Shown here: in pieces, positions 1 to 64,000 of the stretch
Layout of the letters: each line of letters begins with the position of its first letter
Numbering within the stretch: position 1 is the stretch's first letter
Assembly (NCBI GenBank): GCA_016218495.1
Contig: JACRDU010000162.1
Location: 1-64,000, forward strand
Direction of reading: 5' to 3'
Length of the DNA: 64,000 bases
Source of the DNA: Elusimicrobiota bacterium
Lineage (GTDB): Bacteria > Elusimicrobiota > Elusimicrobia > UBA1565
Notes under the pieces: model-generated
Told to the model about the DNA's origin: nothing
The model's input: the letters and a program-made list of their open reading frames with translations, nothing else
Databases searched by the model: none
Program-made: the position numbers and the translations under genes

Positions 1-77
1 TCGGCGCGGGTAGCGCCGACCCCGAGCGGACCCCCGCGGGGTTCGCTCGATCCTTTGGGGGCCCTCCGCCGTGCCTC

Positions 78-133
78 TTTCAGGCTCATTCTGTGTTGGA
101 ATCGCCCGGATTTCAGGCTCATTCTGTATTGGA
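78..133. repeat. 23-bp direct repeat TTTCAGGCTCATTCTGT(G/A)TTGGA x2 (78-100 and 111-133, 1 mismatch, 33 bp start-to-start) in the leader of the SPFH gene
   Basis: Read directly from the sequence. Lies 50-100 bp upstream of the ATG at 182. Confidence 0.8.
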
Positions 134-181
134 CAAGTCTCACCCTAGACAGCCCCCCCTCACAGTCGCTATCCTGCGCGC

Positions 182-1105
182 ATGGCCTATATCATCTTCG
201 CCGTGCTCGTCGCCGGAATCGTCATGTCCCTCATGAGCGGACGCTTCATGGACAAAGGCCGCATCGACCCCGAGGCGTTCTCCCACACCCTGCGCACGGT
301 GCTGGGGACCGCCCTCGTCATCGGCGTCTTCCTCGCCATCGTGACCCAGTCCGTCGTCGTCATCCCTCCGGGCTACCGCGGAGTCGTCTTCAACCGCATC
401 TCCGGCGTCCGGCAGCAGCCCCAGGACGAGGGCATCAACTTCGTGATGCCCTTCGTCGAGCAGGTCATCGTGCTCGACATCAGGGTGCAGAAGGATTCCT
501 ACGACGCCACGGCCGCCTCGAAGGACATGCAGACCGTCCATACCAAGGTGGCCCTCAACTACCACCCCAAGGCCGAGGCGACCCCTCGGCTCCTGCAGGA
601 GGTCGGGCCGCAGTACTCCGAGCGCCTGATCCACCCCGCCGTGCAAGAAGCGGTGAAGGCGACGACGGCCCGCTTCACGGCCGAGGAGCTCATCACGCGG
701 CGCGAGGACGTGAAGATGCTCATCAAGGAGCTCGTCGAGAAGCAGGTGTCCCCCCACAACATCAAGGTGGACGAGCTCTACATCACCGACTTCGACTTCT
801 CCCGGCAGTTCGCCGAGTCGATCGAGGCCAAGCAGATCGCCGAGCAGACGGCGCTCAAGGCCAAACGCGACCTGGACCGCATCAAGATCGAGGCGGAGCA
901 GAAGGTGGCCACGGCCCGCGCCGAGGCGGAGTCCCTCCGGATGCAGAAGGAGGCCATCACGCCTCAGCTCATCCAGCTCCGCCAGGTCGACGCCCAGAAG
1001 CTGGCCATCGAGAAGTGGGACGGGAAGATGCCGTCCGTCATCATGGGCGGCGGGGCGATGCCCCTGCTCGACCTCAATTCCCTGACCCAGCGCCCGCCGC
1101 GCTGA
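182..1105 (+). CDS. SPFH / band-7 (prohibitin/HflC-like) membrane protein
   Basis: 307-aa ORF with an N-terminal TM helix (IIFAVLVAGIVMSLM), an SPFH core (PPGYRGVVFNRISGV...INFVMPFVEQVIVLDIRVQ) and a C-terminal coiled-coil, Ala/Glu/Lys-rich tail typical of prohibitin/HflK/C. Confidence 0.8.
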   Translation: MAYIIFAVLVAGIVMSLMSGRFMDKGRIDPEAFSHTLRTVLGTALVIGVFLAIVTQSVVVIPPGYRGVVFNRISGVRQQPQDEGINFVMPFVEQVIVLDIRVQKDSYDATAASKDMQTVHTKVALNYHPKAEATPRLLQEVGPQYSERLIHPAVQEAVKATTARFTAEELITRREDVKMLIKELVEKQVSPHNIKVDELYITDFDFSRQFAESIEAKQIAEQTALKAKRDLDRIKIEAEQKVATARAEAESLRMQKEAITPQLIQLRQVDAQKLAIEKWDGKMPSVIMGGGAMPLLDLNSLTQRPPR

Positions 1106-1114
1106 GGCGGGCCC

Positions 1115-2833
1115 TCAGGGCCGGACCGGCGGGGTCCTCACCGAGGTCTCGGTCTCGTTGATCCCCATCATGCGCAGGAACGCCTCGCCGAGCTCGGGAT
1201 CGATGCGCCGCCGGTTGATGTCGCGCCCGATCTCCCCGAGGGCGGCCTCCGAGGTCCATGCGTCCCGGTAGGGACGCCAGCAGGTCAGCGTCTCATAGGT
1301 CTCGACGACGCGGATGATCCTTCCGACCAGGGCTATGTCCGCCCCTTTGAGCCCCCTCGGATAGCCGGAACCGTCGAAGTTCTCATGGTGTTGGAGGATG
1401 CCCTGAAGGACCTCGGGGCTGACCGGGACCTTGATTTCCTTGAGGACCTGCGGAGCCGCGGTCACATGCGACCGGACCAGGTCCTGGTCGGAGGCGGGCA
1501 GGTCCGACAGGGCCCCGTCGTAGTTGAGCAGATGCTCGGGGACGGTCCGCTTGCCCACGTCGTGCAGGTAGCCGGCGAGGAAGGCATGTCTCACCTGCCC
1601 CTCCTCGAGGCCGATGAAATCGGCCAGCCCGGCGGCCAACGCCGCGACCGATTGGCCGTGGCCGAGGATGCCTTCGGAGGCCTCGATGCAGAGGAGCCAC
1701 TCCTCGGGCACCCCCACCTCTTTGACCAGGCGCCGGGACAGCTCGACCACCCGGCTCGGCAGGGGGCGGCCTTCCGCGACGAAGTCCCTGAGGCCCAGCA
1801 GCTCGTAGGCGGCGACGCGCTGCTGCTTGCCCTTGATGCGTATGGACGAACGGTCCTCCCCGGTCAGGAGGGTGGCAGCCATCGCCTTCTCGAAAGGAAG
1901 GTTGTCGGGGTCGAGCTCATGCGCCTGCCGGTGGAAGCGCAGGGCCTGCTCCATGTCTCCGAGCTGCGAGCAGACATCGGCCGCTTCCGCGCACATCTTG
2001 GCCGTGGGGCTCTGCGTCATCGCCTCCTTGAGGAGGGCGAGCTTCGCCTCCAGGCCCTTCGCCTCCTCGGGCGTCAGGCCCACGCGCACCCGACGGGTCC
2101 GGAACCAGCGCTGCACGGCCTGATGGACCTCCTCATCGATCCAGATGCCGCCCGGCGGAGCTATCTGCTGGAGCCGGGCGGCCAGATTGACCTTGTCTCC
2201 GATGGCGGTGAAGTTCTTCCGGCTGCCGGAACCCATGAGTCCGACCAGGATGGGGCCGCTGGCCAGCCCGATGCGCATCTTCCATGGGAACTGCCAATCC
2301 GCCATCCTCTCCTGCATGCGCACGGCCGCCAGCGCCGCCATCAAGGCGTGGTTCAAGGAGGCGTATGGCACGCCGAACTCCGCCATCAGGGCATCGCCCA
2401 TGTATTTGTCCAGATGGCCGCGGAAGCGCTTCAGGACGGGCTCCATCGCCGAGAAGAGGACGTCGAGCTCATCGATGAGGGCTTCGGGCGGCATGTTCTC
2501 CGCCGCCGTGGTGAATGCGACGAGGTCGGCGAACATCATCGTCGCCCGCTTCTTCTGGGGGCCGGCCTTCGCCTCGAGGACGAGCTTGGCGACCAGGGGG
2601 TCCATCGCGATGCCCAGAGCCCTCTCGATGGAGCGCTTCTCGCGCTCGAGGGCCTGTACCTTGTCGACGACGGAGCCCGGAACCTCGGGAGGCGGGGCGG
2701 ACGCCGCGGGCGCGGGAGCCGACGCCTGCGCCGCCGACGCGGAGCGCCGTTCGATGGCGCCCACCACCATGTCGGCGAACGACTCCGCCAAGCGTTCCAC
2801 CTGAGCGCGCAGAGAGTCCCTCAGACGAGACAT
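1115..2833 (-). CDS. class III nucleotidyl (adenylate/guanylate) cyclase domain fused to an HD-GYP phosphohydrolase domain
   Basis: 572 aa. N-terminal coiled coil. CHD motifs FADLVAFT, KYMGDALMAEFG, GDKVNLAARL. C-terminal HD-GYP signature HDVGK ... HHENFDGSGYP. Convergent with the SPFH gene. Confidence 0.8.
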   Translation of the reverse strand: MSRLRDSLRAQVERLAESFADMVVGAIERRSASAAQASAPAPAASAPPPEVPGSVVDKVQALEREKRSIERALGIAMDPLVAKLVLEAKAGPQKKRATMMFADLVAFTTAAENMPPEALIDELDVLFSAMEPVLKRFRGHLDKYMGDALMAEFGVPYASLNHALMAALAAVRMQERMADWQFPWKMRIGLASGPILVGLMGSGSRKNFTAIGDKVNLAARLQQIAPPGGIWIDEEVHQAVQRWFRTRRVRVGLTPEEAKGLEAKLALLKEAMTQSPTAKMCAEAADVCSQLGDMEQALRFHRQAHELDPDNLPFEKAMAATLLTGEDRSSIRIKGKQQRVAAYELLGLRDFVAEGRPLPSRVVELSRRLVKEVGVPEEWLLCIEASEGILGHGQSVAALAAGLADFIGLEEGQVRHAFLAGYLHDVGKRTVPEHLLNYDGALSDLPASDQDLVRSHVTAAPQVLKEIKVPVSPEVLQGILQHHENFDGSGYPRGLKGADIALVGRIIRVVETYETLTCWRPYRDAWTSEAALGEIGRDINRRRIDPELGEAFLRMMGINETETSVRTPPVRP

Positions 2834-2888
2834 GTCTTAGGGAAGCTTAGGCGGGAAGTCCCGGGGCATCAACAGCGGGGCGCTGCGC

Positions 2889-3503
2889 TCAGGCTGCCGG
2901 CGGCAGCCGGGGTTCCCGGCTCATCAGCGCGCGCATCGCCGCCTCGTTGACGATGACGATGACGCTGCATTCCGCGTTGAGGCGCTCGGAATGGAGCTGC
3001 ATGTGGGCCAGCAGGAGGGTGTCTTTGCGGCCGTCGTAATCCTCGAGGGCGGCGCCGGTCAGCTCGGCCTTCGTCCCCTGCCCGACCTCCGGGACGGAGA
3101 GGATGATGGCCACGCCATAACGGTCCGACAAGGCCGCCAGCACGTTCTGCGCCAGGATGTTGCCCACCTCGCCGATGGTCGAGCAGAGCAGGTCCGCGAC
3201 GTTCCCCAGCCCGGCGCGGTAGGGCTTGGTGACGGCCTCGGTGACTGAGCGGGCGCTCTCCTCGGAGAACAGGATCAGCAGCTCGAGCGGCGTCTCGCTG
3301 GTGGAGCGGAAGTGGGCGGAGACATGGTCCTGCTGGTTGTGGGCGAACCAGGAGAGGACCCGGACCGGGGACATCTCCTGCGTGTCGGAGAAATTGACCC
3401 CCCACTCGGTCTGCGACATGTCCCCGAGCCGCTCGGTGCCGGATTCGACGCCGGCCTGGATGAGGCCGACGATCATGTCGCGCTCCGGAGGCTGGAGCGT
3501 CAC
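2889..3503 (-). CDS. CheC/CheX-family CheY-P phosphatase-like protein
   Basis: 204 aa. Exact CheC-family active-site spacing S-x3-E-x2-N-x22-P in STIGEVGNILAQNVLAALSDRYGVAIILSVP. Only one such site, so it is CheX-like. Start ATG overlaps the cheY-like stop (ATGA). Confidence 0.6.
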   Translation of the reverse strand: MTLQPPERDMIVGLIQAGVESGTERLGDMSQTEWGVNFSDTQEMSPVRVLSWFAHNQQDHVSAHFRSTSETPLELLILFSEESARSVTEAVTKPYRAGLGNVADLLCSTIGEVGNILAQNVLAALSDRYGVAIILSVPEVGQGTKAELTGAALEDYDGRKDTLLLAHMQLHSERLNAECSVIVIVNEAAMRALMSREPRLPPAA

Positions 3504-3865
3504 GGCGCGGTTCCCGGGCCCTCGAAGAGCCTCTTGAAGGTCTTGAAGTTGAACGGCTTCAGGACGACCCGCAGGGCGCCGAGGGACAACGCCTCGACCT
3601 CGAGGGCGCGGGCGTTGTTGCCCGTGATCACGATCACCCTTGCGGCAGGGTCGAAGGCCCGGATGCGCTTGAGTACTTCGAGGCCGTTGATGTCCGGCAG
3701 GGAGATGTCCAACGTGACGAAATCCGGCCGTTGCGCCATATAGGCCGCCAGGGCCGCCTCGCCCGTGCCGGCCTCGGCCACGACCTGGTAGCCCATGGCG
3801 TCGAAGAGCACGCGGAGCATGCCGCGCAGGACTTCGTTGTCGTCGACGACGAGGACCCGGGTCAG
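3500..3865 (-). CDS. CheY-like single-domain response-regulator receiver (N-terminus extends upstream of the ATG at 3820, likely non-canonical CTG start at 3865)
   Basis: Receiver motifs LVVDD (encoded upstream of ATG 3820), phospho-acceptor in VTLDISLP, T in VIVITG, K in VLKPF. The frame is open to 3865 with no ATG/GTG/TTG upstream. CTG at 3865-3863 is preceded by GGGGA at 4 nt spacing. Confidence 0.65.
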   Translation of the reverse strand: MTRVLVVDDNEVLRGMLRVLFDAMGYQVVAEAGTGEAALAAYMAQRPDFVTLDISLPDINGLEVLKRIRAFDPAARVIVITGNNARALEVEALSLGALRVVLKPFNFKTFKRLFEGPGTAP

Positions 3866-5061
3866 ACTATCCCCAATTCCTTGCCCACCTTGGCGAACGC
3901 CTTCAGCGCCGTCTCCAGGTCCCCATAGGTGTGTCCGGCGCTGACGATGGTCCTCAGGCGCTCCTTGCCTTTGCCGACCGTCGGGAAGCCGATGGCCAGG
4001 GCGAAGACGCCCTCCTCGAAGAGGCGCTGGCTGAAGCGCTTCGCCTTCGAGGTGTCTCCGACCATGACGGGCGTTATCGGGGTCTCCGAGGCGCCCGTGT
4101 CGAAGCCCAGCGCCTTGAGGCCCCTCTTGAAGTGCTCCGCGTTCTTCCAGAGCCGCTCGATGTGGGACGGCTCGGACTCGAGGATGTCCAATACGGCCAG
4201 ACAGGTCGCCGTCACCGACGGGGGGTGCGACGAGGAGAACAGGAACGGGCGGGCGGTGGACACCAGGTAGTCGCGCAGGGACTGCGCGCCGGCCACGTAG
4301 CCGCCGATCGCCGCGACGGCCTTGGAGAGCGTGCCAATCTGGATCTGCGTGCGGTCGGTCAGGCCGAAGTGGGACGGGGTCCCGGCGCCGTTCTTGCCGA
4401 GCACGCCGGAGGCATGGGCGTCGTCGACCATCACGAAGGCGTCGTACTTGTCGGCGAGGTCTTGGATGGCCGGCAGCGGCGCGATGTCGCCGTCCATGGA
4501 GAAGACCCCGTCGGTGACGACCATCCGGCGGCGGGCCTTGCGCGCCTCGGGGGAGGACAGGACGGCCTCGAGGGCCCTCATGTCCTTGTGGGGGTAGATC
4601 TTCCGGGCCGACTTGGCCAGGCGCCCCCCGTCGATGATGGACGCGTGGTTCAGCTCGTCGGAGACGAGCAGGTCCTGGTCGCTGGTCATCAGGCTCTGGC
4701 AGAGGGCGACGTTCGTGGCGAAGCCGGACTGGAAGACCAGGGAGGCCTGGGTGCCCTTGAAGCGCGCCAGGCGCTCCTCCAGCGTCTGGTGGATGTCCAT
4801 CGTCCCGATGATGGAACGCACGGCGGCCGTGCCCACGCCGTAGCGGTCGATCGCGGCCTTCGCCGCCGCCTTGACCTTGGGATGGGTGGTGAAGGCCAGA
4901 TAGTTGTTCGAGGTCAGGTTGACGACGCGCTTGCCGTCGACGACGGACACCGGGTCCTGGCCTCCCTGCAGGATGCGCAAGGTGATGCGCCGGCCTTCGC
5001 GCTCGAGGGCCGACACCTCTTCGTCGAGGAAGGACATGATGTTCTTCGCGCCGGCGGTCAT
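3862..5061 (-). CDS. kbl: 2-amino-3-ketobutyrate CoA ligase (glycine C-acetyltransferase), PLP-dependent
   Basis: 399 aa, class-II aminotransferase/AONS family (SMDGD, TLSKA). Immediately downstream of tdh with a 4-nt overlap. Confidence 0.9.
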   Translation of the reverse strand: MTAGAKNIMSFLDEEVSALEREGRRITLRILQGGQDPVSVVDGKRVVNLTSNNYLAFTTHPKVKAAAKAAIDRYGVGTAAVRSIIGTMDIHQTLEERLARFKGTQASLVFQSGFATNVALCQSLMTSDQDLLVSDELNHASIIDGGRLAKSARKIYPHKDMRALEAVLSSPEARKARRRMVVTDGVFSMDGDIAPLPAIQDLADKYDAFVMVDDAHASGVLGKNGAGTPSHFGLTDRTQIQIGTLSKAVAAIGGYVAGAQSLRDYLVSTARPFLFSSSHPPSVTATCLAVLDILESEPSHIERLWKNAEHFKRGLKALGFDTGASETPITPVMVGDTSKAKRFSQRLFEEGVFALAIGFPTVGKGKERLRTIVSAGHTYGDLETALKAFAKVGKELGIV

Positions 5062-6098
5062 ACTCCTCCGATTTCGAAGACGACCTTTCCGCAGTTCTTG
5101 GCCTTGGCGTTCATCACGGCGAAGCCCTTCTTGAACCGCCTGAGCGGGAACCGGTGCGTGACGACCGGCCGGGGGTCGAGCGTCCTAGAGCGCAGGAGCG
5201 CGTCCGTCGTATACCAGGTCTTGAAGACCTCGCGCCCGGCGATGCCCATGATGCGCACGCCCTTGAAGACCACGTCGTTGGCCCAATCGATGGAGAGCTC
5301 GCGCGGCGGGATGCCGAAGGCGCTCAGGCGCCCTCCGGAACGGACCGCCTTGAGGCCGAGCTCGATGGCGGGCGGGGCCCCCGACATCTCCAGCACGATG
5401 TCGAGCGCCCCGTCGGAGGCCTTCTCGATCTTGGCGCGCAGGGCCGGGTCGTTGGGCGACAGGACCAGGTCCGCCCCCATCCTCTTGGCCATCCGCATCC
5501 GGTACGGCGCCCCCTCCACCGCGATGACGGGCTTCGCGCCGCCCGCCTTCGCCGCGCCGATGGCGAAGAGCCCCTGGGGCCCGCAGCCCAGGACCATCAC
5601 GGACTTGCCCACGACCTCCTCGCAGAGGGCCGCATAGACGGCGTTGCCGATCGGCTCGAGGAGGGAGGCCACCGGCGCCAGCGAGCGGTCCTTATGCTTC
5701 CAGGCGCAGCGCGCCGGGACCCGCGCGTACTCCCCGAAGCCCCCGGGCGTGTCGATGCCGAGGATCTTGAGGTTGCGGCAGACGTGGCGCTGTCCGTTGC
5801 GGCACTGGGTGCAGAGCCCGCAATAGACGTGGGACTCCACCGAGATCAGGTCGCCCCTATGGAAGTCCCGCGTGGCGGAGCCCGCTTCGACGACGGTGCC
5901 GCAGAATTCGTGCCCGAAGACCATCGGCAGCCGCAGGCGCTTGGGCGCCCAGGCGGTCCAGTTGTAGATGGGCAGGTCCGAGCCGCAGATGGAGGCCCGC
6001 TCGACCTTGATGAGGAGCTCGTCGGCGGCGATGCGGGGAACGTCCATGCGGACGAGGTCCGCGCCGGGTCCGGGCTTGGTCTTGGAGAGGGCTAGCAT
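5058..6098 (-). CDS. tdh: L-threonine 3-dehydrogenase (Zn-dependent MDR family)
   Basis: 346 aa. Zn-ADH motifs GHEFCG, CGxCxxC (CGLCTQCRNG). Rossmann GCGPQG. Classic tdh-kbl pairing. Confidence 0.9.
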   Translation of the reverse strand: MLALSKTKPGPGADLVRMDVPRIAADELLIKVERASICGSDLPIYNWTAWAPKRLRLPMVFGHEFCGTVVEAGSATRDFHRGDLISVESHVYCGLCTQCRNGQRHVCRNLKILGIDTPGGFGEYARVPARCAWKHKDRSLAPVASLLEPIGNAVYAALCEEVVGKSVMVLGCGPQGLFAIGAAKAGGAKPVIAVEGAPYRMRMAKRMGADLVLSPNDPALRAKIEKASDGALDIVLEMSGAPPAIELGLKAVRSGGRLSAFGIPPRELSIDWANDVVFKGVRIMGIAGREVFKTWYTTDALLRSRTLDPRPVVTHRFPLRRFKKGFAVMNAKAKNCGKVVFEIGGV

Positions 6099-6101
6099 GG
6101 G

Positions 6102-6950
6102 TTATCCCTTGAAGAAGCTCTTGGCGACGAAGAGGACGTTCTCTTTGCGCTCGCGCAGGCGGCGGTAGAAGTAAGGGAACCAGTGCGCGCCGTACGGGAC
6201 GTAGACGCGCATGCCCAGGCCCTGCCCCGCCAGCTCGGTCCAGCGCCGGGCGCGCAGGCCGTAGAGCATCTGGAATTCATAGCGGTCCGCCGGGATCTTC
6301 TTCGCCTTCGCGTGGGCGAGGACGGCCGCAATGCGGGCGTCGTCGTGGGTGGCGATGGCCGGAAACGGCCCGTTGTCGAGCAGGTCGCGCGCCACGGCGT
6401 CGTAGTTCGCGTTGACCTCCTCCTTCTGAGCGAAGGCGACCTCGGAGGGCTCCTTGTAGGCGCCCTTGCACAGGCGGACCTTGACGCCCGCCTTGGACAG
6501 CAGCGCCGCGTCGCCGACCGTGCGCCGGAGCATCGCCTGCAGCACCGTCCCGACGTTCCCGAAGGACTTATGGGCGTCGAGCACGAGGTCCAGCGTCGCC
6601 TGGGTCCAGGCCGAGCCCTCCATGTCCACGCGCACGAAGTTCCCGCGGCGCTTGGCCTCTTCGAGGACCCGGCCGAGGTTGCGCTTGGCCACCGCCGTCC
6701 CGAGGTTCAGGCCGAACTGGGTCAGCTTGAGGCTGACGTTGGCGTCGACCCCGGACTCGTGGATGGCGGAGAGGAGACGGACGTACTCGTCGGCCGCCGC
6801 GGAGGCCTGAGACTCGTCCTCCGTGTCCTCCCCCAGGAAATCCAGGGTGGCCCTGAGCCCCTTCTTGTTGAGCTTCTTGACGGCGGCGACGGACTCCGCC
6901 GTCGTCTCGCCGGCGACGAACCGCCTAGCCAGGAAAGTGAGCGCGCGCAT
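6102..6950 (-). CDS. monofunctional proline dehydrogenase (PutA-type ProDH domain)
   Basis: Motifs VKVRLCKGAY and YEFQMLYG. I prefer the start at MRALTFLARRF (6950) over the upstream ATG 7028 of the longest ORF. Confidence 0.75.
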   Translation of the reverse strand: MRALTFLARRFVAGETTAESVAAVKKLNKKGLRATLDFLGEDTEDESQASAAADEYVRLLSAIHESGVDANVSLKLTQFGLNLGTAVAKRNLGRVLEEAKRRGNFVRVDMEGSAWTQATLDLVLDAHKSFGNVGTVLQAMLRRTVGDAALLSKAGVKVRLCKGAYKEPSEVAFAQKEEVNANYDAVARDLLDNGPFPAIATHDDARIAAVLAHAKAKKIPADRYEFQMLYGLRARRWTELAGQGLGMRVYVPYGAHWFPYFYRRLRERKENVLFVAKSFFKG

Positions 6951-7069
6951 GCCCCTTTCTACCAAATTCCGATGGATTCCATCGCCGGCCCCTCTGGGTC
7001 CTAGGGCCCAGGACCATGCTGGGCCCATGGATGGTACCGCTTGGGACCTTGGCGCCCTATGCTCTGGGC

Positions 7070-9403
7070 ATGTCAGCCCTGAGCCTCGCCCTGGGACTCC
7101 TCGCCGCGACGGCGCAGGCCGCGGCGCCCAAGCCCAAGGCCCGGCCCGAGCTTCCCGCCGTCCGGGTCTGGCTGGCCGCCCCCGAGTCCGAGCCCGCCGA
7201 CATGAAGGACCGCCGCGCCGCTTCTACCAGGCTGCTCCGGCTCCTGCTGGGCGAAGAGGCGCGTCCCCGCAAGGTGGAAGCGGAAGGGGAAAGGCCTTCG
7301 GCCGAGCTTTGGGAAGCGGCCCGCTGGAACCCGGGCCTCCAGGACGAAGAGAAGCGGACCCTCCTCGACGAGGCTCGGAAGTCCTGGCCCGGGAAGGTCG
7401 TCGTACAGGAAGATGAGTCCGGCACCGTCTCCGGGAAGCCCTCACGGAAGGCCCCGCCCCGCGCCCACCTCCTTAATATGGAAGCGGCGACGGCCCAGCT
7501 CCAGGCCAAGGTCCCCTCGGCGTTGACCGGGCTCTCGGCCGGCACGGTCTACGACGGGTCCCGCGCCGCCGCGGCTCCCACGGCCGCGCCCGCCGAAGAC
7601 CTGCGCGACGCCCTGGCCCCGGCCGCCGCTGCCCTCGCCGTCCTCAGCGCCGCCCCGGCGGCGAAGCCTCATACCGCGCCGCCCGCGCCGGGCGCCAAAG
7701 AGCCGGACGGCCGTCCGTTCTCCGATGTGATAGCGAAGGAAGCGGAAGCGTCGGGCATAGACCCGGAGGTCGTCCATGCCCTCATCGCCGCCAACGGCGG
7801 CTACAGCGCCCGCCGCCACGACGGGGGCGCCTACGGGCTCATGATGGTCACCCGGACCGCCGCAGACTGGGTAGGCGTCAGCGGGGACCTGCGCGACCCC
7901 GCGCTGAACATCCGGACCGGGACGCGCCTGCTGGCGAAGCTGCTGAAGATGTTCGACGGGGATATCAACCGGGCGCTGGCCGCCTACCGCGTCGGCGCGG
8001 GGGCCGTCATCAAGTCCGGCGGCATCCCGAACCGCAAAGACGTGAAGGATTTCCTGGCCGCCTTCCAAAAGGCCTACCGCGGCGGAGAGCTGAAGCCTCC
8101 CGTCCTACCCGCGAAGCCGCCCGTCTCAGGCGACGCCCGCCGCCTGGTCGAGGAGGGCCGCGCCGCCGTCGGGGGGACCCCCGAGGCCCCGCGGACCTCC
8201 TTCTCAGGCTCGGCCAAGTGGCGCCCCATCATCACCCAGGCCGCCGCCACCTTCGGGGTCGACCCGAAGCTCGTCGAGGCCATCCTCCTCTCGGAGAGCG
8301 AGGGCCGGCCGTCCCTGGTCTCCCCCGCCGGCGCCAAAGGCCTGATGCAGCTGATGCCGGGCACCGCGCGTTCGCTGGGGGTCAAGAACATCTTCGACCC
8401 GAAGCAGAACATCTATGGCGGCACCAAGTACCTCAAGCAGCTGCTGGACCGCTTCAACGGCGACAAGGTGCTCGCCGTGGCGGCCTATAACGCCGGCCCG
8501 AACCGGAAGTCCCTGCGCGCCGGACGCGTCCCCGCCTTCCGGGAGACCTCGAAGTACGTGACCCGGGTCTTCGAGCGCTACGAACAGCTGGGCGGCGGCG
8601 CCATCGACTACCTGGCCTACATGTCCGGCCGCGGTCGGGCATGGGCCGAGCGCGAGTCGGCGCGCCTCGGGCGCCTCTGGGGGCCCGCTCCGGCCGAGGC
8701 CGCCGTCATCCCGGTCCCGGCGGCGCCGCCCGCCCTTCCCCCGTCCGCCCAGCCCTCCATGCCCCCGGCGGCGCCGTCCTCCCCGGTGGGTTCCGCGGGC
8801 GTCACGGCGGACCCCTCCCGTGGCCGCTCCGTCGGCACTCCCAGCAACGGGCGCCTCGTGGACGGGGTGAGGCTCCCCCCTGAGGGAGAAGGCTACCGCT
8901 CCATCCGCCAGAGCCGCGGCCGCTTCTACGGGACGGGCCGCCTGGTCGCCGCCGTCGAATATATGGCCGCATCCGTCAAAGCGGCGTCCCCCTCAGCCCC
9001 GCCGATCGCCCTGGGGGACCTCTCGGCCAAGAACGGCGGGGACGTCTCCTCGCACGCCTCCCATGAGAACGGCCGCGACGTCGACATCCTGCTGGCCTGG
9101 AAGGACGCGCAGGGCGCTCCGGTCTTCTCCGACGAGTTCGTCAGCCTTCCCGCCAAGGGCAGCGTGGCCCACGGCGGCCGGCGCATCTCCTTCGACCCCG
9201 CCCGGACCTGGCTCATCGTCAAAGGCCTGGCGACGAACCCCTATACCCCGGTCACCAACGCCTTCCTGGACCAGAGCCTCATCAACGCCGTGCTCCGCTA
9301 CGCGGAGTCCGCCGGCGAGAGCAAGGCCCTCGTCAGCAAGGCCTCGCGCATGCTCCAGCACTGGCCCAACCACAAGAACCACATCCACGTCCGCGTCCAA
9401 TAA
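7070..9403 (+). CDS. secreted peptidoglycan hydrolase: tandem SLT lytic-transglycosylase domains fused to a MepA-like (LAS / M74) murein DD-endopeptidase domain
   Basis: Signal peptide MSALSLALGLLAATAQAAA (alternative start 7016). SLT-1 is degenerate (catalytic ES replaced, GLMMV). SLT-2 is canonical (ESEGRP...GAKGLMQLMPGTA...AYNAGPNR). The C-terminus has SHASHENGRDVDI and HKNHIHVRV, which are Zn ligands of the LAS/MepA type. Confidence 0.7.
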   Translation: MSALSLALGLLAATAQAAAPKPKARPELPAVRVWLAAPESEPADMKDRRAASTRLLRLLLGEEARPRKVEAEGERPSAELWEAARWNPGLQDEEKRTLLDEARKSWPGKVVVQEDESGTVSGKPSRKAPPRAHLLNMEAATAQLQAKVPSALTGLSAGTVYDGSRAAAAPTAAPAEDLRDALAPAAAALAVLSAAPAAKPHTAPPAPGAKEPDGRPFSDVIAKEAEASGIDPEVVHALIAANGGYSARRHDGGAYGLMMVTRTAADWVGVSGDLRDPALNIRTGTRLLAKLLKMFDGDINRALAAYRVGAGAVIKSGGIPNRKDVKDFLAAFQKAYRGGELKPPVLPAKPPVSGDARRLVEEGRAAVGGTPEAPRTSFSGSAKWRPIITQAAATFGVDPKLVEAILLSESEGRPSLVSPAGAKGLMQLMPGTARSLGVKNIFDPKQNIYGGTKYLKQLLDRFNGDKVLAVAAYNAGPNRKSLRAGRVPAFRETSKYVTRVFERYEQLGGGAIDYLAYMSGRGRAWAERESARLGRLWGPAPAEAAVIPVPAAPPALPPSAQPSMPPAAPSSPVGSAGVTADPSRGRSVGTPSNGRLVDGVRLPPEGEGYRSIRQSRGRFYGTGRLVAAVEYMAASVKAASPSAPPIALGDLSAKNGGDVSSHASHENGRDVDILLAWKDAQGAPVFSDEFVSLPAKGSVAHGGRRISFDPARTWLIVKGLATNPYTPVTNAFLDQSLINAVLRYAESAGESKALVSKASRMLQHWPNHKNHIHVRVQ

Positions 9404-9418
9404 CTTCTTAGAGGGGAC

Positions 9419-10351
9419 TCAGCGGCAGAGGGTCCAGTAGGATTGGAAGTCTTTGGGGGGTTTGGCGGTGAAGGTGACGGGCTTGCCGCTGACGGGGTGT
9501 TCCAGGAAGACCTTGTAGGCGTGCAGCAGGAGGCGCGGGGGCTCGGGCAGCTTCAGCGCCTGGAATTCCTTGAGTTTGGCCCCTGTGACGGTCTCGGGGT
9601 CGCCGAGGACGGGATGCCCGAGGACTGCCAGGTGGGCACGGATCTGGTGGGTGCGCCCGGTCAGCGGACGCGCCTCGACCAGGCTGACGCCCTTGCCTTC
9701 GCCCACGGTGCGGAACCCGGTGGAGGCTTCACGGCCGAACGGGGTCACCTTCACCTGGCGCCGCCCGGACGCGCGCCCGATGGGCGCGTCGACCGAGCGC
9801 TCCAGGACGGTCCCGAGGACCAGCGCGCGATAGACCTTGTCGACCAGACGCTCGCGGAAGGCGAACAAGAGGCGTTTCTGAGCCCGGACGGTCTTCGCGA
9901 CGAGCAGCGTGCCGCTGGTGGGCCGGTCGAGCCGGTGCACCAGCCCGCAGCGCTCCACGCCGGAGCGCGCCGCCTTCGCGCGGTAGGTGAGCAGGAGCCC
10001 GGCCAGGTTGGGCTCCGGCTCCTCCAGCGCCGCGGCCGGCCGCCGCAGCCAACTCTCCCCCAAGGGGTGCATCAGCAGCCCGGCGGGCTTGTTCAGGACC
10101 AGCAGGTCAGGGTCCTCGTGGATGACCCAGTCCTCGAAAGGCTGCTCGGGCCAGGCGCGCGGGGCCGTGTCCACCTTGATGAGCTCGCCGCCTCGCAGAC
10201 GATGGTCCTGGCTGCGCCGGGCGCCGTCGACGGTCACGGCCCCCCGCTCGATCAGGCCGCGCAGGTGCGCCCGGCTCAGGTCCGGCATCCGCCGGGCGAG
10301 GAACTGGTCGACCCGAAGCCCCCCCTCTCCGTAGAATTTCTCCAGGCTCAT
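9419..10351 (-). CDS. RluA-family (RluD/RluC-like) 23S rRNA pseudouridine synthase
   Basis: S4 domain at the N-terminus. Catalytic motif HRLDRPTSGTLLVAKT. I take the start at MSLEKFYGEG (10351), which overlaps the lgt stop. Confidence 0.8.
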   Translation of the reverse strand: MSLEKFYGEGGLRVDQFLARRMPDLSRAHLRGLIERGAVTVDGARRSQDHRLRGGELIKVDTAPRAWPEQPFEDWVIHEDPDLLVLNKPAGLLMHPLGESWLRRPAAALEEPEPNLAGLLLTYRAKAARSGVERCGLVHRLDRPTSGTLLVAKTVRAQKRLLFAFRERLVDKVYRALVLGTVLERSVDAPIGRASGRRQVKVTPFGREASTGFRTVGEGKGVSLVEARPLTGRTHQIRAHLAVLGHPVLGDPETVTGAKLKEFQALKLPEPPRLLLHAYKVFLEHPVSGKPVTFTAKPPKDFQSYWTLCR

Positions 10352-11121
10352 GACGGCCTCCGACGCGCGAGATAGGCGGTGGCCGCCACGCACACCACGA
10401 GACCCAAGGCCTGCGACGGCGGGATGCCCAGCAGGCCCTGCCCCCTGTCGTCACCGCGGAAGAACTCGAGCAGGAAGCGGGCGCCGCCGTAGACGGCCAG
10501 GTAGCCGGCCCACGCCGTCCCCCGCGGCAGGCGCCCCGCCTCCACCGCGCCGAGCAGCCGCCATGCCAGCCCCGCCACCAGCAGGTCGGCGGCCGATTCG
10601 TAGGCCTGGACGGGGTGGAGGCGCACCCCCAGCAGATACGGGGAGACCAGGGCCTCGGGGTCGGTGAAGCGGACGCCCCAAGGCAGCGAGGTCGGCCTGC
10701 CCGCGCAGCAGCCCGCCGCCAGGCAGCCGAGGCGGCCGAGGGCGTGGCCGATGGGCAGGGCCACCGCGAAATGGTCGCAGAAGCGCGCGAAGGAAAGGCC
10801 GCGGCGCCGGCACCACCAGGCGCCCGCCGCCATAGAGCCGACGACCCCTCCGTAGAAGACGAACCCATAGCGGATGTCCCGCAGCGGGTGCAGCGCCCCG
10901 GAGAGGACGGAGCGCCATTCCACCGCGAGGTAGAGGAGCTTGCCGCCCAGGATGGCCCCGCCGAAGAGCCAGTAGATCAGGCTCCAGAAGTCGTCCTCGC
11001 TGAGCCCCATCTTCCCGCGGCGCGCGGTCAGCCACCAGATGCCCAGCAGGTAGCCGGAGGCCACCAGCACGCCATAAGTGGCGAGGCGGAACTCGCCGAC
11101 GCGAAGGACCGTCGGGAACAT
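10348..11121 (-). CDS. lgt: prolipoprotein diacylglyceryl transferase
   Basis: Multi-pass membrane protein with the Lgt signature GRLGCLAAGCCAGRP and YPxQxYE-like HPVQAYES. Start at MFPTVLRV (11121), not the longer 343-aa ORF. Confidence 0.85.
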   Translation of the reverse strand: MFPTVLRVGEFRLATYGVLVASGYLLGIWWLTARRGKMGLSEDDFWSLIYWLFGGAILGGKLLYLAVEWRSVLSGALHPLRDIRYGFVFYGGVVGSMAAGAWWCRRRGLSFARFCDHFAVALPIGHALGRLGCLAAGCCAGRPTSLPWGVRFTDPEALVSPYLLGVRLHPVQAYESAADLLVAGLAWRLLGAVEAGRLPRGTAWAGYLAVYGGARFLLEFFRGDDRGQGLLGIPPSQALGLVVCVAATAYLARRRPS

Positions 11122-11420
11122 CAGCGCCTCTCGGGCGGAGGGAATCGGTACTCGATCTCGCCCGGCCGCTGCAGCCCCAGTTCGGTGCGGGCGGCCCGCT
11201 CGAGAGCGCGGTCGTCGCCCTTGGCGGCCGCGATGCGCCCCTTGAGCAGGTCCTCCTCTTTGCGGGCGGCGGAGAGGTCCTTGCGCAGGCCGCGCAAGGT
11301 CCACCAAGAGGAGACCATGGAGCGCACCCCGCTGTTGCCGAGCAGGGCGAGGGCGGCCAGGACCCCGGCGCCGGCCCAAAGCCAGCGGGCCCGCGGCCCC
11401 GGAGCACGGCGCAGCGCCAC
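11121..11420 (-). CDS. ftsB: FtsB/DivIC-like septum formation initiator (GTG start)
   Basis: About 100 aa with one TM helix (WLWAGAGVLAALALLG) followed by a coiled coil (LRGLRKDLSAARKEEDLLKGRIAAAKG) and a Pro-rich tail. GTG at 11420 overlaps the eno stop. This is the conserved eno-ftsB synteny. Confidence 0.55.
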   Translation of the reverse strand: MALRRAPGPRARWLWAGAGVLAALALLGNSGVRSMVSSWWTLRGLRKDLSAARKEEDLLKGRIAAAKGDDRALERAARTELGLQRPGEIEYRFPPPERR

Positions 11421-12736
11421 TACGCTGCCGCGGCGGACCGGCGCACGGCGGCAGGGCGGCGCTTGAACGCCGAATCCCCCGCGTAGCGGGCCTTGCGCCC
11501 CAACCGGTCGTGGATGCGCAGGAGCTGGTTGTATTTCGACAGGCGCTCGGAGCGGCAAGGCGCGCCCGTCTTGATGGCGCCGGCGTTGAGGGCCACGGCC
11601 AGGTCGGCGATATAGGGGTCTTCCGTCTCTCCCGAGCGGTGGGAGATGATGGAGGTGAAGCCGGCCTGGTGGGCGCGCAGCACGGCGCGCACGGTCTCGG
11701 TGACCGACCCGATCTGGTTGAGCTTGACCAGGATGGCGTTGGCCGCGCCTTCCGCGATGCCCCGCTCCAGGCGCGAGACGTTCGTCACGAACAGGTCGTC
11801 GCCGACGACGCGCAGGACCGAGCCCACCCGGTCCGTCATCGCCTTCCACCCCGCCCAATCGTCCTCGTCCAGCGGGTCCTCGATGGACAGGAGGCCGAAG
11901 CGCGAAGTCCAGGCCGCATAGCGGTCGATCATCGCGGCGGCGGACATGGGCTTCCCTTCGAAGACGTAAGACCCGTCCTTAAAGTACTCGCTGGCGGCGC
12001 AATCGAGAGAGATGCGTATCTTGCCCGCTCCGCCGGAGCGCTTCAGGGCCTCCCCGACGGTCTCGAGCACCTCCTCATGCGTGCGGATGCGCGGGGCGAA
12101 GCCGCCCTCGTCGCCGACCGCGGTGGAATGGCCCTTCTCTTTGAGGAGCTTCTTGAGGACCTGGTAGGCCTCGCTGCCGATGCGCAGCGCCTCCGGGAAC
12201 GAAGCCGCGCCCGTCGGGACGATCATGAACTCCTGGACATCGATACCGCTGTCGGCGTGCTGGCCCCCGTTGATGATGTTGAGCATCGGGGCGGGCAGCA
12301 GCCACTCCTTCTCCTTTAGTCCGAAGACGCCGCGCAGGTGCTCGAAGAGGGGCTTGCCCTTCGACTCGGCGCCGGCCCGGGAGACGGCCATCGAGACGCC
12401 CAGGATGGCGTTGGCGCCGAGCTTGCCCTTGTTGGCCGTGCCGTCCATCGCTATCAGCTTGGCGTCGACCTTCTCCTGGTCGGAGGCGTCGAGCCCCTTC
12501 ACGGCGGGCCCGAGGACCTTCACGGCGTTGCGCACGGCCGTCGAGACTCCCTTGCCGAGGAATCGGGAGGCGTCGCCGTCGCGCAGTTCGACGGCCTCGT
12601 GCTCGCCGGTGGACGCCCCGCTGGGGACGGAGGCCCTTCCGAAGGACCCGTCGCTCAGGACGACCTCGGCTTCCAGGGTGGGCAGGCCGCGGGAATCGAG
12701 GATCTCTCGCGCGGTGACTGACTTGATCTTTGCCAT
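11420..12736 (-). CDS. eno: enolase (phosphopyruvate hydratase)
   Basis: 438 aa, [17 protein letters not shown]... a canonical enolase N-terminus and active-site regions. GGAGG SD sits 5 nt upstream. Confidence 0.95.
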
Positions 12737-12764
12737 GCGACCTCCGCCGGCCGGGCGGCCGGGA

Positions 12765-14243
12765 CTAAATCTTGCCTTTGAGGATGCGCTTGCCTTCTTC
12801 GACCATCGCCGCCAGGCCCTTCGCGTCGCGGGCCTCGGCGTAGAGGCGGACGACCGGCTCCGTGCCGGAGAAGCGCAGCCCCAGCCAGCGGCCGTCCTTG
12901 AGGATGAATTTGTAGCCGTCGGAGTCGTCGATGCGCCAGACGGACGCGCCGGCCAGGGACGTGGGCGGCTTCGTGCCGAGGCGCTCGTTGATCTCGCGCA
13001 CGAGCTTCGTCCCCTCGAGCTCGAAGTTGAGGCGGGCGCAGTGGAAGGCCCCGTGCTTCTTGAACAGCTCGTCGCGGACCTTCGCGAGCGGGCGCTTCTC
13101 CATCGCGACGAGCTCCGCCATCAGCAGTCCCGCCAGGAGGCCGTCCTTCTCGGGGACGTGGCCCCGGATGGACATCCCGGCCGATTCCTCGCCGCCGAGC
13201 AGGAAGTCCCCCCCGCGCAGCAGTTCTCCGATGTACTTGAACCCCACCGGGGTCTCGCGCACGCGCTGGCCGTAGGACTTCGCCACGGCGTCCACGAAAT
13301 GGGAGGTCATCAGGCTGCGCGCGACGGCGCCAGCCATGCCGCGGTTCTTCGCCAGGTGGTAGAAGGCCAGGCCCAAGACCTCGTTGGCGGGGATCCAGAC
13401 CCCGCCGGCGTCGAGCACGCCGAAGCGGTCGGCGTCCCCGTCGCAGGCCAAGCCCAGGTCGAGGCGCTCCTTCTTCATCAGGGCGGCCAGGCCTTCCAGC
13501 TTCTCGGGCGCCGGCTCGGGGGACTGCCCGCCGAACAGGACGTCGCGCTCCTCGCGCAGGCCGTAGGCCTTGAGGCCGAGCGACTCGAGGAACGGCCGCA
13601 GATAGGAGCGCGCGGAGCCGTTCATCGCGTCCACGCCGATCTTGAGCTTGGAGCCCTTGAGCGCCTTCGGGTCCAGCAGGGTGCGCAGCTGCTTGAAGTA
13701 GCCGGGGCGGAAGTCCGTCTCCGCAATCCAGCCGTCGCGCACGGCCCTGTCGTAGGGCATCACGCGCGGCAGGGCGGGGGGCAGGACGCCCAGGCGCCGC
13801 TCGATGTCCTCGGTCACGGCCGGGGTCGCCGGGCCGGCCCAGAAAGGGGACCATTTGATGCCGTTGTGGCGGGCCGGGTTGTGGCTGGCGGTGATCATCA
13901 CGCCGCCCACGGCCTTGTTCTCCAGGATGGCCCATGCGGCCGCCGGCGTGGGGGTGTCGCCCTTGGAGAGCAGGACCCGCACCCCGTCCTGGGCGAAGAC
14001 CGTGGCCGCCTCGGAGGCGAACTGCTCGCCGAGGAACCGGGGGTCGTAGCCGACCACCACCGTCGGGGCGACCCCTTGGGCCGCCGCGCCGCCTTGCAGG
14101 CGGTATTCCTTGGAAGGGAACCCGAAGTCGGCGCTCTCCTTGGCGTGCCCGGAGACGCAGTGGATGAGGCGCCGCACGTTGTTGAAAGTGAACTCGTCGG
14201 CGAACAAGGCGCGCCAGCCGGAGGTGCCGAATCTTATGGTCAT
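12765..14243 (-). CDS. alpha-D-phosphohexomutase (phosphoglucomutase/phosphomannomutase family)
   Basis: Active-site Ser loop [18 protein letters not shown]-terminus. AGGAGA SD sits 7 nt upstream of the ATG at 14243. Confidence 0.85.
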
Positions 14244-14390
14244 GGTCGTCTCCTGACGGACCCGAAGGTGCGACCATCCCCTGCGCAAAGCTCGTTCATG
14301 GGCGGTTATATATACAATAGTCCTCCTGCGTTTTCAACGACATTCCACCGCCCGGCGCCTGGAACCCGAAGCCGAACAATATAGGCCTTT

Positions 14391-14455
14391 AGACCTATTG
14401 CGGCATAGGTCCTATGGGGTTGCGAAGTCAAGGTTCCCGCCCTATACTCAAGGAG
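14391..14455 (+). promoter_or_regulatory. sigma70-like promoter (TTGCGA, 18-nt spacer, TATACT) plus an upstream imperfect palindrome AGACCTATtgcggcATAGGTCCT and an AAGGAG SD for the 14460 gene
   Basis: -35 at 14420-14425, -10 at 14444-14449, SD at 14450-14455, ATG at 14460. Palindrome at 14391-14413. An AT-rich island in the pgm / 14460 divergent intergenic region. Confidence 0.4.
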
Positions 14456-14459
14456 CGCC

Positions 14460-15764
14460 ATGAAACCCCTCGCCGCAGCGCTAGCCGCCCTCCTCTTTAT
14501 AGGCCCCACACTGCCGGCCTCGGCGCAGGTCTGGAACGAGAAGACCCAGACCATCGACTACGTCGACGACCAGGGCAATGTGCAGGGCTCCACGCCCGCT
14601 ACCCCCGACCCCGCCGTGGCCGCCGACCCAGCCGCCGCCGGGACCCCCGGCGCACAGCCCGCGGCGGACGCCGGGGGGGCGGGAGCCATGCCCGACCCGG
14701 CGAAGATTTACGAGGCGGCCATCGCCGCCGAACAGCAGACGGGCCAGACCATGGTCTGGGACGGCGACCAGATGGTGCCCGCTCCGGAGGGCTTCCAGAA
14801 CTCCCTGACCCCCGACGCCATGGCCGCCGGCTGGCGCCCGGTCATGTCCGGCAACGAGGTCGTCGGGGCCTGCAACGGCAGCGTCTGCACCGCCCAGGGC
14901 CTCCAGCCGGACCTGTTCGGACCTCCTCCGTCGGGCACCACGGCCGACAACCTCAATTCGTCCGTCACGCCGCCCGACGCCGCCGCTCCCGGGGCCCCCG
15001 CCGCCCCGCCCGCCCCGCTGGCCTGGAATGAGGCGGGACCCTTGGCGCCGGGGCAGACCCGGCTGCCGAAGCCTGAGGAAGCCGGCCAGCAAACGCCCGG
15101 CGCGACGCCTCCCCCCGCCCCCACCCCGGAGAACTTCGAGGCCGTCAACAATTTCGTCACCCAGAACGCCCAGAACGAGCTGGACGGCCAGAACGGACCC
15201 AACTCGGGGACCGGCAGCCCCAGTTACGACGGCGCCGACAACCCCATGACGGGCATGGCCTTCGCTCCGGACGGGTCGGGCGCCTACGACCTCCCGCCCG
15301 GGCCCGGCTTCACCGGCGGCCCGGCGCTCGGTCCCGACGGGCAGATCGCCCAGGGCCGCGGCACCGGGAGCACCGGCGGCCGCGACGGGGGCAGGGCCAT
15401 CAACTGCAAGGAGGCCGGCAACTGCGAGGCGGTGGCGCAGAACCTCATCGACTTCCACCAGGGGCTCAAGAACGGCCGCCCCGAAGGCCCCACGGACGCC
15501 AACGTCATCCCGATCGCCCAGACTGAGGGGCGCCTGCGCGCCTCGCCGGCCTTCCTCGAGGCCGAAGCGGCCCAGACCGTGGGCCGCAGCGCCGTGGCCG
15601 CCGTCTCCGGCATCCTCGCCGAGGGCGCCGCCCTCGACGACCAGGGCGTCACCGACGCCGGGGAGCCGTTCACCGGCGCCTCCCGGACGCGCAGGGCCCC
15701 CGTCCCCACCGGGAACTGCTCCCAGCACATCATGCAGTCCGTCGGCGTCTGCCCCAGCAAATAG
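14460..15764 (+). CDS. secreted Pro/Ala/Gly-rich low-complexity protein with a Cys-containing C-terminus, function unknown
   Basis: Signal peptide MKPLAAALAALLFIGPTLPASAQ. Good promoter and SD. No recognisable domain. Confidence 0.55.
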   Translation: MKPLAAALAALLFIGPTLPASAQVWNEKTQTIDYVDDQGNVQGSTPATPDPAVAADPAAAGTPGAQPAADAGGAGAMPDPAKIYEAAIAAEQQTGQTMVWDGDQMVPAPEGFQNSLTPDAMAAGWRPVMSGNEVVGACNGSVCTAQGLQPDLFGPPPSGTTADNLNSSVTPPDAAAPGAPAAPPAPLAWNEAGPLAPGQTRLPKPEEAGQQTPGATPPPAPTPENFEAVNNFVTQNAQNELDGQNGPNSGTGSPSYDGADNPMTGMAFAPDGSGAYDLPPGPGFTGGPALGPDGQIAQGRGTGSTGGRDGGRAINCKEAGNCEAVAQNLIDFHQGLKNGRPEGPTDANVIPIAQTEGRLRASPAFLEAEAAQTVGRSAVAAVSGILAEGAALDDQGVTDAGEPFTGASRTRRAPVPTGNCSQHIMQSVGVCPSK

Positions 15765-15867
15765 ACGACCGGGACCAAGAGTCCTATTCGGGCCTAGGCC
15801 CTTTCCATCCCGCCTCCTAGGCCTACCGTCACTTATCCTTTCGGCCTTTAGGGCATAAACTTAAGGT

Positions 15868-16434
15868 ATGAAGACGATGATTCTCGCCGTGGCCGTGACC
15901 TTCGCCGGGACGGCCGTCTTCGCGCAGGAAGCGCCCAAGGCGCCCGTCAAGCCGTCGGGCCCCTACCAGATCTGCCTCTACCCGAACCCCTGCGCCCCGC
16001 GCCGCACGGCCCCCACCCCGCCCAAGGATTCCGCCAAGCCCGAGACCGCGAAGCCCATCGAGGCCGTGCCCGCCGACCCGCTCTCCCGCGCCGTGCTGCA
16101 GGGCTCCATCACGCAGGGCGAGGACGGCATCGTGTCCTCCATCCGCCTCTCCCCTGCCCACACCGGCACGGACCACGACCAGATCATCACCCGCGGCACC
16201 GGCCTGCGCGACGCCCTGGCCCCCCTCCCCTCCTCCGCCGCCCTCCCGGGCACGAAGGTCCCCGCCAACAAGAACGGCGCCAAGGGCGCGGCGGAAGACG
16301 AGTGGGCGACGGTAGAGAACGGCGGGGCCACGGCCGGACAGCTCAACGAGATGCGCGACGAGCGCAAAGCCATGAAGTCCGGCGGCGAGTCCTCCCATTC
16401 CGCCACCGGGCGCATGTGGAAAGACAAGAAGTAA
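15868..16434 (+). CDS. small secreted protein, function unknown
   Basis: Signal peptide MKTMILAVAVTFAGTAVFAQ. AAGG SD. Confidence 0.5.
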   Translation: MKTMILAVAVTFAGTAVFAQEAPKAPVKPSGPYQICLYPNPCAPRRTAPTPPKDSAKPETAKPIEAVPADPLSRAVLQGSITQGEDGIVSSIRLSPAHTGTDHDQIITRGTGLRDALAPLPSSAALPGTKVPANKNGAKGAAEDEWATVENGGATAGQLNEMRDERKAMKSGGESSHSATGRMWKDKK

Positions 16435-16515
16435 CCCCGCCTCGAACGCCGGCCTGAGCAGTACTCCGCCCTCCGATTCAGCCAACGGCAACTTTGTTGC
16501 TGTCCTACTCATATT

Positions 16516-16998
16516 ATGAAGTGCCTCCTCCCGCTCCTCCCGGCCTTTGCCTGCCTTGCGGGCTGCGCGGTCGCCTCCGTAGACCCTTCAGCCAGGGCGG
16601 TGAATTTCTGCGTGCTCCCGGCCTTAGGGCAGGGAGGACCTCTGACCAGCAGCATGACGGCCAACCCCCCGCGAAATCCGGCGCGCCTGCACAGCCTCCG
16701 GGTCGTCGCCTGGGACCGGGCCTTGGCGGAAGGCTGCGACGTCATGCTGGAGATCAGCGAAGGCGTCATGTCAACCGGGCCCGCCGCCCTCCAGTATTCC
16801 CGGGACACCGGGCGCCAGGCGAACTGCGGCATCACGGGCTATTCGGCCTACACCAAGAATTGGGTGCTGAAGAGCGCGGCGAGCGCCCCAGACTGCATGA
16901 CGCTGCAGTATAACCTCAAGCGCGATTTCCAGCCGGGCACCCCCTCCTACAAGGCCATCGGGTTCGGGACAGCAGCGAGCACCGCGGAAGGCATCTGA
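16516..16998 (+). CDS. lipoprotein, function unknown
   Basis: Lipobox LAGC after a hydrophobic signal (MKCLLPLLPAFACLAGCAV). Confidence 0.55.
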   Translation: MKCLLPLLPAFACLAGCAVASVDPSARAVNFCVLPALGQGGPLTSSMTANPPRNPARLHSLRVVAWDRALAEGCDVMLEISEGVMSTGPAALQYSRDTGRQANCGITGYSAYTKNWVLKSAASAPDCMTLQYNLKRDFQPGTPSYKAIGFGTAASTAEGI

Positions 16999-18029
16999 AA
17001 CGCCTCTGCGTCGCGGCCGCGCTGCTCACCGCGGCAGCCGCCCGGGCCCAGTCTCCGACGATGGACTGCCCGGGCACCATCTCGGCCTGGAAGGAATCCA
17101 ACTTCCGCCTGAACTGCAGCTGCCGCTCCGCCCACTCCACCCCCGACTGCGACGACGCGAACGCCCCCTCGCAATCCTCCAAATCCGGGAAATCGCGGTC
17201 CTCAGGCGGCGGGAAGGGAGGCCTGAGCTTCGACCAGCAAATCGGCCTCTCCATCATGGAGGCGGCCATGCGCGCCATCCTGTCCGGGCCTTCGGCCGCG
17301 CCGCCCGAGCAGGAGGCGCCGCCGCCGCCCCCACAGCCGGAATACGCCCCGAATCCGGTCTACGACCAAGCCTTGAAGAAATTCGAGGAATTCCGCAAGC
17401 CCGACAGCGAGCTCAGGCGCGCGCTCGTCGACCAGCTCTCCGGTGTGCCCCGTGAAAACCTCCCGCCCCGGACCCCCGCGCTGCCCAAGCAGCTGCTGCT
17501 GAGCGCCTGCCTGGGCCAAGCGGCCAAGCGCTCCTCTAACAACCCTCTGTCCGATGACGATACCGCCCTCCTTCTGCGCCAGTCGGCCCAGGCTATGCAG
17601 GGGATGTCCTTCGACGTGTCCATGAAGGGCTGCGACATCCCCGAGCCTCCCCTGCCGGGCCCCGCCGTGGTCGAAAAGCGCCTCAAGGCCGCGGAGCTCG
17701 CCGCCGACCTCTTCGCCCGGGCGGGGGAGCTCAAGGTCCGCTCCGCCCAGGCCGGCGAGAAGGCCGTGCGCGCCCAAGCCGCGCTCGCCGAAGCGGAGAA
17801 GAAGACGGCGGAGCCCACGGAGGACAAGGCCCTTCTCGCCGCCGCGCGCGAAGCCGAAGCGGCCGCCCGGCGAGAGCTCGAGCAGGCCCGCGCCGATGCC
17901 GAACGGCTCAAGCGCGAGGCCGAAGAAGCGGCCAAGAAAGGCCGGGGAGCGGCCGACCGCCTCAATGAGGCGGGCAACGACGAGGGCAGGCTCGACGGCC
18001 TATTCACGGAGTTCGGCGATGGCCGCTAG
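16995..18029 (+). CDS. secreted coiled-coil protein (first gene of a 4-gene overlapping operon). Either a CTG start at 16995 or an ATG at 17061.
   Basis: The frame is open from 16914. A signal-peptide-like KRLCVAAALLTAAAARAQS lies between 16998 and 17061 and is reachable only from CTG 16995 (GGAAGG SD 3 nt upstream, CTGA overlap with the upstream stop). C-terminal Ala/Glu/Lys coiled coil. Confidence 0.5.
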   Translation: MKRLCVAAALLTAAAARAQSPTMDCPGTISAWKESNFRLNCSCRSAHSTPDCDDANAPSQSSKSGKSRSSGGGKGGLSFDQQIGLSIMEAAMRAILSGPSAAPPEQEAPPPPPQPEYAPNPVYDQALKKFEEFRKPDSELRRALVDQLSGVPRENLPPRTPALPKQLLLSACLGQAAKRSSNNPLSDDDTALLLRQSAQAMQGMSFDVSMKGCDIPEPPLPGPAVVEKRLKAAELAADLFARAGELKVRSAQAGEKAVRAQAALAEAEKKTAEPTEDKALLAAAREAEAAARRELEQARADAERLKREAEEAAKKGRGAADRLNEAGNDEGRLDGLFTEFGDGR

Positions 18030-18981
18030 CCTGCTCGCCCTCCTCCTCGCGCTCCCCGCCGCGGCCGAGCTGCGCCTGGAATTGCGCCGCCCCGGAGGGG
18101 CGGAGACGGCGCTCGGCGTGAGCGTCAGCAGGGTGTTCCGGTCCGGCTCGGTGCCCTGCCCGGGAGCGCGGGTCGTCTTGACCCTGCCCAGCGGGCTGGA
18201 ATCCGAGGAGAAGGCCGAGGCCTCCGGCACGGCGCGTTTCGACCCCCGCAACCTCTCCTATTCCCTCCCGCCCACCGGAGCGGCGACCGTGCGCGCGAAG
18301 GCTGAGTGCGCCGGGAGCTCGGGCAAAGCCGACTTCAGCCTGAGCGGCTCGGAGCTGGCCTCCTACAGCAGGGAAGCCTCCTCTAAGCTGACCGATGACG
18401 GGGTGCGTCTGGCCGGGTCCAAGAGGTTCGCCGAAGCCCGCCTGCGCTTCTTCCAGGCCCTGGAGCTGGACCCCGCGTCGGCGCGCGCCCGCTTCAACCT
18501 CGCCCTCTGCGCCGAGAGGCTGGGGCTGCTCCGGCTCGCGGCCTCGGAATATGTCCGCTACCTGAGCCTCCACCCCGAGGCCCAGGACCGGACCTCGCTC
18601 GGGCGCAAGGTCGCGCGCATGGCTCGGGGCCTGAATCCCGGCCTGCCCCTTCCCAAAGTGGCGGCCGACCTCTTCGAAACCGGCCGCTCGGAAGCGGCGG
18701 CCGGGCGCTATAACCAGGGCCTCGCCGCCTTCTCGGCAGCGCAGGTGCTGGCCCCCTGGTGGCCCGAACCCTACCGAGCCTCCGGCCTGCTGCGCGAAAG
18801 CCTGGCCATGCGCGGCAAGGGGGCCTTCGCCGTCCACGCGGAGGCGGCCCTGAGCGACCTCGAGGCATTCCTCGAAGCCGCTCCCGGAGATACCCGCGCC
18901 TCGGACATCCGCGCACGCACAGAAAGGCTGCGCTCCATTCGCTCGGGGCTGAACGCCCCGCAGAGGATACGAATCAAATGA
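18019..18981 (+). CDS. secreted TPR-repeat protein
   Basis: Signal peptide MAASLLALLLALPAAA. TPR-like helices (ARLRFFQALELDP, ARFNLALCAERLG, AAGRYNQGLAAFSAA). Overlaps the upstream gene by 11 nt. Confidence 0.6.
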   Translation: MAASLLALLLALPAAAELRLELRRPGGAETALGVSVSRVFRSGSVPCPGARVVLTLPSGLESEEKAEASGTARFDPRNLSYSLPPTGAATVRAKAECAGSSGKADFSLSGSELASYSREASSKLTDDGVRLAGSKRFAEARLRFFQALELDPASARARFNLALCAERLGLLRLAASEYVRYLSLHPEAQDRTSLGRKVARMARGLNPGLPLPKVAADLFETGRSEAAAGRYNQGLAAFSAAQVLAPWWPEPYRASGLLRESLAMRGKGAFAVHAEAALSDLEAFLEAAPGDTRASDIRARTERLRSIRSGLNAPQRIRIK

Positions 18982-20552
18982 AAAAAATCCTCATGCCGCT
19001 CGCCCTCTCCCTCCTCGCCGCCTGCGTGAGCGCCCCCCCGAAAGGGGATGCCCCGCAGGCTGCGGCCGCCGGGTTCCCAGCCAAGCCCTCGGGCTGGCTC
19101 GGGGTATCGGCCGGCCCTATCACCGATGCCGCTTTGCGCTCGGACCTGCGTCTTCAAGCGGACCTGCCGGGCCTGCTCGTGCTAGCGGTCATGCGCGGGA
19201 CTCCCGCCCAGGCCTGCGGCCTCAAGGCCGGAGACTTCCTGTCGAGCATGGACGACCTGCCGCTCTCGGATCTTGCTCAGGTCAAGGCCGCCGGGGGCGG
19301 GAGCGCGGTCTCCTTCAAGGTCTTCTCGAACGGCAAGCCCCGGACGGCCGCCTGCACGCTGGGATTCTACCCGGCCGTGCTCGGCCTCAAGGTCAACGAC
19401 ACCGCCTCCGGGCTGACGCTGGCGGCCCCCCCCGACAAGGTGGTGGAGAAGGCCATGAAGCTCCTCGGCTGGCCCGGCGCCCCGGTGCTCATCCGTTCCA
19501 TGGACGGAGAAGCGGTTTCCGCCATCGCACAGGCCAAGGCCTTCCTCTCGGGCCGCAAGCCCCTGGACATGGTCGCCCTCGAGCTCACCGACGCGCGCAA
19601 AAAGTACACGCAGGCGGTCCAGCTCAGGCTCAACGAAGGAGCCCCCGCCGGCCAGGAGTTCGCCGAAGGGGCTCCCGCCTCCCGCGAGCCGCGTACGCTC
19701 ACGGTCTCCCCGGAAGGGAGCGGGGATTTCCGGACCCCCGCCGGGGCGTTGCTGATGTCGCAGCCCGGGGACACCGTGCTCCTGCGCGCGGGACGCTACA
19801 AGGGAGGGGTCCTGGTGTCCGTTCCCAAACGGACCCTGCGCGGGGAAGGCCCCTCCACCGTCCTGGAGGGAGGGCTCTTCGTGACGGGCGCCGCCGGCGT
19901 CACGGTCGAAGACCTCTCCGTCGAGATGTCGGCCCGCAGCGCCGACTCCGCCGCGGCCGTACGCCAGGCGCGGGGGACGACCCTGCGCAGGCTGACCATT
20001 ACCGGAGGCCACAGCGCGTCCGTCGAGGACTCCCCGGACACCTTGGTCGAGGACTGCGTGATGAGCAAGAGCCAGGTCGGGCTCAGGCTGGTCAATTCCA
20101 CCTTCAAGGTCCAGCGCAGCGTGTTCCACGACAACGACTACGGGGTGTTCGCCCAGAACAGCGTCGGGACGCTGCGCGGCCTCACCGTCGCCGACAACCG
20201 CTCGCATGGCTTGGTCCTCGAAGGCGGCCGCACCGAGCTCTATGACTCCATCCTGTCGGCCAACCCCACCCTGCTCCAATGTCAGAACGCCTGCCGCTTC
20301 TCCGGCGGCTACAACGACTACCACGAGGGCAACCTGTGCGGCGACGCCTGCGTTCCGGCTTCCGAAGCCGCGGCGGGGACGGGCCTGCGCAAGGAGACCG
20401 ACGTCTCCGTCGACCCGCTCTTCGCCGAGCGCCTGAAGGGCGACTATCGCCTGAGCCTGGAGTCCCCCCTCATCGGCCGCGGCCGGGGCGGGGGCCCCAT
20501 CGGCGCCCTGCCCCCGGCCGGCTCCGGCGCGGGAGACGAAGGCTTCAAGTGA
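18978..20552 (+). CDS. lipoprotein with a PDZ domain and a right-handed parallel beta-helix (NosD/CASH-like) region
   Basis: ATGA overlap with the TPR gene. Lipobox LLAACVSA. PDZ (GLKAGDFLSSMDDLPLSDLAQVKAAG). Repeated beta-helix rungs (TITGGHSASVED..., LRLVNSTFKVQRSVFHDNDYGVFAQNS..., LVLEGG). Confidence 0.65.
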   Translation: MKKILMPLALSLLAACVSAPPKGDAPQAAAAGFPAKPSGWLGVSAGPITDAALRSDLRLQADLPGLLVLAVMRGTPAQACGLKAGDFLSSMDDLPLSDLAQVKAAGGGSAVSFKVFSNGKPRTAACTLGFYPAVLGLKVNDTASGLTLAAPPDKVVEKAMKLLGWPGAPVLIRSMDGEAVSAIAQAKAFLSGRKPLDMVALELTDARKKYTQAVQLRLNEGAPAGQEFAEGAPASREPRTLTVSPEGSGDFRTPAGALLMSQPGDTVLLRAGRYKGGVLVSVPKRTLRGEGPSTVLEGGLFVTGAAGVTVEDLSVEMSARSADSAAAVRQARGTTLRRLTITGGHSASVEDSPDTLVEDCVMSKSQVGLRLVNSTFKVQRSVFHDNDYGVFAQNSVGTLRGLTVADNRSHGLVLEGGRTELYDSILSANPTLLQCQNACRFSGGYNDYHEGNLCGDACVPASEAAAGTGLRKETDVSVDPLFAERLKGDYRLSLESPLIGRGRGGGPIGALPPAGSGAGDEGFK

Positions 20553-21646
20553 GGTCCCTGGTCCTGCTGGCCCTGCTGCTCGCAGGGCCTGTGCGGGCGG
20601 CGGACCCCGCGCCGTTCGCGGACGAAATCGCCCGGCTGGAACTGCAGCGCACGGACCTGGAGCGCCGTCTCGCCAGCCGGCAGGGCCTGCTGGCCCAGGC
20701 GTCGGCCAAGCCTTCGGCCTCCAACATCGAGGCCGCCCAGCTCCTGCGCAAGGCCGTCTCCGACACGCGAGAGTCCCTGGCCGTGGTGGCCGCCAGCCTG
20801 CGCAAGCTGCGCGAATTCGGCGAGATGCTCGCCAAGATGCGGCTCAAGCCCAAAGCCGTCTTCGGAGCGTCGTCGGTGAAAGGGGAAGTCACGCTCATCA
20901 CGAAGGACGGGAGCCGCCCCCTCACCGCGGGTTCGGCCATCGAGGAGCCCGGCATCATCACCACCGGCGATGGGGCCGCGAACATCCTGCTTCCGGATGG
21001 GACCAGCCTGACTCTGGGCCCGCACAGCCGTTTCGACACGAAGGATTGGACGCTGCACAGCGGGGAGCTCTACTATGAGTCCCTGGATGCGCTGTTCGGG
21101 AAAGCCAGAGCGGCGATTCGAGGGAAATTCAAGAAGTTCGAGGTGCGCACCCCCTCCTGCGTGACATCGGTGCGGGGGACCAAGTTCCAGCTCAGCGCCG
21201 CCGCGCTCACCCTGTTCGACGGCGAAGTGGAGACCTCCACCTCCGCCCCGGCCGCCGCGCCGGCGTATTCCGGCCAGGCCCCTGAGCCCGGCGCCGTCGT
21301 TGAGACCGGCCCCGGGGAGACGCGTGCGCTGTCCCTGCCGGGCGGGCTGTCCGCCGTCCTGGGGCCCGAGAGCAGGCTCGAGGCGTCCAAGAGCGGCAAG
21401 CCGGTCGCCTTCCTGCGCCGCGGCTCGGCCCGCCTGCGCGCCCGCTGCGAGGGAGAGCCCGCCCAGGTCCTCGTCCCCAATGCCCGGGCCCAGGCGTCCT
21501 CGGCCGATTGGTCCATGCGCGTGCTCCCGTCGGGCGCGGCCGAGCTCTCGCTGGAGGCGGGGTCGGTGCTGATGACCGCCGACGAGAAGCGCCTGGACGC
21601 GGCGGCCCTCGAACGCTGGTGGGACGCCCGCTTCGAGGAGCCCTAG
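20549..21646 (+). CDS. secreted FecR-domain protein (GTG start overlapping the upstream stop)
   Basis: Signal VRSLVLLALLLAGPVRAA. FecR-like block ITTGDGAANILLPDGTSLTLGPHSRFD...VRTPSCVTSVRGTKFQL. Its stop shares the palindromic CTAG with the convergent barrel gene. Confidence 0.6.
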   Translation: MRSLVLLALLLAGPVRAADPAPFADEIARLELQRTDLERRLASRQGLLAQASAKPSASNIEAAQLLRKAVSDTRESLAVVAASLRKLREFGEMLAKMRLKPKAVFGASSVKGEVTLITKDGSRPLTAGSAIEEPGIITTGDGAANILLPDGTSLTLGPHSRFDTKDWTLHSGELYYESLDALFGKARAAIRGKFKKFEVRTPSCVTSVRGTKFQLSAAALTLFDGEVETSTSAPAAAPAYSGQAPEPGAVVETGPGETRALSLPGGLSAVLGPESRLEASKSGKPVAFLRRGSARLRARCEGEPAQVLVPNARAQASSADWSMRVLPSGAAELSLEAGSVLMTADEKRLDAAALERWWDARFEEP

Positions 21647-22587
21647 AACTTCAGACGGATGGTCGTGTGGTAGGCCGCGCCGAGGTCCCCGAACGGGACC
21701 CAGGCGAAGTCCACGCCGAAGCGCCCGTAGGAAGCCCCGCCGCCCAGCGTCACGCCGCCGAAGCCTTCCGCATCGGTGTTCGCGCTGTTCCAGCCGCCGC
21801 GCAGGGCCGTCGTCATGGCTCCGAAGGTCCGCGCCGCTTCCGCCCCCAGCGAGACCTGCGGGGAATCGTCTCGCGGGAAGCGGACCTCGACCGAGGCCAG
21901 CAGCCCTTGCGCGGGGCGCAGGGCGCCGCCCGCATATAAGGCGAACGGCAGCGGGGCCGGGCTCGAGCCCAGGCTCAGGCGCCCGCCCCAGTTCCGCCAG
22001 CCGGCGCCGGCGCTCAGCCGCCGCCCGCGCCAGAGCGCTCCGCCGTCGACGGCCGGGGCCCGGGCGCTGGCCGAGTCCAGCCGCTGTTCGACGAGCTTCA
22101 GCGTCCCGCCCACCGCCAGGCCCGGCAGGGCGAGCCGGCCGTACGAGAGGGAGTAAGCGAAGTCGGAGGCGCCGAACGTCCCCTGCGCCGCGTCGGTCTC
22201 GACCAGGCCCCGCCGCTCGATGCCCGACGCAACCAAGGTCTTCACCGAGAAGGCGGCCACGCCCCAGGCGTTGCGCTTGAGGCGGGTGTCCCGCAGAGAC
22301 AGGAGCGGCACCGCCACCGCCCCGAAATCGTGGGCCAGGTCCTGGAAGTGGCTGTCATGGGTGGCCGCCGCTTCCAGCGATTCCAGGAAGGCCAGCCCGG
22401 CCGGGTTGTAATGGGCCGCGTGCAGGTCGTCGGCCAGGCCTCCGAAGGCGTCCCCCATGGCGGCCGGCCGGGCTCCGGCGGGGATCTTCAGGAAGGCCGC
22501 GGCCGAGGTGCCCTTGTCGGCCGCGCCGAACGCTCCCGCATCGGCCGCGGCGCAAGCCAGCAGCAGGCAGAGGAGCCGCGCCCTCAT
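21643..22587 (-). CDS. FadL/PorV-like outer-membrane beta-barrel (module 1 partner of the 3,539-aa CTD protein)
   Basis: Signal MRARLLCLLLACAAADA. FadL hatch-type motif FLKIPAGARPAAMGDAFGGLADDLHAAHYNPAGLAFL. C-terminal ...TTIRLKF. The ATG overlaps the giant-gene stop (ATGA). Confidence 0.65.
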   Translation of the reverse strand: MRARLLCLLLACAAADAGAFGAADKGTSAAAFLKIPAGARPAAMGDAFGGLADDLHAAHYNPAGLAFLESLEAAATHDSHFQDLAHDFGAVAVPLLSLRDTRLKRNAWGVAAFSVKTLVASGIERRGLVETDAAQGTFGASDFAYSLSYGRLALPGLAVGGTLKLVEQRLDSASARAPAVDGGALWRGRRLSAGAGWRNWGGRLSLGSSPAPLPFALYAGGALRPAQGLLASVEVRFPRDDSPQVSLGAEAARTFGAMTTALRGGWNSANTDAEGFGGVTLGGGASYGRFGVDFAWVPFGDLGAAYHTTIRLKF

Positions 22588-25500
22588 TTGAGCACCGCCA
22601 TCTTGAAGAAGGCGGAGCGCCCGCCCACCTTCACCTGGCCTATATAGAGCCCGCTGGCCACGTCCTTTCCGGCGTCGTTTGCCCCGTCCCAAGCTTGGTA
22701 ATAGGACCGGCCGCCCTGCAGCTGGCCCAGGTCGACGGTGCGCACGCGCTCGCCCGCCGCGCTGAAGACCAGCAGGCGCCCGTCCCCGCCCTGGCCGGCC
22801 GGGACGGCGATGCGGACCAAGGTCCCCCGGACGGTCTGGATGGCGGCCCCGTGGATGGGGGTGACGGTCTTGAGGCGCAGGTCGAAGGGGTTGGGGAAGT
22901 TGTAGGCGCTGAGGACCCCGCCGTCATAGGCGTTCCCCGAGATGACGGCGGCGGCGGCGTCGAAGAGGACGAAGGTGGAGAAATGGTCGACGGAGAGCGA
23001 GACGGTCTTGTTCAAAGCGTCGAGCTCGAGAGGCGCCCCGGTGACGTCTTGCTGGAGCACGAAGGCGTTGGCGGCCTCGTTGTACCAGTAGACGTTGAGG
23101 CGCGCCGGCTCGGCTCCGGCGGCGTACCCGAGGCTCAGCCGGGCGGGCTTGGCCAGCCGCGAGCCGAGGCCGGAGGAGACGGCCACGTCGTAGTAAGGCC
23201 CCGCGGGGCGGACGTCCGGCGGGGTAGCGGCCATCGCCCGCACGAGGCCGGCGGGGTAGGCGTCCGTCCCGAAGCGCAGCGACGTACGGGTCGCCTCCTC
23301 GGCGGACAAGCCGGCGGCCGCCAGCCCCCGCGCCCCGAGCAGGAGCTCGTCGGTCCGCCGCAGCGCGATGGAGGCGGAGGAGGACGCGTCGAGGATGAAG
23401 GCGCCCTTGGGCAGGGCCACGCGCCCCGGGTCCCCCTCGATGGACAGCGTCCCGCCCGTGAGGTTCGAGAGCTGGGTGGACTGATACCCGTCGACCCCCG
23501 AGAAGAACGCCGCCGTCGCCACCGCCAGGAACTCCGCGGAATCCGCCGCGTCGGGGTCCCTCTCCTCGGTGCGCGCCGCGAAGCGCAGCGTGAAGCTGGA
23601 CTCGGAGACCCCCGGCGTATAGATGCCCAGCACCTTGCGCCGGTCCGCCGACAATTCCAGGCCGCTGAGGGCCCCTGACGCCGAGACCGTCGAGACCAGC
23701 CTGGCCGGGTCGTCGTCGGCCGCGGTCCGCGCCCGCAGCGGGCGCGAGGAGTTGAACTCGATGAGGAAGGCCCCCCCGGAGCGACGGGACTTCGCGGTGA
23801 TGCGCGGAGCGGGCGGGCGCACCACGACGTCGAGCACGCGGGACTCCGTCGTCGTCGAGAAGGACAGGGCCGATGCCTCGGGCGGCGTGTAGGGCTCGTC
23901 GTCGGCCGTGAGCACGATGAGCCGGTAGGTCTTGCCCGGCACGAACCCGCCGACCCGGTAGCGAGCCGCCGAGCGGCCCGCGGAATCGCGCAGCAGGCCC
24001 CCCTCGAGGACTTCCGACAGGTCGGCCGTCGCCGCGAAGACCCGGCGGACCTCGTCTTCGCCGGGCGCGCCCCCGTCCGGACGGCGCAGGACGCCGGAGA
24101 GGGACGCGGCCCGCTGCAGCGTGATGGTCCCCAAGGAGGGCGATGCGGCCGTCACCCGGACAGGGAGGGTCCGGGGGGCGCAGCCGAGGGCCTCCACCGT
24201 CAGCCTGTAGGCGCCCGCCGACAGGCCCGACAGGGAGAACGACCCGTCCGGGGCCGTCCGAGACACGGTGTTCCCCAAAGGGCCCTCCGTCGGAGGCCGG
24301 CCTTCCGGGTAGAGGTAGAGCTCGGCGCCCGGCTCCGCCACGGCCCCGTCCGAGGCGCCCAGCAGCTGCCCCCCGTCGGCCGCCAGGACGCGCCCGGAGA
24401 CCGAATACGGCGCCGCGCGCAGCGGGATGCTCAGCGCGGCCGTGCTGAGGACGTCGACCCCGGCGATGACGGTCTCATCGTAGGCCGGAGGCGGCTCGGA
24501 TGGGTCCTCCGGGCGGGCGGCCGCGACGATGTCGTAGAACCGGACGTCGGGGTCGAGCCCGCCCAGGGAGAACCGGCCCGCGCCGTCGCTGCGCACCGTG
24601 CGCGCGGGACGGCGCAGGCTCGACAGCCCCCCCACCGAAGGCCGGGCCGTGACCGGCACGCCGCCGGCGGGCAGGCCGCCGGACGAGTCGGTCAGCAGGC
24701 CCGCTACCGTCGCGGCCGAACGCAGCTTCACCACGCCCAGCTCGGCGGTCTGCCCCTCGGCCACCCGTACGCCGGCCCGCACGGCGGCGGCGGCGTCGAC
24801 GCCGCCCCCCGGCCCGGGGACGAGCTCGACGTCATAGACGCCCGCGAAGACCCCTCCGATGAGGATGGTCCCCGCCGCGTCGAAGTCGGGCCGGGCGCAG
24901 CCGCGGGGGCCGCAGAAGGCGCCCTGGGCCGGGAAGAAGCCCCCCTCCCGCCAGGGAGAGGCGACGGCGGCGATGCGCAGCTCCGCGGGCAGCAAGGTCC
25001 GGTCCGAGCCGTCGATCGGGACCAGCTCCAGGGTGCCCGACGAGGAACGGCGCTCGAGGGCGAGGCGCAGGCGGATGGACCCCAGGGCCTCGAGGGAGAC
25101 GGTCCCCGCGTCGGCCGCCCCCCCGTTGAGGCTGATGAGGCGCGGCCGGGCGCCGTAGGCCCGCGGGGTCCCGGCGTCGGCCACGGCGAGGACGAACTCC
25201 CCGTCGGGGAGGGAGTTGACGGCGAAGGCGGCCGGAGAGCCGGGAGCGGCCTCCACCGAGACCCGGCGCAGCTCCGTCCCGTCCAACGAGGAGAGCATGA
25301 CGTCCAGACGGCGTTTCGCGGGCGCGCCCGCCGGAAGGGCCAGGGCCCCCTGCACGGAGCCGCCCGGTCCGAGCCTCAGGTCCAACGCCGTGTCGGCCGT
25401 GACGGCGAGGGACGCCTCGACCGGAGCGGCCTCGTCGCCGTTGCCCGGGCTGCCGTCGAGGTCTCCCGGTATGCGGACGCGGTAATAGCCGGGCGGGACG

Positions 25501-28500
25501 CCGCGGATGAGGAAGGAACCGTCCGCTGCCAGGGCGCCCACATAGGCGATGGCGGGCGTGCGCGCGGCGACGGAAGGGGACCACGAGGCGCAGGACTGTC
25601 CGGCGCGCGCGAGGGGCCCCGGAGCCCCCGCCGACCCGTCTCCCACCGGCACGAGCTCGACGCGCGCCGCGGACAAGGTCACCGGCGACGAGGATGAGAG
25701 CAGGCAATAGGGGGCCCGCGCGGCGAAGGCGACGAGGCCCGGCAGCGACGACACGGTGACCGAGTACCCGGTCGAGGATATCCGCACCGGCCCCGTCAGC
25801 CGGACCAGGCCAGAGACGGTCTTGCTCCCTCCGGAAAGGTCGAGCAGGGCCTCCGCCGTGGCGGCCGGGGTCAGGGACAGCGCCGCCGAGGCGGAGCGTC
25901 CCGTGGCCGGGTCGAGGAAGGTCCAGCGGTTGATGCCCGACGCCAGCGCCGGCGTCGTCATCGTCAGGCTGGACGGATAGAACTGGAACGACGCCCCGGC
26001 CAGGGCCGTCGCCACGGCCACGGCGGTCTGGGCGCCGAAGGGGTCCGTATGCAGCAGCGCCAGCCGCGCGAAATCGGCGCTGCACGAGCAGGGCGAAGCG
26101 GGCGGCTCGATGCGGACCGACACCAGTCCCCGGGCCGAGGGCCGGGCATACACGAGCCCCACCGACGCGCCCGCGCTGGTGACCCGGACGGATTCGTCGC
26201 CGGCCGGAGTCTTTTCAAACCCGCTGACGACGGCGCGGACATCCCACAGCCCCGGCTCGAGGCCGCCGAGCTGGAACTGGGCCGCGCTCTGGGCCGCGTC
26301 GGTGGAGAGGCGGACGATGCCCGATTCCCTGCGCAGCAGGCGGGGCTCGAAGGCCTCCACGAGCACGGAAAAGCCGTTCGATGAGGCGGCATCCGGGGCC
26401 GGGCCCGTCCCCGCCAATCCCCGGCTGTCGCCCTGGACCGTGACCGTGCCGCGCAGGACGGCCCCCAGCCCCAAGGTCAGGGCCGGTCCGCCCTGGCCCG
26501 TGGCCCCGTCGCCTATGTCGGCCGTCCCGGAGACGAAGAGCGTCGTCGTCGCCGGCAGCAGCCCCGGGGCCCGCGCCGTCAGGGTCCACGAGCCCTGCGT
26601 CAGGCCATAGAGCCGGAACACGCCGCTGGAGGGGACGGTCCCGCTGGAGGCCGCCGGGATGGACAGGCTGGCGAAGCGGGTCGGCACGCTGCTGCCGGAG
26701 GGCGCCGCCGCCACGGCCACCGAGGTGCCGTACGCCGAAGTCGTGACGAGGACGGCCGTCCCGCTCAGCGCGGCCCGGCGGTCGAGGGCCAACGAGACGT
26801 CCGCCGTCGCCGAGGTGGACACGGTCACGGCCGCCGGCCGCGTGCTCAGGCCCAAGCGCGCCACCTCCACCTCCAGGGTATAGACGCCCGGCGGCAGGGC
26901 GAGGACGGTCCAGGTGCTGGCGCTGGCCCCCAAGGCCACGGCCCCGTCGTCCGAGCTCGCCCCCCCGCGCGGGAAATGCAGGACGCCGGAAGCCGCCGCC
27001 GAACCGTCCGCGCCCCGCGCCAGCACGGAGCCGAACACCTCCTCCGGGGAGAGGACGGGCACGGAGGCGTTGACCCTCATGAGCCCGGGAACGGCGAAGG
27101 AGGGCGACCCCGCCGCCCCGCCGGCCGTCGAGGCGGCCACCGAACAGACGGCGGTGGAGAGGCGCACGCCCACGCCTTGGACCATGACGAAGGAGGAGGC
27201 CCGCACGGCATAGCGGGCCCCCTCGTGCAGGCCCCAGACCTTGAACGCACCTGAGGAGTCCGCCGTCGCGGAGGACCCGTAGCCCGCTCCCGGCCCTTCC
27301 ACGCTCACGAAGGCCCCCGCGCCCGACGTTCCGAGGCTGCCGCTGATGAAGGGGCTGGTGGCGACCCTCACCTCGACGGAGGTCCCGGGATTGCCCCCCG
27401 CCCGGACCCTGACGGGGTAGCGGCCGGGAGCGACGAAGGAGCAGGCGCGCGCGCAGGCCACGGCGTCCCAACGGTATGACAACGCCGACGAGGCGTCGCC
27501 CGTCCCGGCCGAGCGCGCCAGCGGGGTCGTGAAGGAGGCTTCCGTGGCCACGGCCACGTCCCAAGGCACGGCCGGGTCCGTGACGCTGAAGCGGACCACC
27601 GCGGACCCCGCCCCGGGGACCAGCAGCACGCTCGTGGCCCCGGCGCTCAGGGTCCCCGTGTCGACCGAGACGGCCGTCGGAGCCACCGAAGAGGCCCGTA
27701 TCAGGGCGGTCCGGAGGGCGTCCACCGCCGAGCCGGCCAGCGTGGCCGTGGCGCGCACGGACTCCGAGTCCACCCCGCTGGTGGAGGTCGTCATATAGAA
27801 CGCGGGGGAAGCGGACTGCCCCGTGGACACCGTCACCGAAACGATGCCTGCGCCGCCGGCCGCGTAGAAGGCGGCCGAGAGGTCCCGGGAGAAGCCGGAG
27901 GCGGCCGGCTGTCCGGCGGAGAGCCCGATGACCACGGCCAGCGTGGAGACGGCGGGGTTGCCGCAGCCGTCGGTGAGGAAGAGCTGCATGGTCGCGGAGC
28001 CCTGAAGCGGGCCCAAGGCGATGGGGGCCCGGTCGGAGAACTCCAACCCGCTGGCCGGACCGGCCGCCAGCGCGACGGCGGGGGCGGATGCCACCGCGAC
28101 CAGAGTCCCCGACTGGGCGCTCCGGCTGCGCACATCGAGGAGGTGGCGGCCCACGGCGCGCGCCGGCGGATAGCCCGTGTAGTAGAAGCGGATGTCCTCC
28201 CCCGGCTTGAAGAGGTTCGGCGCCGCGCTGGCGACGCGGACCGCCAGCCAGTCGCTGCCCAGCGTCACGCTGCCGATGGACGGCGGCGCGAAGAGGACCT
28301 CGGAAGACCCCGCCACGCTCCAGGCCAGGCTCGTCGAGACGACGGCGGCGTAGCCCAGGGGCGGAGGGACGGCGGCCGTCAGCCCCGCCAGCGGCGTCCA
28401 GCCCGGGGGGATGCGCAGCGCCACGGCCCCCCCGCGCCCGAGGCCGGAGTTCCCCACGGTGAAGGTCACCGTGGTGACGACGGCCTGGCAGGCCCCGGTG

Positions 28501-31500
28501 GACACGGGGAGGACGGCCGCCGTCCCCTCTCCGTCGGCAGGGGAGAACTGCAGGATGCCCCGGTTGAATGTGAAGGTGGAGCCGAGCAGGGTGGCCAGCC
28601 CCGCCGGGTTGGAGGCCCTCATCAGGACGAAGTAGTCGCGGCCCGAGGTCAGCACCGAGTCCGGGAACGAGAGGATCCACTCGACGTCGGTCCCGCGGAA
28701 CGGCGTGACCCCGGCCGAGCGGAAGACCGTCGAAGCGGCTGAGAAGGACGACGCCCAGTCGTACCATAAGCCGGTCGAGCCGTCGCGCACGCCCACCGAG
28801 ACATCGGTGACGGACACGCTGTCCTGGGCGCCGCCGGCCAGCCTGCCGCTGAGCGTGCCCAGCGCGGCCCCGCTGGGCAGCGAGAAGCTCAGCACGGGGC
28901 TCGAGGCGGACAGGGAGAACACCGAGAACGTGGAGCTCTGTGCGGCCGGAACACCCGCATTCGACGCGTCGGCCGCCGAAATGGTGTAGAGCCCGGTCGC
29001 CCGGATGGTCAGCCCCGAGAGCGTCACGGACCCGCCGGACAGGGCCTGGGGGGACGGGAGGGTCGGCGATGCCGACGCCACCAGCGAAATCGAGACCGTG
29101 TCCGTCAGGGTCGAAATCAGGTTGCCGAACGGGTCCACGGCGCGTACCAGGACGGAGAACGGCCGGCTGAGGATCTGGAAATCGCTGGTGCCCGTGCGCC
29201 CCGCGGGGGATCCGGGCAGCGCGGCCTCGCCGGGGACCAGGACCTGCAGGGAGGAGTAGGCCGCGGCCTGCACCGTCACCGTGGACCCGGCCGTTCCCGC
29301 CGCCCCGGCGCCCTGCGCCCAGACCAGGGAGGTGGCCGGCGCCGGCTCCGCCACGCGCAGCGTCACCGGGAAGGCGGCCGACCCGGCGCTCAACGCCGCG
29401 CTGGACGGCTCCGTGTCGAAGGTGTCCCCGGTATGCACGGTCGTCGCCGCGGTGGAAGTCCGGACGGGCAGGAAGGCGTTGGAGACCGCGTGCACGGTGA
29501 CCGTGAACGACGAGCCCGCCGTCTGCACAAGCGCCGTGCCGGTCCGTCCGGTGCCCGCCACGAAGGTCTCTCCGGGGGCGATGACCAGCAGGGTCGGCCG
29601 GAACTCGATGCCGCTGTTGCCCCCGTCGTCGCGGGTCAAGCCGTCGTTGGCGTAGAGCAGAGCCCCCGCCGTGGCGTCGGCGTCCCTGACGGCCGCCGCG
29701 CTCATCGTCGAGGTCTGGACGGAGAGCCTGAACGGAGTGCCCGGCAACGCGCTGCGCAGGTCCACCGGGGTGCCGGTCGAGGTCCCGTTGACGCGCAGGT
29801 CGGCCAGGACGTGCAGGCCCGAGGTGGAGAAGGTTATCCCGGCCGACGGTTGGGTCGCCGAGAAGACCGCGGCGTCGAAGCTGGCGGAGAACACCCGGGC
29901 GCCGGGTCCGGCGGAGAGCCCGTTGAAGGCCTGGTGCAGCTTGTCGGCGTAGGCCTGCGTGGACGCCGAGAGGAAGGAGACCGTGGAGCGCTGCGCGGCG
30001 AAGGTCCCGCCCGCGCCCGCCCAATCCCCCTCCAGGCCGAAGGAGGCGTCGGAGGCCTCCAGACGGCCTGAAGTCAGGGCCAAGGCCCCGCGCACCCGCA
30101 GCGCGGTGCCGGGCGCCACGGCCACGCTGCTCGAGGAGGCGACCTCCAGGCCGCGCAGCGCGCTCTGCGGCCCCGGCTCCAGCCGCTGCAGCGCGGAGCC
30201 CGTCATGACCAAAGTGGCCGACGAGACGGAGGCGAAGTCGAAGACGCCCCCGGCTGACACGAGGTCGCCGCCCAAGGTCATCCGGGCCCCGGTCGAGAGG
30301 CGCACCGTCCCCGTCGCCGCCCGGAGCGTCCCATCCACGGCCAGGGAGCCGAACCGGAAGGTGGTGGTGGCGCTGTCGGCGGCGAAAAGGATGTTCCCCA
30401 CCGGCCCGGTGGAGAGCAGGGCGCCCCGGTCGGTGCCGGAGCCGGAGTATACGAGCCAAGAACCGGCGTCGTGCAGGTAGGCCGAGCCCGGGCCGATGTA
30501 GAGCTCTCCGGCCTCGCGCAGGGTCAAGGTCGAGCCCCGGGAGTCAAGCGTCCCCCCCGGGAAGAGGTTGATGGCGCCCGTCGAAAGGGTCATGGACGCG
30601 CTCAGGCGGACCGCGCCGCGCACGTCGACCTGGCCGGTGACCGACGAGGCGCTCGACACCAGCACCCGCCCCCCGGCGGGGCTCTGCCAGAGCACGCGGT
30701 GGGCGCTCGAGGAGGTGTAGACCGCCCCCGCCGTCACCCATCCCGACGACGAGCCGACCACAGAAATGGAACTGGCGCCCCCGTCGAACACCGCCCCCGC
30801 CAGGACCGTGAAGGTACCGCGCAAGACGAGCGCGTCGCGCAGGAAGGCGCCGGCGCTGGAGTTGGCCACGACCAGCGAGTCAAGCGCCGCGCCGGCCAGG
30901 GAGAGTTCCTGCAGCGAAGCGCCCTCCAGGCGCACCGTGGAGGAGGCCGTCGTCGGTCCGGGCCCGCCGCGGCGGTAGAGCCCCTCACCCAGCCGGAGTA
31001 CCCGGCCGGAGATGTCGAAGGCGCCGCTGAAGAGCTCGAGGGGGCCTTCGACGGCGGCGTCGGCCGCGAGGACGACCCCCGCCGGGTTCGAGGAGACGAG
31101 GTGCCCGAACACCGAGGCGCTCGACGCGGCGATACGCTGCGCCGCGGTGCCGTCCAGCAGCACCGTCCCAGAGGACCCCCGGAAGGAGCCGCTAGAGGCG
31201 CTCAGCGCGCCCCGAAACGAATGGGTGGCTGTCCCCAGGTCGCTCAGGCCGTCGACGAAGGTCACCCCGCTGGAGACCGCCACCGCGGTGGCCCAGGTGA
31301 CGCCGCCCGGGGAAGCCAGCTCGAGGTAGTGGAAGCTCGTCGCCCCCGCCAGGATGCTCTGCGCGCCTGGCCCGACGAAGGCCACCGTGGCGCCGGAGGC
31401 GGAGAAGGTCCCCGACGAAGACCAGTTCCCGCTCAGCTCGATGCGCCCCAGGCCCGCCGACAAAGACGAGCCGGCGGCGACCTCGAGGTCCCCGGCGACG

Positions 31501-33203
31501 GCGGTCTTCGTACTGAGGCCCGGCAGCAGGACGGCGCCGGAAGAGCCGACGACGGACAGGCTGCCGAAGGAGCCCCAGCGCGCGCGCTGGACGGAAGTCC
31601 CGTCGAGGATATAACGGCTGCCGCCCGAGTCCACCCGGCCCAGTTGGGTCAGGTCCCCGCCGAAGCGCGCCGTCACGCCGGCCGAAACGGTCATCGTGGA
31701 CCCCGCCTTGACCGTCATGTTGCCCCGAATGCTGACCGAAGAGGCCAGCGTCAGCGACGCCCCGGTCTCCACGAGGAGATGGTTGAAGTCCATCCCCGGC
31801 AGGACGCTCAGGGACTTCCCGAACCCGGTCATGGTCACGGTACCGGCGGTGAGCGTGAAGGTCCCCCCGGTCTGGACGAAGTCCCCGCCCATCTTCATCT
31901 CGAGGCTCCCGACGCTGAGCGTGCCGCCCCGCATCTCGAAACGCCCCGTCACGCTCGAGAACAGGGTGTTCCAGACCAAGGTCCCCTGGTAGCCCGATTC
32001 CAGCGTCAGCGTGCCGATGGGCAGGTTCCCGAAATCCCAGGTGCACGATTTGGCGGAGGCGGTAGAGCCGAAGACGGCGTTCTCGAAGGCCTGCGGCGCG
32101 ACATTGCCCACCCAGTTCGCGGAGTCCTTGCAGTCGGACGACCCCGCCCCGGTCCAGACCTTGGGGTCGACGAAGGCGCTGCCGGCCCCTCCATTGCTTC
32201 CCGGGGGCGTACCAGGGCCTCCGGCTCCCGCTCCCGACGAGATGGCGATGGTGGCCAGGTTCAAGCCCGTCGTGACGATGGCCACCCGGCCCCCGCCGCC
32301 GCCGCCGCCGGCCGGGCCGGCGCCGCCGCTGCCGCCCGCGGCGCCCCGGGCCAGCATGGAACCCGTGCCGGAGAGCACGGCGGCGCGGAGCAGTATGGCC
32401 CCTCCGGAGCCCCCCCCGCCGGCCTGGGAGCAGCCCCCCGCGCCGGCCGTCCCGTCGGCCAGGAACGCCCCGTTGACCGTGGCCGTTCCGGCGGTGACCG
32501 TCAGGAGCCCTCCGCCCGCGCCCCCGAAGCACGGAGCCAGGCCCCCTCCTCCCCCGGAGCCCAGCGTCGCAGGCAGGCTCACGGTGCCGTAGGCGCTCCC
32601 TCCGTTGACCGCCAAGCCGCCGTTTCCGCCCGCTCCTCCGTGGCCGCCGCCGCCGGCGCCGCGGCCGCCGCTGCCCGACCCGCCGCCTCCCGGACCCGTG
32701 CCGGCCGAAATGGCGCTCCCGCCGGGGAAGCCCCGTCCGGTGGCCTGCACCGTGGCCCCCGCCTGCAGGTCGAAGACGTCGGCCGAGATGGTGACGGCCG
32801 TCGTCGACTGGCTGACGGGCCCGTACTGCTCGACGAGTCCGCCAGACGAGACGCTGAAGGTCCCCGCCCGCGCCGTATGGGTGGAGAGGAAGGAGAGCAC
32901 CGAACCGCTGGAGACGCGCAAAAGCCCGGCCACCAGCGTCCCCGTCGAAAGGCGCAGTTGGGCCGTCGAGGCTCCGCCCAGGTCCAGGGAGGCCGCGACG
33001 ACTGCGGCCGCCGCCGTGGCGTCCACCCGGGCCCCCGACGAGATGGTCACGTCCGAAGCGGCGCCCGGGACGCCGGCGGGGCTCCAGTTCGCCGGGTCCG
33101 CCCATGTCGCGCCGTCCCCCCCTCCGGTCCAGGACACGGGCGCCCCGGCGGCCGGGGCGGCCGCGAGGAAGGCGAGGGCGCACAGGGTGCGGCGCAGGGC
33201 CAT
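22584..33203 (-). CDS. giant (3,539 aa) secreted adhesin-like protein: Gly-rich beta-helical / autotransporter-passenger-like repeats, Ig/CarboxypepD_reg-like domains, T9SS-type C-terminal sorting domain
   Basis: Single uninterrupted ORF. Signal MALRRTLCALAFLAAAPAAGA. GGxGGxG-rich N-terminal 1.1 kaa with recurring TLxxxG(T/S)L beta-strand repeats. C-terminal NFPNPFD...WDGANDAGKDVASGLYIGQV...FFKMAVLK (Por_Secre_tail / FlgD-Ig-like). Confidence 0.85.
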   Translation of the reverse strand: MALRRTLCALAFLAAAPAAGAPVSWTGGGDGATWADPANWSPAGVPGAASDVTISSGARVDATAAAAVVAASLDLGGASTAQLRLSTGTLVAGLLRVSSGSVLSFLSTHTARAGTFSVSSGGLVEQYGPVSQSTTAVTISADVFDLQAGATVQATGRGFPGGSAISAGTGPGGGGSGSGGRGAGGGGHGGAGGNGGLAVNGGSAYGTVSLPATLGSGGGGGLAPCFGGAGGGLLTVTAGTATVNGAFLADGTAGAGGCSQAGGGGSGGAILLRAAVLSGTGSMLARGAAGGSGGAGPAGGGGGGGRVAIVTTGLNLATIAISSGAGAGGPGTPPGSNGGAGSAFVDPKVWTGAGSSDCKDSANWVGNVAPQAFENAVFGSTASAKSCTWDFGNLPIGTLTLESGYQGTLVWNTLFSSVTGRFEMRGGTLSVGSLEMKMGGDFVQTGGTFTLTAGTVTMTGFGKSLSVLPGMDFNHLLVETGASLTLASSVSIRGNMTVKAGSTMTVSAGVTARFGGDLTQLGRVDSGGSRYILDGTSVQRARWGSFGSLSVVGSSGAVLLPGLSTKTAVAGDLEVAAGSSLSAGLGRIELSGNWSSSGTFSASGATVAFVGPGAQSILAGATSFHYLELASPGGVTWATAVAVSSGVTFVDGLSDLGTATHSFRGALSASSGSFRGSSGTVLLDGTAAQRIAASSASVFGHLVSSNPAGVVLAADAAVEGPLELFSGAFDISGRVLRLGEGLYRRGGPGPTTASSTVRLEGASLQELSLAGAALDSLVVANSSAGAFLRDALVLRGTFTVLAGAVFDGGASSISVVGSSSGWVTAGAVYTSSSAHRVLWQSPAGGRVLVSSASSVTGQVDVRGAVRLSASMTLSTGAINLFPGGTLDSRGSTLTLREAGELYIGPGSAYLHDAGSWLVYSGSGTDRGALLSTGPVGNILFAADSATTTFRFGSLAVDGTLRAATGTVRLSTGARMTLGGDLVSAGGVFDFASVSSATLVMTGSALQRLEPGPQSALRGLEVASSSSVAVAPGTALRVRGALALTSGRLEASDASFGLEGDWAGAGGTFAAQRSTVSFLSASTQAYADKLHQAFNGLSAGPGARVFSASFDAAVFSATQPSAGITFSTSGLHVLADLRVNGTSTGTPVDLRSALPGTPFRLSVQTSTMSAAAVRDADATAGALLYANDGLTRDDGGNSGIEFRPTLLVIAPGETFVAGTGRTGTALVQTAGSSFTVTVHAVSNAFLPVRTSTAATTVHTGDTFDTEPSSAALSAGSAAFPVTLRVAEPAPATSLVWAQGAGAAGTAGSTVTVQAAAYSSLQVLVPGEAALPGSPAGRTGTSDFQILSRPFSVLVRAVDPFGNLISTLTDTVSISLVASASPTLPSPQALSGGSVTLSGLTIRATGLYTISAADASNAGVPAAQSSTFSVFSLSASSPVLSFSLPSGAALGTLSGRLAGGAQDSVSVTDVSVGVRDGSTGLWYDWASSFSAASTVFRSAGVTPFRGTDVEWILSFPDSVLTSGRDYFVLMRASNPAGLATLLGSTFTFNRGILQFSPADGEGTAAVLPVSTGACQAVVTTVTFTVGNSGLGRGGAVALRIPPGWTPLAGLTAAVPPPLGYAAVVSTSLAWSVAGSSEVLFAPPSIGSVTLGSDWLAVRVASAAPNLFKPGEDIRFYYTGYPPARAVGRHLLDVRSRSAQSGTLVAVASAPAVALAAGPASGLEFSDRAPIALGPLQGSATMQLFLTDGCGNPAVSTLAVVIGLSAGQPAASGFSRDLSAAFYAAGGAGIVSVTVSTGQSASPAFYMTTSTSGVDSESVRATATLAGSAVDALRTALIRASSVAPTAVSVDTGTLSAGATSVLLVPGAGSAVVRFSVTDPAVPWDVAVATEASFTTPLARSAGTGDASSALSYRWDAVACARACSFVAPGRYPVRVRAGGNPGTSVEVRVATSPFISGSLGTSGAGAFVSVEGPGAGYGSSATADSSGAFKVWGLHEGARYAVRASSFVMVQGVGVRLSTAVCSVAASTAGGAAGSPSFAVPGLMRVNASVPVLSPEEVFGSVLARGADGSAAASGVLHFPRGGASSDDGAVALGASASTWTVLALPPGVYTLEVEVARLGLSTRPAAVTVSTSATADVSLALDRRAALSGTAVLVTTSAYGTSVAVAAAPSGSSVPTRFASLSIPAASSGTVPSSGVFRLYGLTQGSWTLTARAPGLLPATTTLFVSGTADIGDGATGQGGPALTLGLGAVLRGTVTVQGDSRGLAGTGPAPDAASSNGFSVLVEAFEPRLLRRESGIVRLSTDAAQSAAQFQLGGLEPGLWDVRAVVSGFEKTPAGDESVRVTSAGASVGLVYARPSARGLVSVRIEPPASPCSCSADFARLALLHTDPFGAQTAVAVATALAGASFQFYPSSLTMTTPALASGINRWTFLDPATGRSASAALSLTPAATAEALLDLSGGSKTVSGLVRLTGPVRISSTGYSVTVSSLPGLVAFAARAPYCLLSSSSPVTLSAARVELVPVGDGSAGAPGPLARAGQSCASWSPSVAARTPAIAYVGALAADGSFLIRGVPPGYYRVRIPGDLDGSPGNGDEAAPVEASLAVTADTALDLRLGPGGSVQGALALPAGAPAKRRLDVMLSSLDGTELRRVSVEAAPGSPAAFAVNSLPDGEFVLAVADAGTPRAYGARPRLISLNGGAADAGTVSLEALGSIRLRLALERRSSSGTLELVPIDGSDRTLLPAELRIAAVASPWREGGFFPAQGAFCGPRGCARPDFDAAGTILIGGVFAGVYDVELVPGPGGGVDAAAAVRAGVRVAEGQTAELGVVKLRSAATVAGLLTDSSGGLPAGGVPVTARPSVGGLSSLRRPARTVRSDGAGRFSLGGLDPDVRFYDIVAAARPEDPSEPPPAYDETVIAGVDVLSTAALSIPLRAAPYSVSGRVLAADGGQLLGASDGAVAEPGAELYLYPEGRPPTEGPLGNTVSRTAPDGSFSLSGLSAGAYRLTVEALGCAPRTLPVRVTAASPSLGTITLQRAASLSGVLRRPDGGAPGEDEVRRVFAATADLSEVLEGGLLRDSAGRSAARYRVGGFVPGKTYRLIVLTADDEPYTPPEASALSFSTTTESRVLDVVVRPPAPRITAKSRRSGGAFLIEFNSSRPLRARTAADDDPARLVSTVSASGALSGLELSADRRKVLGIYTPGVSESSFTLRFAARTEERDPDAADSAEFLAVATAAFFSGVDGYQSTQLSNLTGGTLSIEGDPGRVALPKGAFILDASSSASIALRRTDELLLGARGLAAAGLSAEEATRTSLRFGTDAYPAGLVRAMAATPPDVRPAGPYYDVAVSSGLGSRLAKPARLSLGYAAGAEPARLNVYWYNEAANAFVLQQDVTGAPLELDALNKTVSLSVDHFSTFVLFDAAAAVISGNAYDGGVLSAYNFPNPFDLRLKTVTPIHGAAIQTVRGTLVRIAVPAGQGGDGRLLVFSAAGERVRTVDLGQLQGGRSYYQAWDGANDAGKDVASGLYIGQVKVGGRSAFFKMAVLK

Positions 33204-33206
33204 TGG

Positions 33207-33665
33207 CTACTTGGACTGCTGCCTCGACATGAACTTCCGGCGCTCGGCCAGCTTCTTCATCTCCTCGGCGAAGGCCGGGTTCTTCTTGAGCATGAAGGAG
33301 AAGTCGGCCGAGAGGAGGACGAACAGGCGCGTCGCCTCCTCGCAGACCACGCTGGCGTTGCGCGGGTCGCGCGACAGCAGGGCCATCTCGCCGAAGAAGT
33401 CCCCCGGCCCGAGGCGGGCCACGGTCTTGGAGAGGAAGATGTACCTCTTGAGCCGCACGGAGACCGCCCCGTCGTAGACGATGTAGAAGGCGTCCCCCGG
33501 TTCGCCCTGATGGAAGACCGTCTCCCCGGGCTTATAACGGCAGAGCATGATGTACTTCACTATCTGCTCGAGCTCCCCGACGTTGAGCGGCGCGAAGAAC
33601 TCGACCTTCCTCATCGCCCGGGCCAGGTGGCCGTAGTCCGCGTCCGACATCGCTACCTTCTCCAT
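33207..33665 (-). CDS. stand-alone cyclic-nucleotide-binding (cNMP/CAP-effector) domain protein, no DNA-binding domain
   Basis: 152 aa. cNMP-binding beta-roll motifs GETVFHQGEPGDAFYIVYDGAVSV and FGEMALLSRDPRNASVV. The stop is 3 nt before the giant-gene ATG. Confidence 0.8.
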   Translation of the reverse strand: MEKVAMSDADYGHLARAMRKVEFFAPLNVGELEQIVKYIMLCRYKPGETVFHQGEPGDAFYIVYDGAVSVRLKRYIFLSKTVARLGPGDFFGEMALLSRDPRNASVVCEEATRLFVLLSADFSFMLKKNPAFAEEMKKLAERRKFMSRQQSK

Positions 33666-33674
33666 TTTCGCCTC

Positions 33675-34892
33675 CTAACGCTCGAATGCGACCCCGAAGA
33701 GCAGCGAGGTCGCGTCGTGGTTGAACCGGTGGAATCCCTCGTAATGGTCGTTGGCGCGCGCCCATGAGCGCTCCACCCGGGCCATCAGGCCCAGGCCCGG
33801 AGCGAGCGGCCAACGCCCCTCCAGTGACAGCGCCCAGGTCTGTTCCAGCAATCCGACGCCGCTGTAGGCGCCGATGCCGTCCCGGGCCGAGCGGTGCGGC
33901 CAGCGGCGCCAGCCGTAGCGCAGCCCCCCCGCCAGGGAAGCCGGGGCGCGCGGGTCCCCCCAAGACGCGCCGAAGTCCGGCCCGAGCTTCCACGCCGCAT
34001 AGCTGTAGCAGCGCTCCTGGAAGCGCGCTCGGGCGGGGTCGAAGCAGGCCTGGTCGGAGACCGTGTCTTCGAACTGCACGCTGAGCCCGCCGTGCAGACG
34101 GCGGTTCGGGCGCGGCTCGCCCGAGGCCCTGAGCCCGGCCTCGGCGGAGGAGACCAGGTCCCCCCGGGTCGAGTCGCCGAGCGACCCGTCGGAGCGGACC
34201 AGCTTCTGGTGGAGGAAGCGCCGGACCTGCAGCCCGGCCTTCAGGTCCAAGGCCAAGCCCTTGGGCAGGGGGAGCAAGAGGCCCGCGCTCAGCAGGTGGG
34301 CGTCGAAGTCGAGGACCCCCGAGCCGGCCAGCTCGCGGGCCAGCGGCCGGCCGCGCGGGTCGAGCGGGGCGGAGGATTCCAGCGAGTTGAAGTTCGGGAA
34401 GAAGGTGCGCGACAGCGCGTAGCCGGCCCAGAGCCGCCGCCCGGCCGACAGGTCCCATTCCAGGTCCACGCCCCCGTCGACGGTGTGGCTGTCGAAGAGC
34501 CCGGACAGCCAGTCCTCGTCCTTGGTCTCCCGCAGCAGGCGCATGCGCCAGCCGGCCCGGGGCTTGAGGAGCCAGCGGCCCCGAGCGGGGGCGTAGACGG
34601 CTTTCAGCGAAACACGGTGCTCCATCGCCTCAGAGAACAAGGTCGTCCCGCCCGCCGTGTCGAGCGCCGATTCGACCCCGCTGTAGGAACCGCCGAGGAC
34701 GGGGAAGAAGGTCCAGCGGGGCCCCAGCGGCACGGCCGCCGCGGCCGAGCCCGATGCGCTGCCGGAGAAGGCCCCCGGCCTGCCGTCGGTCTGCAGGCGG
34801 CCCCCCAGGAAGCGCGCGGAAATGACGGTCTCCAGCGCCCGCGCGGGGCCCGGGAAGGCGAGCAGGGCGCAGAGCAGGGCCCGGACGCTCAC
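33675..34892 (-). CDS. outer-membrane beta-barrel protein, unknown family (paralog of 62142..63383). GTG start overlapping the upstream stop.
   Basis: Signal VSVRALLCALLAFPGPARA. Alignable to the 62142 ORF (LRETKDEDWLSGLFDSHTV vs LKETRDETWGKGLFDTQTV; FFPNFNSLESS vs RFPNFKSLESK). The longer 688-aa ORF form has a junk N-terminus overlapping the upstream gene. Confidence 0.6.
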   Translation of the reverse strand: MSVRALLCALLAFPGPARALETVISARFLGGRLQTDGRPGAFSGSASGSAAAAVPLGPRWTFFPVLGGSYSGVESALDTAGGTTLFSEAMEHRVSLKAVYAPARGRWLLKPRAGWRMRLLRETKDEDWLSGLFDSHTVDGGVDLEWDLSAGRRLWAGYALSRTFFPNFNSLESSAPLDPRGRPLARELAGSGVLDFDAHLLSAGLLLPLPKGLALDLKAGLQVRRFLHQKLVRSDGSLGDSTRGDLVSSAEAGLRASGEPRPNRRLHGGLSVQFEDTVSDQACFDPARARFQERCYSYAAWKLGPDFGASWGDPRAPASLAGGLRYGWRRWPHRSARDGIGAYSGVGLLEQTWALSLEGRWPLAPGLGLMARVERSWARANDHYEGFHRFNHDATSLLFGVAFER

Positions 34893-36385
34893 GGCAGGGC
34901 TCCCGTCATGAAGGCCAGGGCCGGGTCGAGGCGCAGCTCGATGGTCCGCCCCGAGAAGAGCGAGGAGGAAACGCTCTGCTCCAAGCCGGCCCCCAGCAGG
35001 ACGGCGCGGAAGGCCGCCGCGCCCGAGCCCGCCGGCAGCGCGGCGGAAGCGACCTCGCCGCCGCAGAGCCCGCGCGAGACCGTGGACAGCGAAGAGCCTT
35101 CGGCCCAGGACGAGCTCAAGACCTGCAGCCGAGCGCTGGGAGCGGGATAGGTGACCGAGACCGCTCGCGCGGCAAGCTGGGCGCCGTTCATCAGGGCGTG
35201 GGCGGCGGTGAGGGCCCCTCCCGTGAAGGGGTCGGTGACGGTGGATGGGACGGCGTCGCCGTTCACCAGGATGTTCGCGCCCGTCCAGCCGGCCGCCAGG
35301 CGGCCGTTTACATAGACCCCCCACCGGTCGAAGAGGGAACGCCAGGCCGAAGCGCCGGCCGCCGAGCGGAAGTCCCCCGTCACCGGGTCGAAGACGGAGG
35401 AGACGTCGTCGGCGCCGTCGGCGTTGGCGTTGAGGTCGACCAGGTGTCCGCCGTCGGCCGTCTCCATCAGGACGTCGGGGCCGTTGGAGCGCGCCGACTC
35501 GTAGGCGGTCAGGGTCAGGGCGGGGGCCGCGCCCGCCGTGCCGGCCAGCGCCCGCAGGGCGCCCGAGATGTCCCCCGGCACGGCCGCGCTGAAGGTGCCC
35601 AGGTGGTAGAGGTAGTCGGTCCGGCCTTCCCGGCCGTTCACGGCGACCAGCTCGAGCTGGTCGGCCCGGGGTCGCCTGACCCAGGACTCGGCGCGCACCC
35701 GCGCTCCCCGAGAATCCATCGCCGTGCGGCCTTCCTCCCATTCCAGGCGCCGCAAGGCCTCGGCCCCGGAGGCATAGAGGCCTTCCCGGAAGGCGTCGGA
35801 TTCCAGCTCCGCCCGGATGCGCTCGCGCAGGCCTTCGCGGCGGAGGGCCGCGGCGGCCGGCATCCTGACGGGGACCTCCAGCCCGCGCAGGTCGATGCGC
35901 ACGCTCTCCCCGGAGCGCAGCAGGAGTTGGTGCCCGCGGTTGTCCTCCACCCCCAGCTCCCCCTCCGCCGACTCCACCGTGGTCCGGCCTCCGGCCAGGA
36001 CGCTGACCCTGAACTCCCCGCCCCGCACGGTCAGGGCCGCGGCCGGCGTGCGTACCTGCACCACACGGCGCCCCACATCGGCGAAGCGGAAGACGGACAC
36101 GCCGATCTCCACGCGGGCCAGGAAGCGCTCACCCCCGACGTCCTCCAAGGTGAGGACCGTGTCCTCCTGCAGCAGGGCGGTGTCGGCCCCGCCCAGCTTG
36201 AGGAAGGCGGACGATTGACGGCCCGTCCTGAGGGCGGCGCCGGGGCCCAGGGCGGACGGGATCTTCTCCAAAGTCGCCCAAGGGGCGTCCAAAGCGGGCC
36301 TGAGCTGGAGCAGACCGGACGCTCCGGCGACAGACGGCCCCGCCGGCGCGGCAGCCGCCGCCGGGCGCGAGAATAGGGCCAGCAC
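34889..36385 (-). CDS. secreted FecR-domain protein (paralog of the partial gene at 63391..64000)
   Basis: GTG start (a possible ATT start 6 codons upstream would give a better signal peptide). FecR-like block FLKLGGADTALLQEDTVLTLEDVGGERFLARVEIGVSVFRF...VRTPAAALTVRGGEFRV. C-terminal TADGGHLVDLNANADGADDVSSVFDPVTGDF matches the 63391 ORF. Confidence 0.6.
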   Translation of the reverse strand: MLALFSRPAAAAAPAGPSVAGASGLLQLRPALDAPWATLEKIPSALGPGAALRTGRQSSAFLKLGGADTALLQEDTVLTLEDVGGERFLARVEIGVSVFRFADVGRRVVQVRTPAAALTVRGGEFRVSVLAGGRTTVESAEGELGVEDNRGHQLLLRSGESVRIDLRGLEVPVRMPAAAALRREGLRERIRAELESDAFREGLYASGAEALRRLEWEEGRTAMDSRGARVRAESWVRRPRADQLELVAVNGREGRTDYLYHLGTFSAAVPGDISGALRALAGTAGAAPALTLTAYESARSNGPDVLMETADGGHLVDLNANADGADDVSSVFDPVTGDFRSAAGASAWRSLFDRWGVYVNGRLAAGWTGANILVNGDAVPSTVTDPFTGGALTAAHALMNGAQLAARAVSVTYPAPSARLQVLSSSWAEGSSLSTVSRGLCGGEVASAALPAGSGAAAFRAVLLGAGLEQSVSSSLFSGRTIELRLDPALAFMTGALP

Positions 36386-36463
36386 CAGGGCTGGGAGGAG
36401 GGCTCTTACCCTAATAATGCTCTAAGGGTACGCGCCCCGCGCGAAGCGCGCAATACCTCAACG

Positions 36464-36537
36464 GTGTCAGACTTTCGGAACTTTCGAAAGTTCGAAACTC
36501 TGTCGGAACTTTCGAAAGTTCCGAAAGTCTGACACCA
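36464..36537. repeat. AT-rich nested inverted repeat. 30-bp perfect stem GGTGTCAGACTTTCGGAACTTTCGAAAGTT...AACTTTCGAAAGTTCCGAAAGTCTGACACC containing two copies of the 18-bp palindrome GGAACTTTCGAAAGTTC(C/G). Candidate terminator and/or operator.
   Basis: Read directly. Lies immediately after the TAA stop of the 36540 gene and about 80-150 bp upstream of the 34889..36385 gene. Flanked by small GC hairpins (GCGCGAAGCGCGC). Confidence 0.8.
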
Positions 36538-36539
36538 GT

Positions 36540-37502
36540 TTAGAATTTCAGGAGGAGGGAGAAGCGGAAGGTGTTGCCGAGGTCGCCGTAGGGGACCCAG
36601 GCGAAGTCGAAGCCGGCGCGGTAGAACTGCACGCCGGCGCCCATCGTGAGGAGGTTCTGCCCGTCGTTGTCCATGCGGTGGGTGTTGACGCCGGCCCGCA
36701 GCGCGCCGGAGACGTTCGCCGTGAACGGGTGCAGGTACTCGACCCCGCTGCCCACGAACAGGTCGGTGTCGCGGTACTTTGTCACGTCCAACGAGGCCCG
36801 GACCCGCTTGGTCAGCTGGGTGCCGGAGCCGACGACGAAGCCGCGCGGGAGCGGGTCGGAGACTCCCGCGAAGGAGATCTCGCTGCCGATGTTCTTGACC
36901 ACGGCGGAGAGCCAGACCGGCCGCCCCCACACGCTGGGCAAGGTGAACAGGCCCCCGAAATCGGTGGCGAAGGCAGAGGCCGAGTAGCTGTCGATGGTCT
37001 CGTGGATGAGCTTGCCGGTGACGCCCAGGCTCAGCCGCGGAGACAGCCGGTAGGCGTAGGAGAGGTTGTAGGAGTAGTCCCCGGCCCCGAAGCTGCCGGT
37101 CGGCGAGCGCGTGTCGGCGGTGTGGCGCTCGATGTCGGAGATGGAGAGGTTGTAGATGGCCGCTCCGATGGCGTGCTTGGAGTGGTCGGCCTGGCGGCCC
37201 ATCGGGTAGACGAAGCCGGCGAACTCGTAGCTGATGCCCTGGAAGTGCTCGGCATGCGCCGCGGCCAGCTGGCTGGTCGACAGGCGGGTCATGGCCGCCG
37301 GGTTGTAGTACACCGCGTAGACGTCGTCGGCCAGAGCCGAATACGCCTCGCCCATCGCGCCGGCGCGGGAGCCCGCGCCGAGCTTGAGGAACTGGGCGGC
37401 GCTGGTGCCCGCGTTGGGGTTGATGGCCAGGGCCGGGCGCGCGGCGGCGCAGACGAGCCCGAGGGCCGCCAGCAGCGCGAAGAGTCGGACCCGGTTGGTC
37501 AC
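36540..37502 (-). CDS. FadL/PorV-like outer-membrane beta-barrel (module 2 partner of the 8,185-aa CTD protein)
   Basis: Signal MTNRVRLFALLAALGLVCAAARPALA. FadL hatch-type motif FLKLGAGSRAGAMGEAYSALADDVYAVYYNPAAM. C-terminal FRFSLLLKF. ATGA overlap with the giant-gene stop. Paralog of 21643..22587. Confidence 0.65.
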   Translation of the reverse strand: MTNRVRLFALLAALGLVCAAARPALAINPNAGTSAAQFLKLGAGSRAGAMGEAYSALADDVYAVYYNPAAMTRLSTSQLAAAHAEHFQGISYEFAGFVYPMGRQADHSKHAIGAAIYNLSISDIERHTADTRSPTGSFGAGDYSYNLSYAYRLSPRLSLGVTGKLIHETIDSYSASAFATDFGGLFTLPSVWGRPVWLSAVVKNIGSEISFAGVSDPLPRGFVVGSGTQLTKRVRASLDVTKYRDTDLFVGSGVEYLHPFTANVSGALRAGVNTHRMDNDGQNLLTMGAGVQFYRAGFDFAWVPYGDLGNTFRFSLLLKF

Positions 37503-40500
37503 AGGCCGCTCCCCTTGATGACGGCCATCTTGTGGTAGACGCTCTGGCCGTTCACCGTGTACTCCAGGATGTATACGCCCGAGGCCACCGGCCGGCCCGC
37601 GGCGTTCGTGCAGTCCCAGAAATCGTAGTTGTGCGTGCCGCCGTTGGCGGTCTTGTGGAACTCGTCGACCAGCTCGCCGGCGACGTTGTAGATGCGGAAG
37701 CGGTGGTCGAGCGGCGTGACGGCGCCGGGCGCGGCGTAGTGGATGACGGTGCCGACGCCGGTCAGCGCGCCCGCCGCGCAGGAGCCCTCGGCCACGTTGC
37801 AGTTGATGGTGCGGCTGCGGCAGTCGAACGGGTTCGGGAAGTTGAAGGCGATGGGCTTCTCGTCGCGGAAGGTGGCCGCCCCGACCAGCCCCGGCGCCCC
37901 GTTGAGGACGACGAAGGTGGAGAAGTGGTCGACCGAGACCGTGATGGTCTTGTTGATGGTGTCGATGCGCTTGTTGTTGGTCTCCTCGACCGGCGCCTGG
38001 CCGTTCGAGATGCTCCAGATCTTCAAAGCGGAGACGGAGGTCGTCGTCGCCAGCGAGGTGTCGTAGGGCAAGGTCAGGTCGACGGGCTTGGTGAGCTGGG
38101 CCCGGATGCCCAGCGGCAGGAAGACCTCGTAGAAGGAGCTGAACGGGTTGGCCTTGAAGGCGTTGTTGGTCGCGGTGGAAGCCGCCAGCGGGCCGTAGGC
38201 CGAGGCCTGCAGGGCCTGGATGCGGGCCGGCACGTAGCCGAGCTGGGCCATGGACAGCTGGGCCGCCTGGTTGGCGTCGAGCGAGCCCTGGACGCCGACC
38301 TGGACCTTGTTCTTGTCGCCCAGCTTGCCCTGGCAGTTATAGTTCGTGTCCCCGGCCGAGCAGCCCTCGAAGGAGCCGGGGGCGAAGTTCAGGCCGAACT
38401 TCTCCGAGTCGCCCTGGCCCTCGACGCGCTCGGAGGTCTGCAGGTTGACCTGGCCGCCCTGCGAGTTGTTGACCGGCTTGTTGGCCTGGGAGGTGATGAC
38501 GCGGTTCGAGCCGTTCTGCGACACCGCGGCGGCGAAGTCGAAGACCTTGAGCAGGGTGAAGTTCTCGCCCGTGGTCGGGTCGACGGTGGCCATGACGGCG
38601 TTGAGCTTGATGGAGAAGTTCTTCTCGGAGGCCGAGCCCGCCCGGTACACGACCGTGATTTCCTTGCGGTTGGACTCGATCTTCTTGTCCGAGCCGCCCA
38701 GCAGGGCGCCCTGGCCGTTCGGCGCGGTGTAGTTCGTCCCGTTGGAGGCGAAGCTCGAGACGCTGACGATGGTGTCGACGTCGTCGTCGGAGGCCAGGAG
38801 CTTGCGCAGCGGCTGCGAGCAGGCGATCTTGACCTGGAACTGCCCGTTGCCGAGCGCCTTCTCCCTGGAGTCCGCGTAGCAGTCCGGCGCCGTGCGGCTG
38901 TAGGTCAGGTTGACGGTCTTGGTCGTCGTGCTCTCGGCGGCCGAGAAGGATATCCCCTGGCCTTCCGCCGGGTAGACGACGTCGAGGTCGTCGCGGTGCG
39001 GCGGGAGGATGACCACGTTGTAGCTGACGCCCGGCTCGAAGCCGGAGATGGAGTAGCTGTTCACCGTGCGCGCCGTCTGGTCGATGGAGACCGAGCCGAT
39101 GATGAACTTGGAGAAGTCGCTGTTGGCGGCGGCCACGCCGCCGACCTCCTCGGTGCTGGGCGAGGTGCCGTTGGGCAGGAGGATGCGGCCCTGCAGCAGG
39201 CCGCCGCGGGCCAGGGTCAGGCCGGGGGCGCACAGGCCGACCACGGTGGTCGTCGAGATGCAGAAGCTGCCGGCATTGACGGTGACGGTGGCCGTGGCCA
39301 CCCCGAAGCCCAGGCTGACCGCGCGGATGGTGTAGCTGCCCACGGCGACGCCCGGGAAGCTGAAGCTGCCGTCGGAGAGAGTGTCCACCTCGGTGTCGCC
39401 CAGCGGGTTGTCCAGCGACACGACCCCGAGGGGCTGGAGGAAGACGGCCGCGGCAGGATAGCCCTGGTTCTCGCCGAACGGATAGGCGAGCGGGGACCCG
39501 TCGTCGGTCAGCACCTGGCCGGTCACGGACCCCAGCAGGGCGTTCAACTGGATGTTCAAAGGAGTGGTGGACACCGCCAGGCGGATGAGGTCGACCTGGG
39601 CGTAGCGTACGCCCGAAGCGGCCTGGTTGCCGTCGCGCGGCGCGACGGTGACGTCGTACTGCGGCGATACGAAGGTGGAGACCCAGAGGGTGAATTCGCC
39701 GTTGGCGTTGGAGAAGGTCTCCACCACCAGGGACACGTCGCCGTGCGAAGGCTTCGCCACCAGCTTGATGTTGCCCAGGGCCGTGGTGGTGGAGGCGGCG
39801 TCCACCAGAGTGCCCTTGATGGAGGTGCCCTGGTTCATCGACAGGGTACCGACGTCCTTGCGCTCGAAGGGCTGCAGGGACAGGCCGCCCAGCTCGACGG
39901 GCGAGTAGTTCTGCGACCCCTGGGCCAGGAAGGCCAGGTCCCACTTGTCCTGGAAGACCTTCAGGTCGTAGGGGGTGTCGGGGAAAAGCGGGCCGACCAG
40001 GAAGGTCCCGTCGGCGCGGATGGGGCGGGCGGAGACGCTGGAGGCCGCCTGGGCGAAGCCGCCCTCCACCCACGGGTTCGCCGTGGCGGTGATGCGCAGG
40101 TTCGGCGGCAGGACCTTGGCGTTGCGCTCGGTGAAGAGCTCGCCCGAGGCGGCGTCCTGGAGCTTGCCGGTCAGGTAGCCCGCCCGGCGCATGAGGACGT
40201 CCTGGCTGACCAGGTTCGCCGCCAGGCCGCCCGGTGACTGCGCCGAATCGGGGAAGCGGATGGGGCGGCCCAGGTACTTGGGCTCGGAGGCCGCGTCCTC
40301 GACGCTCAGGGTGTAGAATTCGCCGGCCGGCAGGCCTTCCAGGCGATAGCTGGTGGAGGCGGCCGTTACGCCCGCGGCCGAGTTGCCCAAGGCCACGGTG
40401 GTGGAGCGGACCACCTCGAGGCGGCGGTTGCGCAGGGTCAGACGCAGCGTCCGGAAGTCCTGGACACCGGCGGCCAGGGTCAGGACTCCGGTCACCGAGT

Positions 40501-43500
40501 AGCCGTCGGTGAGCGTGAAGGTGGAGGCCTGGACCGAGGCGGTGCCGACAGCCACGATCTGGGCCAGGCGCGGGACGACGACGGCGCAGGTGGTGCAGGC
40601 GGTGCCGGCGGCGTCCATGCGGCTGCGGATGTCGGCCGTCCGGACCAGGTAGACGCCGGGCGGCACGTTGCGGATGGTGTAGGTGCCGGCGCTGGTCAGA
40701 TAACCCACGCGGTCGGTGGCCGGGTTGAAGGAAGTGGAGGTGCCGACCCCGAACTCCTGGCGGATGGCGACGACGCGGGCCAGGGAGTTGGTGGAGGTCA
40801 GCACATCGCCGAGGTCCACAGTGGCCGGGTCGACGGGCACGTCCGCCCCCGTGCGGCCTTTCACGGGCAGGTGGCCGGCGTTCGCCACCAGCTTGGGATT
40901 GGTGTTGAAGTTCGTGTTGCTGATCTGGTTGAGGACGGCCCCGGAGATGGCGAAGGTCTGGTCGGTCAGGTCGACGAAGACCGTCGTCGTGGAGCCGTTG
41001 ACGATGGAGACGCGCTTCCTCACCGAGCGTCCCGTCGTCTTGTAGACGAAGGTCACATCGACGGTCTCGGTGTTGTTGCCGGTGAGGAGGAACGTCCCGG
41101 TGCTGGCCGTCGTGCTCCAGCCGTCGAGCGCGGTCGCGACCTCCTCGAAGCGCTTGCCGACCCTCTCGGGGCGGACGGCGGCGATGGTCTCGCCGAAAAG
41201 GGTCACGTTGCCGAAGTCGGTGTTCCCGTTGGGGATGAGGATGGTGCCGGAGACCACGCCGCTGGCCGCCTCGAAGCTGAAGGCCACATCGCCCTGGCCG
41301 GTGGTGGTCGACAGCGTCACCTCGCGCGAGAACCCGCCGGGCACCTCGAACTCCGTGTTGCCGCGGCTCTCGATGCCGGCGAAGACCTGGTACTTGATGC
41401 CGGGCTCCAGGCCGGTGAGCTGGACGGCCACCGAGGACAGCGTGGCGGACACCGGGATGTCGACGGAGCGGTAGGCCTGGTTCGGGGTGTTCGGCGCCCA
41501 GGCGTTGAGATGGATGCGCACGGAGGGCCCGCCGGGCTCGAGGGCCGGGAAGAGGCTGGTGTCCCCGGTCACCGACAGGGTGGCGGTCAGGACCGACGTG
41601 TTCGACGCCGGGAAGGAGGAGAAGTTGACCACCGTATCGACGCCGGAGAGGATGGTCGCCGAGTCGATGAAGACGGCCTTGTAGCCCTGGGTATTCGCCG
41701 TCAGGCGGTAGGAGCCGGGCTTGAGGCCGTCGACCCGGTAAGTGTCCGAGGCCACCCCGACGGGCAGTTCCACGCCGCCGAAACCGCCCTCGATGCGGGT
41801 CTCGGTGGAAATCGGCACGGCGCTGACCGAGACGAAGGCCCCGGTGGTATTGCTGCCGTTGGGCAAGGCCACGGTGCCGGTGAATGCTCCGCGGCGGCTG
41901 AAGACGGGCAAGGTCAGGCGCGTCTCGCCGGAGCCGGCCACGAACACGGACTGGCTCACGTCTTCGAAGCCCTCCAGGCGCGCCCGGACGGTGTAGGTGT
42001 CCGAGCCGACCTGGAAGCGCAGGACGGTCTTGGTGACGAAGGCGTTCACCGAGTTGTCGTACTGTCCGCCGTCGTCGAAGGTGGTGGTCCCGGCCTCGAG
42101 GCGCATCGGCCCGTTGCGGGAGAAGGTGCCGCTGGCGTTGGAAATCTGCAGCTCGCCCCACAGGGTGAAGGCCTGGGTGGAGGTGACCGGGATGTTGGGC
42201 ACGACGATCAAGGACGGCGCGCGGCTCATCAGGACGCGCACCGGGGCCGTGGAGGACTGGAAGGAGGCCGTGGAGAGCTCGACCTGGGAGTTGAACGGGG
42301 CCGTAGAGCGCACGGTGGAATCCGCGTTGACGGTGACCGAGGCGCGTCCCACCAAGTAGCCGTCCTTGGTGATGTTGAGGCGGTAGCCGCCGGCCGACAG
42401 GCCGTTGAGCGAGGCCGCGCCCTGGGCGTCGGTCAGCAGAGTACCGCCGCCGAACTGGCCGAAGTACTCGATGTTCACACCCGACAGCGGCAAGTTCGGC
42501 GTCACGCCGGAGTCGAAGACCTTGAGCGACAGGGCGGCGGACTGGACCGTGATGCGCAGGGAGTCGTTGCTGATGCCGCCCGCCTCGATGCGCACATAGT
42601 AGACGCCCTGGCCCACGCGCAGGCCGGCATAGTCGCGGCCGTCCCAGGCAATCTGTCCGCGGGCGGGCTGGCCGCTGCCGGAGAAGAAGGCCACCGGGTT
42701 CGGAGCGGCATCGGCCTTATAGGGGGTCGACGCGATGGACACCGTCCAGAACAGCGACTGGTCCGCGATATTGAAGTTGATGAAGGCCAGGTTGGGCGAG
42801 AGCGGGTTGCCGTCGGGCCGGATGGTGACCGTGGTCTGCGCCACCGACGGGTTGGGCTGAGTGGACACGCGCACGCCGGTCAGCGGGTCGACGGCCAGAG
42901 CGAAGACGCCGGCATAGCCCGTGGTGCCGGGAGCAAGGAGGTTGGAGGCGATTTCAACGGCCAGGTCGCCGGCCGTGGCCGCCCGGAGCCGGTAGGTGGC
43001 GCTGCTGGTCCCGGCGGCGAAGGTGACCACGGCGGTCGAGTCGAACACCCCGGCGATGCTGGAGGAGATCCTCAGCCCGGGCTCGTCGACGAAGGCGGCG
43101 GTCTGGTAGCTGAAGCGCTTGGCGCGCAGCACCACGTTGGCGACCGAGGCCACCGGGGTCCGGTTGCCGCACAGGTCGACGGCTTCGAGCAGCAGGCGTT
43201 GGGAGGTGGCGCCTTGGATGAGGCCGATGAACGGCTCGGCGGAGTGGACCGCCGCAGCGGCCCCCAGCGTCACATCGACGATAGGATTGCCCGAGAACAG
43301 CGGGGCCGGAGGCGCGGTCTGGGTGGAGGCCGAGCCGAAGAAGAACTGCGAGGGGCCCGTGAAGCAGGGCACGGCGGCGTTATAGAGGAACTGGACGGTC
43401 GAACCGGCCGCCAGCGGGGTACCGCCCACGCGGACGATGATGCCGGGCGCGCCGCCCGGGGCGGGCTGGGTGGAGACGGCCGGCCCGGCCGGGCTGAGGG

Positions 43501-46500
43501 TGACGGTCGTGAAGCCGGGGCTCATCGAACTGTCGGACTGCGGCGGAGTCCAGCCGAAGGGCAGGCCGAAGGCCACCGCGCCGCCCGCGCCGATGCCGCT
43601 CGGACCGACCACGAAGCTGCTGATGAAGACCTGGGCCGAGCCGGCCGCGGCCTGGCTGGAGTTGATGTTGACGAAGCCTTCGCCGGAGACCCCGTCCTGG
43701 CCCAGCTTGAAGCCCGGGTCGCGGATTTCGAAGTCCACGCCGTCGCGCGCCGCGTTGTCGGGCACGTAGATGGGCTCGGCGCCCTGGCCGTTGGGGCTGT
43801 AGACGCCCATCGGCTCATCGGGGTTCGGGATGAAGTCGTTGTTGACGTCGAGGAAGGCGCGCACGGCGTAGGGCTGGCCGCCCGGGACGCTCAGGTCGTA
43901 GGGGCCCACGCCGGTGGGGATGGAGCGCACCGCCAGCGGGCGGCCCTGGAAGGAGGAATCCGGCCAGAACTCGATGCGCAGCACGCCCTGGCGGGAGCCC
44001 GTGTAGCTGATGACGCCGGTGACGCGTCCTTCCAGCCCGCCGTAGGCGGCGGTGGAGGGGTTGATGACCAGCGACAAGCCGGCCACTTCCTGGCCCGCGC
44101 GCAGGAAGATGGGCGTCGCCGTAGGCGGAGCCGTGGAGAAGACGGCGAAGTCCTCGCCCTGGTCCGGGGAGTTGTTGAAGTTCACGTCGACGAAGGCCCC
44201 CATGTAGTAGCTGGTCTCGGAAGCCAGGTTCTGGAAGCTGAAGGCGCCGGGCCCGGGCAGGTCGCGTCCATCGACGAAGGCGCCTTCGGAGTCGAAGTTC
44301 TCCTGGTTGAAGAGGGCCATGACGATCTTGCCGCCCTGCGAGCCCGAGTAGATGACCTCGCCGGCGATGGAACCGGGCGTGCCGCCGGAGTTCTGCAGCG
44401 CGATCTTGTAGGCCCCGACGATGCCGGGGGCGTAGAAGGTGGCCGCCAGGGTGTAGTCCCCGGTCCCAGGCAGGGTCACCTGCAGCCGCGCGTCGCCCTG
44501 GTTGGCGCCGCCTTCGTCGGCCTGGGCCACCAGTTGGCCGTGCTCGTCATAGAGGTAGAGGTAGTTGTCCTCGGTCGCCTCCATCGTGGCGTCGAGGATC
44601 TGGCCGCGCGTGCCGTGGAAGGTCAGGAGCTGCTGCGACGAGCCCAGCGTCTCGCTCTCGCGGGAGTAGCAGGAGCCGCCGTTGATGGTGCCAGCGTTCT
44701 GGGCGCCCGGAGACAGGTCGAGCGACACCCGGTCGCAGACCGGCATCAGCAGACCGGTGACGGGGCCGAACACCGAGATACCCTGGGCGTCGGTCAGGCC
44801 GAAGGGCTCCGAGATGTCGGGCTGCTGGTTGCCGTTGCGGTCCAGGAAGCCGCGCAGCCAAGCCTGCCCGTCCGGGAGGCCTGAGAAGGTGAAGCTCTGG
44901 GGAGCAGCGCTGAACGGCAGGGTGGAAAGCCGGATCAGGTCGTCGGTGCTGCCGTCGTTGTCGGTGTCCTTGAAGAGGGCGAGGTAGAAGGTCCCGGTGG
45001 AGAAGCTCCCACGGTACTCGAGGGTCCCCGACAGGCTCGAGGAGCCCACCGGCCCGCCCTGGCCGGCGTCGCTGAGCGTGCCCACATGGCCGCCTGAGAA
45101 CGGGGCGTCGGCCGTGACCGTCAGCCCGCTCCCCCCCGCCACGAGCCCGAAGGCCTCGAACTGGGGCTCGTAGGCCTGGTTCCCGTTGGGGTCCTTGAAG
45201 GCGCGCAGATAATACGTGCCGTTGGGCAGGTTGTCGGCGGCGAAGGAGATGGCCCCGAACTGGGCTCCCGGGGTCGCGGTCCGGAACGGGGCGCCGACGA
45301 AGGTGTTGGTGGTGAAGGCCTGGACGACGATCGGGCCGGGCTGGCCGCCGCTGTAGGTCAGCACGCCCTCGATGCGCCCGACCGCGCCGCCCGACCCGCC
45401 CGCCCCGGCGTCGAAGACCACCAGGTCGATGCCGGCGACCTGCTGGCCCAGGTGGCCGAGGTTCACCAAGGAATCGCGGCGGAAGAAGGGCTCGCCGAAG
45501 TCCGAGCGCTGGTTGCCGTTGGAATCCACGAAGGCGTACATGCGGAACGGCCCGGTGGACAGGAAGGCCGCGGAGTAAGCGTAGGTCGACACGCCGGCCG
45601 TGCGCGGTATGGACACGGAACGGAAGCCTCCCTCGTGGCTGCCGCCCATGGTCTCGCGCTGGGCCTGGACGACCAACGGACCCTCCACGGTTCCCGAGTA
45701 CTGGACCGTGCCGGAGACGGCGCCGGTGGCCGGGTCCACCACGGTGAAGGCCACGCCCACCGAGCTCGACAGCGGCACGAAGGTCTGGGAGCCAGTGTCG
45801 CCGGACGGCTCGACCAAGGAGCCGCCCTCGTCGATCTGGCCGTTGGCGTTCTTGTCGATGAAGGCGCCGACGTAGTAGGTGGTGCCGCCCTGGATGCCCG
45901 AGCGGGAGAAGTAGCCCGTGGCGGACTGGGTCAGGTAGTACGGGATGTAGTTGAAGTTCTGGTCCGTGGCGAAGGCGACGAAGAGCGTGCCGGTGGAGGC
46001 GCCGTTATAGGTGACGGTGCCGAAGATGACCGAGGTGCCCGAGGTGCCGGTGCCGGGGTCGCGGACCAGCAGGTTCACCGTGCTGGTGGAATTCGCCTGG
46101 ACCGTCACCGGCGTGGAGGAGCCTTTGGCCTCCAGCGCGTCGCCGCGATTGTTGGCGTTCTGGTCCACGAAGGCCTGGACGATGTAGTTGGTGGCCGGGG
46201 CGATGAAGTCCAGCGCGTAGGACCCCGCGAACGGGATGGTGGTGAAGGCGACGACGTTGAGGTCGCTGCAGTCGCTGCAGGCGCGGCGGCCCACCTCGAT
46301 GCGGATGGTGCCGGCCAGGCTGCCCTGGCGCAGGATGGAGCCTTCGATGCGGCCCACGGACGGGTCGGCCAAAGCGATGTCCGCGCTGCCCACCGAGGCC
46401 ACGCCGCCCGTCACGGTGATGGCGGTGGGAGAGGACTCGCTGAAGCCGTAGGCGCCGGAGGGTTCGCCCGGGTCCTTGGCGAAGTTGAAGTTCTCGTCGC

Positions 46501-49500
46501 GGAAGGCGCGCAGATAGAAGGCGCCGTCCTTGAGGTTCCCGATGGTGAAGGAGCCGGTCCCGAACTGGTCCTGGACATGGAACGGGAAGGCGTCGGCGTC
46601 CGGCCGGTCGAAGAGCTGCAGGCGGATGGGGCCGGTCTTCGAGCCCGAGTAGGAGGTCACGCCGGCGATCTGGCCCGTGAACCCGCCGTAGACGTTCATC
46701 AGCAGGTCGTAGAAGCCGGTCTGGCCCGAGAAGAAGGAGGTCGGCTCAACGACATAGATGCCCGGCTCGTTGGCGAGGAAGGTCACATGGGGGTTGCCCG
46801 GGGTGTTGTCCCGCGCCACCACCTGGCCGGACGGGCCCAGCACGATGAGCTCTGAGTCGAAGCCCGGGGTGACCAGGCTGATGTCGACGCTGGAGCCCGT
46901 GCCGATGGAGCCGGCGGCGCCGCCGCCCGCCCGGAAGGTGTAGAGGTCGGTGTAGAAGCCGGGGCCCTTGTCGAGAGCGGGGCAGTCGCCGGCCTGGAAC
47001 TGCCCCGTGGCATCGAGCCCAAGGCGGAGCGCCGCGCGGTCGCAGATGGTCACGGGGCGGTTCGCCACCGTGTTGCCGTTGATGATGTTGAGCGGGAACG
47101 GACCGACGATGCCGCCGTGCGTGCCCGAGGGCTCGGTGGCCGCGTCCTGAGAGTTGTCCGCATTCACGTCGCGGAAGCCGCGCAGGTAGTAGACGCCGTC
47201 GTTGAGGCCGGTGAAGCTGAAGTCGCTCAAGGTGCTCTCGGCCAGGAACGGGTCCTCGCGGCGCGGGCTGGTGGAGAGACGGACGCGATAGGCGCCCTGG
47301 CTCGTGGCGGTGAAGGTGCTGATGGAGCCCGAGACCGTACCGCCCACGGCGGGGCGCACGGCCAGGGCGCCCGAGGCGCCGCCGACGTTGCCGCCCCAGT
47401 CGATGGCCAGGACGCGGTAGATGTTGTCCACCCCGCCGATGGGGCTCAGGTCGGTGAAGGCGGGGGCGGCCACGATGCCGGACACGCCGAAGACCGTCTG
47501 GTTGCTCAGAGTCGCGAAATTGGCGGTCCCGGCGGTGGTGCGCTGGACCCGGTAGCCGGCCAGGTCGGCAAGAGGAGTTCCGTTCTGGTTCAGGGTCGGG
47601 GCGTTCCAGGTCAGCGCGACCCGTCCCAGCGAGAGGGTGGCCAGCAGGCCGGCCGGCGCCGCCGGCGTGACGGTGTCGGCGACGACGGAGAAATTCTGCC
47701 CGATGACGGGCGAGGCGACCACGGCCACGGCACCGCCCAAGGTCCCCTGGTCCTCGCCCGCTTCGCGCGTGCCGTTGGCGTTGACGTCGACGAAGGCGCG
47801 CACGAAGTAGCTGCCGGCGCCCAGCGCCAGGTAGTAGGGCTGCTGGGACGACTTCGGCATGCGGACCGAGGCGGCTTGGCCGGCGAACGGGGCGGAACTG
47901 GTGAAGGCCTGGATATAGACGTCCCCGGTCTGGGTCCCTGTGTACGAGACCAGGCCGGCGATGGAGGGGTCGACGGAGGGCAAGGTCACGACGGACTGGA
48001 CGGAGCTGGGCGCCGAGAAGCCGCCGTTGGGGCTCTGCGCCTTGACCTGGAAGTAATAGGTGGTGGCCGGGGCCAAGCCGATGGCGGCCCTGGTCAGGGC
48101 CGGGCTGTATTGGACAGCCTGGAACGGCCCGGCCGCCACGGTGGCCGATTCGAGCTGGTAGTAGGCCAGGGAGCCGTTCCCGTTGGCGGTCCAATCCACG
48201 GTGAAGCTGGACACTCCCACGTTGGAGAAGGTGGGCGCGCCGGGGGTGACGGCGGCGGCGGCCGGGATGCCGAACACGGCGCGGATGCCGCCGGCGCCCT
48301 GGTTGTTGACCGCCTGGATGCCGCGGATGGCCGAGGTGGACGCCGCGGAGGCGGCCTCGATGTAGGTGGAGGCCGAGCCCGGCAGGGCCACGACCACCGC
48401 GCTCGAAGCGTCGAGCAGCAGGTAGCCCGTGGCGCCCTGGACCTGGGACCACTGGAAGGTCAGTTGGGTGTCGGAGAAGGCCCCCAAGCCGAACGAGCCC
48501 ACCGCGGCCGGGGGCTGCGGCGTGCCGACGCGCATCTCGGCGTTGGCGAAGCCGCCGGACGGGACGGACAGGAATGCGTCGTTGACGGTGAACGGCTCGT
48601 TGGCCTCGAATTGGCCGTTGAAGTTGAGGTCGGCGAAGCCCACCAGGCGGTAGTCGGTGGCGGGCTTGAGCAGGCCCATGAAGAAGTCGAAGCTGCCTCC
48701 GGCCGGCAGGCTGGGGACGAAACGGAAGTCGCGGGCCTCCGGCGCGAAGGAAGCCGTTCCCGGCACCCCGTGACCGGCCACGATGATGAAGCGCTTGTTG
48801 TTGACGGCCTGGTCGAAGAACACCCGGCCCTGGATGCCGCCCATGTCTCCGAGGGTCACCGTGCCGATGTTGGCGCCGGCCGCCGAGCTGACGGCGATGG
48901 GTGAGAGCAGGCTGGACAGCTGCGACATGACGATCTGGCTGGGGGCCAGGTTGTAGCCGCCCAACGGCTCGGGACCGTCGGGCTGGTCGTTGTAGTTGCC
49001 GTCCCGGAAGGCGACGAGGTAGTAGTTCGCGGGGATGGGGAGCCCCGTGACGGTGAACGGCCCGGCCGTGGGGGTCTTGAGCCCGCCGACGAAGTTCACC
49101 TCATGCTCGAAGTCGGGCGAGGTGGTCACCCCGATGTTGAACTGGCCGAAGTCCATGAGGCCCGAGTAGGCGAGAGAGCCAGAGATCTGGCCGAGCCCGC
49201 TGTAGACGGTGAAGCTGACGGCCGCCGTAGAGCCGATGGGCGCCTGGAACATAGGCAGCTTCCCGCTCTGCTGGTTGGGGTCGGCCTGGGCGTAAGCCTC
49301 CACCGTGAAGAACCCGCCGAAGGGGACATGGAGGACGTACGGATAGCTGCCGGCCCCGGCCAATGAGACGACGGCCGTGCTGACGGTCGGGTTGCAGCCG
49401 AAGGGGGCGTACTGGCAGTCCTGCTTCAGGTTCACTATGAGGTTGGAACCGGACAGGGCGCCGAGGTAGTTGATGGACCCGGCCACGGCGGAGGTGGTGG

Positions 49501-52500
49501 AGCCCGTCACCGTCAGCCCCACCCGCATCTCGCCGTAGTTGTTGAAGTAGTCGCCTGGGACGTCGTTGGCCGAGAGGTGGATGCCCAGCCCGCCGTTCTG
49601 GCCGGCCGTGATGGTGGTGCCGGTGCCGACGGCCACCCAGCCGCCGTTGGCGCTGACGAGCAGGGCTCCGGTGCGCGCCCCGCGCAGCAGGTTCGGCGCC
49701 GACTCCGTGTTGGAGAGGCCTTCCGGCCCGGTGTTCTGTCCCTTGAAGTTCCAGGAGCCAGCCGCCTGGACGACGACCTGCTGGCCCGGAGCCACCGACA
49801 GGCAGGTGTAGTAGCCGCCGCCGCCGAACGGGTCGCCCTCGGTTCCGGCGAACACCGCCCAGCCGATGGTGGCCGAGCTGACGATGGGATAGATGGGGTC
49901 GGCGTCCATGCTGCCGGCGCCCATCAGGAAGTAGTTGCTGGCGGCCACCGTCAGGCTGAGCGGCGCCAGGCCCTGGTGGCCGGACTGCAGGCCCTGCGGC
50001 TGGAAGACCAGGAAGGCCGTCCGCGGCTGGCCGGGGTCGAGGAACAGGGTCTGGTAGAAGTTGACCACCGCCGAGGAGACGGGCGGGGTGACATAGGCGA
50101 AGCCGACGGGGTTGTCGCAGGGCCCCGTGCCGCCGCAGTATTGGTCCAACTGGCCGTTGCCGTCGTTGTCGATCCAGAAGGCCAGCTGATAAGACTGCAT
50201 CGGCCCGCCCTCGATGTCGACCTGCAGGCCGTTCATGGAGGCCTGGCTGGAGGCCCCGGTCAGCGTCAGCTTCGCCATCGTCTGGGGGCCGTTGTCGCCG
50301 ATGAGGCCGCCGTGCGGGATGACGACAGACGCCCCGACCGTGCCTCCGGGGGGCGCCGTACCGCCCCCGGCCGAGATCGAGACGGTGCCGGGGTAGGTCC
50401 CGGACTGCGGCAAGGTGATGACGGCCGAGCTGCCGGACGCCTCGAAGGAATCCAGCTCGCGGTTGTTGTTTACGTCGACCCAGCCGATCAGGACCAGGCT
50501 GGTGGCCGGCACGGAGAGGTTGAAGAAGCCCGGGCCCTGGGAGTAGCTGAGGGCTTCGACGGCGTTCGTCGAGACGCCGTCGGCCAGGAGGCTGACGGCC
50601 CCGACCAGCATCGGGCCGAACTGCTGGGAGCCGTTCTGGAAGTCGACGTTGACCTCGCCCCAGTCGCGCACCGTGATGTCCTTGCCCGACAGGTTGTCGC
50701 TGGGGGCCACGAAGACGGGGTCGGAGCGGAGGAAGCCCTTGTTCGCGGGGCCGAAGGCGCCGCGGGTCTCGACTCCGTTGGGGTAGAAGTCGTTGTTCGC
50801 GTCGTGCCAGGCGAAGAGGTAATAGGTGGCCGGCGCGTCGAGGTTGTTGAGGTTGTAGGTCCCGCTCAACCCCGACACGGACGCGGTGAACTGGAGGCCG
50901 CCTTGCGGGGCGAAGGTATCGAAGAAAGGCTGGGTGGAGGCGCGGACCCGCGTGAAGCCGGCGCCGGGCCCGGAGACCGCCTCGTTGATGATGCTGCCGG
51001 CGATGTTGCCCGCGCCGCCGCCGTCCGGATTCCAGAACAGGACGTTGTTCGGGTCGTTCTCCTTGGGGGTGCCGCGGTTCGGGCCCATCGAATCCAGCAT
51101 CGTGACGTTCGAACCGACCGGAACGCCCGCGGCGTTTACGTTGGTCGTGTACTGCCCGTAGAACTGCAAGCCGCGGAAGGTCATCGCCTGGGACGAGGAG
51201 CGCGCCAGGGTGAAGGCCGCCGTCGCGTTCTGCTCCCACTCGTCGAAGCCGACGTTGTGGAAGGCCAGCAGGTTCGCCGCCGAGGTGATGGTCACGTTGG
51301 AGCGTTCCATGCGCAGGAACCCGTTCCCCGTGACGTTTACCGTGCCCTCCACGACGGTGAAGGGCACCGTGTTGAAGCCGGCCGGCATGACCTGGGAGAA
51401 GGCGCTCTGGTCCGGCGCGTACACGAAGCGGCCGCCGCCCGAGACCACGGCGCCCGCCTGCCCGACGAAGAGGCGGCCGTTGTCGCGGCCGAGGTCGAAT
51501 GTGGCGCCGTTGGTGACGAAGAGGCCGCCCTGGACGCGGAACTCCTTGTTCCGCCCCATGTCCAGCGTCCCGCCCGCTATGACGGCGTGGCTGGAGACCT
51601 GGATGGCGTTGAAGTCGTCGGGGCCGTTCGAGCCGCGCAGGCGCACCGTGCCCGTATAGCCGGGGGTCATCGTCCAGGCGCCGACGTTGAGCTGGAAGAG
51701 GTTCCAGTCGCAGTCGTTGGCCCCGTTGAACACGATGCTCTCGCCGGGCTGGGGGGGCTGGCCGGAGGCCCAGTTGTTGGGGATGTCCGCGCCCGCGCCG
51801 AAGGCGCTGCCACCCACCCAGGTCTGGGTGACGGAAGAGGGCACGATGTGGAAGTCGACCGCCAGCCCGTTCGAGTTGTCCTGGTAGTCGGTGTCGTTCA
51901 TCGCCAGGGCCAGGGGGCCCGACTGGGTCGACACGAAGGTCTTGGAGGAGCCCACCAAGAACCAGTTCGACCCGCCGATGCGCCCGACGAGCGCGCCGAT
52001 GGGCAGCGCCCCGCCGAGGCCGCCGGTGGACCCGAGGCCCTCAGGGCCGGACACGCCCGACGCTCCGGTGTTCCAGAAGCCGGAGGCGTTGATCTCCACG
52101 GTCTGTCCGACGTTGATGAAGAGGCCGGTGTCGAAGCCGCCGGAGGGCGAGGCGCCCGCCTGAGGGACCGGATAGCCCATGTCGAACGGGCGGGCGGCTA
52201 GGGAGAACTGGCTGACGGCCAGGTCCGAGGCGGCGGGCAACGGCTGCCCGGCGGCCATGGAGCCGTTAGGGAAGGTGAACGCCGAGGCCGACTCGACGCC
52301 GACCCCAGCCGACTTGCCGGCCGGCACCCCGAAGATGCCCAGGCCGACGAAATAGGAAGCCGTGGAGGCCGTCACCGTCTGGGTGCTCCAGAAGACCACG
52401 TTCGCGGTAGGAGGGACTCCGGCGGAGAAGAACTCGTCGCCGATGAATTCGTCCAGTCCGACGGTGAGATTGCCGTCGCTGTTGGAATCACGCCACACCC

Positions 52501-55500
52501 GGGCCACGACCGCCTGCGCCGGCGCGTCACCGAGGAGGCTCACGCGCAGGGCGCTGAGCTGGGCGTTGCCCCCCTCGCTCCACAGCCCGAGCTTGAGGAA
52601 GGCGGCCTCGCCGTTGGAGGAGATGTTCTGAGGGGCGACGGACACGGCCGCCAGATGCACCTGGCCGGGCGTGCCGGCGGCGATGGTGATGTTCTGGACG
52701 AAGGTCGTGTTGGGCGACACCCCGGAGAGGTCGATGGGGCCGACCGTGGCGAAGTCCTCGCCGGAATCCTTCGCGGCGTTCCAGTTCGAATCCACGAAGG
52801 CCTGCAGGTACAGGTTCGAGATGGTGGCGACGAAGACCGTGTAGGTGCTCAGGGAGTTGTCGGCCGAGCGCGGGTACTCGATGCGGGTCCCGGCCGAAGC
52901 GGGGTCGCCGTACCAGTGCTGGACGCGCAGGGTGCCGGTCTGGACGCTGTTGTTCGTGACGGTGCCGGACACCTGGACCATGTCGAAGAGGTGGAGGTCC
53001 AGCCCCGTCACGGTCTGGTCCGGGAGGACGACGACCGGGGTCAGCGGCCCGTAGAACGAAGCGGAGTGCCGGGCGAACGGGTCGAAATTGTCGGGCTCCC
53101 CGCTCGAGTTGCGGTCCCAGAGGGCCTGGACATAGTAGGTGTTCGGGGCGATGAGCCCCGACGCGGAGAACGCGCCGAGGGCGCCCGTGGAAACCATCAG
53201 GGTGGCCGGCGCGCTGTTGTCGATGTCGAAGGCGCTGGTCGAGAAGACGATTTTGTAGTCCGGAGCGCCGGTCAGGCCGTAGTCGTAGCCCAGCGTCCCT
53301 TCCACCGACCCGTAGGAGGCCGGCGGGGTGGGCGGCACGGTCTGCACGGTGACCAGCTGGTTGTTGCGGAAGTCCGCGCCCCAGAGCTGGCCGCCGACGA
53401 AGGCCAGGCCGGAGAGCATCTTGCCGCCGTCCACCCACTGGGGCGTCGTGTCGATGAAGGGAGAGGGCAGGGTCCCCAGGTTCTCGAAGCGCCAAACCGA
53501 CCCGCTGCCGGGGGCGGCATCGGTCGTCACTTCCGAGACGAACATGTTTCCGTCGAAGTCGAAGGCGAAGGCGAACGGGGCGGGGACCGCCGTGATGGTG
53601 ACGTCCGGCGTCCCGGAGATGCTGCCCGCCACCTCGGGATAGCGGCGGATTTCGCCCAGGGCCGGCACCGAGACCCAGAGGTTGTTGCCGCTGTCGAAGC
53701 CCAGGCCGGCCGCGCCGGGCAGCTGGGCGAAGCTGGTGAACTGAGAGGCGCCGCCCGCCGAATAGGTGGGGGCTCCCAGGGAAGAAGCGCCGTCGCGCAG
53801 GTAGTTGACGACGCTGGCCCCCCCGCCGGTCCGGTTGGCCACCCACAGGTCGCCGGTGTCCGACCGGAAGGCCGTGGCCCAGACGTCGCTGAGCATGGTC
53901 GAGAGGGAGCTGGAGGTCGTGGTCGAGACCGTGCCGGGGCCGGCCTCGCCGGCGTAGCGCACCAGTTGGTTCACCGGGCCGCCGAAGGCCGTGGAGACGG
54001 CCACCCAGAGGTTCCCTCCGGTGTCCACGGAAAGCGCACGCGGGTTGCGCACGCCCTGCGGGAAGCCCAGGACCTGCTGGGCCGGCGCGGTGCGGCTCAC
54101 GGGCGGGGCGGGGGAGTCGAAGCGTTTAAGGGAGTCCTCGGCCGCGTAGGAGGTCCAGAGCCGGCCCGCCATGTCGGCCACGCCCCAGTAGCCGTCGCCC
54201 TGCGGCGCGCCGCCGGTCCCGGAGCCCGCGTCGGAGAGGTTCTTGACGAAGGTGACGGCGTCGTAGCCGTTGGCTCCGTTGAAGCCCGTGCCGGTGACGA
54301 AGACGTTAGAGGAGTCGAGCACGGCCAGCCCGATGGCCTGGTCGAAGCCCGCGAAGCCGGCGTCGAAGCTGGTCGAGGCCTTCTCGATGAGGTCGGGGTC
54401 GAAGACCTTCAGCGCATAGTCGCCGCCGTCGGCGGAGTAGCTGGTGATGGCCAAGTAGAAGAGACCGTCGGGTCCGGACTTCAGGCCCGCGCCGGGAGCG
54501 GACTGAACGCTCAAGGTCGACGACGCCCCGCTGTAGTTCAGGTTCGGGTCGAACTTGCGCAGACGATAGTTGTAACCGGTGGCGTCATAGGACCCGGCCA
54601 GCAGCACGCCGTTGGAGAAGGCCAGGTCCATCTGGCCGACGACGGCCGGGAAGAGGGCCGAAACGTCGGCTTGGGCCAACGCGTTGAGGTTCTGGTCGTA
54701 CTTGACCAGCTTGACGGTGTTCGAGCCGTCGCTGACGCTGACGAAGACCTCGCCGCCGAAGGGGGTGATGACGATGTTGTTGCCGTTCACGTGCTGGGTG
54801 GAGATGGGGAAGGTGGCGCGGGCCACTTCGTTCAGGTTCGTGTCGAGCTTGACGACCTTGGCGCCCTGGCTGATGCTTCCGCCGTCGTTCACCGTGTAGA
54901 CGAACCCGGCGCGCGAGGCCGCGCGGGTGATGTTGCCGATGTTGTTCTGGTTGAAGGTGACGGTCTGCAGGCGCTCCAGGCTCGCGCCGAGCTTCACCAT
55001 GCGGCGCAAACCGGCCTCGTCCTTCTCCGCCACGAAGACGGAGCCGTTCTCGAAGGCCAATGCGTCGCCGGAGAGGCTGCCCAGCAAGGTCGTCGAGGCG
55101 ACGAAGGCGCCGGTCAGATCGTACTTGACCACCGTGACCTGGTCGGGAGAAGCACCGGCGCTGGCGTTGGAGGTCGAATGGATGGTGGCGTATACGAAAC
55201 CGCCGGTGGAATCGATCACCAGGCTGTGCCCGATGTCGGCCCCGTTGACGTCGTTGTTGATCCGCGAACCCGGGCTGAAGGTGCCGGCGAAGCTGACGCT
55301 GACGGTGCTGACCACCGCCGGCGGGGCCGCCGAGAGGGACTGGAGCTTCACGACCCCGTCGAAATGGCCGGTGTTGTAGCCGGCCCCCGCGGCGTAGACC
55401 CCGGTGGGACCGCTGGTGAGCAGGGCCATGAACGCGTCGGCGCCGGAGAAGCCGGCGTCGGCCAGGACCGTGTCGAAGGGGACGAGGTTGGAATCGAAGC

Positions 55501-58500
55501 GCTTGAGCAGGAAGTTCCCGCCGTCCGCGGTCGCCGAGGTCAGCCCGACCGTGACGATGTTGGCCGAGTCGGCCGAGATGGCGCCCATGCCCTGGCCGCC
55601 CACTACGGGGAAGGTCGAAGACACGCCGTCATAGGCCAGGGTGTTGGAGAAGCGCCGGACATAGGCCTCGCCGGCCCCCTCGGAGCGCGCGAAGAGGAAC
55701 AGCTTGCCCGAGCCGTAGGCGATGCGGGCCGAGTCGGGATCGCCGACCAAAGAGGAGATGTCCAGGGTGCCGACCACCTGCAGCCCGGTGTCGAACTTGA
55801 CCAGTCCGCTGGGGCTCATGTGCATCGAGCTGACCGCTACGAAGAGGTTGCCGACGGCGTCGACGGCGGCCCACTTGGCGTGCGTCTGCCAGGAGCCGGC
55901 GACGGTATAGGTGGTCCGGGAGATCTCGGCCAGGCTCGGGGAGTACTTGACGATGATGGTTGGATACTCGCCGCCCAGGAAGAGCGGCCCGCCGTCGACC
56001 AACGCGTAGACGTTCCCGCCGCGGGCTACGGCCATCGTCCCGCCGGCGCCCACCCCGAGGGTGGCGGAGGACTGGAAGACCAGGTTCGCGTCGTAGCGGT
56101 GGATGCCGGTGTCGATGGTGGGCTCGCCGCGGTTGGCGCCGACATAGAGCGAGCCGCCGTCAAAGGCGATGGTGTGGCTGGTGGTCCCCAGGGGGTACAT
56201 CGTGGCTGAAGAGAGCACGACGCCGGCAGAGTTCATCTTAAGGATGACAGCCTCGCCCGCCGGGGGCCACACCGCGCCGGTGGTCGAATAGGCGATGGCG
56301 TAGAGGTCGCCGGAGACGGGGTCGGCGGTCAGGGCCACGACGGCTTCGTTGCGGTTGTCGGTGGTGTTGACGAACTTGCCGGACGGCAGGGCGCCGGAAT
56401 ATGTGAAGACGGGAGCTGGCGGTGCCGCAGGACCGCCTGCCCCCAAGGGCAGGAGGAGGCGGGTGGTTCGGATGTCGTTGTTGGCCCCGTTCGAGGACTG
56501 TCCGGTCAGGAAGAGCGCACCGGTCTGTCCCACGACGAAGGCGAAGGCGGTATCGACGTTGCCGGCCCCGTCGGCCGTGGCCGAGGAGATCATGGCCAGG
56601 GTGGCGGGGTTGATCCGCATCGCCAGGTAATCCGCCGGCGAACCGGCCGAACCGGCCAAGAGCAGGTCGCCGGTGGCGTCGAAGGCCAGGTCGCTGGCGA
56701 TTTCAAAGCCCGCGCCTCCCAAGGCCGCCGTGCTGACGAGGGTCGGAGTGGGGACCGAGTAGCGCGCCAGGATGATGTCGCCGCCGTTGGCAACAGTGGA
56801 CCCGGTCACATAGAGTTCGGTGCCGGACGGCGCAAGAGCGATGCCCCCATCCTGTTGCCCAGCGGGGAGGGTGTCCTCAGTGATGGCGGAATTGAGGTTC
56901 TCATCAACCTGTGCCACGAGGACTCTGGCTGGGGTGTCATTAATCCGGCCGGTGGTATAGATGTTCCCAGTCACAGGGTCGGCCGCGACCCCGTTGGCAA
57001 AATAATCAAGCGAGGAGGCCCAACCCGTGAATCCGACGTTCGCCAACCCGGTGGAAATACGGAACAAGTCGATTTCGAAGAAGGACGCGGCAAAGTGATG
57101 CCCGGCGAAATAGAGGTAGCCGTTGGGGTGAGAGGTGACCGCTTCGAAGTAGTCCAGAGTCCCGCTGTCCATCGTGGTGGAGGAAATCATCGCCAGGGTG
57201 ATGGAGGACACGCGCATCAGCAGGAAGTCGCTGTTGCCCGAGGAATTGATATCCACCGAGCCGCCGACGAAGAGGTCGCCGTTGGCATGCTGGGCCACGG
57301 CACGGAAGCTGTCGTTATAGGGCGACAGGCCGTAAGTGGCCGACGACACCAGGTTCCCGCCCACATCATAATGGAGGATCAGGGCGTCATAGGAGCCCGC
57401 CGGGCTCGAGGTATGGCCGACGACGAACACATCGCCCGTGTTGGTGTCCTTGACGATGTCGTAGGCTCGGTCCTCGTCAGCGCCGGAGGCCAAGGCGCCG
57501 CCCGGCACGGGGAAGGTGCCGGAGAAGGACATCGGAGCCGGCGCGCCGCCGCCGGAGGCCAGGGTGCGCAGCATCACCACGCCGTCGTCGTGGGTCGAGT
57601 TGCGGCCCGTCCCGCCCAGCGCCACGCCGTCGCCCGAGTAGAGGGCGACGCCGGTCAAGCTGTCGGCCCCGCCGAACCCGGCGTCGAAGACCCCGGAGGA
57701 GAGCTGGTTGAAGCTATGGTCGAACCGGAAGGCGAGGAAGCTCCCCCCGTCGGCCGTGCTCGATGTCAACCCGACGACGAGCGAGGTGGCGTCGGCGGTG
57801 ATGGAGGTCTCCGGCGAGGCGCCGGGGACATAGATGTTCGTGCTGACGCCCAGGGAGGCCAAAGTCGAGGAATCGTAGCGATGGAGGATGGCATGGGCCG
57901 GCGCGGCCGAGTCGCCGGAGGCGACGAAGACGCTGCCGCCGCCGTAGGCCAAGCGCGGCTGACTGCCCAGAGTGGTGGTCAGGCTCACGGAGGAGAGTTG
58001 GACCAGGCTCGAGTCGAAGCGGTAGAGGGCGCCCTGGATGGGAGGCGTCACGGTCATAGACGTGACGGCGACATAGATGTCGCCCGGCACGTTAGCGACG
58101 ATGTCGTCGCCGTTGAGGTGGTCGGAGCCGAACGGGGCCAAGGTCGAACGCGCCACCTCGTTGAGGGTGACGGCGTCGTACTTGATGACCTTCGCGCCCT
58201 TATCGCTCAAGCCGCCGTCGTTGATGGTATACAGGAAGCCGTTCTTTGCCACGGCGCGGGTGATGTTGCCGACCGCCGCGGCGTCGACGCTCACCGAGGA
58301 GAGCCGCACCAGGTTCGCGTCGTAGCGCGCGATGCGCCGGGTCGTGGGCTCCTCCTTCTCGGAGACGAAGACGAAACCGTTCTCCCAGGCCAGGGCGTCG
58401 CCGCTCCGGTCGCCCTGGAGCGCGGCGGAGGCCAGCACTACGCCGGACGGGGAAATCTTCAGGAGGAAGCTGTCGCCGGACGCGGCGTACCACTGGGGCG

Positions 58501-61500
58501 CGCTCGTCGAGCGTGCCACCGTGTAGACGTTCCCGGTCGTGGAATCGACGGCCAGGCCGAACAGGGCCTCGTTGCGGTTGGCTGTGGAATTAACGAACGC
58601 CCCGGCGGGGAGGGAGCCGGAATAGGTCAGGACGGCCGGCCCGCCCGGGCCGCCGCCGCCGGACAGGGCCAGGCGGGTCGTGCGGGCGACGCAGTTGTTC
58701 CCACCGCCGCCCGTGCAGGACGTGCCGGTGGCCCAGACATCGCCCGAAGCGGGCACATGCAGGGCGACCCCGGACCCGCCAGCGCCGGCCGCGTTGAAGG
58801 CGGCGGTGGACAGCAGGTTCAGGCCGACGTCGTAGCGAGCGGCGCTGTACTGCGAACCAACCGGGGTGCTCCCCGAAGTGACGATGTAGATGTCGCCCTC
58901 GGGGCCGGCCTGGATCTGGCCGGGGCCGATCTGCAGGCGGGTCGGGGCGAAGGTGGAGGAGAACCCGGTATAGTTCAGGCTGGAGTCGAACTTCCTGATA
59001 TAGAGCTCAGAGCCGTCCTCGCTGCCGACCAGGGCGAACACGAACCCGCCCGCGTAGGCCAGCTCGATGCTGCCGCCGTTGCCGATGATGGGCAGGAGAT
59101 TCGTCGACACATCGACGTCCACCAGGGGCGAGGCGCCGTCGAAGGTCGGCCCGTACTTGAGCAGGTGCAAGGTCGAGGTGGCGTTGTTCACCACCATATA
59201 GGTGTTGCCGGAGGGGTCGATGGTGATGCCGTTGCCGTTCGTAAAACCGGGCAAAGTGGTATAGGAGGCTGTGGCCAGGGCCACCAGGCTCGGGCTGAAC
59301 TTGATGAGGGAGCTGCCGTCGTTGTGGACGTAGATGTTCGTCCCATCCGTCGTCATGCGGGTGGCGTTGGTGTAGGCCGGCCCCCCGGCGGCGGGAGACT
59401 GGTAGGACACCTGTCCCTGCTGGGCCAGGAACTTGTTGAACTTGACGATGCCCACGTCGCTCGTGGTGCTGGAGGTCGGCTTTACCTTGTAGCTGGCGTA
59501 GACGTTGAAGGCGCTGTCCACCGCGAAGGCATCCGCCCCGGCGGCGTTGCCCGGCAGGGTCGTCGAAGAAAGGAGGTTGCCGGAGGCGTCGAGGCGGGCG
59601 ATGGAGTCGACCTCGGGATAGAGCTCGCCTCCCAGGTTGGCCGTCGTCGATATGAACGCCACATAGACGAAGGGGCCGGAGACCGTCACCGTGTCGACGA
59701 AAATCTGTCGGCCGATGATGTTGTGGCCGGTGGCCGTGATGGCGTTGCCGTTCGCCGAGTTGTAGGCCCCGCCAAAGGTGAAGGACGGGGCGCCGGCAGG
59801 CGCGCCCTCGATGCCTTCGGCGCCGGCCACGACGCTGCCCGTGCCGTCGAGCTGCACGACGGTGGGAGAGCCGTTGTTGACCGCGTAGAACGTGCCGCCC
59901 ATGTCGGTGCCGGAATAGAGGACCGATTCGCTGAGCAGGTTCTTCGGGTAGCCGGCGGTGAGGTTGAGGGAGAGGTCGTAGTCCCAATACGCCGAATAAC
60001 CCAGATTCTGGGAGGGCTCCTGGCCGCCGATGACGGCGACGTTGGCGGCGCCGCGCAGGATGATGTCACCCACCTTCTCGTGGGTGGCCGGGCTGGTGGA
60101 ATGCCAGTACTTCTCGGCGACGGTGCTGCCGTCCATGTCGAACTTGAGGACGGCCAGGTCCATGTTGCCGGACCCGTTCATGAACATGGCGCCGGCGAAG
60201 AGGTTCGTGCCGTTCGCGGTGAGGGTGGGATTCCCCTCGCTGCTGGGCATGAAGCCGGGGAGGGTGTTGGCCAAGGTCAGGGAGCCGGCGGCGTATTTCC
60301 ACAGCGCCAGGTCGATGTAGTTCGGCGCGCCGCCCACCGGCTGGCTGGACATGCCGAGCATCCAGAAATACTGAGGGGCCCCCGGCGCCGTGCCGGTGGA
60401 CGCGATGCTCGAGACGAAGTCGAAGGAAGAGCTAGGGGCGTTGGCGTAAGTCGGGGCGAACAGGGTGTCCGAGACGGTGGCGTACTCCCAGATCGCGGTG
60501 GCGAACGAGCCGGCGGAGAGTTCGACGGCGCCGGCCAACCTCAGTTCGCCGTTGGCGGTAGAAGTGGCGGCCATCACGAAGTCCGTCAGGCCGAAGCCCG
60601 CGTCGAGCGTCCGGCTGGAGACGAAGGTCATCGGACCCGGGTTGAACTTCCAGACCGCGGCGTCGTTGCCCAAAGTCGTCGGACCGGAAGCCATCCCGAC
60701 CATGTAGAGGCTGCCGCCCGTGTAGACCAGGGGCAGGTTGTCGTCGACGCCGGCGCCGCTGATGGTAATCGACGAAACAAGGGTGTTGAGCGGCGTCATC
60801 TTGCGGATGTCGACGGTGCCGTCGCCGTTGGCGACCGACATATAGAGGTAGGTGCCGTCGTTGACCAGGGAGGTCTGGCCGCCCTGGCCGCCGCCGCCAT
60901 CGGGCAAGGCCGCGTAATCGACCATCTTGGACGCGAAATTCTGCGGCCCGGCCGTCTGGTTGACCGAGGTCATGTAAATCTGGGTGCTGGCGCGCACGAC
61001 CATCGAACTCGAGGGGTCCGCATCCTTGCGCAGAGAAGAAGCCAGGTCGGGCGTGAAGGCCTTGAGGCCAGGGAACGCCCCGCTGCCCATGTAGTAGACG
61101 TCGTAGTTGTTAGGGTCGACGGCGACGCTGCGCTCGTCGCTCGACGAGACGTTGCCGCTAGAAGCGAAGGTCGCCGTGGCGACGGCCACCCCGTTCTGGA
61201 TGCGGAAGATGTAGTTGATGGATTGACCCGCGACCGAGGCGAAGGCCACAGCGTAAGCGTCGCCGGAACCGGCGAGGGCCACAGCGGCACCGCCCTCCAG
61301 CGTGTCCGGGGGGGTGATGTCGAAGCTACCCGCCGGCGTCAGGTTCGGGGCGGTGAGGAGCTCCACCCGGAGGGTCCCGCCGTCGCTGCGCACGCCGACG
61401 ACGAGGACGCCGTTGCCCGGGAACCATCCTAGCACGCGGTCCTGCTTGCCCGAGACATAGGAACCCGTCATGGCCCGGGTCGAGATCAGATTCAGGGCCG

Positions 61501-62056
61501 GCGTATTGAATTCGTTTATGAGCTGCTGGCCGCCGACGATGCTGGCGGTGATTATGCTCGTGCCGGAGGAGATGACCGCATGGAAGGAGGCTCCCGACGC
61601 GTCCTGGTAGGACGCTTGGAAGGCCAAGGTAATCCTGTCGTAGACCCGCATGTGGCGTTGCCCGTTGGCCGAGCCGACGACGAAGACGCTGCCGAGGGCG
61701 GGGTCGACGAAGACATCCTCGGCGACGTCGACGGAACTGCCGCCGCTGTCGAAGGTGGCCGAGGATAGCACGTTGCCGGACGGGTCATACTTGACGATGA
61801 GCCAGTCGGTCCCGCCGGGACCGAGATTGACGATCTTGCCGACGACGAAGACATTGCCGTTGGCGAGGTCGACGGAAATCCCCTGAGCGCGGTCGTTGTT
61901 GCCGCCGGTATCGTACGTGGCGCTGGTGAACGAGGTCGAGTAGTTGCCGGCGAACCCTGCGGCGCCTGCGGTGACGGGTAGGAAGAGGACAGACGCGACG
62001 ACCGTCCGCAATAACGCGGCGGTCGACCCTCGGCGGAGTCTCGGCGTTTCTCTCAC
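37499..62056 (-). CDS. giant (8,185 aa, 24.6 kb) secreted cell-surface protein: multiple SBBP-type beta-propellers, NHL-like propeller, about 14+ Ca-binding-loop beta-sandwich repeats, 2 FN3, 2 PPC domains, many Ig/CarboxypepD_reg-like domains, T9SS-type CTD
   Basis: Single uninterrupted ORF, GTG start, signal peptide (TAALLRTVVASVLFLPVTAGAAG). SBBP motifs (GNVFVVG...DWLIVKYDPSGNVLSS) recur through aa 40-2900. The C-terminus NFPNPFD...GVYILEY...HKMAVIKGSGL is Por_Secre_tail-like. Confidence 0.85.
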   Translation of the reverse strand: MRETPRLRRGSTAALLRTVVASVLFLPVTAGAAGFAGNYSTSFTSATYDTGGNNDRAQGISVDLANGNVFVVGKIVNLGPGGTDWLIVKYDPSGNVLSSATFDSGGSSVDVAEDVFVDPALGSVFVVGSANGQRHMRVYDRITLAFQASYQDASGASFHAVISSGTSIITASIVGGQQLINEFNTPALNLISTRAMTGSYVSGKQDRVLGWFPGNGVLVVGVRSDGGTLRVELLTAPNLTPAGSFDITPPDTLEGGAAVALAGSGDAYAVAFASVAGQSINYIFRIQNGVAVATATFASSGNVSSSDERSVAVDPNNYDVYYMGSGAFPGLKAFTPDLASSLRKDADPSSSMVVRASTQIYMTSVNQTAGPQNFASKMVDYAALPDGGGGQGGQTSLVNDGTYLYMSVANGDGTVDIRKMTPLNTLVSSITISGAGVDDNLPLVYTGGSLYMVGMASGPTTLGNDAAVWKFNPGPMTFVSSRTLDAGFGLTDFVMAATSTANGELRLAGAVELSAGSFATAIWEYATVSDTLFAPTYANAPSSSFDFVSSIASTGTAPGAPQYFWMLGMSSQPVGGAPNYIDLALWKYAAGSLTLANTLPGFMPSSEGNPTLTANGTNLFAGAMFMNGSGNMDLAVLKFDMDGSTVAEKYWHSTSPATHEKVGDIILRGAANVAVIGGQEPSQNLGYSAYWDYDLSLNLTAGYPKNLLSESVLYSGTDMGGTFYAVNNGSPTVVQLDGTGSVVAGAEGIEGAPAGAPSFTFGGAYNSANGNAITATGHNIIGRQIFVDTVTVSGPFVYVAFISTTANLGGELYPEVDSIARLDASGNLLSSTTLPGNAAGADAFAVDSAFNVYASYKVKPTSSTTSDVGIVKFNKFLAQQGQVSYQSPAAGGPAYTNATRMTTDGTNIYVHNDGSSLIKFSPSLVALATASYTTLPGFTNGNGITIDPSGNTYMVVNNATSTLHLLKYGPTFDGASPLVDVDVSTNLLPIIGNGGSIELAYAGGFVFALVGSEDGSELYIRKFDSSLNYTGFSSTFAPTRLQIGPGQIQAGPEGDIYIVTSGSTPVGSQYSAARYDVGLNLLSTAAFNAAGAGGSGVALHVPASGDVWATGTSCTGGGGNNCVARTTRLALSGGGGPGGPAVLTYSGSLPAGAFVNSTANRNEALFGLAVDSTTGNVYTVARSTSAPQWYAASGDSFLLKISPSGVVLASAALQGDRSGDALAWENGFVFVSEKEEPTTRRIARYDANLVRLSSVSVDAAAVGNITRAVAKNGFLYTINDGGLSDKGAKVIKYDAVTLNEVARSTLAPFGSDHLNGDDIVANVPGDIYVAVTSMTVTPPIQGALYRFDSSLVQLSSVSLTTTLGSQPRLAYGGGSVFVASGDSAAPAHAILHRYDSSTLASLGVSTNIYVPGASPETSITADATSLVVGLTSSTADGGSFLAFRFDHSFNQLSSGVFDAGFGGADSLTGVALYSGDGVALGGTGRNSTHDDGVVMLRTLASGGGAPAPMSFSGTFPVPGGALASGADEDRAYDIVKDTNTGDVFVVGHTSSPAGSYDALILHYDVGGNLVSSATYGLSPYNDSFRAVAQHANGDLFVGGSVDINSSGNSDFLLMRVSSITLAMISSTTMDSGTLDYFEAVTSHPNGYLYFAGHHFAASFFEIDLFRISTGLANVGFTGWASSLDYFANGVAADPVTGNIYTTGRINDTPARVLVAQVDENLNSAITEDTLPAGQQDGGIALAPSGTELYVTGSTVANGGDIILARYSVPTPTLVSTAALGGAGFEIASDLAFDATGDLLLAGSAGSPADYLAMRINPATLAMISSATADGAGNVDTAFAFVVGQTGALFLTGQSSNGANNDIRTTRLLLPLGAGGPAAPPAPVFTYSGALPSGKFVNTTDNRNEAVVALTADPVSGDLYAIAYSTTGAVWPPAGEAVILKMNSAGVVLSSATMYPLGTTSHTIAFDGGSLYVGANRGEPTIDTGIHRYDANLVFQSSATLGVGAGGTMAVARGGNVYALVDGGPLFLGGEYPTIIVKYSPSLAEISRTTYTVAGSWQTHAKWAAVDAVGNLFVAVSSMHMSPSGLVKFDTGLQVVGTLDISSLVGDPDSARIAYGSGKLFLFARSEGAGEAYVRRFSNTLAYDGVSSTFPVVGGQGMGAISADSANIVTVGLTSATADGGNFLLKRFDSNLVPFDTVLADAGFSGADAFMALLTSGPTGVYAAGAGYNTGHFDGVVKLQSLSAAPPAVVSTVSVSFAGTFSPGSRINNDVNGADIGHSLVIDSTGGFVYATIHSTSNASAGASPDQVTVVKYDLTGAFVASTTLLGSLSGDALAFENGSVFVAEKDEAGLRRMVKLGASLERLQTVTFNQNNIGNITRAASRAGFVYTVNDGGSISQGAKVVKLDTNLNEVARATFPISTQHVNGNNIVITPFGGEVFVSVSDGSNTVKLVKYDQNLNALAQADVSALFPAVVGQMDLAFSNGVLLAGSYDATGYNYRLRKFDPNLNYSGASSTLSVQSAPGAGLKSGPDGLFYLAITSYSADGGDYALKVFDPDLIEKASTSFDAGFAGFDQAIGLAVLDSSNVFVTGTGFNGANGYDAVTFVKNLSDAGSGTGGAPQGDGYWGVADMAGRLWTSYAAEDSLKRFDSPAPPVSRTAPAQQVLGFPQGVRNPRALSVDTGGNLWVAVSTAFGGPVNQLVRYAGEAGPGTVSTTTSSSLSTMLSDVWATAFRSDTGDLWVANRTGGGASVVNYLRDGASSLGAPTYSAGGASQFTSFAQLPGAAGLGFDSGNNLWVSVPALGEIRRYPEVAGSISGTPDVTITAVPAPFAFAFDFDGNMFVSEVTTDAAPGSGSVWRFENLGTLPSPFIDTTPQWVDGGKMLSGLAFVGGQLWGADFRNNQLVTVQTVPPTPPASYGSVEGTLGYDYGLTGAPDYKIVFSTSAFDIDNSAPATLMVSTGALGAFSASGLIAPNTYYVQALWDRNSSGEPDNFDPFARHSASFYGPLTPVVVLPDQTVTGLDLHLFDMVQVSGTVTNNSVQTGTLRVQHWYGDPASAGTRIEYPRSADNSLSTYTVFVATISNLYLQAFVDSNWNAAKDSGEDFATVGPIDLSGVSPNTTFVQNITIAAGTPGQVHLAAVSVAPQNISSNGEAAFLKLGLWSEGGNAQLSALRVSLLGDAPAQAVVARVWRDSNSDGNLTVGLDEFIGDEFFSAGVPPTANVVFWSTQTVTASTASYFVGLGIFGVPAGKSAGVGVESASAFTFPNGSMAAGQPLPAASDLAVSQFSLAARPFDMGYPVPQAGASPSGGFDTGLFINVGQTVEINASGFWNTGASGVSGPEGLGSTGGLGGALPIGALVGRIGGSNWFLVGSSKTFVSTQSGPLALAMNDTDYQDNSNGLAVDFHIVPSSVTQTWVGGSAFGAGADIPNNWASGQPPQPGESIVFNGANDCDWNLFQLNVGAWTMTPGYTGTVRLRGSNGPDDFNAIQVSSHAVIAGGTLDMGRNKEFRVQGGLFVTNGATFDLGRDNGRLFVGQAGAVVSGGGRFVYAPDQSAFSQVMPAGFNTVPFTVVEGTVNVTGNGFLRMERSNVTITSAANLLAFHNVGFDEWEQNATAAFTLARSSSQAMTFRGLQFYGQYTTNVNAAGVPVGSNVTMLDSMGPNRGTPKENDPNNVLFWNPDGGGAGNIAGSIINEAVSGPGAGFTRVRASTQPFFDTFAPQGGLQFTASVSGLSGTYNLNNLDAPATYYLFAWHDANNDFYPNGVETRGAFGPANKGFLRSDPVFVAPSDNLSGKDITVRDWGEVNVDFQNGSQQFGPMLVGAVSLLADGVSTNAVEALSYSQGPGFFNLSVPATSLVLIGWVDVNNNRELDSFEASGSSAVITLPQSGTYPGTVSISAGGGTAPPGGTVGASVVIPHGGLIGDNGPQTMAKLTLTGASSQASMNGLQVDIEGGPMQSYQLAFWIDNDGNGQLDQYCGGTGPCDNPVGFAYVTPPVSSAVVNFYQTLFLDPGQPRTAFLVFQPQGLQSGHQGLAPLSLTVAASNYFLMGAGSMDADPIYPIVSSATIGWAVFAGTEGDPFGGGGYYTCLSVAPGQQVVVQAAGSWNFKGQNTGPEGLSNTESAPNLLRGARTGALLVSANGGWVAVGTGTTITAGQNGGLGIHLSANDVPGDYFNNYGEMRVGLTVTGSTTSAVAGSINYLGALSGSNLIVNLKQDCQYAPFGCNPTVSTAVVSLAGAGSYPYVLHVPFGGFFTVEAYAQADPNQQSGKLPMFQAPIGSTAAVSFTVYSGLGQISGSLAYSGLMDFGQFNIGVTTSPDFEHEVNFVGGLKTPTAGPFTVTGLPIPANYYLVAFRDGNYNDQPDGPEPLGGYNLAPSQIVMSQLSSLLSPIAVSSAAGANIGTVTLGDMGGIQGRVFFDQAVNNKRFIIVAGHGVPGTASFAPEARDFRFVPSLPAGGSFDFFMGLLKPATDYRLVGFADLNFNGQFEANEPFTVNDAFLSVPSGGFANAEMRVGTPQPPAAVGSFGLGAFSDTQLTFQWSQVQGATGYLLLDASSAVVVALPGSASTYIEAASAASTSAIRGIQAVNNQGAGGIRAVFGIPAAAAVTPGAPTFSNVGVSSFTVDWTANGNGSLAYYQLESATVAAGPFQAVQYSPALTRAAIGLAPATTYYFQVKAQSPNGGFSAPSSVQSVVTLPSVDPSIAGLVSYTGTQTGDVYIQAFTSSAPFAGQAASVRMPKSSQQPYYLALGAGSYFVRAFVDVNANGTREAGEDQGTLGGAVAVVASPVIGQNFSVVADTVTPAAPAGLLATLSLGRVALTWNAPTLNQNGTPLADLAGYRVQRTTAGTANFATLSNQTVFGVSGIVAAPAFTDLSPIGGVDNIYRVLAIDWGGNVGGASGALAVRPAVGGTVSGSISTFTATSQGAYRVRLSTSPRREDPFLAESTLSDFSFTGLNDGVYYLRGFRDVNADNSQDAATEPSGTHGGIVGPFPLNIINGNTVANRPVTICDRAALRLGLDATGQFQAGDCPALDKGPGFYTDLYTFRAGGGAAGSIGTGSSVDISLVTPGFDSELIVLGPSGQVVARDNTPGNPHVTFLANEPGIYVVEPTSFFSGQTGFYDLLMNVYGGFTGQIAGVTSYSGSKTGPIRLQLFDRPDADAFPFHVQDQFGTGSFTIGNLKDGAFYLRAFRDENFNFAKDPGEPSGAYGFSESSPTAITVTGGVASVGSADIALADPSVGRIEGSILRQGSLAGTIRIEVGRRACSDCSDLNVVAFTTIPFAGSYALDFIAPATNYIVQAFVDQNANNRGDALEAKGSSTPVTVQANSTSTVNLLVRDPGTGTSGTSVIFGTVTYNGASTGTLFVAFATDQNFNYIPYYLTQSATGYFSRSGIQGGTTYYVGAFIDKNANGQIDEGGSLVEPSGDTGSQTFVPLSSSVGVAFTVVDPATGAVSGTVQYSGTVEGPLVVQAQRETMGGSHEGGFRSVSIPRTAGVSTYAYSAAFLSTGPFRMYAFVDSNGNQRSDFGEPFFRRDSLVNLGHLGQQVAGIDLVVFDAGAGGSGGAVGRIEGVLTYSGGQPGPIVVQAFTTNTFVGAPFRTATPGAQFGAISFAADNLPNGTYYLRAFKDPNGNQAYEPQFEAFGLVAGGSGLTVTADAPFSGGHVGTLSDAGQGGPVGSSSLSGTLEYRGSFSTGTFYLALFKDTDNDGSTDDLIRLSTLPFSAAPQSFTFSGLPDGQAWLRGFLDRNGNQQPDISEPFGLTDAQGISVFGPVTGLLMPVCDRVSLDLSPGAQNAGTINGGSCYSRESETLGSSQQLLTFHGTRGQILDATMEATEDNYLYLYDEHGQLVAQADEGGANQGDARLQVTLPGTGDYTLAATFYAPGIVGAYKIALQNSGGTPGSIAGEVIYSGSQGGKIVMALFNQENFDSEGAFVDGRDLPGPGAFSFQNLASETSYYMGAFVDVNFNNSPDQGEDFAVFSTAPPTATPIFLRAGQEVAGLSLVINPSTAAYGGLEGRVTGVISYTGSRQGVLRIEFWPDSSFQGRPLAVRSIPTGVGPYDLSVPGGQPYAVRAFLDVNNDFIPNPDEPMGVYSPNGQGAEPIYVPDNAARDGVDFEIRDPGFKLGQDGVSGEGFVNINSSQAAAGSAQVFISSFVVGPSGIGAGGAVAFGLPFGWTPPQSDSSMSPGFTTVTLSPAGPAVSTQPAPGGAPGIIVRVGGTPLAAGSTVQFLYNAAVPCFTGPSQFFFGSASTQTAPPAPLFSGNPIVDVTLGAAAAVHSAEPFIGLIQGATSQRLLLEAVDLCGNRTPVASVANVVLRAKRFSYQTAAFVDEPGLRISSSIAGVFDSTAVVTFAAGTSSATYRLRAATAGDLAVEIASNLLAPGTTGYAGVFALAVDPLTGVRVSTQPNPSVAQTTVTIRPDGNPLSPNLAFINFNIADQSLFWTVSIASTPYKADAAPNPVAFFSGSGQPARGQIAWDGRDYAGLRVGQGVYYVRIEAGGISNDSLRITVQSAALSLKVFDSGVTPNLPLSGVNIEYFGQFGGGTLLTDAQGAASLNGLSAGGYRLNITKDGYLVGRASVTVNADSTVRSTAPFNSQVELSTASFQSSTAPVRVLMSRAPSLIVVPNIPVTSTQAFTLWGELQISNASGTFSRNGPMRLEAGTTTFDDGGQYDNSVNAFVTKTVLRFQVGSDTYTVRARLEGFEDVSQSVFVAGSGETRLTLPVFSRRGAFTGTVALPNGSNTTGAFVSVSAVPISTETRIEGGFGGVELPVGVASDTYRVDGLKPGSYRLTANTQGYKAVFIDSATILSGVDTVVNFSSFPASNTSVLTATLSVTGDTSLFPALEPGGPSVRIHLNAWAPNTPNQAYRSVDIPVSATLSSVAVQLTGLEPGIKYQVFAGIESRGNTEFEVPGGFSREVTLSTTTGQGDVAFSFEAASGVVSGTILIPNGNTDFGNVTLFGETIAAVRPERVGKRFEEVATALDGWSTTASTGTFLLTGNNTETVDVTFVYKTTGRSVRKRVSIVNGSTTTVFVDLTDQTFAISGAVLNQISNTNFNTNPKLVANAGHLPVKGRTGADVPVDPATVDLGDVLTSTNSLARVVAIRQEFGVGTSTSFNPATDRVGYLTSAGTYTIRNVPPGVYLVRTADIRSRMDAAGTACTTCAVVVPRLAQIVAVGTASVQASTFTLTDGYSVTGVLTLAAGVQDFRTLRLTLRNRRLEVVRSTTVALGNSAAGVTAASTSYRLEGLPAGEFYTLSVEDAASEPKYLGRPIRFPDSAQSPGGLAANLVSQDVLMRRAGYLTGKLQDAASGELFTERNAKVLPPNLRITATANPWVEGGFAQAASSVSARPIRADGTFLVGPLFPDTPYDLKVFQDKWDLAFLAQGSQNYSPVELGGLSLQPFERKDVGTLSMNQGTSIKGTLVDAASTTTALGNIKLVAKPSHGDVSLVVETFSNANGEFTLWVSTFVSPQYDVTVAPRDGNQAASGVRYAQVDLIRLAVSTTPLNIQLNALLGSVTGQVLTDDGSPLAYPFGENQGYPAAAVFLQPLGVVSLDNPLGDTEVDTLSDGSFSFPGVAVGSYTIRAVSLGFGVATATVTVNAGSFCISTTTVVGLCAPGLTLARGGLLQGRILLPNGTSPSTEEVGGVAAANSDFSKFIIGSVSIDQTARTVNSYSISGFEPGVSYNVVILPPHRDDLDVVYPAEGQGISFSAAESTTTKTVNLTYSRTAPDCYADSREKALGNGQFQVKIACSQPLRKLLASDDDVDTIVSVSSFASNGTNYTAPNGQGALLGGSDKKIESNRKEITVVYRAGSASEKNFSIKLNAVMATVDPTTGENFTLLKVFDFAAAVSQNGSNRVITSQANKPVNNSQGGQVNLQTSERVEGQGDSEKFGLNFAPGSFEGCSAGDTNYNCQGKLGDKNKVQVGVQGSLDANQAAQLSMAQLGYVPARIQALQASAYGPLAASTATNNAFKANPFSSFYEVFLPLGIRAQLTKPVDLTLPYDTSLATTTSVSALKIWSISNGQAPVEETNNKRIDTINKTITVSVDHFSTFVVLNGAPGLVGAATFRDEKPIAFNFPNPFDCRSRTINCNVAEGSCAAGALTGVGTVIHYAAPGAVTPLDHRFRIYNVAGELVDEFHKTANGGTHNYDFWDCTNAAGRPVASGVYILEYTVNGQSVYHKMAVIKGSGL

Positions 62057-62116
62057 AGCGGTGCTACAAAACCTTTACAGCGACAACATGTAAGCACAAC
62101 TTCCCGATTTGCGCAA

Positions 62117-62134
62117 GGGTGACTTCGGTCACCC
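62117..62134 (-). other. stem-loop GGGTGAC-CGAA-GTCACCC (7-bp stem, tetraloop) in the 86-nt spacer between the OMP gene and the giant gene
   Basis: Read directly. On the minus-strand transcript it lies just after the OMP stop and about 60 nt before the giant-gene GTG. Confidence 0.5.
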
Positions 62135-62141
62135 CTCCTAA

Positions 62142-63383
62142 CTAATAGTCGTAACTGAAGCCGAACAGGTAATTCGCCGTCGAGTACGTGTACCGATAAG
62201 TCTTCTCGTAAGTCATGTTCGAGTCGGTCCACAGGAAGTTCGCCTGCGCGAGCATCCGGAAATTCTTCGCGATGGGCACGCCGTAGCCGAGTTGGACGAG
62301 GTAGCGGTCCTGGGTCTGCGTGTCCGTCTGATAGCGCCCGTTGGGGTCCTGCACCAGGCGCCCGAGGTAGTTCTGGCGCGACCAGGAGAAGCCCAGCGTC
62401 GCCGTCGTCGGAGCTTCCTTGTCCCCCCACGACATCCCCGCGCTAGGGCCCGCCGACACCGACCAGGAGCTGTAGGCGTCCGGGATGAAGCGGGTCTGCC
62501 CGGCGTCGTAGGTGTTCTGGTTCGAGCCCGTGTAGTTGAAGCCGGTGTTGAAGCCCACCGAGAGCTTGGCCTTGCCCTTCAGCACGTCGCGCGGGTGGAC
62601 GATGGAAGCGGTCAGGGCGTTGGTGAAGTCCTGGCGGTTCTCGTTGACGAACTGCCCGGCCAGGTTCACCAGCGGCTGGTCGTGGAACTTCTGCCAGAGC
62701 AGGCGGTAGCCCAGGGTCACGGCCGCCACCGGCTTGTCGTAGGGCACGGGACGCGAAAGCGTAAAGGAGAGCTGCTGGTTCAAGGTGTCGAGGGTGCGCA
62801 CGCCGGCCGTCTCGCGGCCGAGGGCGTTGCCGGCCGGGTCCACCCCGGACTTGGATTCCAGGGACTTGAAGTTCGGGAAGCGCGTGTAGAAGAAATCGTA
62901 GCCCCAGCGGTAGGAGAAGGGTTCCTTGTAGACGTTCTCCGCCTCGAAGCCCAGGCCCACCGTCTGCGTGTCGAAGAGGCCCTTGCCCCAGGTCTCGTCC
63001 CGGGTCTCTTTGAGGAAGTCGAACTTGTAGGAGAGCGAAGGCTTGAGCTTCCAGTTGCTGCCCGCGATGCTGCGCAGGTAGCCGACCGAGAGCCGGTGCG
63101 ACATGCCCTGCGCGAACAGGGTCCCGGACCCGATGGGGTCGGAGACGCCCTTCGTGCCGCGGTAGGAGGCGCTATATAAGGGAAGGAGCAGGCGCCCCTC
63201 CCCCAGCTTCACCACCGGCGCGGCGCTCGCGGTCAGGTTGCCGTTCAACTTGGACTTGTCCCCCGAGAAGAAGTACTGCCCGCCCAAGGCCGTGACTCCG
63301 TAGACCGGAATGACCTCGACCGCCCTCAAAGGGGAGGTCATGAGAGCCGCGAAGGCCAGGGGAAGGAGGGGGCTGGTCTTCAC
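62142..63383 (-). CDS. outer-membrane beta-barrel protein, unknown family (paralog of 33675..34892)
   Basis: GTG start. Signal MKTSPLLPLAFAALMTSPLRA. C-terminal aromatic beta-barrel signature ...NYLFGFSYDY. Alternating hydrophobic patterns throughout. Confidence 0.65.
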   Translation of the reverse strand: MKTSPLLPLAFAALMTSPLRAVEVIPVYGVTALGGQYFFSGDKSKLNGNLTASAAPVVKLGEGRLLLPLYSASYRGTKGVSDPIGSGTLFAQGMSHRLSVGYLRSIAGSNWKLKPSLSYKFDFLKETRDETWGKGLFDTQTVGLGFEAENVYKEPFSYRWGYDFFYTRFPNFKSLESKSGVDPAGNALGRETAGVRTLDTLNQQLSFTLSRPVPYDKPVAAVTLGYRLLWQKFHDQPLVNLAGQFVNENRQDFTNALTASIVHPRDVLKGKAKLSVGFNTGFNYTGSNQNTYDAGQTRFIPDAYSSWSVSAGPSAGMSWGDKEAPTTATLGFSWSRQNYLGRLVQDPNGRYQTDTQTQDRYLVQLGYGVPIAKNFRMLAQANFLWTDSNMTYEKTYRYTYSTANYLFGFSYDY

Positions 63384-63390
63384 TGCGCTG

Positions 63391-64000
63391 CTAAGGTATC
63401 AATCCCGACTGCATCAAAATCTTCGGCTCGTACACCAGGTCGATCCGACGGCCCCCGAACTCCGAGGCGGTGATGATCTGCTGGTAGTTGAAGTCGAGCA
63501 GGCGCTTCTTGTATTCGGCCCCGTTCGTCAGGCCGGCGAAATCGGAGTGCTTGGCCACGGTCCCTTTGTCGTCGATGATATAGTTGTCGAACTTGTCCCA
63601 GATGGTGCCGCCCACGTTCTGCCGGTAGACGATGTCGTGGAAGGAGCCGGGCTCGCGGTTGCCGGTGCAGAAATCGAGGTTGGTGCAGTTGGGCGAGGAG
63701 AGCAGGGCGAGGTTCGTCCCCGTGAAGGTCCGGTCGGCCATGCTGGTGATGTCGGCCCCGTTCGTCCAGCCGGTATGCTGGACCCCGTTGAACTTCAGGG
63801 TGTAGACATTGAAAAGGGTGGAGAAGAAGGCCGTGCCGGCCGGCAGCGCCACGAAGTCGTTGACCGCCGGGTCGAAGGCCTTGGTCACGTTGTCGGTGGC
63901 GTCGGCGTTCGCGTTGAGGTTGACCTGATGCCCTCCGGTCGCCGTCTCCAGGACGGTGTCCGAGGTGTTCGACCAGGCCGTCTGGTAGCCGGTCAGGAAA
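63391..64000 (-). CDS. secreted FecR-domain-family protein, 3' part only (gene continues beyond the window). Paralog of 34889..36385.
   Basis: The frame is open to the window edge (the listed ORF begins at an internal GTG). TATGGHQVNLNANADATDNVTKAFDPAVNDF aligns to TADGGHLVDLNANADGADDVSSVFDPVTGDF of the module-1 gene. Confidence 0.5.
   Translation of the reverse strand, partial: FLTGYQTAWSNTSDTVLETATGGHQVNLNANADATDNVTKAFDPAVNDFVALPAGTAFFSTLFNVYTLKFNGVQHTGWTNGADITSMADRTFTGTNLALLSSPNCTNLDFCTGNREPGSFHDIVYRQNVGGTIWDKFDNYIIDDKGTVAKHSDFAGLTNGAEYKKRLLDFNYQQIITASEFGGRRIDLVYEPKILMQSGLIP

Follow-up and report, generated by a model that had tools for sequence, protein, structure and literature searches.

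How does a bacterium move a protein of megadalton size across its outer membrane and then hold it at the cell surface? Giant surface proteins are common in the candidate phyla, and their outer-membrane crossing and retention are mostly unexplained; Elusimicrobia are listed among the phyla rich in huge proteins (West-Roberts et al. preprint). The question is raised by a window of 64 kb, the whole stretch of DNA analysed here, from an Elusimicrobiota MAG. The ORF listing and its translation give a giant gene of 8,185 codons plus stop on the minus strand (37499..62056, GTG start), which going by accession numbering is probably MBI5598044.1. The giant is accompanied by a small set of partner genes, conserved and present in duplicate; two of these genes belong to families of no known function, and type IX secretion (T9SS) has not been described in the phylum. 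We propose, with a probability of roughly 0.6, that the giant is a Sec-exported megadalton cell-surface fibre, a C-terminally anchored adhesin docked on its own PorV-like barrel.

Coding status of the giant reading frame

The giant ORF is a real, constrained coding gene, as the first-pass annotation had held. Its translation has a single stop, the terminal one, and the GC content at codon positions 1/2/3 is 0.60/0.51/0.93, with a GC3 of 0.93 in the giant's frame only. At the stop frequency of ~0.02 calculated for random codons at ~69% GC, 8,185 open codons would arise by chance with a probability of ~1e-73. An independent Logan assembly, L003, has its genes in the same order, with an orthologue of 8,542 aa at ~84% DNA identity; between the two giants dN/dS is 0.24-0.27 (2,900 codons), versus 0.135 for the barrel neighbouring the giant. 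Collinear orthologues of 6,212-8,542 aa are found in independent assemblies from other samples.

It could be argued that high GC together with repeat collapse or expansion produced the open frame, making the giant an assembly artefact or a pseudogene; the source is a short-read MAG, and high GC does yield long shadow ORFs, here of up to 1,525 aa in the other frames of the region. This reading is very improbable and already contradicted: the high GC3 is confined to the giant's frame, dN/dS is ~0.25, the collinear orthologues were assembled independently, and the DNA repeats within the giant are only 30-68 nt long and 60-77% identical, with none longer or more alike. Misassembly is rejected on the same grounds. 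Tandem Repeats Finder returned nothing relevant for the giant region. At the protein level, BLAST of 200-aa fragments reveals internal repeats of 25-41% identity (self-BLAST of the whole protein returned the identity hit alone), which bears out the earlier view that the repeats are old and not visible in DNA.

The N-terminus, MRETPRLRRGSTAALLRTVVASVLFLPVTAGAAG, is conserved in L003 and reads by inspection as a Sec signal peptide (61958..62056, minus strand, aa 1-33) with an Arg-rich n-region, a hydrophobic core and an AGA/AG cleavage-like site. With either a GTG or a TTG-15 start, the giant had no exact match in the protein collection. The signal peptide and the extreme modular build had both been noticed from the translation, and both hold: propellers, β-sandwiches, lectin-like domains, stalk and C-terminal domain (CTD) were all matched, the majority of the domain assignments being marginal and several below threshold.

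Domain architecture from head to C-terminus

The head of the protein consists of seven tandem units of ~370 aa (54191..61957, minus strand, aa 34-2622), bounded by HMM iteration at aa 34-399, 397-760 (divergent), 760-1145, 1144-1511, 1510-1884, 1885-2254 and 2255-2622 and separated by G/P-rich linkers. Seven units of this period replace the three ~420-aa super-repeats described before; the RTTRL...TYSG stretch taken as the start of each belongs to a linker found twice only, at aa 1125 and 1863. The units are SBBP-type, as proposed: they pass Pfam SBBP PF06739 marginally (21.5 bits, cut-off 20.5), and the unit profile retrieves 34,881 relatives, among which seven of the ten scanned carry strong SBBP matches (36-244 bits) and two of those seven a Por_Secre_tail. 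Structure prediction of one repeat unit agrees. The AF2 model of aa 1144-1511, built on an alignment of the window's units and those of contig P0001, is a predicted 7-bladed β-propeller of 28 strands (7 blades x 4; pLDDT 83, pTM 0.86), whose best Foldseek match is the CylK propeller (TMq 0.74), with tetrathionate hydrolase and sialidases among the other top structural matches. The best matches include enzymes, and thus a catalytic role is possible. In its modelled fold and in what its profile retrieves, the head resembles proteins that combine SBBP with Por_Secre_tail (PF06739 and PF18962); unlike the scanned SBBP relatives, which are 626-1,075 aa long, the giant has a row of seven units topping a stalk of 5,500 aa. 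After the head comes an NHL/SMP-30-like region with the motif spacing of a six-blade propeller (53318..54190, minus strand, aa 2623-2913): six D..GNLWV-type motifs recur ~50 aa apart, Pfam NHL reaches 21.9 bits (cut-off 20), none of the repeats being significant by itself, and SGL stays at 14.8 against 26.3. An NHL-like propeller had been placed here from the translation, and the assignment probably stands for aa ~2620-2913.

The β-sandwich region (43790..53320, minus strand, aa 2913-6089) contains 16 copies of a ~83-aa DUF2141-like domain with other domains interspersed. These are the β-sandwich repeats noted earlier, with the period corrected from ~75 aa; our own HMM finds the 16 copies, their motif being YYL.AF.D.N.N...D..EP.G, and the Pfam model DUF2141 reaches 59 bits (cut-off 24.4). 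A PDB sequence search with the repeat gave nothing significant. A second-order duplication of ~770 aa relates aa 2913-3680 to aa 3680-4495 (27% identity, E 1e-16).

Two segments previously called LamG/lectin-like prove to be lectin-like and not LamG: LamG-family models gave no match at E <= 1 in either, and LamG domains are rejected, the segments aligning to LecA/PA-IL instead. Domain 1 (51839..52153, minus strand, aa 3302-3406) has a shortened loop, NDT--DYQDN, and domain 2 (49502..49837, minus strand, aa 4074-4185) keeps the LecA loop NDVPGxYxNN, which we take to be the Ca/galactose loop of LecA. PF07828 PA-IL scores 25.3 bits (cut-off 22.5) with a tile of 980 aa and 18.5 bits with a shorter stretch; in the PDB, LecA is matched over residues 12-116 of 121, with E 4e-7 for a two-copy profile and E 5e-6 for a single sequence. 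Both ~110-aa domains align across the fold of LecA, the galactophilic lectin of Pseudomonas aeruginosa; LecA is a 12-kDa tetramer, and here the domains form part of a much larger chain. Opposite H50 and Q53, presumably the galactose-contacting residues of LecA, the giant has T and A.

Two fibronectin type III domains were proposed earlier; one domain passes the threshold (47999..48244, minus strand, aa 4605-4686; Pfam fn3 PF00041 34-36 bits, cut-off 25), and a second candidate, at aa ~7229, falls short of the same cut-off with 19-20 bits. The two PPC domains do not reach family membership: PPC-like domain 1 (46682..47110, minus strand, aa 4983-5125, Cys pair 5005 and 5025) scores 19.5 bits with PF04151 and domain 2 (44381..44785, minus strand, aa 5758-5892, Cys pair 5774 and 5796) 18.6, both below the cut-off of 25.9. 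Alignment shows the two to be paralogous. Because both match PF04151 over most of the model length, a resemblance to PPC is plausible; a PDB sequence search with the PPC-like domain found no match.

The transthyretin-like stalk (37784..43789, minus strand, aa 6090-8091) extends for ~2,000 aa and contains at least five CarboxypepD_reg-type matches, reaching 34.8-35.9 bits against the cut-off of 32.3 at three sites and weaker elsewhere, in agreement with the domain type assigned to it before. Phmmer with CarboxypepD_reg and FN3 seeds recovered no further copies in the giant, the domains of the stalk having diverged too far. The stalk aligns collinearly with the last 2,000 aa of a second giant in the window (27% identity over 2,175 aa) and with the orthologues in L009 (44% identity) and L010 (38%).

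The last segment (37502..37783, minus strand, aa 8092-8185), ending in ...GVYILEYTVNGQSVYHKMAVIKGSGL, is a CTD of putative T9SS type-A/FlgD-Ig-like character, kept in the second giant and in the orthologues from L009 and L010. A Por_Secre_tail had been proposed at this C-terminus, and the models divide: TIGR04183 passes its cut-off of 23 with 26.7 bits on the isolated CTD (last ~95 aa) and 23.8 in a tile, whereas PF18962 gives 12.9-16.2 bits against 27; FlgD_ig reaches 18.4 against 27. In the PDB, the FlgD Ig domain matches the CTD with E 5e-4. Weak similarity extends to the C-terminal ends of the NCBIfam models for PorZ and PorU, at 20-29 bits against full-length cut-offs of 260-420. In this comparison each of the four CTDs tested matched.

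Partner genes and the route to the cell surface

Each giant is paired with its own outer-membrane barrels in a gene cluster conserved in the phylum. The order is FecR-like protein, ~16-strand barrel, giant and PorV/PorQ-family barrel, with two copies in the window, and the layout recurs in part in every related Elusimicrobiota contig examined. The taxon, the minus strand and this cassette are all absent from the first-pass annotation. The FecR-like protein of the giant's cassette is cut by the window end, leaving its C-terminal part (63391..63999, minus strand); its stop and the start of the next gene, which encodes the barrel, overlap. It is 60% identical to the FecR protein of L001 and 31% to the window's second copy; the full-length L003 copy has a FecR domain. 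Against 'retention_LapA' the FecR-like proteins score 21-22 bits, below the cut-off of 50. The barrel that follows (MBI5598045.1, 413 aa, 62142..63383, minus strand) lies 85 nt upstream of the giant, has ~16 strands and belongs to an uncharacterised family so far confined to Elusimicrobiota. PDB sequence searches with the FecR-like protein and with this barrel returned nothing significant; the barrel resembles CdiB at fold level only. Two-partner secretion (TpsA/TpsB) proper is not supported for this locus, as the giant has no TPS or haemagglutination-activity domain and the barrel neither a POTRA domain nor an Omp85/ShlB family match.

On the other side of the giant lies the PorV/PorQ-family outer-membrane barrel gene (MBI5598043.1, 36540..37502, minus strand), whose GTG start overlaps the stop of the giant (GTGA). 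Its product scores 163 bits with NF033709 PorV_fam (cut-off 90) and 34 with Pfam PorV PF19572 (cut-off 27). The equivalog cut-offs are unmet (PorQ 99 versus 220, PorV 72.5 versus 250), and on these profile scores it is a family member and not an orthologue of PorV or PorQ. The 4-nt overlap between CTD protein and PorV-like gene is found in four other contigs as well (L009-L012). The second cassette (21643..36385, minus strand) comprises a FecR-like gene (34889-36385), a barrel (33675-34892), a cNMP-binding protein (33207-33665), the second giant (22584-33203; 3,539 aa, same CTD) and a second PorV-like barrel (21643-22587) with an ATGA overlap to its giant. Scans for promoters and terminators, covering the stretch between the cassettes and that downstream of the second giant, found nothing.

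We propose the following mechanism. After export through the outer membrane, the CTD would stay bound to its cognate PorV/PorQ-type barrel, anchoring the giant by its C-terminus, on the model of PorZ/PorQ, PorU/PorV and SprB/SprF in Bacteroidota. The conserved stalk and the β-sandwich array would form a long spacer, roughly estimated at ~150-200 nm from about 50 small domains, and display outward the fast-evolving, copy-number-variable propeller head and the predicted Ca-dependent lectin domains, for which glycans, particles or other cells are putative ligands. The FecR-like protein and the 16-strand barrel may assist export or anchoring, which is the least supported step. Retention on PorV is drawn by analogy, since the canonical type-A CTD is cleaved and PorV is merely a shuttle there.

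Two systems of Bacteroidota bear on this scheme. In Flavobacterium johnsoniae, SprB (669 kDa, a T9SS type-B cargo) is co-expressed with SprF, a PorP-like barrel of the FadL family, and needs this adjacent barrel for secretion and anchoring (PMC9143113). The Elusimicrobiota locus shares with SprB/SprF a very large repetitive surface protein with a C-terminal sorting domain and an adjacent outer-membrane barrel (PMC9143113). Unlike SprB, the giant has a CTD of type A/FlgD-Ig-like character and not type B, comes from the phylum Elusimicrobiota, and carries SBBP propellers and LecA-like lectins; unlike SprF, its barrel is of the PorV/PorQ family, with 16 bits for the PorP/SprF model TIGR03519, and no gliding genes were seen in the window. 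In the attachment complex of Porphyromonas gingivalis, PorZ is reported to be held on the cell by PorQ, and PorU by PorV (PMC7463736). The giant is similar in having a PorV/PorQ-family barrel as putative partner and a CTD matching the PorZ and PorU ends; in contrast, it has no homology to these proteins outside the CTD, where the matches are weak. To our knowledge, no sortase or A-LPS pathway has been described for the locus of this giant.

The same CTD and barrel could instead mark a canonical T9SS type-A cargo. The genome would then encode a full T9SS in which PorV only carries the giant between SprA/Sov and a PorU-type sortase; the CTD would be cleaved off, the giant would be covalently linked to a lipopolysaccharide, and the adjacent PorV genes would be ordinary paralogues. 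The TIGR04183 and strong PorV_fam matches agree with this, as does the Por_Secre_tail on more distant SBBP relatives. We consider it unlikely, given that T9SS is described as limited to Bacteroidota or the FCB group (PMC7463736, PMC12398890) and that the literature searched contained no link between T9SS and Elusimicrobiota. The 64-kb window also contains no T9SS core gene (SprA/Sov, PorK/L/M/N, PorU or PorZ). Moreover, the two giants are followed by PorV paralogues of their own, joined to them by start-stop overlaps and 38% identical, an arrangement that points to cognate pairs and not to a common shuttle. The main comparative paper on groundwater Elusimicrobia makes no mention of secretion, adhesins, S-layer, pili, outer membrane or surface proteins. 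If the giant is merely an ordinary T9SS-type adhesin, it is mainly a well-annotated example from an under-studied phylum.

Export could also be T9SS-independent, with the FecR-like periplasmic protein and the ~16-strand barrel as a dedicated outer-membrane translocon, in spirit like two-partner secretion, and the PorV-like barrel as the final anchor; we regard such a route as quite improbable. It is a tentative and rather doubtful generalization that Elusimicrobiota possess a self-contained and widely conserved module of four genes through which surface proteins of megadalton size are exported and anchored. CTD-PorV docking may then work without, or predate, the canonical T9SS, and the FecR-like/barrel pair may be a new export or anchoring device. 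The set of partner genes makes a question testable, namely whether CTD-PorV docking is a stand-alone anchoring principle, older or broader than the T9SS of Bacteroidota.

Other giant proteins and the evolution of the head

Giant RTX adhesins such as LapA and MpIBP have a spacer of Ig-like or β-sandwich domains that bears sugar-binding modules towards its far end, and they are anchored on an outer-membrane protein; the anchoring is through an N-terminal retention module, and T1SS exports them via a C-terminal signal. The giant shares their design principle of spacer, ligand-binding end and outer-membrane anchor, but its polarity would be opposite, and no RTX repeats or T1SS genes were seen. Like the giants of Omnitrophota and other candidate phyla, it is encoded by a very long gene in uncultivated groundwater bacteria; unlike those giants (30,000-85,804 aa), it is 8,185 aa long and has one signal peptide and a CTD. 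Their size has been tied to predation and cell-wall degradation (title of the West-Roberts et al. preprint; PMC12057145), and no degradative domain was detected in the giant studied here. The earlier statement that it is among the largest bacterial proteins cannot be kept: more than 41,000 proteins in UniProtKB are longer than 5,000 aa (PMC11573180), the ~7,500 longest BV-BRC proteins all have at least 10,624 aa, and the longest on record has 85,804 aa (bioRxiv 10.1101/2023.11.21.568195).

A homologue search with aa 1-1200 in a word-indexed collection returned a single relative, P0001, and this search missed orthologues of >6,000 aa that are present in gene tables. The scan of genome contigs yielded the P0001 contig alone, and a metagenome scan found no relatives. 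P0001 and the giant are 43% identical over the first ~1,050 aa, and the adjacent barrels of the same pair 73%.

The first-pass annotation had further taken the divergence of the repeats as a sign of stability against recombination, and here the relatives disagree with it. At the linker RTTRLLLPLGAGGPAAPPAPVF (56405..56467, minus strand, aa ~1864-1884), a unit boundary, L003 inserts one whole unit of ~367 aa, seen in blastn as a gap from 9905 to 11062 in L003 against 56464 to 56408 in the window. Recent tandem duplication is rejected as the source of the extra unit, which is 30-35% identical to any other unit. The number of units and their positions also vary among P0001, L005, L006 and L009. 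Among the relatives of the giant, whole units are thus inserted or deleted in frame and the number of propellers varies; L009 and L010 stay collinear with the giant over the C-terminal 2,500-3,300 aa. The locus shows a mode of evolution in which the stalk and anchor are conserved and the propeller units of the head are gained and lost whole, in frame.

Reality and architecture of the 8,185-codon gene

The giant ORF (37499..62056, minus strand) runs for 8,185 codons from a GTG start to one terminal stop. Its GC at codon positions 1, 2 and 3 is 0.60, 0.51 and 0.93, a pattern as in the real genes of this 69% GC window, and the longest shadow ORFs in the other frames over the region reach 1,525 aa. 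Random codons at the window composition are calculated to give about 0.02 stops per codon; thus, an open run of this length cannot be due to chance. Repeat collapse during assembly is unlikely, since direct repeats within the giant's DNA are only 30-68 nt long at 60-77% identity and no relevant tandem array was found in it. The neighbours of the giant exactly match genes of an Elusimicrobiota MAG (NCBI; locus tags HY928_183xx): exact-sequence look-up returned MBI5598043.1 for the PorV gene after it and MBI5598045.1 for the barrel upstream, so the giant itself is presumably MBI5598044.1. The same gene order is present in a close relative from another run, L003 (Logan assembly SRR22388162_141374, 50,229 bp), whose DNA is ~84% identical to the window and whose giant orthologue has 8,542 aa; further assemblies carry orthologues of 6,212, 6,826, 7,520, 7,724 and 8,257 aa. 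Between the giant and L003, dN/dS is 0.24-0.27 over 2,900 alignable N-terminal codons, which indicates purifying selection, and that of the neighbouring barrel is 0.135. Codon-position GC, the open-run odds, dN/dS and the independent assemblies together confirm the first-pass annotation's view that the gene is real, and its anatomy of the protein was largely right.

Pfam and NCBIfam matches on tiles of the giant were mostly weak, so profiles were built from its own sequence instead. By these profiles, aa 34-2622 form seven tandem units with a period of ~370 aa, the second of them divergent, and not the three ~420-aa super-repeats initially described. An AlphaFold2 model of the unit at 1144-1511, made with an alignment of ten paralogous units, predicts a 7-bladed propeller of 28 strands (pLDDT 83, pTM 0.86), to which the closest PDB structure is the CylK propeller (TMq 0.74). 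Searched against a library of 1.84 billion proteins, the unit profile retrieves 34,881 at E <= 1e-3; seven of the ten relatives scanned are strong SBBP proteins (36-244 bits), two of these seven with a Por_Secre_tail. This means that the units are divergent SBBP propellers, which bears out the original assignment. The adjoining region, aa 2623-2913, has six D..GNLWV-type blade motifs and narrowly reaches the NHL threshold (21.9 bits vs 20).

The middle of the protein, aa 2913-6089, is built from a DUF2141-like 83-aa β-sandwich in 16 copies (motif YYL.AF.D.N.N...D..EP.G), with a second-order duplication of ~770 aa. This array also holds one clear FN3 domain (aa 4605-4686), a paralogous pair of PPC-like domains, which have Cys pairs and score under the Pfam threshold, and two lectin-like domains of ~110 aa each. 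The latter had been read as LamG; a two-copy profile instead aligns with LecA across its whole fold (E 4e-7), making them LecA/PA-IL-like, and copy 2 keeps the NDVPGxYxNN loop. CarboxypepD_reg-type matches occur at five or more places in the stalk (aa 6090-8091). A probable C-terminal sorting domain (CTD) of 94 residues closes the protein; it passes TIGR04183 (26.7 bits vs 23) and also matches the PorZ and PorU models at their CTD ends.

A variable head on a conserved base

The L003 orthologue has one additional unit, and its site coincides precisely with the RTTRL...TYSG linker near window aa 1864. It shares no more than 30-35% identity with any other unit, which rules out a fresh duplication and points to an old module that was acquired or lost in frame. 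The repeats are ancient, as had been proposed. P0001, a related protein found with aa 1-1200 of the giant, has extra units ahead of its unit 3 orthologue, the related contig L005 has one or two units, and no propeller unit was found in the first 1,492 aa of the large protein (3,633 aa) of L004. In L009 (JGI Ga0376277_0000313; gene 1-10004, 7,520 aa), the β-sandwich region itself contains an SBBP-type unit, aa 4603-4989 of the whole protein, or residues 416-806 when counted within its last 3,333 aa; thus, units also move within the protein, besides varying at the head. These whole-unit differences contradict, at the module level, the suggested stability against recombination. The C-terminal 2,500-3,300 aa are collinear with the relatives L009 and L010 at 38-44% identity, ending in an identical ...IKGSGL, and the giant is 43% identical to P0001 over the first ~1,050 aa, compared with 73% for the adjacent barrel of the same pair. 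Taken together, these data argue for a variable head on a conserved base.

A duplicated cassette and its possible role

The giant belongs to a minus-strand array of overlapping or nearly abutting genes: a FecR-like gene truncated by the window end, a 413-aa barrel, the giant, and a PorV/PorQ-family barrel (PorV_fam 163 bits) whose GTG start overlaps the giant's stop. A second set comes next, with a FecR-like gene, a barrel, a small cNMP-binding protein, a 3,539-aa protein (giant2; 22584-33203, minus; MBI5598039.1, with a signal peptide) and a second PorV paralogue (21643-22587, minus; MBI5598038.1), which is 38% identical to the first and whose ATG overlaps the giant2 stop (ATGA). Cassette paralogues share 30-38% identity, and the two giants are homologous over their last ~2,000 aa (27% over 2,175 aa), with aligning CTDs. 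The 4-nt overlap of a CTD-protein gene with a PorV-like gene recurs in L009, L010, L011 and L012. Other contigs share the orders rpsU-dnaG-rpoD, FecR-like, barrel, giant, and giant, PorV with a 4-nt overlap, FecR-like, barrel, cNMP-binding protein, second giant; in the window and on another contig, the distal end runs into PGM and enolase. This recurring layout indicates that the locus is conserved at least across much of the phylum.

We infer a mechanism by analogy with Bacteroidota, where PorV and PorQ hold PorU and PorZ on the surface (PMC7463736) and where the 669-kDa SprB depends on SprF, the FadL-type barrel next to it, both for secretion and for anchoring (PMC9143113). Each giant would leave the cytoplasm by Sec and then cross the outer membrane by a putative route, its CTD staying docked on the PorV-like barrel whose gene directly follows its own. 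The stalk and β-sandwich array might then project the lectin domains and propeller head off the cell, the giant acting as an adhesin. The 16-strand barrel may contribute to export or anchoring, as may the FecR-like protein.

A giant modular adhesin is an already known kind of protein, and the proposed rank among the largest bacterial proteins does not hold: with 8,185 aa the protein is very large, yet no exception, as none of the ~7,500 longest BV-BRC proteins is shorter than 10,624 aa and ORFs of up to 85,804 aa are reported (bioRxiv 10.1101/2023.11.21.568195). In UniProtKB, upwards of 41,000 proteins exceed 5,000 aa, with Elusimicrobia among the phyla rich in them (PMC11573180). What stands above the ordinary is a conserved, duplicated cassette that joins a cognate PorV-type barrel to two partners that are uncharacterised, and its presence in a phylum with no described type IX secretion. 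That system is described for Bacteroidota/FCB only; our literature search returned no paper linking it to Elusimicrobiota, and a comparative genomics paper on groundwater Elusimicrobia has none of the terms checked for secretion, adhesins or surface structures.

Minor features of the locus

The N-terminus of giant2 is Gly-rich and GGxGGxG-like, with a Gly share of 23% over the first 500 aa. No family matches the middle of giant2, and the stalk and CTD at its C-terminal end are homologues of the larger giant's. Three genomes (window 33207-33665, minus; L009 14146-14601; L011 14927-15382) conserve the 152-aa cNMP-binding protein in the position after the barrel gene and before the second giant, and L010 has a Peptidase_S74 protein in its place. 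Together with a protein carrying an adenylate/guanylate cyclase domain and an HD_5 (HD-GYP-type) domain (window 1115-2836, minus), this gene hints at nucleotide signalling near the locus. In L004 (CP096137.1, a 3.8-Mb Elusimicrobiota chromosome), three extra genes at 11237-16768 (528, 871 and 107 aa), with no Pfam matches, separate the barrel gene from the 3,633-aa DUF2141/CarboxypepD_reg protein. Convergent with the cassette is a third FecR-domain protein (window 20279-21646, plus; FecR 67 bits), adjoined by a PDZ and right-handed β-helix protein (window 18759-20552, plus); with the starts as chosen, neither has an exact match in the protein collection. The open frame of enolase (window 11420-13120, minus) runs 128 codons upstream of the conserved ATG, an ORF-listing artefact of high GC, as the database protein MBI5598029.1 starts at that ATG.

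What the first reader, a model, noticed from the sequence alone, without database searches (positions are those of the whole stretch)
36540..37502. FadL/PorV-like barrels translationally coupled to each giant CTD gene (second copy at 21643..22587)
Both ~315-aa proteins start, after a signal peptide, with F-L-K-(I/L)-x-A-G-(A/S)-R-x-(A/G)-A-M-G-(D/E)-A-(F/Y)-x-x-L-A-D-D-x-x-A-x-(H/Y)-Y-N-P-A-(G/A). This is the N-terminal hatch signature of the FadL/TodX/OmpP1 family, to which T9SS PorV belongs. Both end in the aromatic beta-signal F-x-(L/R)-K-F. Each ATG overlaps the TGA/TAG of the giant gene (ATGA), which implies stoichiometric co-expression with its cargo. They are shorter than FadL (~295 mature aa) and mutually paralogous.
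Basis: partly seen in the sequence, partly recalled or inferred. Interest (0 to 1): 0.7.

Follow-up and report, generated by a model that had tools for sequence, protein, structure and literature searches.

The report
PorV-like barrels paired with giant adhesins
In this Elusimicrobia genome, each of two giant surface-protein genes is followed by an overlapping gene for a small outer-membrane barrel of the PorV/PorQ family, which probably holds the giant protein's tail; this resembles the cargo-carrier pairs of the Bacteroidota type IX secretion system but lies in a phylum where that system has not been described.

Summary
Two minus-strand ORFs (36540..37502, 320 aa; 21643..22587, 314 aa) are 38% identical. 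Each overlaps by 4 nt the stop of a giant gene (8185 aa and 3539 aa). Corrections: copy 1 starts GTG (GTGA), both stops are TGA, and the C-termini are ...LKF.

Both proteins pass NCBIfam NF033709 (PorV/PorQ family) but fail the PorV, PorQ, PorV2, PorP/SprF and FadL models. The AF2 model matches F. johnsoniae PorV best, ahead of FadL/TodX. GenBank already names copy 1 "PorV/PorQ family protein" (Elusimicrobia MAG).

New here:
- In 69 of 73 Elusimicrobiota loci the barrel directly follows a very large ORF with a conserved FlgD-Ig/T9SS-type-A-like C-terminal domain. 54 of the 69 have an ATGA/GTGA overlap.
- Barrel clades track the C-terminal tail classes 69/69.
- Many pairs sit in a cassette: FecR-domain protein, unannotated ~16-strand barrel, giant protein, PorV-like barrel. 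The window holds two such cassettes in tandem.

Best reading (0.6): a cargo-dedicated carrier or anchor for the C-terminal domain, like PorQ-PorZ or SprF-SprB. I could not test whether a SprA/PorKLMN core exists. Verdict: new variant of a known kind; interest 0.58.

The parts
63391..64000 (-). 3' part of a FecR-like gene, the first gene of cassette 1. Its reading frame is open to the window end.
   Evidence: The translation stays open to base 63999 and aligns with the C-terminal third of the FecR-like proteins.
62142..63383 (-). 413-aa outer-membrane beta-barrel of an unannotated family found here only in Elusimicrobia; the second gene of cassette 1.
37499..62056 (-). Giant protein 1: 8185 aa, with an N-terminal signal peptide, beta-sandwich repeats and a C-terminal sorting-type domain.
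   Evidence: ORF. Pfam finds DUF2141, fn3, CarboxypepD_reg, FlgD_ig, PEGA and SpaA in the C-terminal half only.
37502..37861 (-). C-terminal domain (CTD) of giant 1, of the tail class ending ...FFKMAVIKGSGL.
   Evidence: TIGR04183 scores 27.6 bits (cut-off 23). It also hits the C-termini of the PorZ and PorU models.
37509..37516 (-). Shine-Dalgarno-like AAGGGGAG, embedded in the K-G-S codons of the CTD tail, 6 nt before the barrel's GTG start.
   Evidence: Sequence. In the 26 loci of the GSGL class the Ser codon is AGC in 26/26 and the Gly codon is GGG in 20/26.
37499..37502 (-). GTGA overlap: the barrel 1 start codon GTG overlaps the giant 1 stop codon TGA.
36540..37502 (-). Barrel 1: a 320-aa PorV/PorQ-family outer-membrane barrel.
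   Evidence: NF033709 scores 163.1 bits. The AF2 model matches PorV at TMq 0.74. It is 100% identical to a GenBank protein named 'PorV/PorQ family protein [Elusimicrobia bacterium]'.
34889..36385 (-). FecR-domain protein, 498 aa; the first gene of cassette 2.
   Evidence: Pfam FecR scores 25.1 bits (cut-off 24). Orthologues occupy the same position in many loci.
33675..34892 (-). 405-aa outer-membrane barrel, a paralogue of the 413-aa one. It overlaps the FecR gene's stop by 4 nt.
   Evidence: 30% identity, E = 2e-46. Translation.
33207..33665 (-). 152-aa cyclic-nucleotide-binding protein lying inside cassette 2.
   Evidence: Pfam cNMP_binding scores 77.7 bits. It is conserved at this position in L001, L003, L006, L008-L010, L012, L014 and L045.
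22584..33203 (-). Giant protein 2: 3539 aa, with a signal peptide and a C-terminal FlgD-Ig-type domain.
   Evidence: ORF. FlgD_ig scores 33 bits (cut-off 27).
22587..22946 (-). CTD of giant 2, of the tail class ending ...FFKMAVLK.
22584..22587 (-). ATGA overlap: the barrel 2 start codon ATG overlaps the giant 2 stop codon TGA.
21643..22587 (-). Barrel 2: a 314-aa PorV/PorQ-family outer-membrane barrel.
   Evidence: NF033709 scores 107.6 bits. It is 38% identical to barrel 1.

Best explanation
Each ~315-aa protein is a PorV/PorQ-family outer-membrane beta-barrel: 14 strands, plugged by an N-terminal hatch. I propose that it is the dedicated partner of the giant secreted protein encoded immediately upstream.

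Proposed mechanism:
1. Both proteins are exported by Sec; each has its own signal peptide.
2. The barrel is inserted into the outer membrane.
3. Its conserved extracellular face binds the giant protein's conserved C-terminal Ig-like domain (FlgD-Ig / T9SS-type-A-like).
4. The barrel thereby carries the giant beta-sandwich-repeat protein to the cell surface, anchors it there, or both.

Known precedents are PorV (binds type A C-terminal domains), PorQ (retains PorZ), PorV (retains PorU), and the PorP/SprF barrels (serve their genetically linked type B cargos, e.g. SprF-SprB).

The 4-nt start/stop overlap, with a Shine-Dalgarno-like sequence written into the last codons of the cargo, couples synthesis of the barrel to that of its cargo.

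Shown: family membership, the fold, the conserved gene pairing and overlap, and co-inheritance of barrel clades with tail classes.
Inferred: physical binding, surface anchoring, the stoichiometry, and which channel moves the cargo across the outer membrane.
For: Family and fold:
- NF033709 is passed by both copies.
- The only PDB sequence relative is PorV, E = 2e-21.
- The best structural matches are PorV chains taken from translocon complexes, including the RemA-CTD-bound one, 8gl6_F.

Gene pairing:
- In 69 of 73 Elusimicrobiota loci with at least 300 codons of sequence upstream, the barrel directly follows an ORF that is at least 1000 aa long or runs off the locus. 54 of the 69 have an ATGA/GTGA overlap, and 59 of the 69 lie within 20 nt.
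- The same arrangement appears in gene calls made by others.

The C-terminal domains (CTDs):
- The C-termini of those upstream ORFs form one conserved domain.
- It hits the CTD portions of the PorU model (61/69), the PorZ model (58/69) and TIGR04183 (47/69).
- It keeps the conserved Lys in the last strand (K111 and K116). In type A CTDs such a Lys contacts PorV (PMC10994853).

Co-inheritance:
- Barrel clusters coincide with the tail classes GSGL, VIK and KDxxYx. The nearest barrel neighbour shares the tail class in 69 of 69 cases. Mantel r = 0.71; 0 of 2000 permutations reached it.

Conserved surface:
- Positions conserved across both major classes are concentrated on the predicted extracellular half and loops (45/135) and the hatch (18/52). 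The periplasmic half has only 8/107. Fisher p = 7e-7.
- That is unusual for an outer-membrane protein and fits a conserved external ligand.

Coupling:
- AAGGGGAGC is fixed at the nucleotide level in the KGSGL tail.

Precedents:
- PMC9143113, PMC12618676 and PMC10202324.
Against: - No binding data exist, and no complex could be modelled here.
- Co-inheritance of barrel and tail class could reflect linkage alone.
- Only 6 class-specific positions were found, and they are not enriched in the loops. There is therefore no positive sign of cognate specificity; the barrels may bind any CTD of this type.
- The barrels lack about 80 residues that F. johnsoniae PorV has (PorV residues 255-333 are unaligned). 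The mode of loop binding may therefore differ.
- The extracellular/periplasmic assignment rests on a DSSP reading of an AF2 model, not on coordinates.
- In T9SS, binding of the CTD to PorV depends heavily on SprA (PMC10994853). No SprA is known in this phylum.
Confidence: 0.6

Rival explanations
1. Self-contained secretion cassette, independent of T9SS. The four conserved genes form a minimal cargo-specific export and anchoring system. The unannotated 16-strand barrel would be the outer-membrane conduit, the PorV-like barrel the receptor or anchor for the C-terminal domain, and the FecR-domain protein a periplasmic adaptor or plug.
For: - The cassette order FecR, then ~410-aa outer-membrane protein, then giant, then barrel recurs in L052, L055, L065 (twice), L068, L071, L080, L084, L086 and L087. 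It occurs twice in the window.
- In L086 it starts directly after housekeeping genes (dnaG, rpoD).
- The genes are tightly packed, with 4-nt overlaps.
- No T9SS core gene is present in the 64-kb window.
- T9SS has been reported only in Bacteroidota (PMC4793230).
Against: - FecR and the outer-membrane protein were not found next to the complete giants of the KDPKYR class (L029, L035, L036, L037), nor in L044 and L085. They are therefore not universal partners.
- A 16-strand barrel is narrow for a cargo made of folded Ig-like repeats.
- Absence of SprA or PorKLMN from these genomes was not tested.
Confidence: 0.25
2. Specialised shuttles of a conventional T9SS that is encoded elsewhere in the genome. 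The barrels would dock on a SprA-like translocon, exactly as PorV or the PorP/SprF proteins do, each serving one giant cargo.
For: - Sequence and fold are closest to PorV.
- The C-terminal domains grade into the T9SS type A sorting domains of Endomicrobiia, Zixibacteria, Ignavibacteria and Calditrichaeota.
- Shuttle genes linked to their cargo genes are the rule for type B cargos (PMC12618676).
Against: - No T9SS has been reported in Elusimicrobia in the searchable literature. Surveys place T9SS only in Bacteroidota (PMC4793230).
- No core component lies in the window or in the flanks that were inspected.
- The barrels lack about 80 residues of PorV.
Confidence: 0.2
3. The barrel itself is the translocation pore for the giant protein. 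This would be a split autotransporter or two-partner-like system in which the C-terminal domain docks and the passenger is threaded through the barrel, or through a BAM-barrel hybrid.
For: - The barrel gene lies immediately 3' of the cargo's C-terminus, echoing autotransporter architecture.
- Synthesis of the two is coupled.
Against: - The 14-strand barrel is plugged by a conserved N-terminal hatch with an invariant NPA.
- No member of the PorV/FadL family is known to be a protein channel.
- The barrel has its own signal peptide, so it is not a fused passenger-barrel protein.
Confidence: 0.07
4. An ordinary FadL/TodX-type importer of hydrophobic substrates that merely happens to be linked to the giant genes.
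For: - There is a weak Toluene_X match to the hatch (22.5 bits).
- The NPA motif is conserved.
- FadL and TodX are second-tier structural matches.
Against: - The match is below Pfam's threshold.
- The family profile finds no FadL or TodX among PDB sequences.
- PorV is the better structural match.
- The 69-of-73 linkage to CTD-bearing giants, held across identities down to 35%, is not coincidental.
Confidence: 0.03

Closest known systems
PorV (LptO), the type A cargo carrier of the Bacteroidota type IX secretion system (F. johnsoniae PorV, PDB 6H3I / 8GL6 chain F)
   Same: - Same NCBIfam superfamily, NF033709.
- It is the only PDB relative found by sequence (E = 2e-21) and the best structural match (TMq 0.74).
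- It shares the N-terminal hatch motif.
- Its partner proteins carry a C-terminal Ig-like domain with a conserved Lys in the last strand.
   Different: - The window proteins are not orthologues. NF033710 scores 72.5 and 32.8 bits against a cut-off of 250.
- They are about 80-90 residues shorter.
- They occur as several copies per genome, each coupled to one cargo gene. PorV is a single housekeeping carrier for all type A cargos.
- The host phylum has no described SprA translocon.
PorP/SprF-family shuttles genetically linked to type B CTD cargos (SprF-SprB; PorP-PG1035)
   Same: - The logic is the same: a small PorV-like barrel is encoded next to a very large adhesin that carries a C-terminal sorting domain.
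- The barrel is needed for secretion or surface anchoring of that particular cargo (PMC9143113, PMC12618676).
   Different: - The barrel family differs: TIGR03519 scores 16.3 bits against a cut-off of 90.55.
- The C-terminal domain here is of the FlgD-Ig / type-A-like kind, not type B (PF13585/TIGR04131).
- The system lies in Elusimicrobiota, not Bacteroidota.
- The conserved 4-nt overlap and the accompanying FecR protein and 16-strand barrel are not features described for SprF/PorP loci.
PorQ-PorZ and PorV-PorU pairs of the T9SS attachment complex
   Same: - A PorV/PorQ-family barrel permanently retains a protein through that protein's uncleaved C-terminal domain.
- The C-terminal domains here hit the C-terminal portions of the PorZ model (58/69) and the PorU model (61/69).
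   Different: - NF033711 (PorQ) scores 98.9 and 52.2 bits against a cut-off of 220.
- The cargos are giant repeat proteins with no sortase or LPS-delivery domains.
FadL/TodX/OmpP1 hydrophobic-substrate channels and the Treponema UPF0164 family
   Same: - 14-strand barrel with an N-terminal hatch and the NPA motif.
- PF03687 (UPF0164) is just passed: 28.5 and 21.8 bits against a cut-off of 21.4.
   Different: - PF03349 is below threshold.
- The structural match is poorer than to PorV.
- FadL-type transporters are not known to be linked to genes that carry a C-terminal sorting domain.

Membership tests
PorV/PorQ family (NCBIfam NF033709) | Full-length HMM match above the curated cut-off of 90 bits. 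| tested here: met
   Barrel 1 scores 163.1 bits (residues 33-320 on profile positions 1-326). Barrel 2 scores 107.6 bits.
PorV/PorQ family (NCBIfam NF033709) | FadL-like 14-strand outer-membrane barrel with an N-terminal plug, a signal peptide and a C-terminal aromatic residue. | tested here: met
   The AF2 model has pLDDT 86.9 and pTM 0.80. DSSP gives 15 strand segments, which makes 14 strands if 194-206 and 208-217 form one kinked strand. PorV is the best Foldseek match. The signal peptides and the terminal ...LKF are read directly from the sequence.
PorV sensu stricto (NF033710), PorQ (NF033711), PorV2 (NF052325) | Equivalog HMM score above the cut-off (250, 220 and 325 bits respectively). 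| tested here: not met
   PorV: 72.5 and 32.8 bits. PorQ: 98.9 and 52.2 bits. PorV2: 72.5 and 41.8 bits.
T9SS carrier or anchor function | Physical binding of a cargo's C-terminal domain by the barrel's extracellular loops. | not testable with these tools
   Only indirect evidence is available: the conserved extracellular face and the conserved pairing.
Type IX secretion system (whole system) | Presence of SprA/Sov, PorK/L/M/N (GldKLMN) and PorU/PorZ in the same genome. | not tested
   None is present in the 64-kb window. Whole genomes could not be scanned. The literature reports T9SS only in Bacteroidota (PMC4793230).
T9SS type A CTD (TIGR04183 / PF18962), tested on the giant proteins | C-terminal domain HMM match above the cut-off. 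| tested here: inconclusive
   Giant 1 scores 25.4-27.6 bits against a cut-off of 23, so it passes narrowly. Giant 2 has no TIGR04183 hit at E <= 0.01, but FlgD_ig scores 33 bits against a cut-off of 27. 47 of 69 related C-terminal domains hit TIGR04183 at E <= 0.01.
T9SS type A CTD (TIGR04183 / PF18962), tested on the giant proteins | N-terminal Sec signal plus a conserved Lys in the last beta-strand of the C-terminal domain. | tested here: met
   The signal peptides are read. K111 and K116 are nearly invariant within ...FFKMAVIK. The role of this Lys is described in PMC10994853.
FadL/TodX/OmpP1 (Pfam PF03349) | HMM match above the gathering score of 29.7 bits. | tested here: not met
   Barrel 1 scores 22.5 bits, on the hatch only (residues 40-83). 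Barrel 2 has no hit.
FadL/TodX/OmpP1 (Pfam PF03349) | Conserved NPA motif in the hatch. | tested here: met
   Y66, N67 and P68 are invariant and A69 is at least 90% conserved in 32 homologues. The NPA motif as a FadL-family hallmark is from my own knowledge; the PDB titles 2r4o, 2r4l and 2r4n agree.
FadL/TodX/OmpP1 (Pfam PF03349) | Lateral opening or S3 kink used for substrate exit. | not tested
PorP/SprF family (TIGR03519) | HMM match above the cut-off of 90.55 bits. | tested here: not met
   Barrel 1 scores 16.3 bits, E = 0.005. Barrel 2 has no hit.

The most novel reading that the evidence does not exclude
Elusimicrobiota may carry a modular way of exporting or anchoring proteins through their C-terminal domain, either independent of T9SS or ancestral to it.

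Each giant adhesin would bring its own kit: a FecR-like periplasmic protein, an unannotated ~16-strand barrel acting as conduit, and a PorV-like barrel acting as receptor and anchor for the C-terminal domain.

This would show that the pairing of a C-terminal domain with a PorV-type barrel predates, or exists apart from, the SprA/PorKLMN machine. It would also contradict the textbook statement that cargos carrying a T9SS-type C-terminal domain are restricted to Bacteroidota.
Probability: 0.25. Interest if true: 0.85.

Novelty: new variant of a known kind. Interest (0 to 1): 0.58.

Why it matters
The T9SS field treats C-terminal sorting domains and PorV-type carriers as specific to Bacteroidota (PMC10202324, PMC4793230).

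Here the same two parts occur as tightly coupled, repeatedly duplicated gene pairs throughout a distant phylum. They serve the largest proteins in those genomes, 2,000 to 9,000 aa.

If the barrels bind the C-terminal domains, three things follow:
- It would give a simple two-gene model for studying recognition of a sorting domain by its carrier without the 20-component T9SS.
- It would offer an explanation for how Elusimicrobia display their giant surface proteins.
- It would provide a genomic rule for finding cargos: look immediately 5' of a PorV/PorQ-family gene.

If no SprA-type translocon exists in these genomes, the accompanying unannotated outer-membrane barrel family becomes a candidate for a new outer-membrane protein conduit.

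Tried and rejected
- The exact-sequence contig look-up for barrel 1 (P0001) found nothing on record. Context was taken from homologues instead.
- The afdb50 fold library was not available.
- I considered modelling the barrel-CTD complex by fusing the two chains or by using paired alignments.
- I searched for class-specific (cognate-specificity) positions in the barrel loops. Only 6 were found, and they are not enriched in the loops. Cognate specificity is therefore not supported.
- I considered that frameshifting or readthrough might make the barrel a fused C-terminal part of the giant protein. I rejected this because the barrel has its own conserved signal peptide and start codon.
- The strong hairpin 3' of barrel 1 is not conserved in orthologous loci.
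- The 312-aa and 520-aa genes inside the L087 cassette are related neither to the barrel nor to FecR.
- Literature searches found nothing describing this arrangement. The terms were Elusimicrobia with T9SS, PorV or giant genes, and 'PorV-like'.
- The CTD-profile protein search returned mainly short fragments from contig ends. It gave source names but no useful length distribution.
Full report
OBSERVATION

Both ORFs are real and lie on the minus strand. Barrel 1 is 36540..37502 (320 aa). Barrel 2 is 21643..22587 (314 aa, counted from the ATG that yields a signal peptide).

The giant genes end at 37499 (8185 aa) and 22584 (3539 aa). Barrel 1 starts with GTG inside ...CTGTGA..., a GTGA overlap. 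Barrel 2 starts with ATG inside ...AAATGA.... Both stops are TGA.

The C-termini are ...LLLKF and ...IRLKF. The two proteins are 38% identical, E = 1e-51.

WHAT THE BARRELS ARE

Sequence.
- Both pass the curated NCBIfam model NF033709, 'PorV/PorQ family protein': 163.1 and 107.6 bits against a cut-off of 90, over the full length.
- Both fall far below the equivalog cut-offs for PorV, PorQ and PorV2, and below PorP/SprF.
- In Pfam, PorV (PF19572) is passed by copy 1 and UPF0164 (Treponema FadL-like) by both. Toluene_X/FadL is sub-threshold and matches the hatch only.
- A profile of 32 homologues finds just one distinct PDB sequence, F. johnsoniae PorV, at E = 2e-21.

Structure.
- An AF2 model built on that alignment has pLDDT 86.9 and pTM 0.80.
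- Its best Foldseek matches are the PorV chains of the SprA translocon complexes: 8gl6_F at TMq 0.74 and 6h3i_F at 0.69. FadL and TodX follow at about 0.55-0.61.
- DSSP gives 15 strand segments. Segments 194-206 and 208-217 are separated by a single residue. Counting them as one kinked strand gives 14 strands, with short periplasmic turns, consistent with the family.
- The hatch motif, including Y-N-P-A, is invariant across homologues.

The window comes from an Elusimicrobia MAG. Barrel 1 is 100% identical to a GenBank protein already named 'PorV/PorQ family protein [Elusimicrobia bacterium]'. The family assignment itself is therefore not new.

THE CARGO

Both giants begin with signal peptides. 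Giant 1 contains only beta-sandwich repeat families (DUF2141, fn3, CarboxypepD_reg, FlgD_ig, PEGA, SpaA), all in its C-terminal half. Its N-terminal half has no Pfam hit. That is an adhesin-like make-up.

Its last ~75 residues pass TIGR04183, the T9SS type A sorting domain, at 25.4-27.6 bits against a cut-off of 23. Giant 2's tail passes FlgD_ig at 33 bits against 27, but not TIGR04183.

IS THE PAIRING MORE THAN LOCAL COINCIDENCE?

A scan of one genome per species found at least 555 relatives of the barrel. The 80 best are from Elusimicrobiota, apart from two loci of one MAG labelled only 'bacterium'.

For 73 loci with at least 300 codons of sequence upstream:
- 69 have, directly upstream and on the same strand, an ORF that is either at least 1000 aa long or runs off the fetched 10 kb. 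Many exceed 3300 aa.
- Of those 69, 54 allow an ATGA/GTGA overlap and 59 lie within 20 nt.

Independent gene calls show the same arrangement, with upstream genes of 8947, 7520 and 6826 aa that overlap the barrel gene by 4 nt.

The locus GC content ranges from 37% to 73%, so the long ORFs are not a high-GC artefact.

The last 120 residues of these upstream ORFs align as one domain: NFPNPFD..GTMIR..IxIYNVAGELVR..WDGxN..G..VASGVYIG..FFKMAVIK. Scanned one by one, 61 of 69 hit the C-terminal portion of the PorU model, 58 of 69 that of PorZ, 56 of 69 FlgD, and 47 of 69 TIGR04183.

More distant relatives of this domain are named 'T9SS type A sorting domain-containing protein' in Endomicrobiia, Zixibacteria, Ignavibacteria and Calditrichaeota.

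CO-INHERITANCE AND COUPLING

The C-terminal tails fall into three classes...KGSGL (26 loci)...V/I-K (34) and ...K-D-x-x-Y-x (9). Barrel clusters coincide with these classes. The nearest barrel neighbour has the same tail class in 69 of 69 cases. Mantel r = 0.71, and 0 of 2000 permutations reached it.

The window holds one pair of the GSGL class and one of the VIK class. The pairs have therefore been duplicated and inherited as units.

In the GSGL class the DNA ATCAAGGGGAGCGGCCTGTGA is almost fixed. The Ser codon is AGC in 26 of 26 loci and the Gly codon is GGG in 20 of 26, even in GC-rich genomes. This places a Shine-Dalgarno-like AAGGGGAG 6 nt before the barrel's start codon. Translational coupling thus appears to be under selection. 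Exact 1:1 stoichiometry remains an inference.

CONSERVED FACE

I assigned topology from the model: the C-terminus is periplasmic, and the connections alternate between turns and loops. Positions conserved in both major classes are distributed as follows:
- extracellular halves and loops: 45 of 135;
- hatch: 18 of 52;
- periplasmic halves and turns: 8 of 107 (Fisher p = 7e-7).

Outer-membrane proteins usually vary most on the outside, so this pattern points to a conserved external ligand. The equally conserved C-terminal domain is the obvious candidate. In F. johnsoniae, C-terminal domains bind the extracellular loops of PorV, and a conserved Lys contacts PorV (PMC10994853). The domains here keep nearly invariant Lys residues in the last strand.

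Only 6 class-specific positions were found, and they are not in the loops. I therefore have no evidence for cognate specificity beyond genetic linkage.

WIDER LOCUS

The gene map was drawn from codon-position GC and family scans. It shows two tandem cassettes on the minus strand:
- Cassette 1: FecR-like gene (63391..64000, running off the window), 413-aa outer-membrane protein (62142..63383), giant 1, barrel 1.
- Cassette 2: FecR-domain protein (34889..36385), 405-aa outer-membrane protein (33675..34892), cNMP-binding protein (33207..33665), giant 2, barrel 2.

The two outer-membrane proteins are paralogues, 30% identical, E = 2e-46. Their family has no NCBIfam match and only one sub-threshold Pfam hit. 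Every named member is a 'hypothetical protein' from Elusimicrobia.

The order FecR, outer-membrane protein, giant, barrel recurs in many loci. In L086 it starts directly after dnaG and rpoD.

The order is not universal. Complete giants of the KDPKYR class (L029, L035-L037), and those in L044 and L085, lack these two genes nearby. The invariant core is therefore the giant-barrel pair, and FecR plus the outer-membrane protein is a frequent accessory.

MECHANISM

The best-supported reading (confidence 0.6) is that each barrel is a cargo-dedicated carrier or anchor for the C-terminal domain. The precedents are:
- PorV, which binds type A C-terminal domains.
- PorQ, which retains PorZ, and PorV, which retains PorU.
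- The PorP/SprF barrels, which are genetically linked to their type B cargos and required for them; SprF-SprB is one such pair (PMC9143113, PMC12618676, PMC10202324).

How the cargo crosses the outer membrane is open. There are three candidates:
- a conventional T9SS encoded elsewhere (0.2);
- the accompanying 16-strand barrel, making a self-contained cassette (0.25);
- the PorV-like barrel itself (0.07), which is unlikely because it is plugged.

A plain FadL-type transporter is very unlikely (0.03).

KNOWN OR NEW

The family name is already in GenBank. The principle of a PorV-like barrel encoded next to a giant cargo with a C-terminal sorting domain is established for PorP/SprF in Bacteroidota.

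I found no description of the following in the searchable literature:
- the systematic, translationally coupled pairing of PorV/PorQ-family barrels with type-A-like domains on giant proteins across Elusimicrobiota;
- the co-diversification of barrel clades and tail classes;
- the accompanying FecR protein and unannotated barrel.

Reviews state that proteins with T9SS C-terminal domains, and T9SS itself, are restricted to Bacteroidota (PMC10202324, PMC4793230).

The barrel family is large: 3220 clusters at 50% identity with E <= 1e-30, and 26066 with E <= 0.001. Members sampled around rank 150 that carry an organism name are still Elusimicrobiota or unclassified 'bacterium'.

VERDICT

This is a new variant of a known kind, of moderate to good interest. 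The single most decisive missing piece is whether these genomes encode a SprA/PorKLMN core.

Noticed in passing
   Followed up: yes
window 36461..36536 (minus strand), between barrel 1 and the FecR gene: A very stable, AT-rich hairpin with a stem of about 33 bp lies immediately 3' of the barrel 1 stop codon. It reads GGTGTCAGACTTTCGGAACTTTCGAAAG...CTTTCGAAAGTTCCGAAAGTCTGACACC. For the 146-nt region the free energy is -81 kcal/mol with z = -10.7. It has no T-run and is not conserved in orthologous loci. It could be a terminator or mRNA-stabilising element, or a small mobile palindrome.
   Followed up: partly
window 37509..37516; the same position in 26 loci of the GSGL class: The protein tail K-G-S-G-L of the giant genes is conserved at the nucleotide level (AAG GGG AGC GGC CTG). 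It encodes a Shine-Dalgarno-like sequence for the downstream barrel. This looks like a dual coding and ribosome-binding constraint.
   Followed up: yes
window 33207..33665 (minus) and 1115..2833 (minus): A 152-aa cyclic-nucleotide-binding protein sits inside cassette 2 and is conserved there in many genomes. The window also encodes an adenylate/guanylate cyclase fused to an HD domain. This hints at cyclic-nucleotide control of the giant-protein cassette.
   Followed up: no
window 17061..21646 (plus strand): A plus-strand operon converges on barrel 2. It encodes a TPR protein, a PDZ plus right-handed beta-helix (NosD-like) protein, and a second, unrelated FecR-domain protein (455 aa, with weak Lsa33 and LapA-retention-module hits). 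Its last gene overlaps the barrel 2 gene by 4 nt (21643..21646).
   Followed up: partly
L034/L063 and L052/L054 (contig JAJAPZ010000001.1, Ca. Obscuribacterium magneticum): The same loci were returned twice, from mirrored coordinates at the two ends of one 184.8-kb contig. This suggests an inverted-duplicate (palindromic) assembly artefact in that record.
   Followed up: no
P0028, P0388, P0416, P0458, P0463 (homologues of 450-660 aa): Some members of the barrel family carry extra segments of 150-350 residues, mostly C-terminal. P0028 carries TPR repeats.
   Followed up: no
window 7016..9403 (plus strand): A single 795-aa protein combines a lytic transglycosylase (SLT) domain with a Peptidase_M74 (MepA-like murein endopeptidase) domain.
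   Followed up: no
L087 11255-13787: In one genome two extra genes (520 aa and 312 aa, no Pfam hits) are inserted between the 410-aa outer-membrane protein and a 3918-aa giant that contains a beta-helix. Neither is related to the barrel or to FecR.
   Followed up: partly

Follow-up and report, generated by a model that had tools for sequence, protein, structure and literature searches.

The B domains of SdrD are CnaB-type repeats with a helix-less, EF-hand-like Ca site right after a beta strand, and the B repeats of SdrD and UafA form a rod projecting the binding region of the protein (PMC13174682, PMC3775735). Sdr proteins are stabilised by Ca (PMC3775735), and removal of Ca from SdrD merely loosens the loops, the rod shape being retained (PMC13174682). 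The ligand spacing 1-3-5-9-12 of the EF-hand loop and its ligand rules were set out by Rigden et al. 2011 (PMC3123361), together with Dx[DN]xDG loops in non-EF-hand contexts, in which the loop is a local structural calcium site within an unrelated fold. DUF2141 (PF09912) comprises uncharacterised, single-domain bacterial secreted proteins of ca. 140 aa, whose function is not addressed in the titles and abstracts of the papers found to mention the family.

The repeats described here belong to an 8,185-aa protein encoded on the minus strand at 37499..62056 of the window (the whole 64-kb stretch of DNA analysed), with a GTG start and a GC3 of 0.93. This surface protein, judged extracellular by its architecture, comes from an Elusimicrobia-like bacterium of groundwater and has orthologues of 38 to 69% identity in Elusimicrobia MAGs. 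A signal-peptide-like N-terminus is followed by ca. 2,900 aa of beta-propeller-like repeats, the region with DUF2141-like repeats (aa 2913-6114), ca. 2,000 aa of CarboxypepD_reg/Ig-like domains, and finally, at 37502..37735 (aa ~8108-8185), a C-terminal domain similar to FlgD_ig and to the T9SS type A sorting domain. According to the reading favoured here, to which a probability of roughly 0.6 is assigned, the repeat region is an array of DUF2141-like beta sandwiches with structural Ca2+ bound in their loops, and serves as the extended middle section of the giant surface protein.

An iterated HMM found 17 copies of the repeat in this region, all on the minus strand; the other ORFs of the 64-kb window lack the repeat. 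The repeat unit is ca. 110 aa long (range 103-120 aa), not ca. 75 aa as proposed in the initial annotation, and the D1-to-D1 spacing is 103-117 aa within an uninterrupted run of copies. The acidic loop, previously taken for the end of the repeat, occupies positions 66-77, with ca. 30 further residues of the same domain after it. Instead of one continuous array, the copies form six blocks, between which lie fn3, PPC-like, and Ig-like plus lectin-like PA-IL-like modules, the PA-IL-like ones scoring under the Pfam threshold.

Copy 1 (52979..53320, aa 2913-3026; 82 bits) bears the variant loop DRNSSGEPDNFD at 53081-53116, and copy 2 (52649..52981, aa 3026-3136) the loop DSNWNAAKDSGE at 52757-52792. 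They are followed by copy 3 (50660..51019, aa 3680-3799) with DANNDFYPNGVE at 50768-50803 and copy 4 (50372..50659, aa 3800-3895) with DVNNNRELDSFE at 50441-50476. Copy 5 (49205..49501, aa 4186-4284) is truncated, covering HMM positions 1-74, and its loop is lost or degenerate (QADPNQQSGK). The loops DGNYNDQPDGPE (48968-49003), DLNFNGQFEANE (48596-48631), and DVNANGTREAGE (47753-47788) are located in copies 6 (48851..49201, aa 4286-4402), 7 (48512..48850, aa 4403-4515), and 8 (47645..47977, aa 4694-4804), respectively, while copy 9 (47036..47350, aa 4903-5007) has a 13-residue variant, DVNADNSQDAATE, at 47132-47170. Copy 10 (46361..46684, aa 5125-5232) carries DENFNFAKDPGE at 46463-46498, copy 11 (46055..46363, aa 5232-5334) DQNANNRGDALE at 46130-46165, copy 12 (45731..46048, aa 5337-5442) the 16-residue variant DKNANGQIDEGGSLVE at 45809-45856, and copy 13 (45407..45733, aa 5442-5550) DSNGNQRSDFGE at 45491-45526. 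Another 13-residue variant, DPNGNQAYEPQFE (45155-45193), is found in copy 14 (45065..45388, aa 5557-5664). Copy 15 (44729..45049, aa 5670-5776) has the loop DRNGNQQPDISE at 44807-44842; a second motif, DTDNDGSTDD, is present in this copy at aa 5697. The array ends with copy 16 (44054..44383, aa 5892-6001), bearing DVNFNNSPDQGE at 44153-44188, and copy 17 (43715..44038, aa 6007-6114), bearing DVNNDFIPNPDE at 43814-43849.

The ORF contains 12 matches to the strict pattern D.N.[ND]...[DEN]..E, at aa 3089-6081 (43814-52792 of the window), whereas 0.006 are expected by chance from shuffling the protein, with no more than one match in any of 2,000 shuffles; all 12 motifs share one column of the repeated domain. 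With the near-variants of copies 1, 9, 12, and 14, a loop is borne by 16 of the 17 copies, so the earlier count of fourteen or more EF-hand-like loops holds, and the examples quoted with it are all present in the protein. In the window loops, oxygen-donor residues occupy positions 1, 3, 5, 9, and 12 (D, N, N/D, D/E/N, and E) and are followed by Pro-x-Gly. Absence of the motif from orthologues, considered in the initial annotation, is not observed: among 77 copies from five orthologous proteins, D1 is kept in 70/77, N3 in 65/76, N/D5 in 67/76, D/E/N9 in 59/73, and E12 in 66/72, and positions 2, 4, 6, 7, 8, 10, and 11 vary freely. The metagenome search suggested there gave the same picture, as all five ligand positions are retained in 73% of 858 copies from 150 diverse proteins. 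All these conservation figures are for HMM-selected copies, a choice biased toward motif-bearing ones. Column entropies over these 858 copies are 0.46, 3.47, 1.57, 3.16, 1.58, 3.14, 3.89, 3.69, 1.94, 3.69, 3.22, and 0.93 for loop positions 1 to 12. Loss of ligand positions is clustered and not independent, with an excess of copies lacking three or more. Judged by this conservation, positions 1, 3, 5, 9, and 12 are under selection.

The initial annotation could name no family for the repeat. Profile comparisons place it as a distant relative of DUF2141, a divergent, array-forming branch of that superfamily. The Pfam DUF2141 model scores 66.5 bits summed over the repeat region (cut-off 24.4); no single copy reaches the cut-off, copy 14 being the top single stretch. 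When the repeat was compared in hhalign with 120 bona fide DUF2141 proteins, the diverse alignment (A2) gave 97.3% probability (E 2.4e-11, 74 aligned columns) and the window copies alone 96.5% (E 7.4e-10); moreover, two relatives of the repeat are labelled 'DUF2141 family' in IMG. Loop residues D1, N3, N5, and D9 align, profile to profile, with the DUF2141 signature HDENGNGKLD, and both families share the strand-loop order Y-x-x-x-[AF]-x-D-x-N-x-N-x-x-x-D and, further along, a Glu and then Gly. This Glu occupies position 12 in the repeat and 18 in DUF2141, since the loop of the repeat is six residues shorter. The two also differ in that the post-loop signature EGYGFSNDA/GPP of DUF2141 is not found in the repeat, whose C-terminal third is unalignable to that family, and in that the repeats form tandem arrays in multi-thousand-residue proteins, whereas DUF2141 proteins are single-domain. 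The families named for comparison in the initial annotation (SdrD_B, Calx-beta, cadherin, DUF11, and thrombospondin type 3) gave no match in a Pfam search with the protein and its copies.

A single domain (copy 16) is predicted by AlphaFold to be an all-beta sandwich (pLDDT 96.4, pTM 0.86), and a tandem of two copies is modelled with pLDDT 93.7 and pTM 0.73. The loop of copy 16 lies between strands 57-66 and 79-81, and the 10-residue blocks over loop residues 67-78 average pLDDT 98 and 96. In the model, the fold class is that of a transthyretin/CnaB-type beta sandwich with the loop placed after the fifth strand. CnaB-type pilin/adhesin domains are among the fold matches of the repeat; no solved structure is close to it, and none of the repeat family or of DUF2141 was found for comparison. 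CarboxypepD_reg/transthyretin-like domains, including those of NOMO and rhamnogalacturonan lyase domain II, differ from the repeat in lacking the acidic loop, and their Pfam models are not matched by the repeat copies.

From the conservation of five positions, with the intervening ones left free, calcium binding may be inferred with good support, and the 16 conserved acidic loops probably hold one calcium ion each. Every loop would wrap a single Ca2+, or a divalent cation like it, in the manner of an EF-hand but with no helices at its flanks. The ligands would be the side chains of residues 1, 3, and 5 and the main-chain carbonyl of 7, together with Glu12 in bidentate fashion and residue 9, either directly or via a water molecule. 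The role of the ion would be structural, namely to order the 12-residue loop and stabilise the individual domains after the protein has left the cell. The loops apparently resemble those of the Dx[DN]xDG type (PMC3123361) as local structural calcium sites within an unrelated fold, sharing with them Asp1, Asn or Asp at positions 3 and 5, a position 7 open to any residue, and a later acidic ligand. They differ in that position 5 is mostly Asn and Gly6 is mostly absent: 4 of the 16 loops have it in the window and 43% of the copies in the family, and Phe, Gln, Ala, or Arg often takes its place. Gly6 is a hallmark of both Dx[DN]xDG and EF-hand loops, and its scarcity counts against the calcium reading, as do the frequent Pro at position 8 and the deviation of all the loops from the PROSITE EF-hand pattern. 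The likeness to SdrD B repeats seen in the initial annotation is borne out, both being repeated beta-sandwich domains of a cell-surface protein, of CnaB type and with a helix-less EF-hand-like site in SdrD (PMC13174682, PMC3775735). The sites are placed differently, in the A-B loop at the domain start in SdrD and about two thirds along the domain here, and nothing in the repeat visibly corresponds to the two additional, low-affinity Ca sites of SdrD B.

It is possible, if unlikely, that the loop is metal-free and that Asp, Asn, and Glu are retained for Asx turns and for a network of hydrogen bonds capping the beta sandwich at its end. The predominance of Asn over Asp at positions 3 (70% vs 17% in the family) and 5 (62% vs 26%) is also compatible with such a hydrogen-bonded loop, and the rarity of Gly6, the frequent Pro in place of a hydrophobic residue at position 8, and the high pLDDT (96-98) of the loop modelled without an ion speak for it as well. 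However, SdrD loops with Asn at both positions, as in the B1 sequence, bind Ca, and AlphaFold often predicts holo-like conformations without ligands. The ligand positions vanish jointly and not one by one; DENGNGKLD of DUF2141, where position 6 is Gly and position 8 hydrophobic, comes close to the canonical Dx[DN]x[DN]G motif; and with its exact 1-3-5-9-12 spacing and a position 12 that is almost always acidic (Glu in 85%, Asp in 10%), the loop has the ligand pattern of EF-hands (PMC3123361). Rather doubtful is a functional instead of a structural site, in which partly solvent-exposed Ca2+ would bridge to polysaccharide or acidic surface groups and the array would act as a multivalent Ca-dependent adhesin. 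The adhesin-type architecture and the PA-IL-like modules among the repeats agree with this, and ligand contact has been proposed for the solvent-exposed Ca sites of SdrD B domains (PMC13174682). On the other hand, no conserved second shell pointing to a common ligand is seen at the variable positions of the loop, the same acidic loop is retained in thousands of proteins of differing architecture, and a site with full 1-3-5-7-9-12 coordination could hardly accommodate a ligand as well.

It is highly improbable that the conserved Asp, Asn, and Glu make isopeptide or ester cross-links within the molecule, as in CnaB-type pilin and adhesin domains, since no Lys is conserved (Lys makes up 0.9% of the region and dominates no column of the family profile), the conserved Thr/Gln/His set for ester bonds is absent, and the conserved residues, instead of lying on the first and the last strand, sit together in a single loop. 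There is hardly any probability that the loops are genuine helix-loop-helix EF-hand calcium sensors. The canonical EF-hand geometry ascribed to them earlier stands as far as the ligand spacing is concerned (PMC3123361), and this spacing in a 12-residue loop is what such sensors would share with the repeat. The loop, however, has beta strands to either side in the confident AlphaFold model and so lacks the helix-loop-helix form of an EF-hand. Searched up to E = 1, the repeat copies gave no hit to an EF-hand family of Pfam, and all the loops deviate from the PROSITE EF-hand pattern, the mismatches falling at hydrophobic positions 8 and 13. Moreover, the protein is extracellular by architecture.

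Under the favoured reading of loop-bound structural Ca2+, the array together with the fn3, PPC-like, and lectin-like modules would form the extended middle of the giant protein, whether secreted or attached to the cell surface, and hold the N-terminal propeller-like region away from the cell. Since its conserved acidic loop probably holds calcium, the repeat appears to be a bacterial stalk repeat of an ordinary type from an unstudied family. The term Ca-rigidified stalk, suggested in the initial annotation, may overstate the effect of the ion, as the SdrD rod persists without Ca (PMC13174682). The anchoring differs as well, SdrD having an LPXTG motif and the window protein a T9SS-like C-terminal domain, which scores 34.5 bits with FlgD_ig (cut-off 27) and 21.3 bits with TIGR04183 (below the cut-off of 23), and also matches PorZ/PorU C-termini. 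This end would be handled by the product of the neighbouring downstream gene (36540..37502, minus strand; 4 nt overlap with the giant ORF), a PorV/UPF0164-like outer-membrane barrel scoring 34 bits with PorV (cut-off 27). The gene pairing is conserved in related loci: in two of them, L001 and L004, the orthologue is immediately followed by a gene of 74% and 47% identity, respectively.

The giant open reading frame (37499..62056, minus strand) encodes a protein of 8,185 amino acids which contains all the copies of the repeat discussed here, and the residue numbers (aa) refer to this protein. The G+C content of the window is approximately 70%, and the GC3 value of the giant ORF, 0.93, is the same as that of the neighbouring housekeeping genes, coding for enolase, Lgt, phosphoglucomutase, and others. 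A 990-aa query from the giant protein retrieves orthologue-like genes of 69%, 68%, 60%, and 38% identity, located in four loci of three metagenome-assembled genomes, two of which carry the label Elusimicrobia, groundwater. The GC3 value typical of housekeeping genes and the presence of orthologue-like genes in other genomes indicate therefore that the giant gene is real and chromosomal.

The motif D-x-N-x-[ND]-x3-[DEN]-x2-E, described in the initial annotation as an EF-hand-like loop embedded in a repeat of ~75 aa, occurs 12 times in the giant protein, always within aa 3089–6081, against a chance expectation of 0.006 and a maximum of one in 2,000 shuffles of the protein. A repeat HMM, seeded with the sequence around each motif and then refined by iteration over the giant protein, delimits 17 copies of one domain (aa 2913–6114, 40–107 bits each), in which the motif occupies a constant column, profile positions 66–77 of 109. 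Near-variant loops, with Ser at position 5 and Asp at position 12 or with 1–4 additional residues ahead of the Glu, are present in four more copies, and the loop is lost in one of the 17, a truncated one. The repeat unit comprises 103–120 aa, and the distance between the Asp residues at loop position 1 (D1) is 103–117 aa in an uninterrupted run; both fit a period of ~110 aa, and the 75-aa period is rejected. The motif observation was thus real but mis-measured. The 17 copies are split into six blocks by other modules, and the repeat domain is absent from every other ORF in the window, including the second giant ORF (22584–33203). Each repeat ends in an invariant Asp at profile column 109, a highly informative column (240 of 240 aligned family copies; examples are aa 5231, 5333, 5441, and 5549), which might serve as a cap for the following domain or as an additional ligand where two domains meet. 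Copy 15 bears a second motif, DTDNDGSTDD, of the canonical DxDxDG type (aa 5697–5706, window 44964–44993, minus strand), situated in the loop following strand 2 and unique to this copy among the repeats.

The predicted fold class of the repeat is clear. The AlphaFold2 model of copy 16 (aa 5892–6001), built with a 94-sequence alignment, has a pLDDT of 96.4 and a pTM of 0.86 and comprises eight beta strands and zero helices. The loop (residues 67–78 of 110) lies after the fifth strand, between strands 57–66 and 79–81 as assigned by DSSP on the model, and the 10-residue blocks covering it have mean pLDDT values of 98 and 96. The tandem model of copies 16 and 17 (the latter aa 6007–6114) has a pLDDT of 93.7 and a pTM of 0.73, with a less confident linker. 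Foldseek with the repeat model gave no match at E ≤ 0.001, and sequence searches of the PDB with the alignment of the window copies, the diverse repeat alignment, and a DUF2141 protein gave nothing significant, with a single marginal match to NOMO; no experimental structure was found for the repeat family or for DUF2141.

The ligands of Ca2+ in the canonical EF-hand loop are the side chains of residues 1, 3, and 5, the residue 7 carbonyl, residue 9 (through a water molecule), and Glu12, and this local loop motif is found in many unrelated folds (PMC3123361). The giant protein has the 1-3-5-9-12 spacing of oxygen ligands in 12 strict and 4 near loops. The motif is present in the orthologues, too: among 77 copies taken from five proteins, the window protein plus four orthologues, and selected, like all the copies counted for loop conservation, with the HMM, D1 is found in 70/77, N3 in 65/76, N/D5 in 67/76, D/E/N9 in 59/73, and E12 in 66/72, with positions 2, 4, 6, 7, 8, 10, and 11 highly variable. 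In ~900 copies from 150 diverse representatives the respective frequencies are 95% for D1, 87% for N/D at position 3, 95% for N/D/S at position 5, 83% for D/N/E at position 9, and 95% for E/D at position 12, followed by Pro (60%) and then Gly (65%). The column entropy in this set is low at positions 1, 3, 5, 9, and 12 and high in between, so the putative ligand positions are not the variable ones. Both this and the presence of the motif in the orthologues, the two refutation checks named in the initial annotation, favour a metal site. All five are kept in 73% of the family copies, and copies with two or fewer number 41, against ~4 expected under independent loss, an excess suggesting that the putative metal site is kept or lost as one unit.

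The loop resembles the EF-hand in its ligand spacing, as initially proposed, but it is not a canonical EF-hand. The model has strands in place of the helices flanking a canonical EF-hand loop, and single copies have no match to the EF-hand Pfam families at E up to 1. The PROSITE pattern PS00018, which requires Gly or a polar residue at position 6 and hydrophobic residues at 8 and 13, has no match in the giant protein; the mismatches fall mainly on these two hydrophobic positions and, in several loops, additionally on 4 or 6. A canonical helix-loop-helix EF-hand is rejected on these three grounds. Compared with the Dx[DN]xDG class of calcium loops, whose linear motif is D-x-[DN]-x-D-G with Asn tolerated at the third D, the window loops have D1 and N3 in 16/16, N/D5 in 15/16, and Gly6 in only 4/16; among 885 family copies, 43% have Gly6. 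Cross-linking by isopeptide or ester chemistry is rejected as well, there being no conserved Lys and no conserved His/Gln set. A calcium-binding loop is the best-supported reading that we can infer, with a probability of about 0.6.

Membership in the SdrD_B, Calx-beta, cadherin, DUF11, and thrombospondin type 3 (TSP3) families was considered and rejected for want of Pfam matches. SdrD_B (PF17210) matches neither the repeat region at E 0.01 nor single copies at E 1, and gives sub-threshold matches in two relatives only (~22 bits vs a cut-off of 29.7); the remaining four have no match in aa 2900–6150 at E up to 0.01 or in single copies at E up to 1. In staphylococcal SdrD and UafA, the B repeats have a CnaB-type fold in which a strand is immediately followed by a high-affinity Ca site that is EF-hand-like but helix-less, and the repeats jointly form a rod whose loops are loosened by EDTA without its collapse (PMC13174682); the melting temperature of SdrE rises with Ca (PMC3775735). 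In SdrD the EF-hand-like site lies in the A–B loop, right after the first strand (PMC13174682), while the loop of the window repeats follows the fifth. By analogy, the SdrD/UafA B repeats would be the closest functional counterpart of the window repeats, which are alike in outline without being members of that family.

The repeat was initially held to match no nameable family; profile comparison places it as a distant relative of DUF2141. The Pfam DUF2141 model (PF09912) scores 66.5 bits over aa 2900–6150 (cut-off 24.4, E 2.5e-18), a value summed over weak stretches only, and of the copies scanned singly 4/17 match, weakly, with the best E of 0.0012. As a reference, 120 proteins with precomputed PF09912 annotation were used; they were retrieved with a DUF2141-like query, and it is their annotation that makes them the reference. 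Aligned to them with hhalign, the diverse repeat alignment gives a probability of 97.3% (E 2.4e-11) over 74 columns, of the ~110 in the repeat, and the alignment of the window copies alone 96.5% (E 7.4e-10). In the profile–profile alignment D1, N3, N5, and D9 of the loop fall on the DUF2141 signature f-H-D-e-N-G-N-G-k-L-D. The extended signature, fHDeNGNGkLD-x-N-x2-G-x-PtEgYGFSnDA...GPP, is retained in the window repeats in its D, N, N, and D, while the YGFSN/GPP segment is missing; DUF2141 has six more residues ahead of the conserved P-t-E-g-Y-G-F-S, which are lacking in the window repeats, with Glu at position 12. The alignment, together with the six-residue gap ahead of the Glu, identifies the repeat, at the level of sequence, as a relative of DUF2141 that has diverged and whose loop is shorter. 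The two differ also in architecture: DUF2141 proteins are single-domain secreted proteins of about 135–150 aa (124–183 aa among the retrieved PF09912-annotated members), while here 17 copies are found in 8,185 aa. IMG names two of the repeat relatives "DUF2141 family", and other relatives, from Elusimicrobiota, are named by NCBI only "carboxypeptidase regulatory-like". The repeat is not covered by any NCBIfam model, and literature searches on DUF2141 and on giant proteins in Elusimicrobia found nothing specific.

When 1.84 billion cluster representatives were searched exhaustively with the profile, 6,205 proteins scored at E ≤ 0.001, of which 1,089 reached E ≤ 1e-10; the counts rest on this search, a word-indexed homologue search with the profile having returned one protein only. 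Among the 6,205 there are about twenty giants of 4,900–7,600 aa with 13–23 copies and many small relatives with 2–6 copies each, several of which terminate in T9SS sorting domains (Por_Secre_tail, CHU_C, FlgD_ig). Counted as clusters at 50% identity, the short-loop branch has 6,205 members or more; for classical DUF2141 the number of clusters retrieved, at 90% identity, exceeds 2,300. The branch is missed by current Pfam thresholds at the single-domain level, though abundant in metagenomes. There is an even chance that the DUF2141 superfamily, the short-loop array branch and classical DUF2141 included, is an unrecognised and large class of transthyretin-like modules that bind calcium. DUF2141 and the much larger array branch would then have one structural Ca2+ per domain, bound by a helix-less EF-hand-type loop, which would add another structural context for this loop. 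In uncultured phyla, Elusimicrobiota among them, giant surface proteins, some bearing T9SS-type sorting domains, would commonly be built with modules of the short-loop branch, which adds an entry to the parts list of such proteins of uncultured groundwater bacteria. No new principle is involved, as calcium-stabilised beta-sandwich repeats of bacterial surface proteins are well known, e.g., SdrD B, cadherin-like, BIg, Calx-beta, and TSP3; the novelty lies in proposing a function for a domain family that is abundant and uncharacterised.

A signal-peptide-like segment at the N-terminus of the giant protein is followed by ~2,900 aa of degenerate propeller-like repeats (aa 1–2900, window 53300–62056, minus strand), constituting the N-terminal third. 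They have no Pfam match, and their sole match is a weak one to the NCBIfam SBBP (beta-propeller repeat) lipoprotein model (26.5 bits). This uncharacterised third probably acts as the functional "head" of the giant protein. An fn3 domain (a significant Pfam match), a pair of PPC-like domains, and a pair of Ig-like plus PA-IL-like modules stand between the blocks of copies. With ~115 aa each, the PPC (pre-peptidase C-terminal)-like domains lie between copies 9 and 10 (window 46685–47035, minus strand) and between copies 15 and 16 (44384–44728, minus strand) and score 19–20 bits, under the cut-off of 25.9. The two Ig-like plus PA-IL-like inserts (window 51020–52648, aa 3137–3679, and window 49502–50371, aa 3896–4185, both on the minus strand) are paralogous, with 28% identity over 283 aa (E 3e-10). 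In each, the Ig-like domain bears its own Dx[DN]xDG-type motif, DSNSDGNLTVGLDE at aa 3190 and DNDGNGQLDQ at aa 3963, respectively, and is followed by the PA-IL (LecA lectin)-like domain, scoring 19–21.5 bits, just under the Pfam threshold of 22.5. C-terminally to the repeat region there are CarboxypepD_reg/Ig-like domains.

The C-terminal domain of the giant protein matches FlgD_ig (34.5 bits, cut-off 27) and scores 21.3 bits with TIGR04183 (Por_Secre_tail), below the cut-off of 23. The giant gene overlaps by 4 nt the next gene, which encodes a PorV/UPF0164-like outer-membrane barrel (36540–37502, minus strand; 34 bits, cut-off 27), and a similar pairing is found for the second giant ORF (22584–33203, 3,539 aa), directly followed by another such gene (21643–22692, minus strand). 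Both giants terminate in a FlgD_ig/T9SS-sorting-like domain, and the pairing of the giant gene with the PorV-like gene is kept in two related loci, L001 (74% identity) and L004 (47%). The sorting-like C-terminus and the conserved pairing suggest putative export or anchoring via a T9SS-like route, and the two genes look like a cargo-plus-shuttle module; of T9SS components, only the PorV-like neighbours were seen in the window, and a quick literature search gave no specific description of type IX secretion in Elusimicrobia or the phylum. Between and beside the two giant genes there are genes for two FecR-domain proteins and a small cyclic-nucleotide-binding protein (34889–36385, minus; 20279–21646, plus; 33207–33665, minus), which are possible regulators of the locus.
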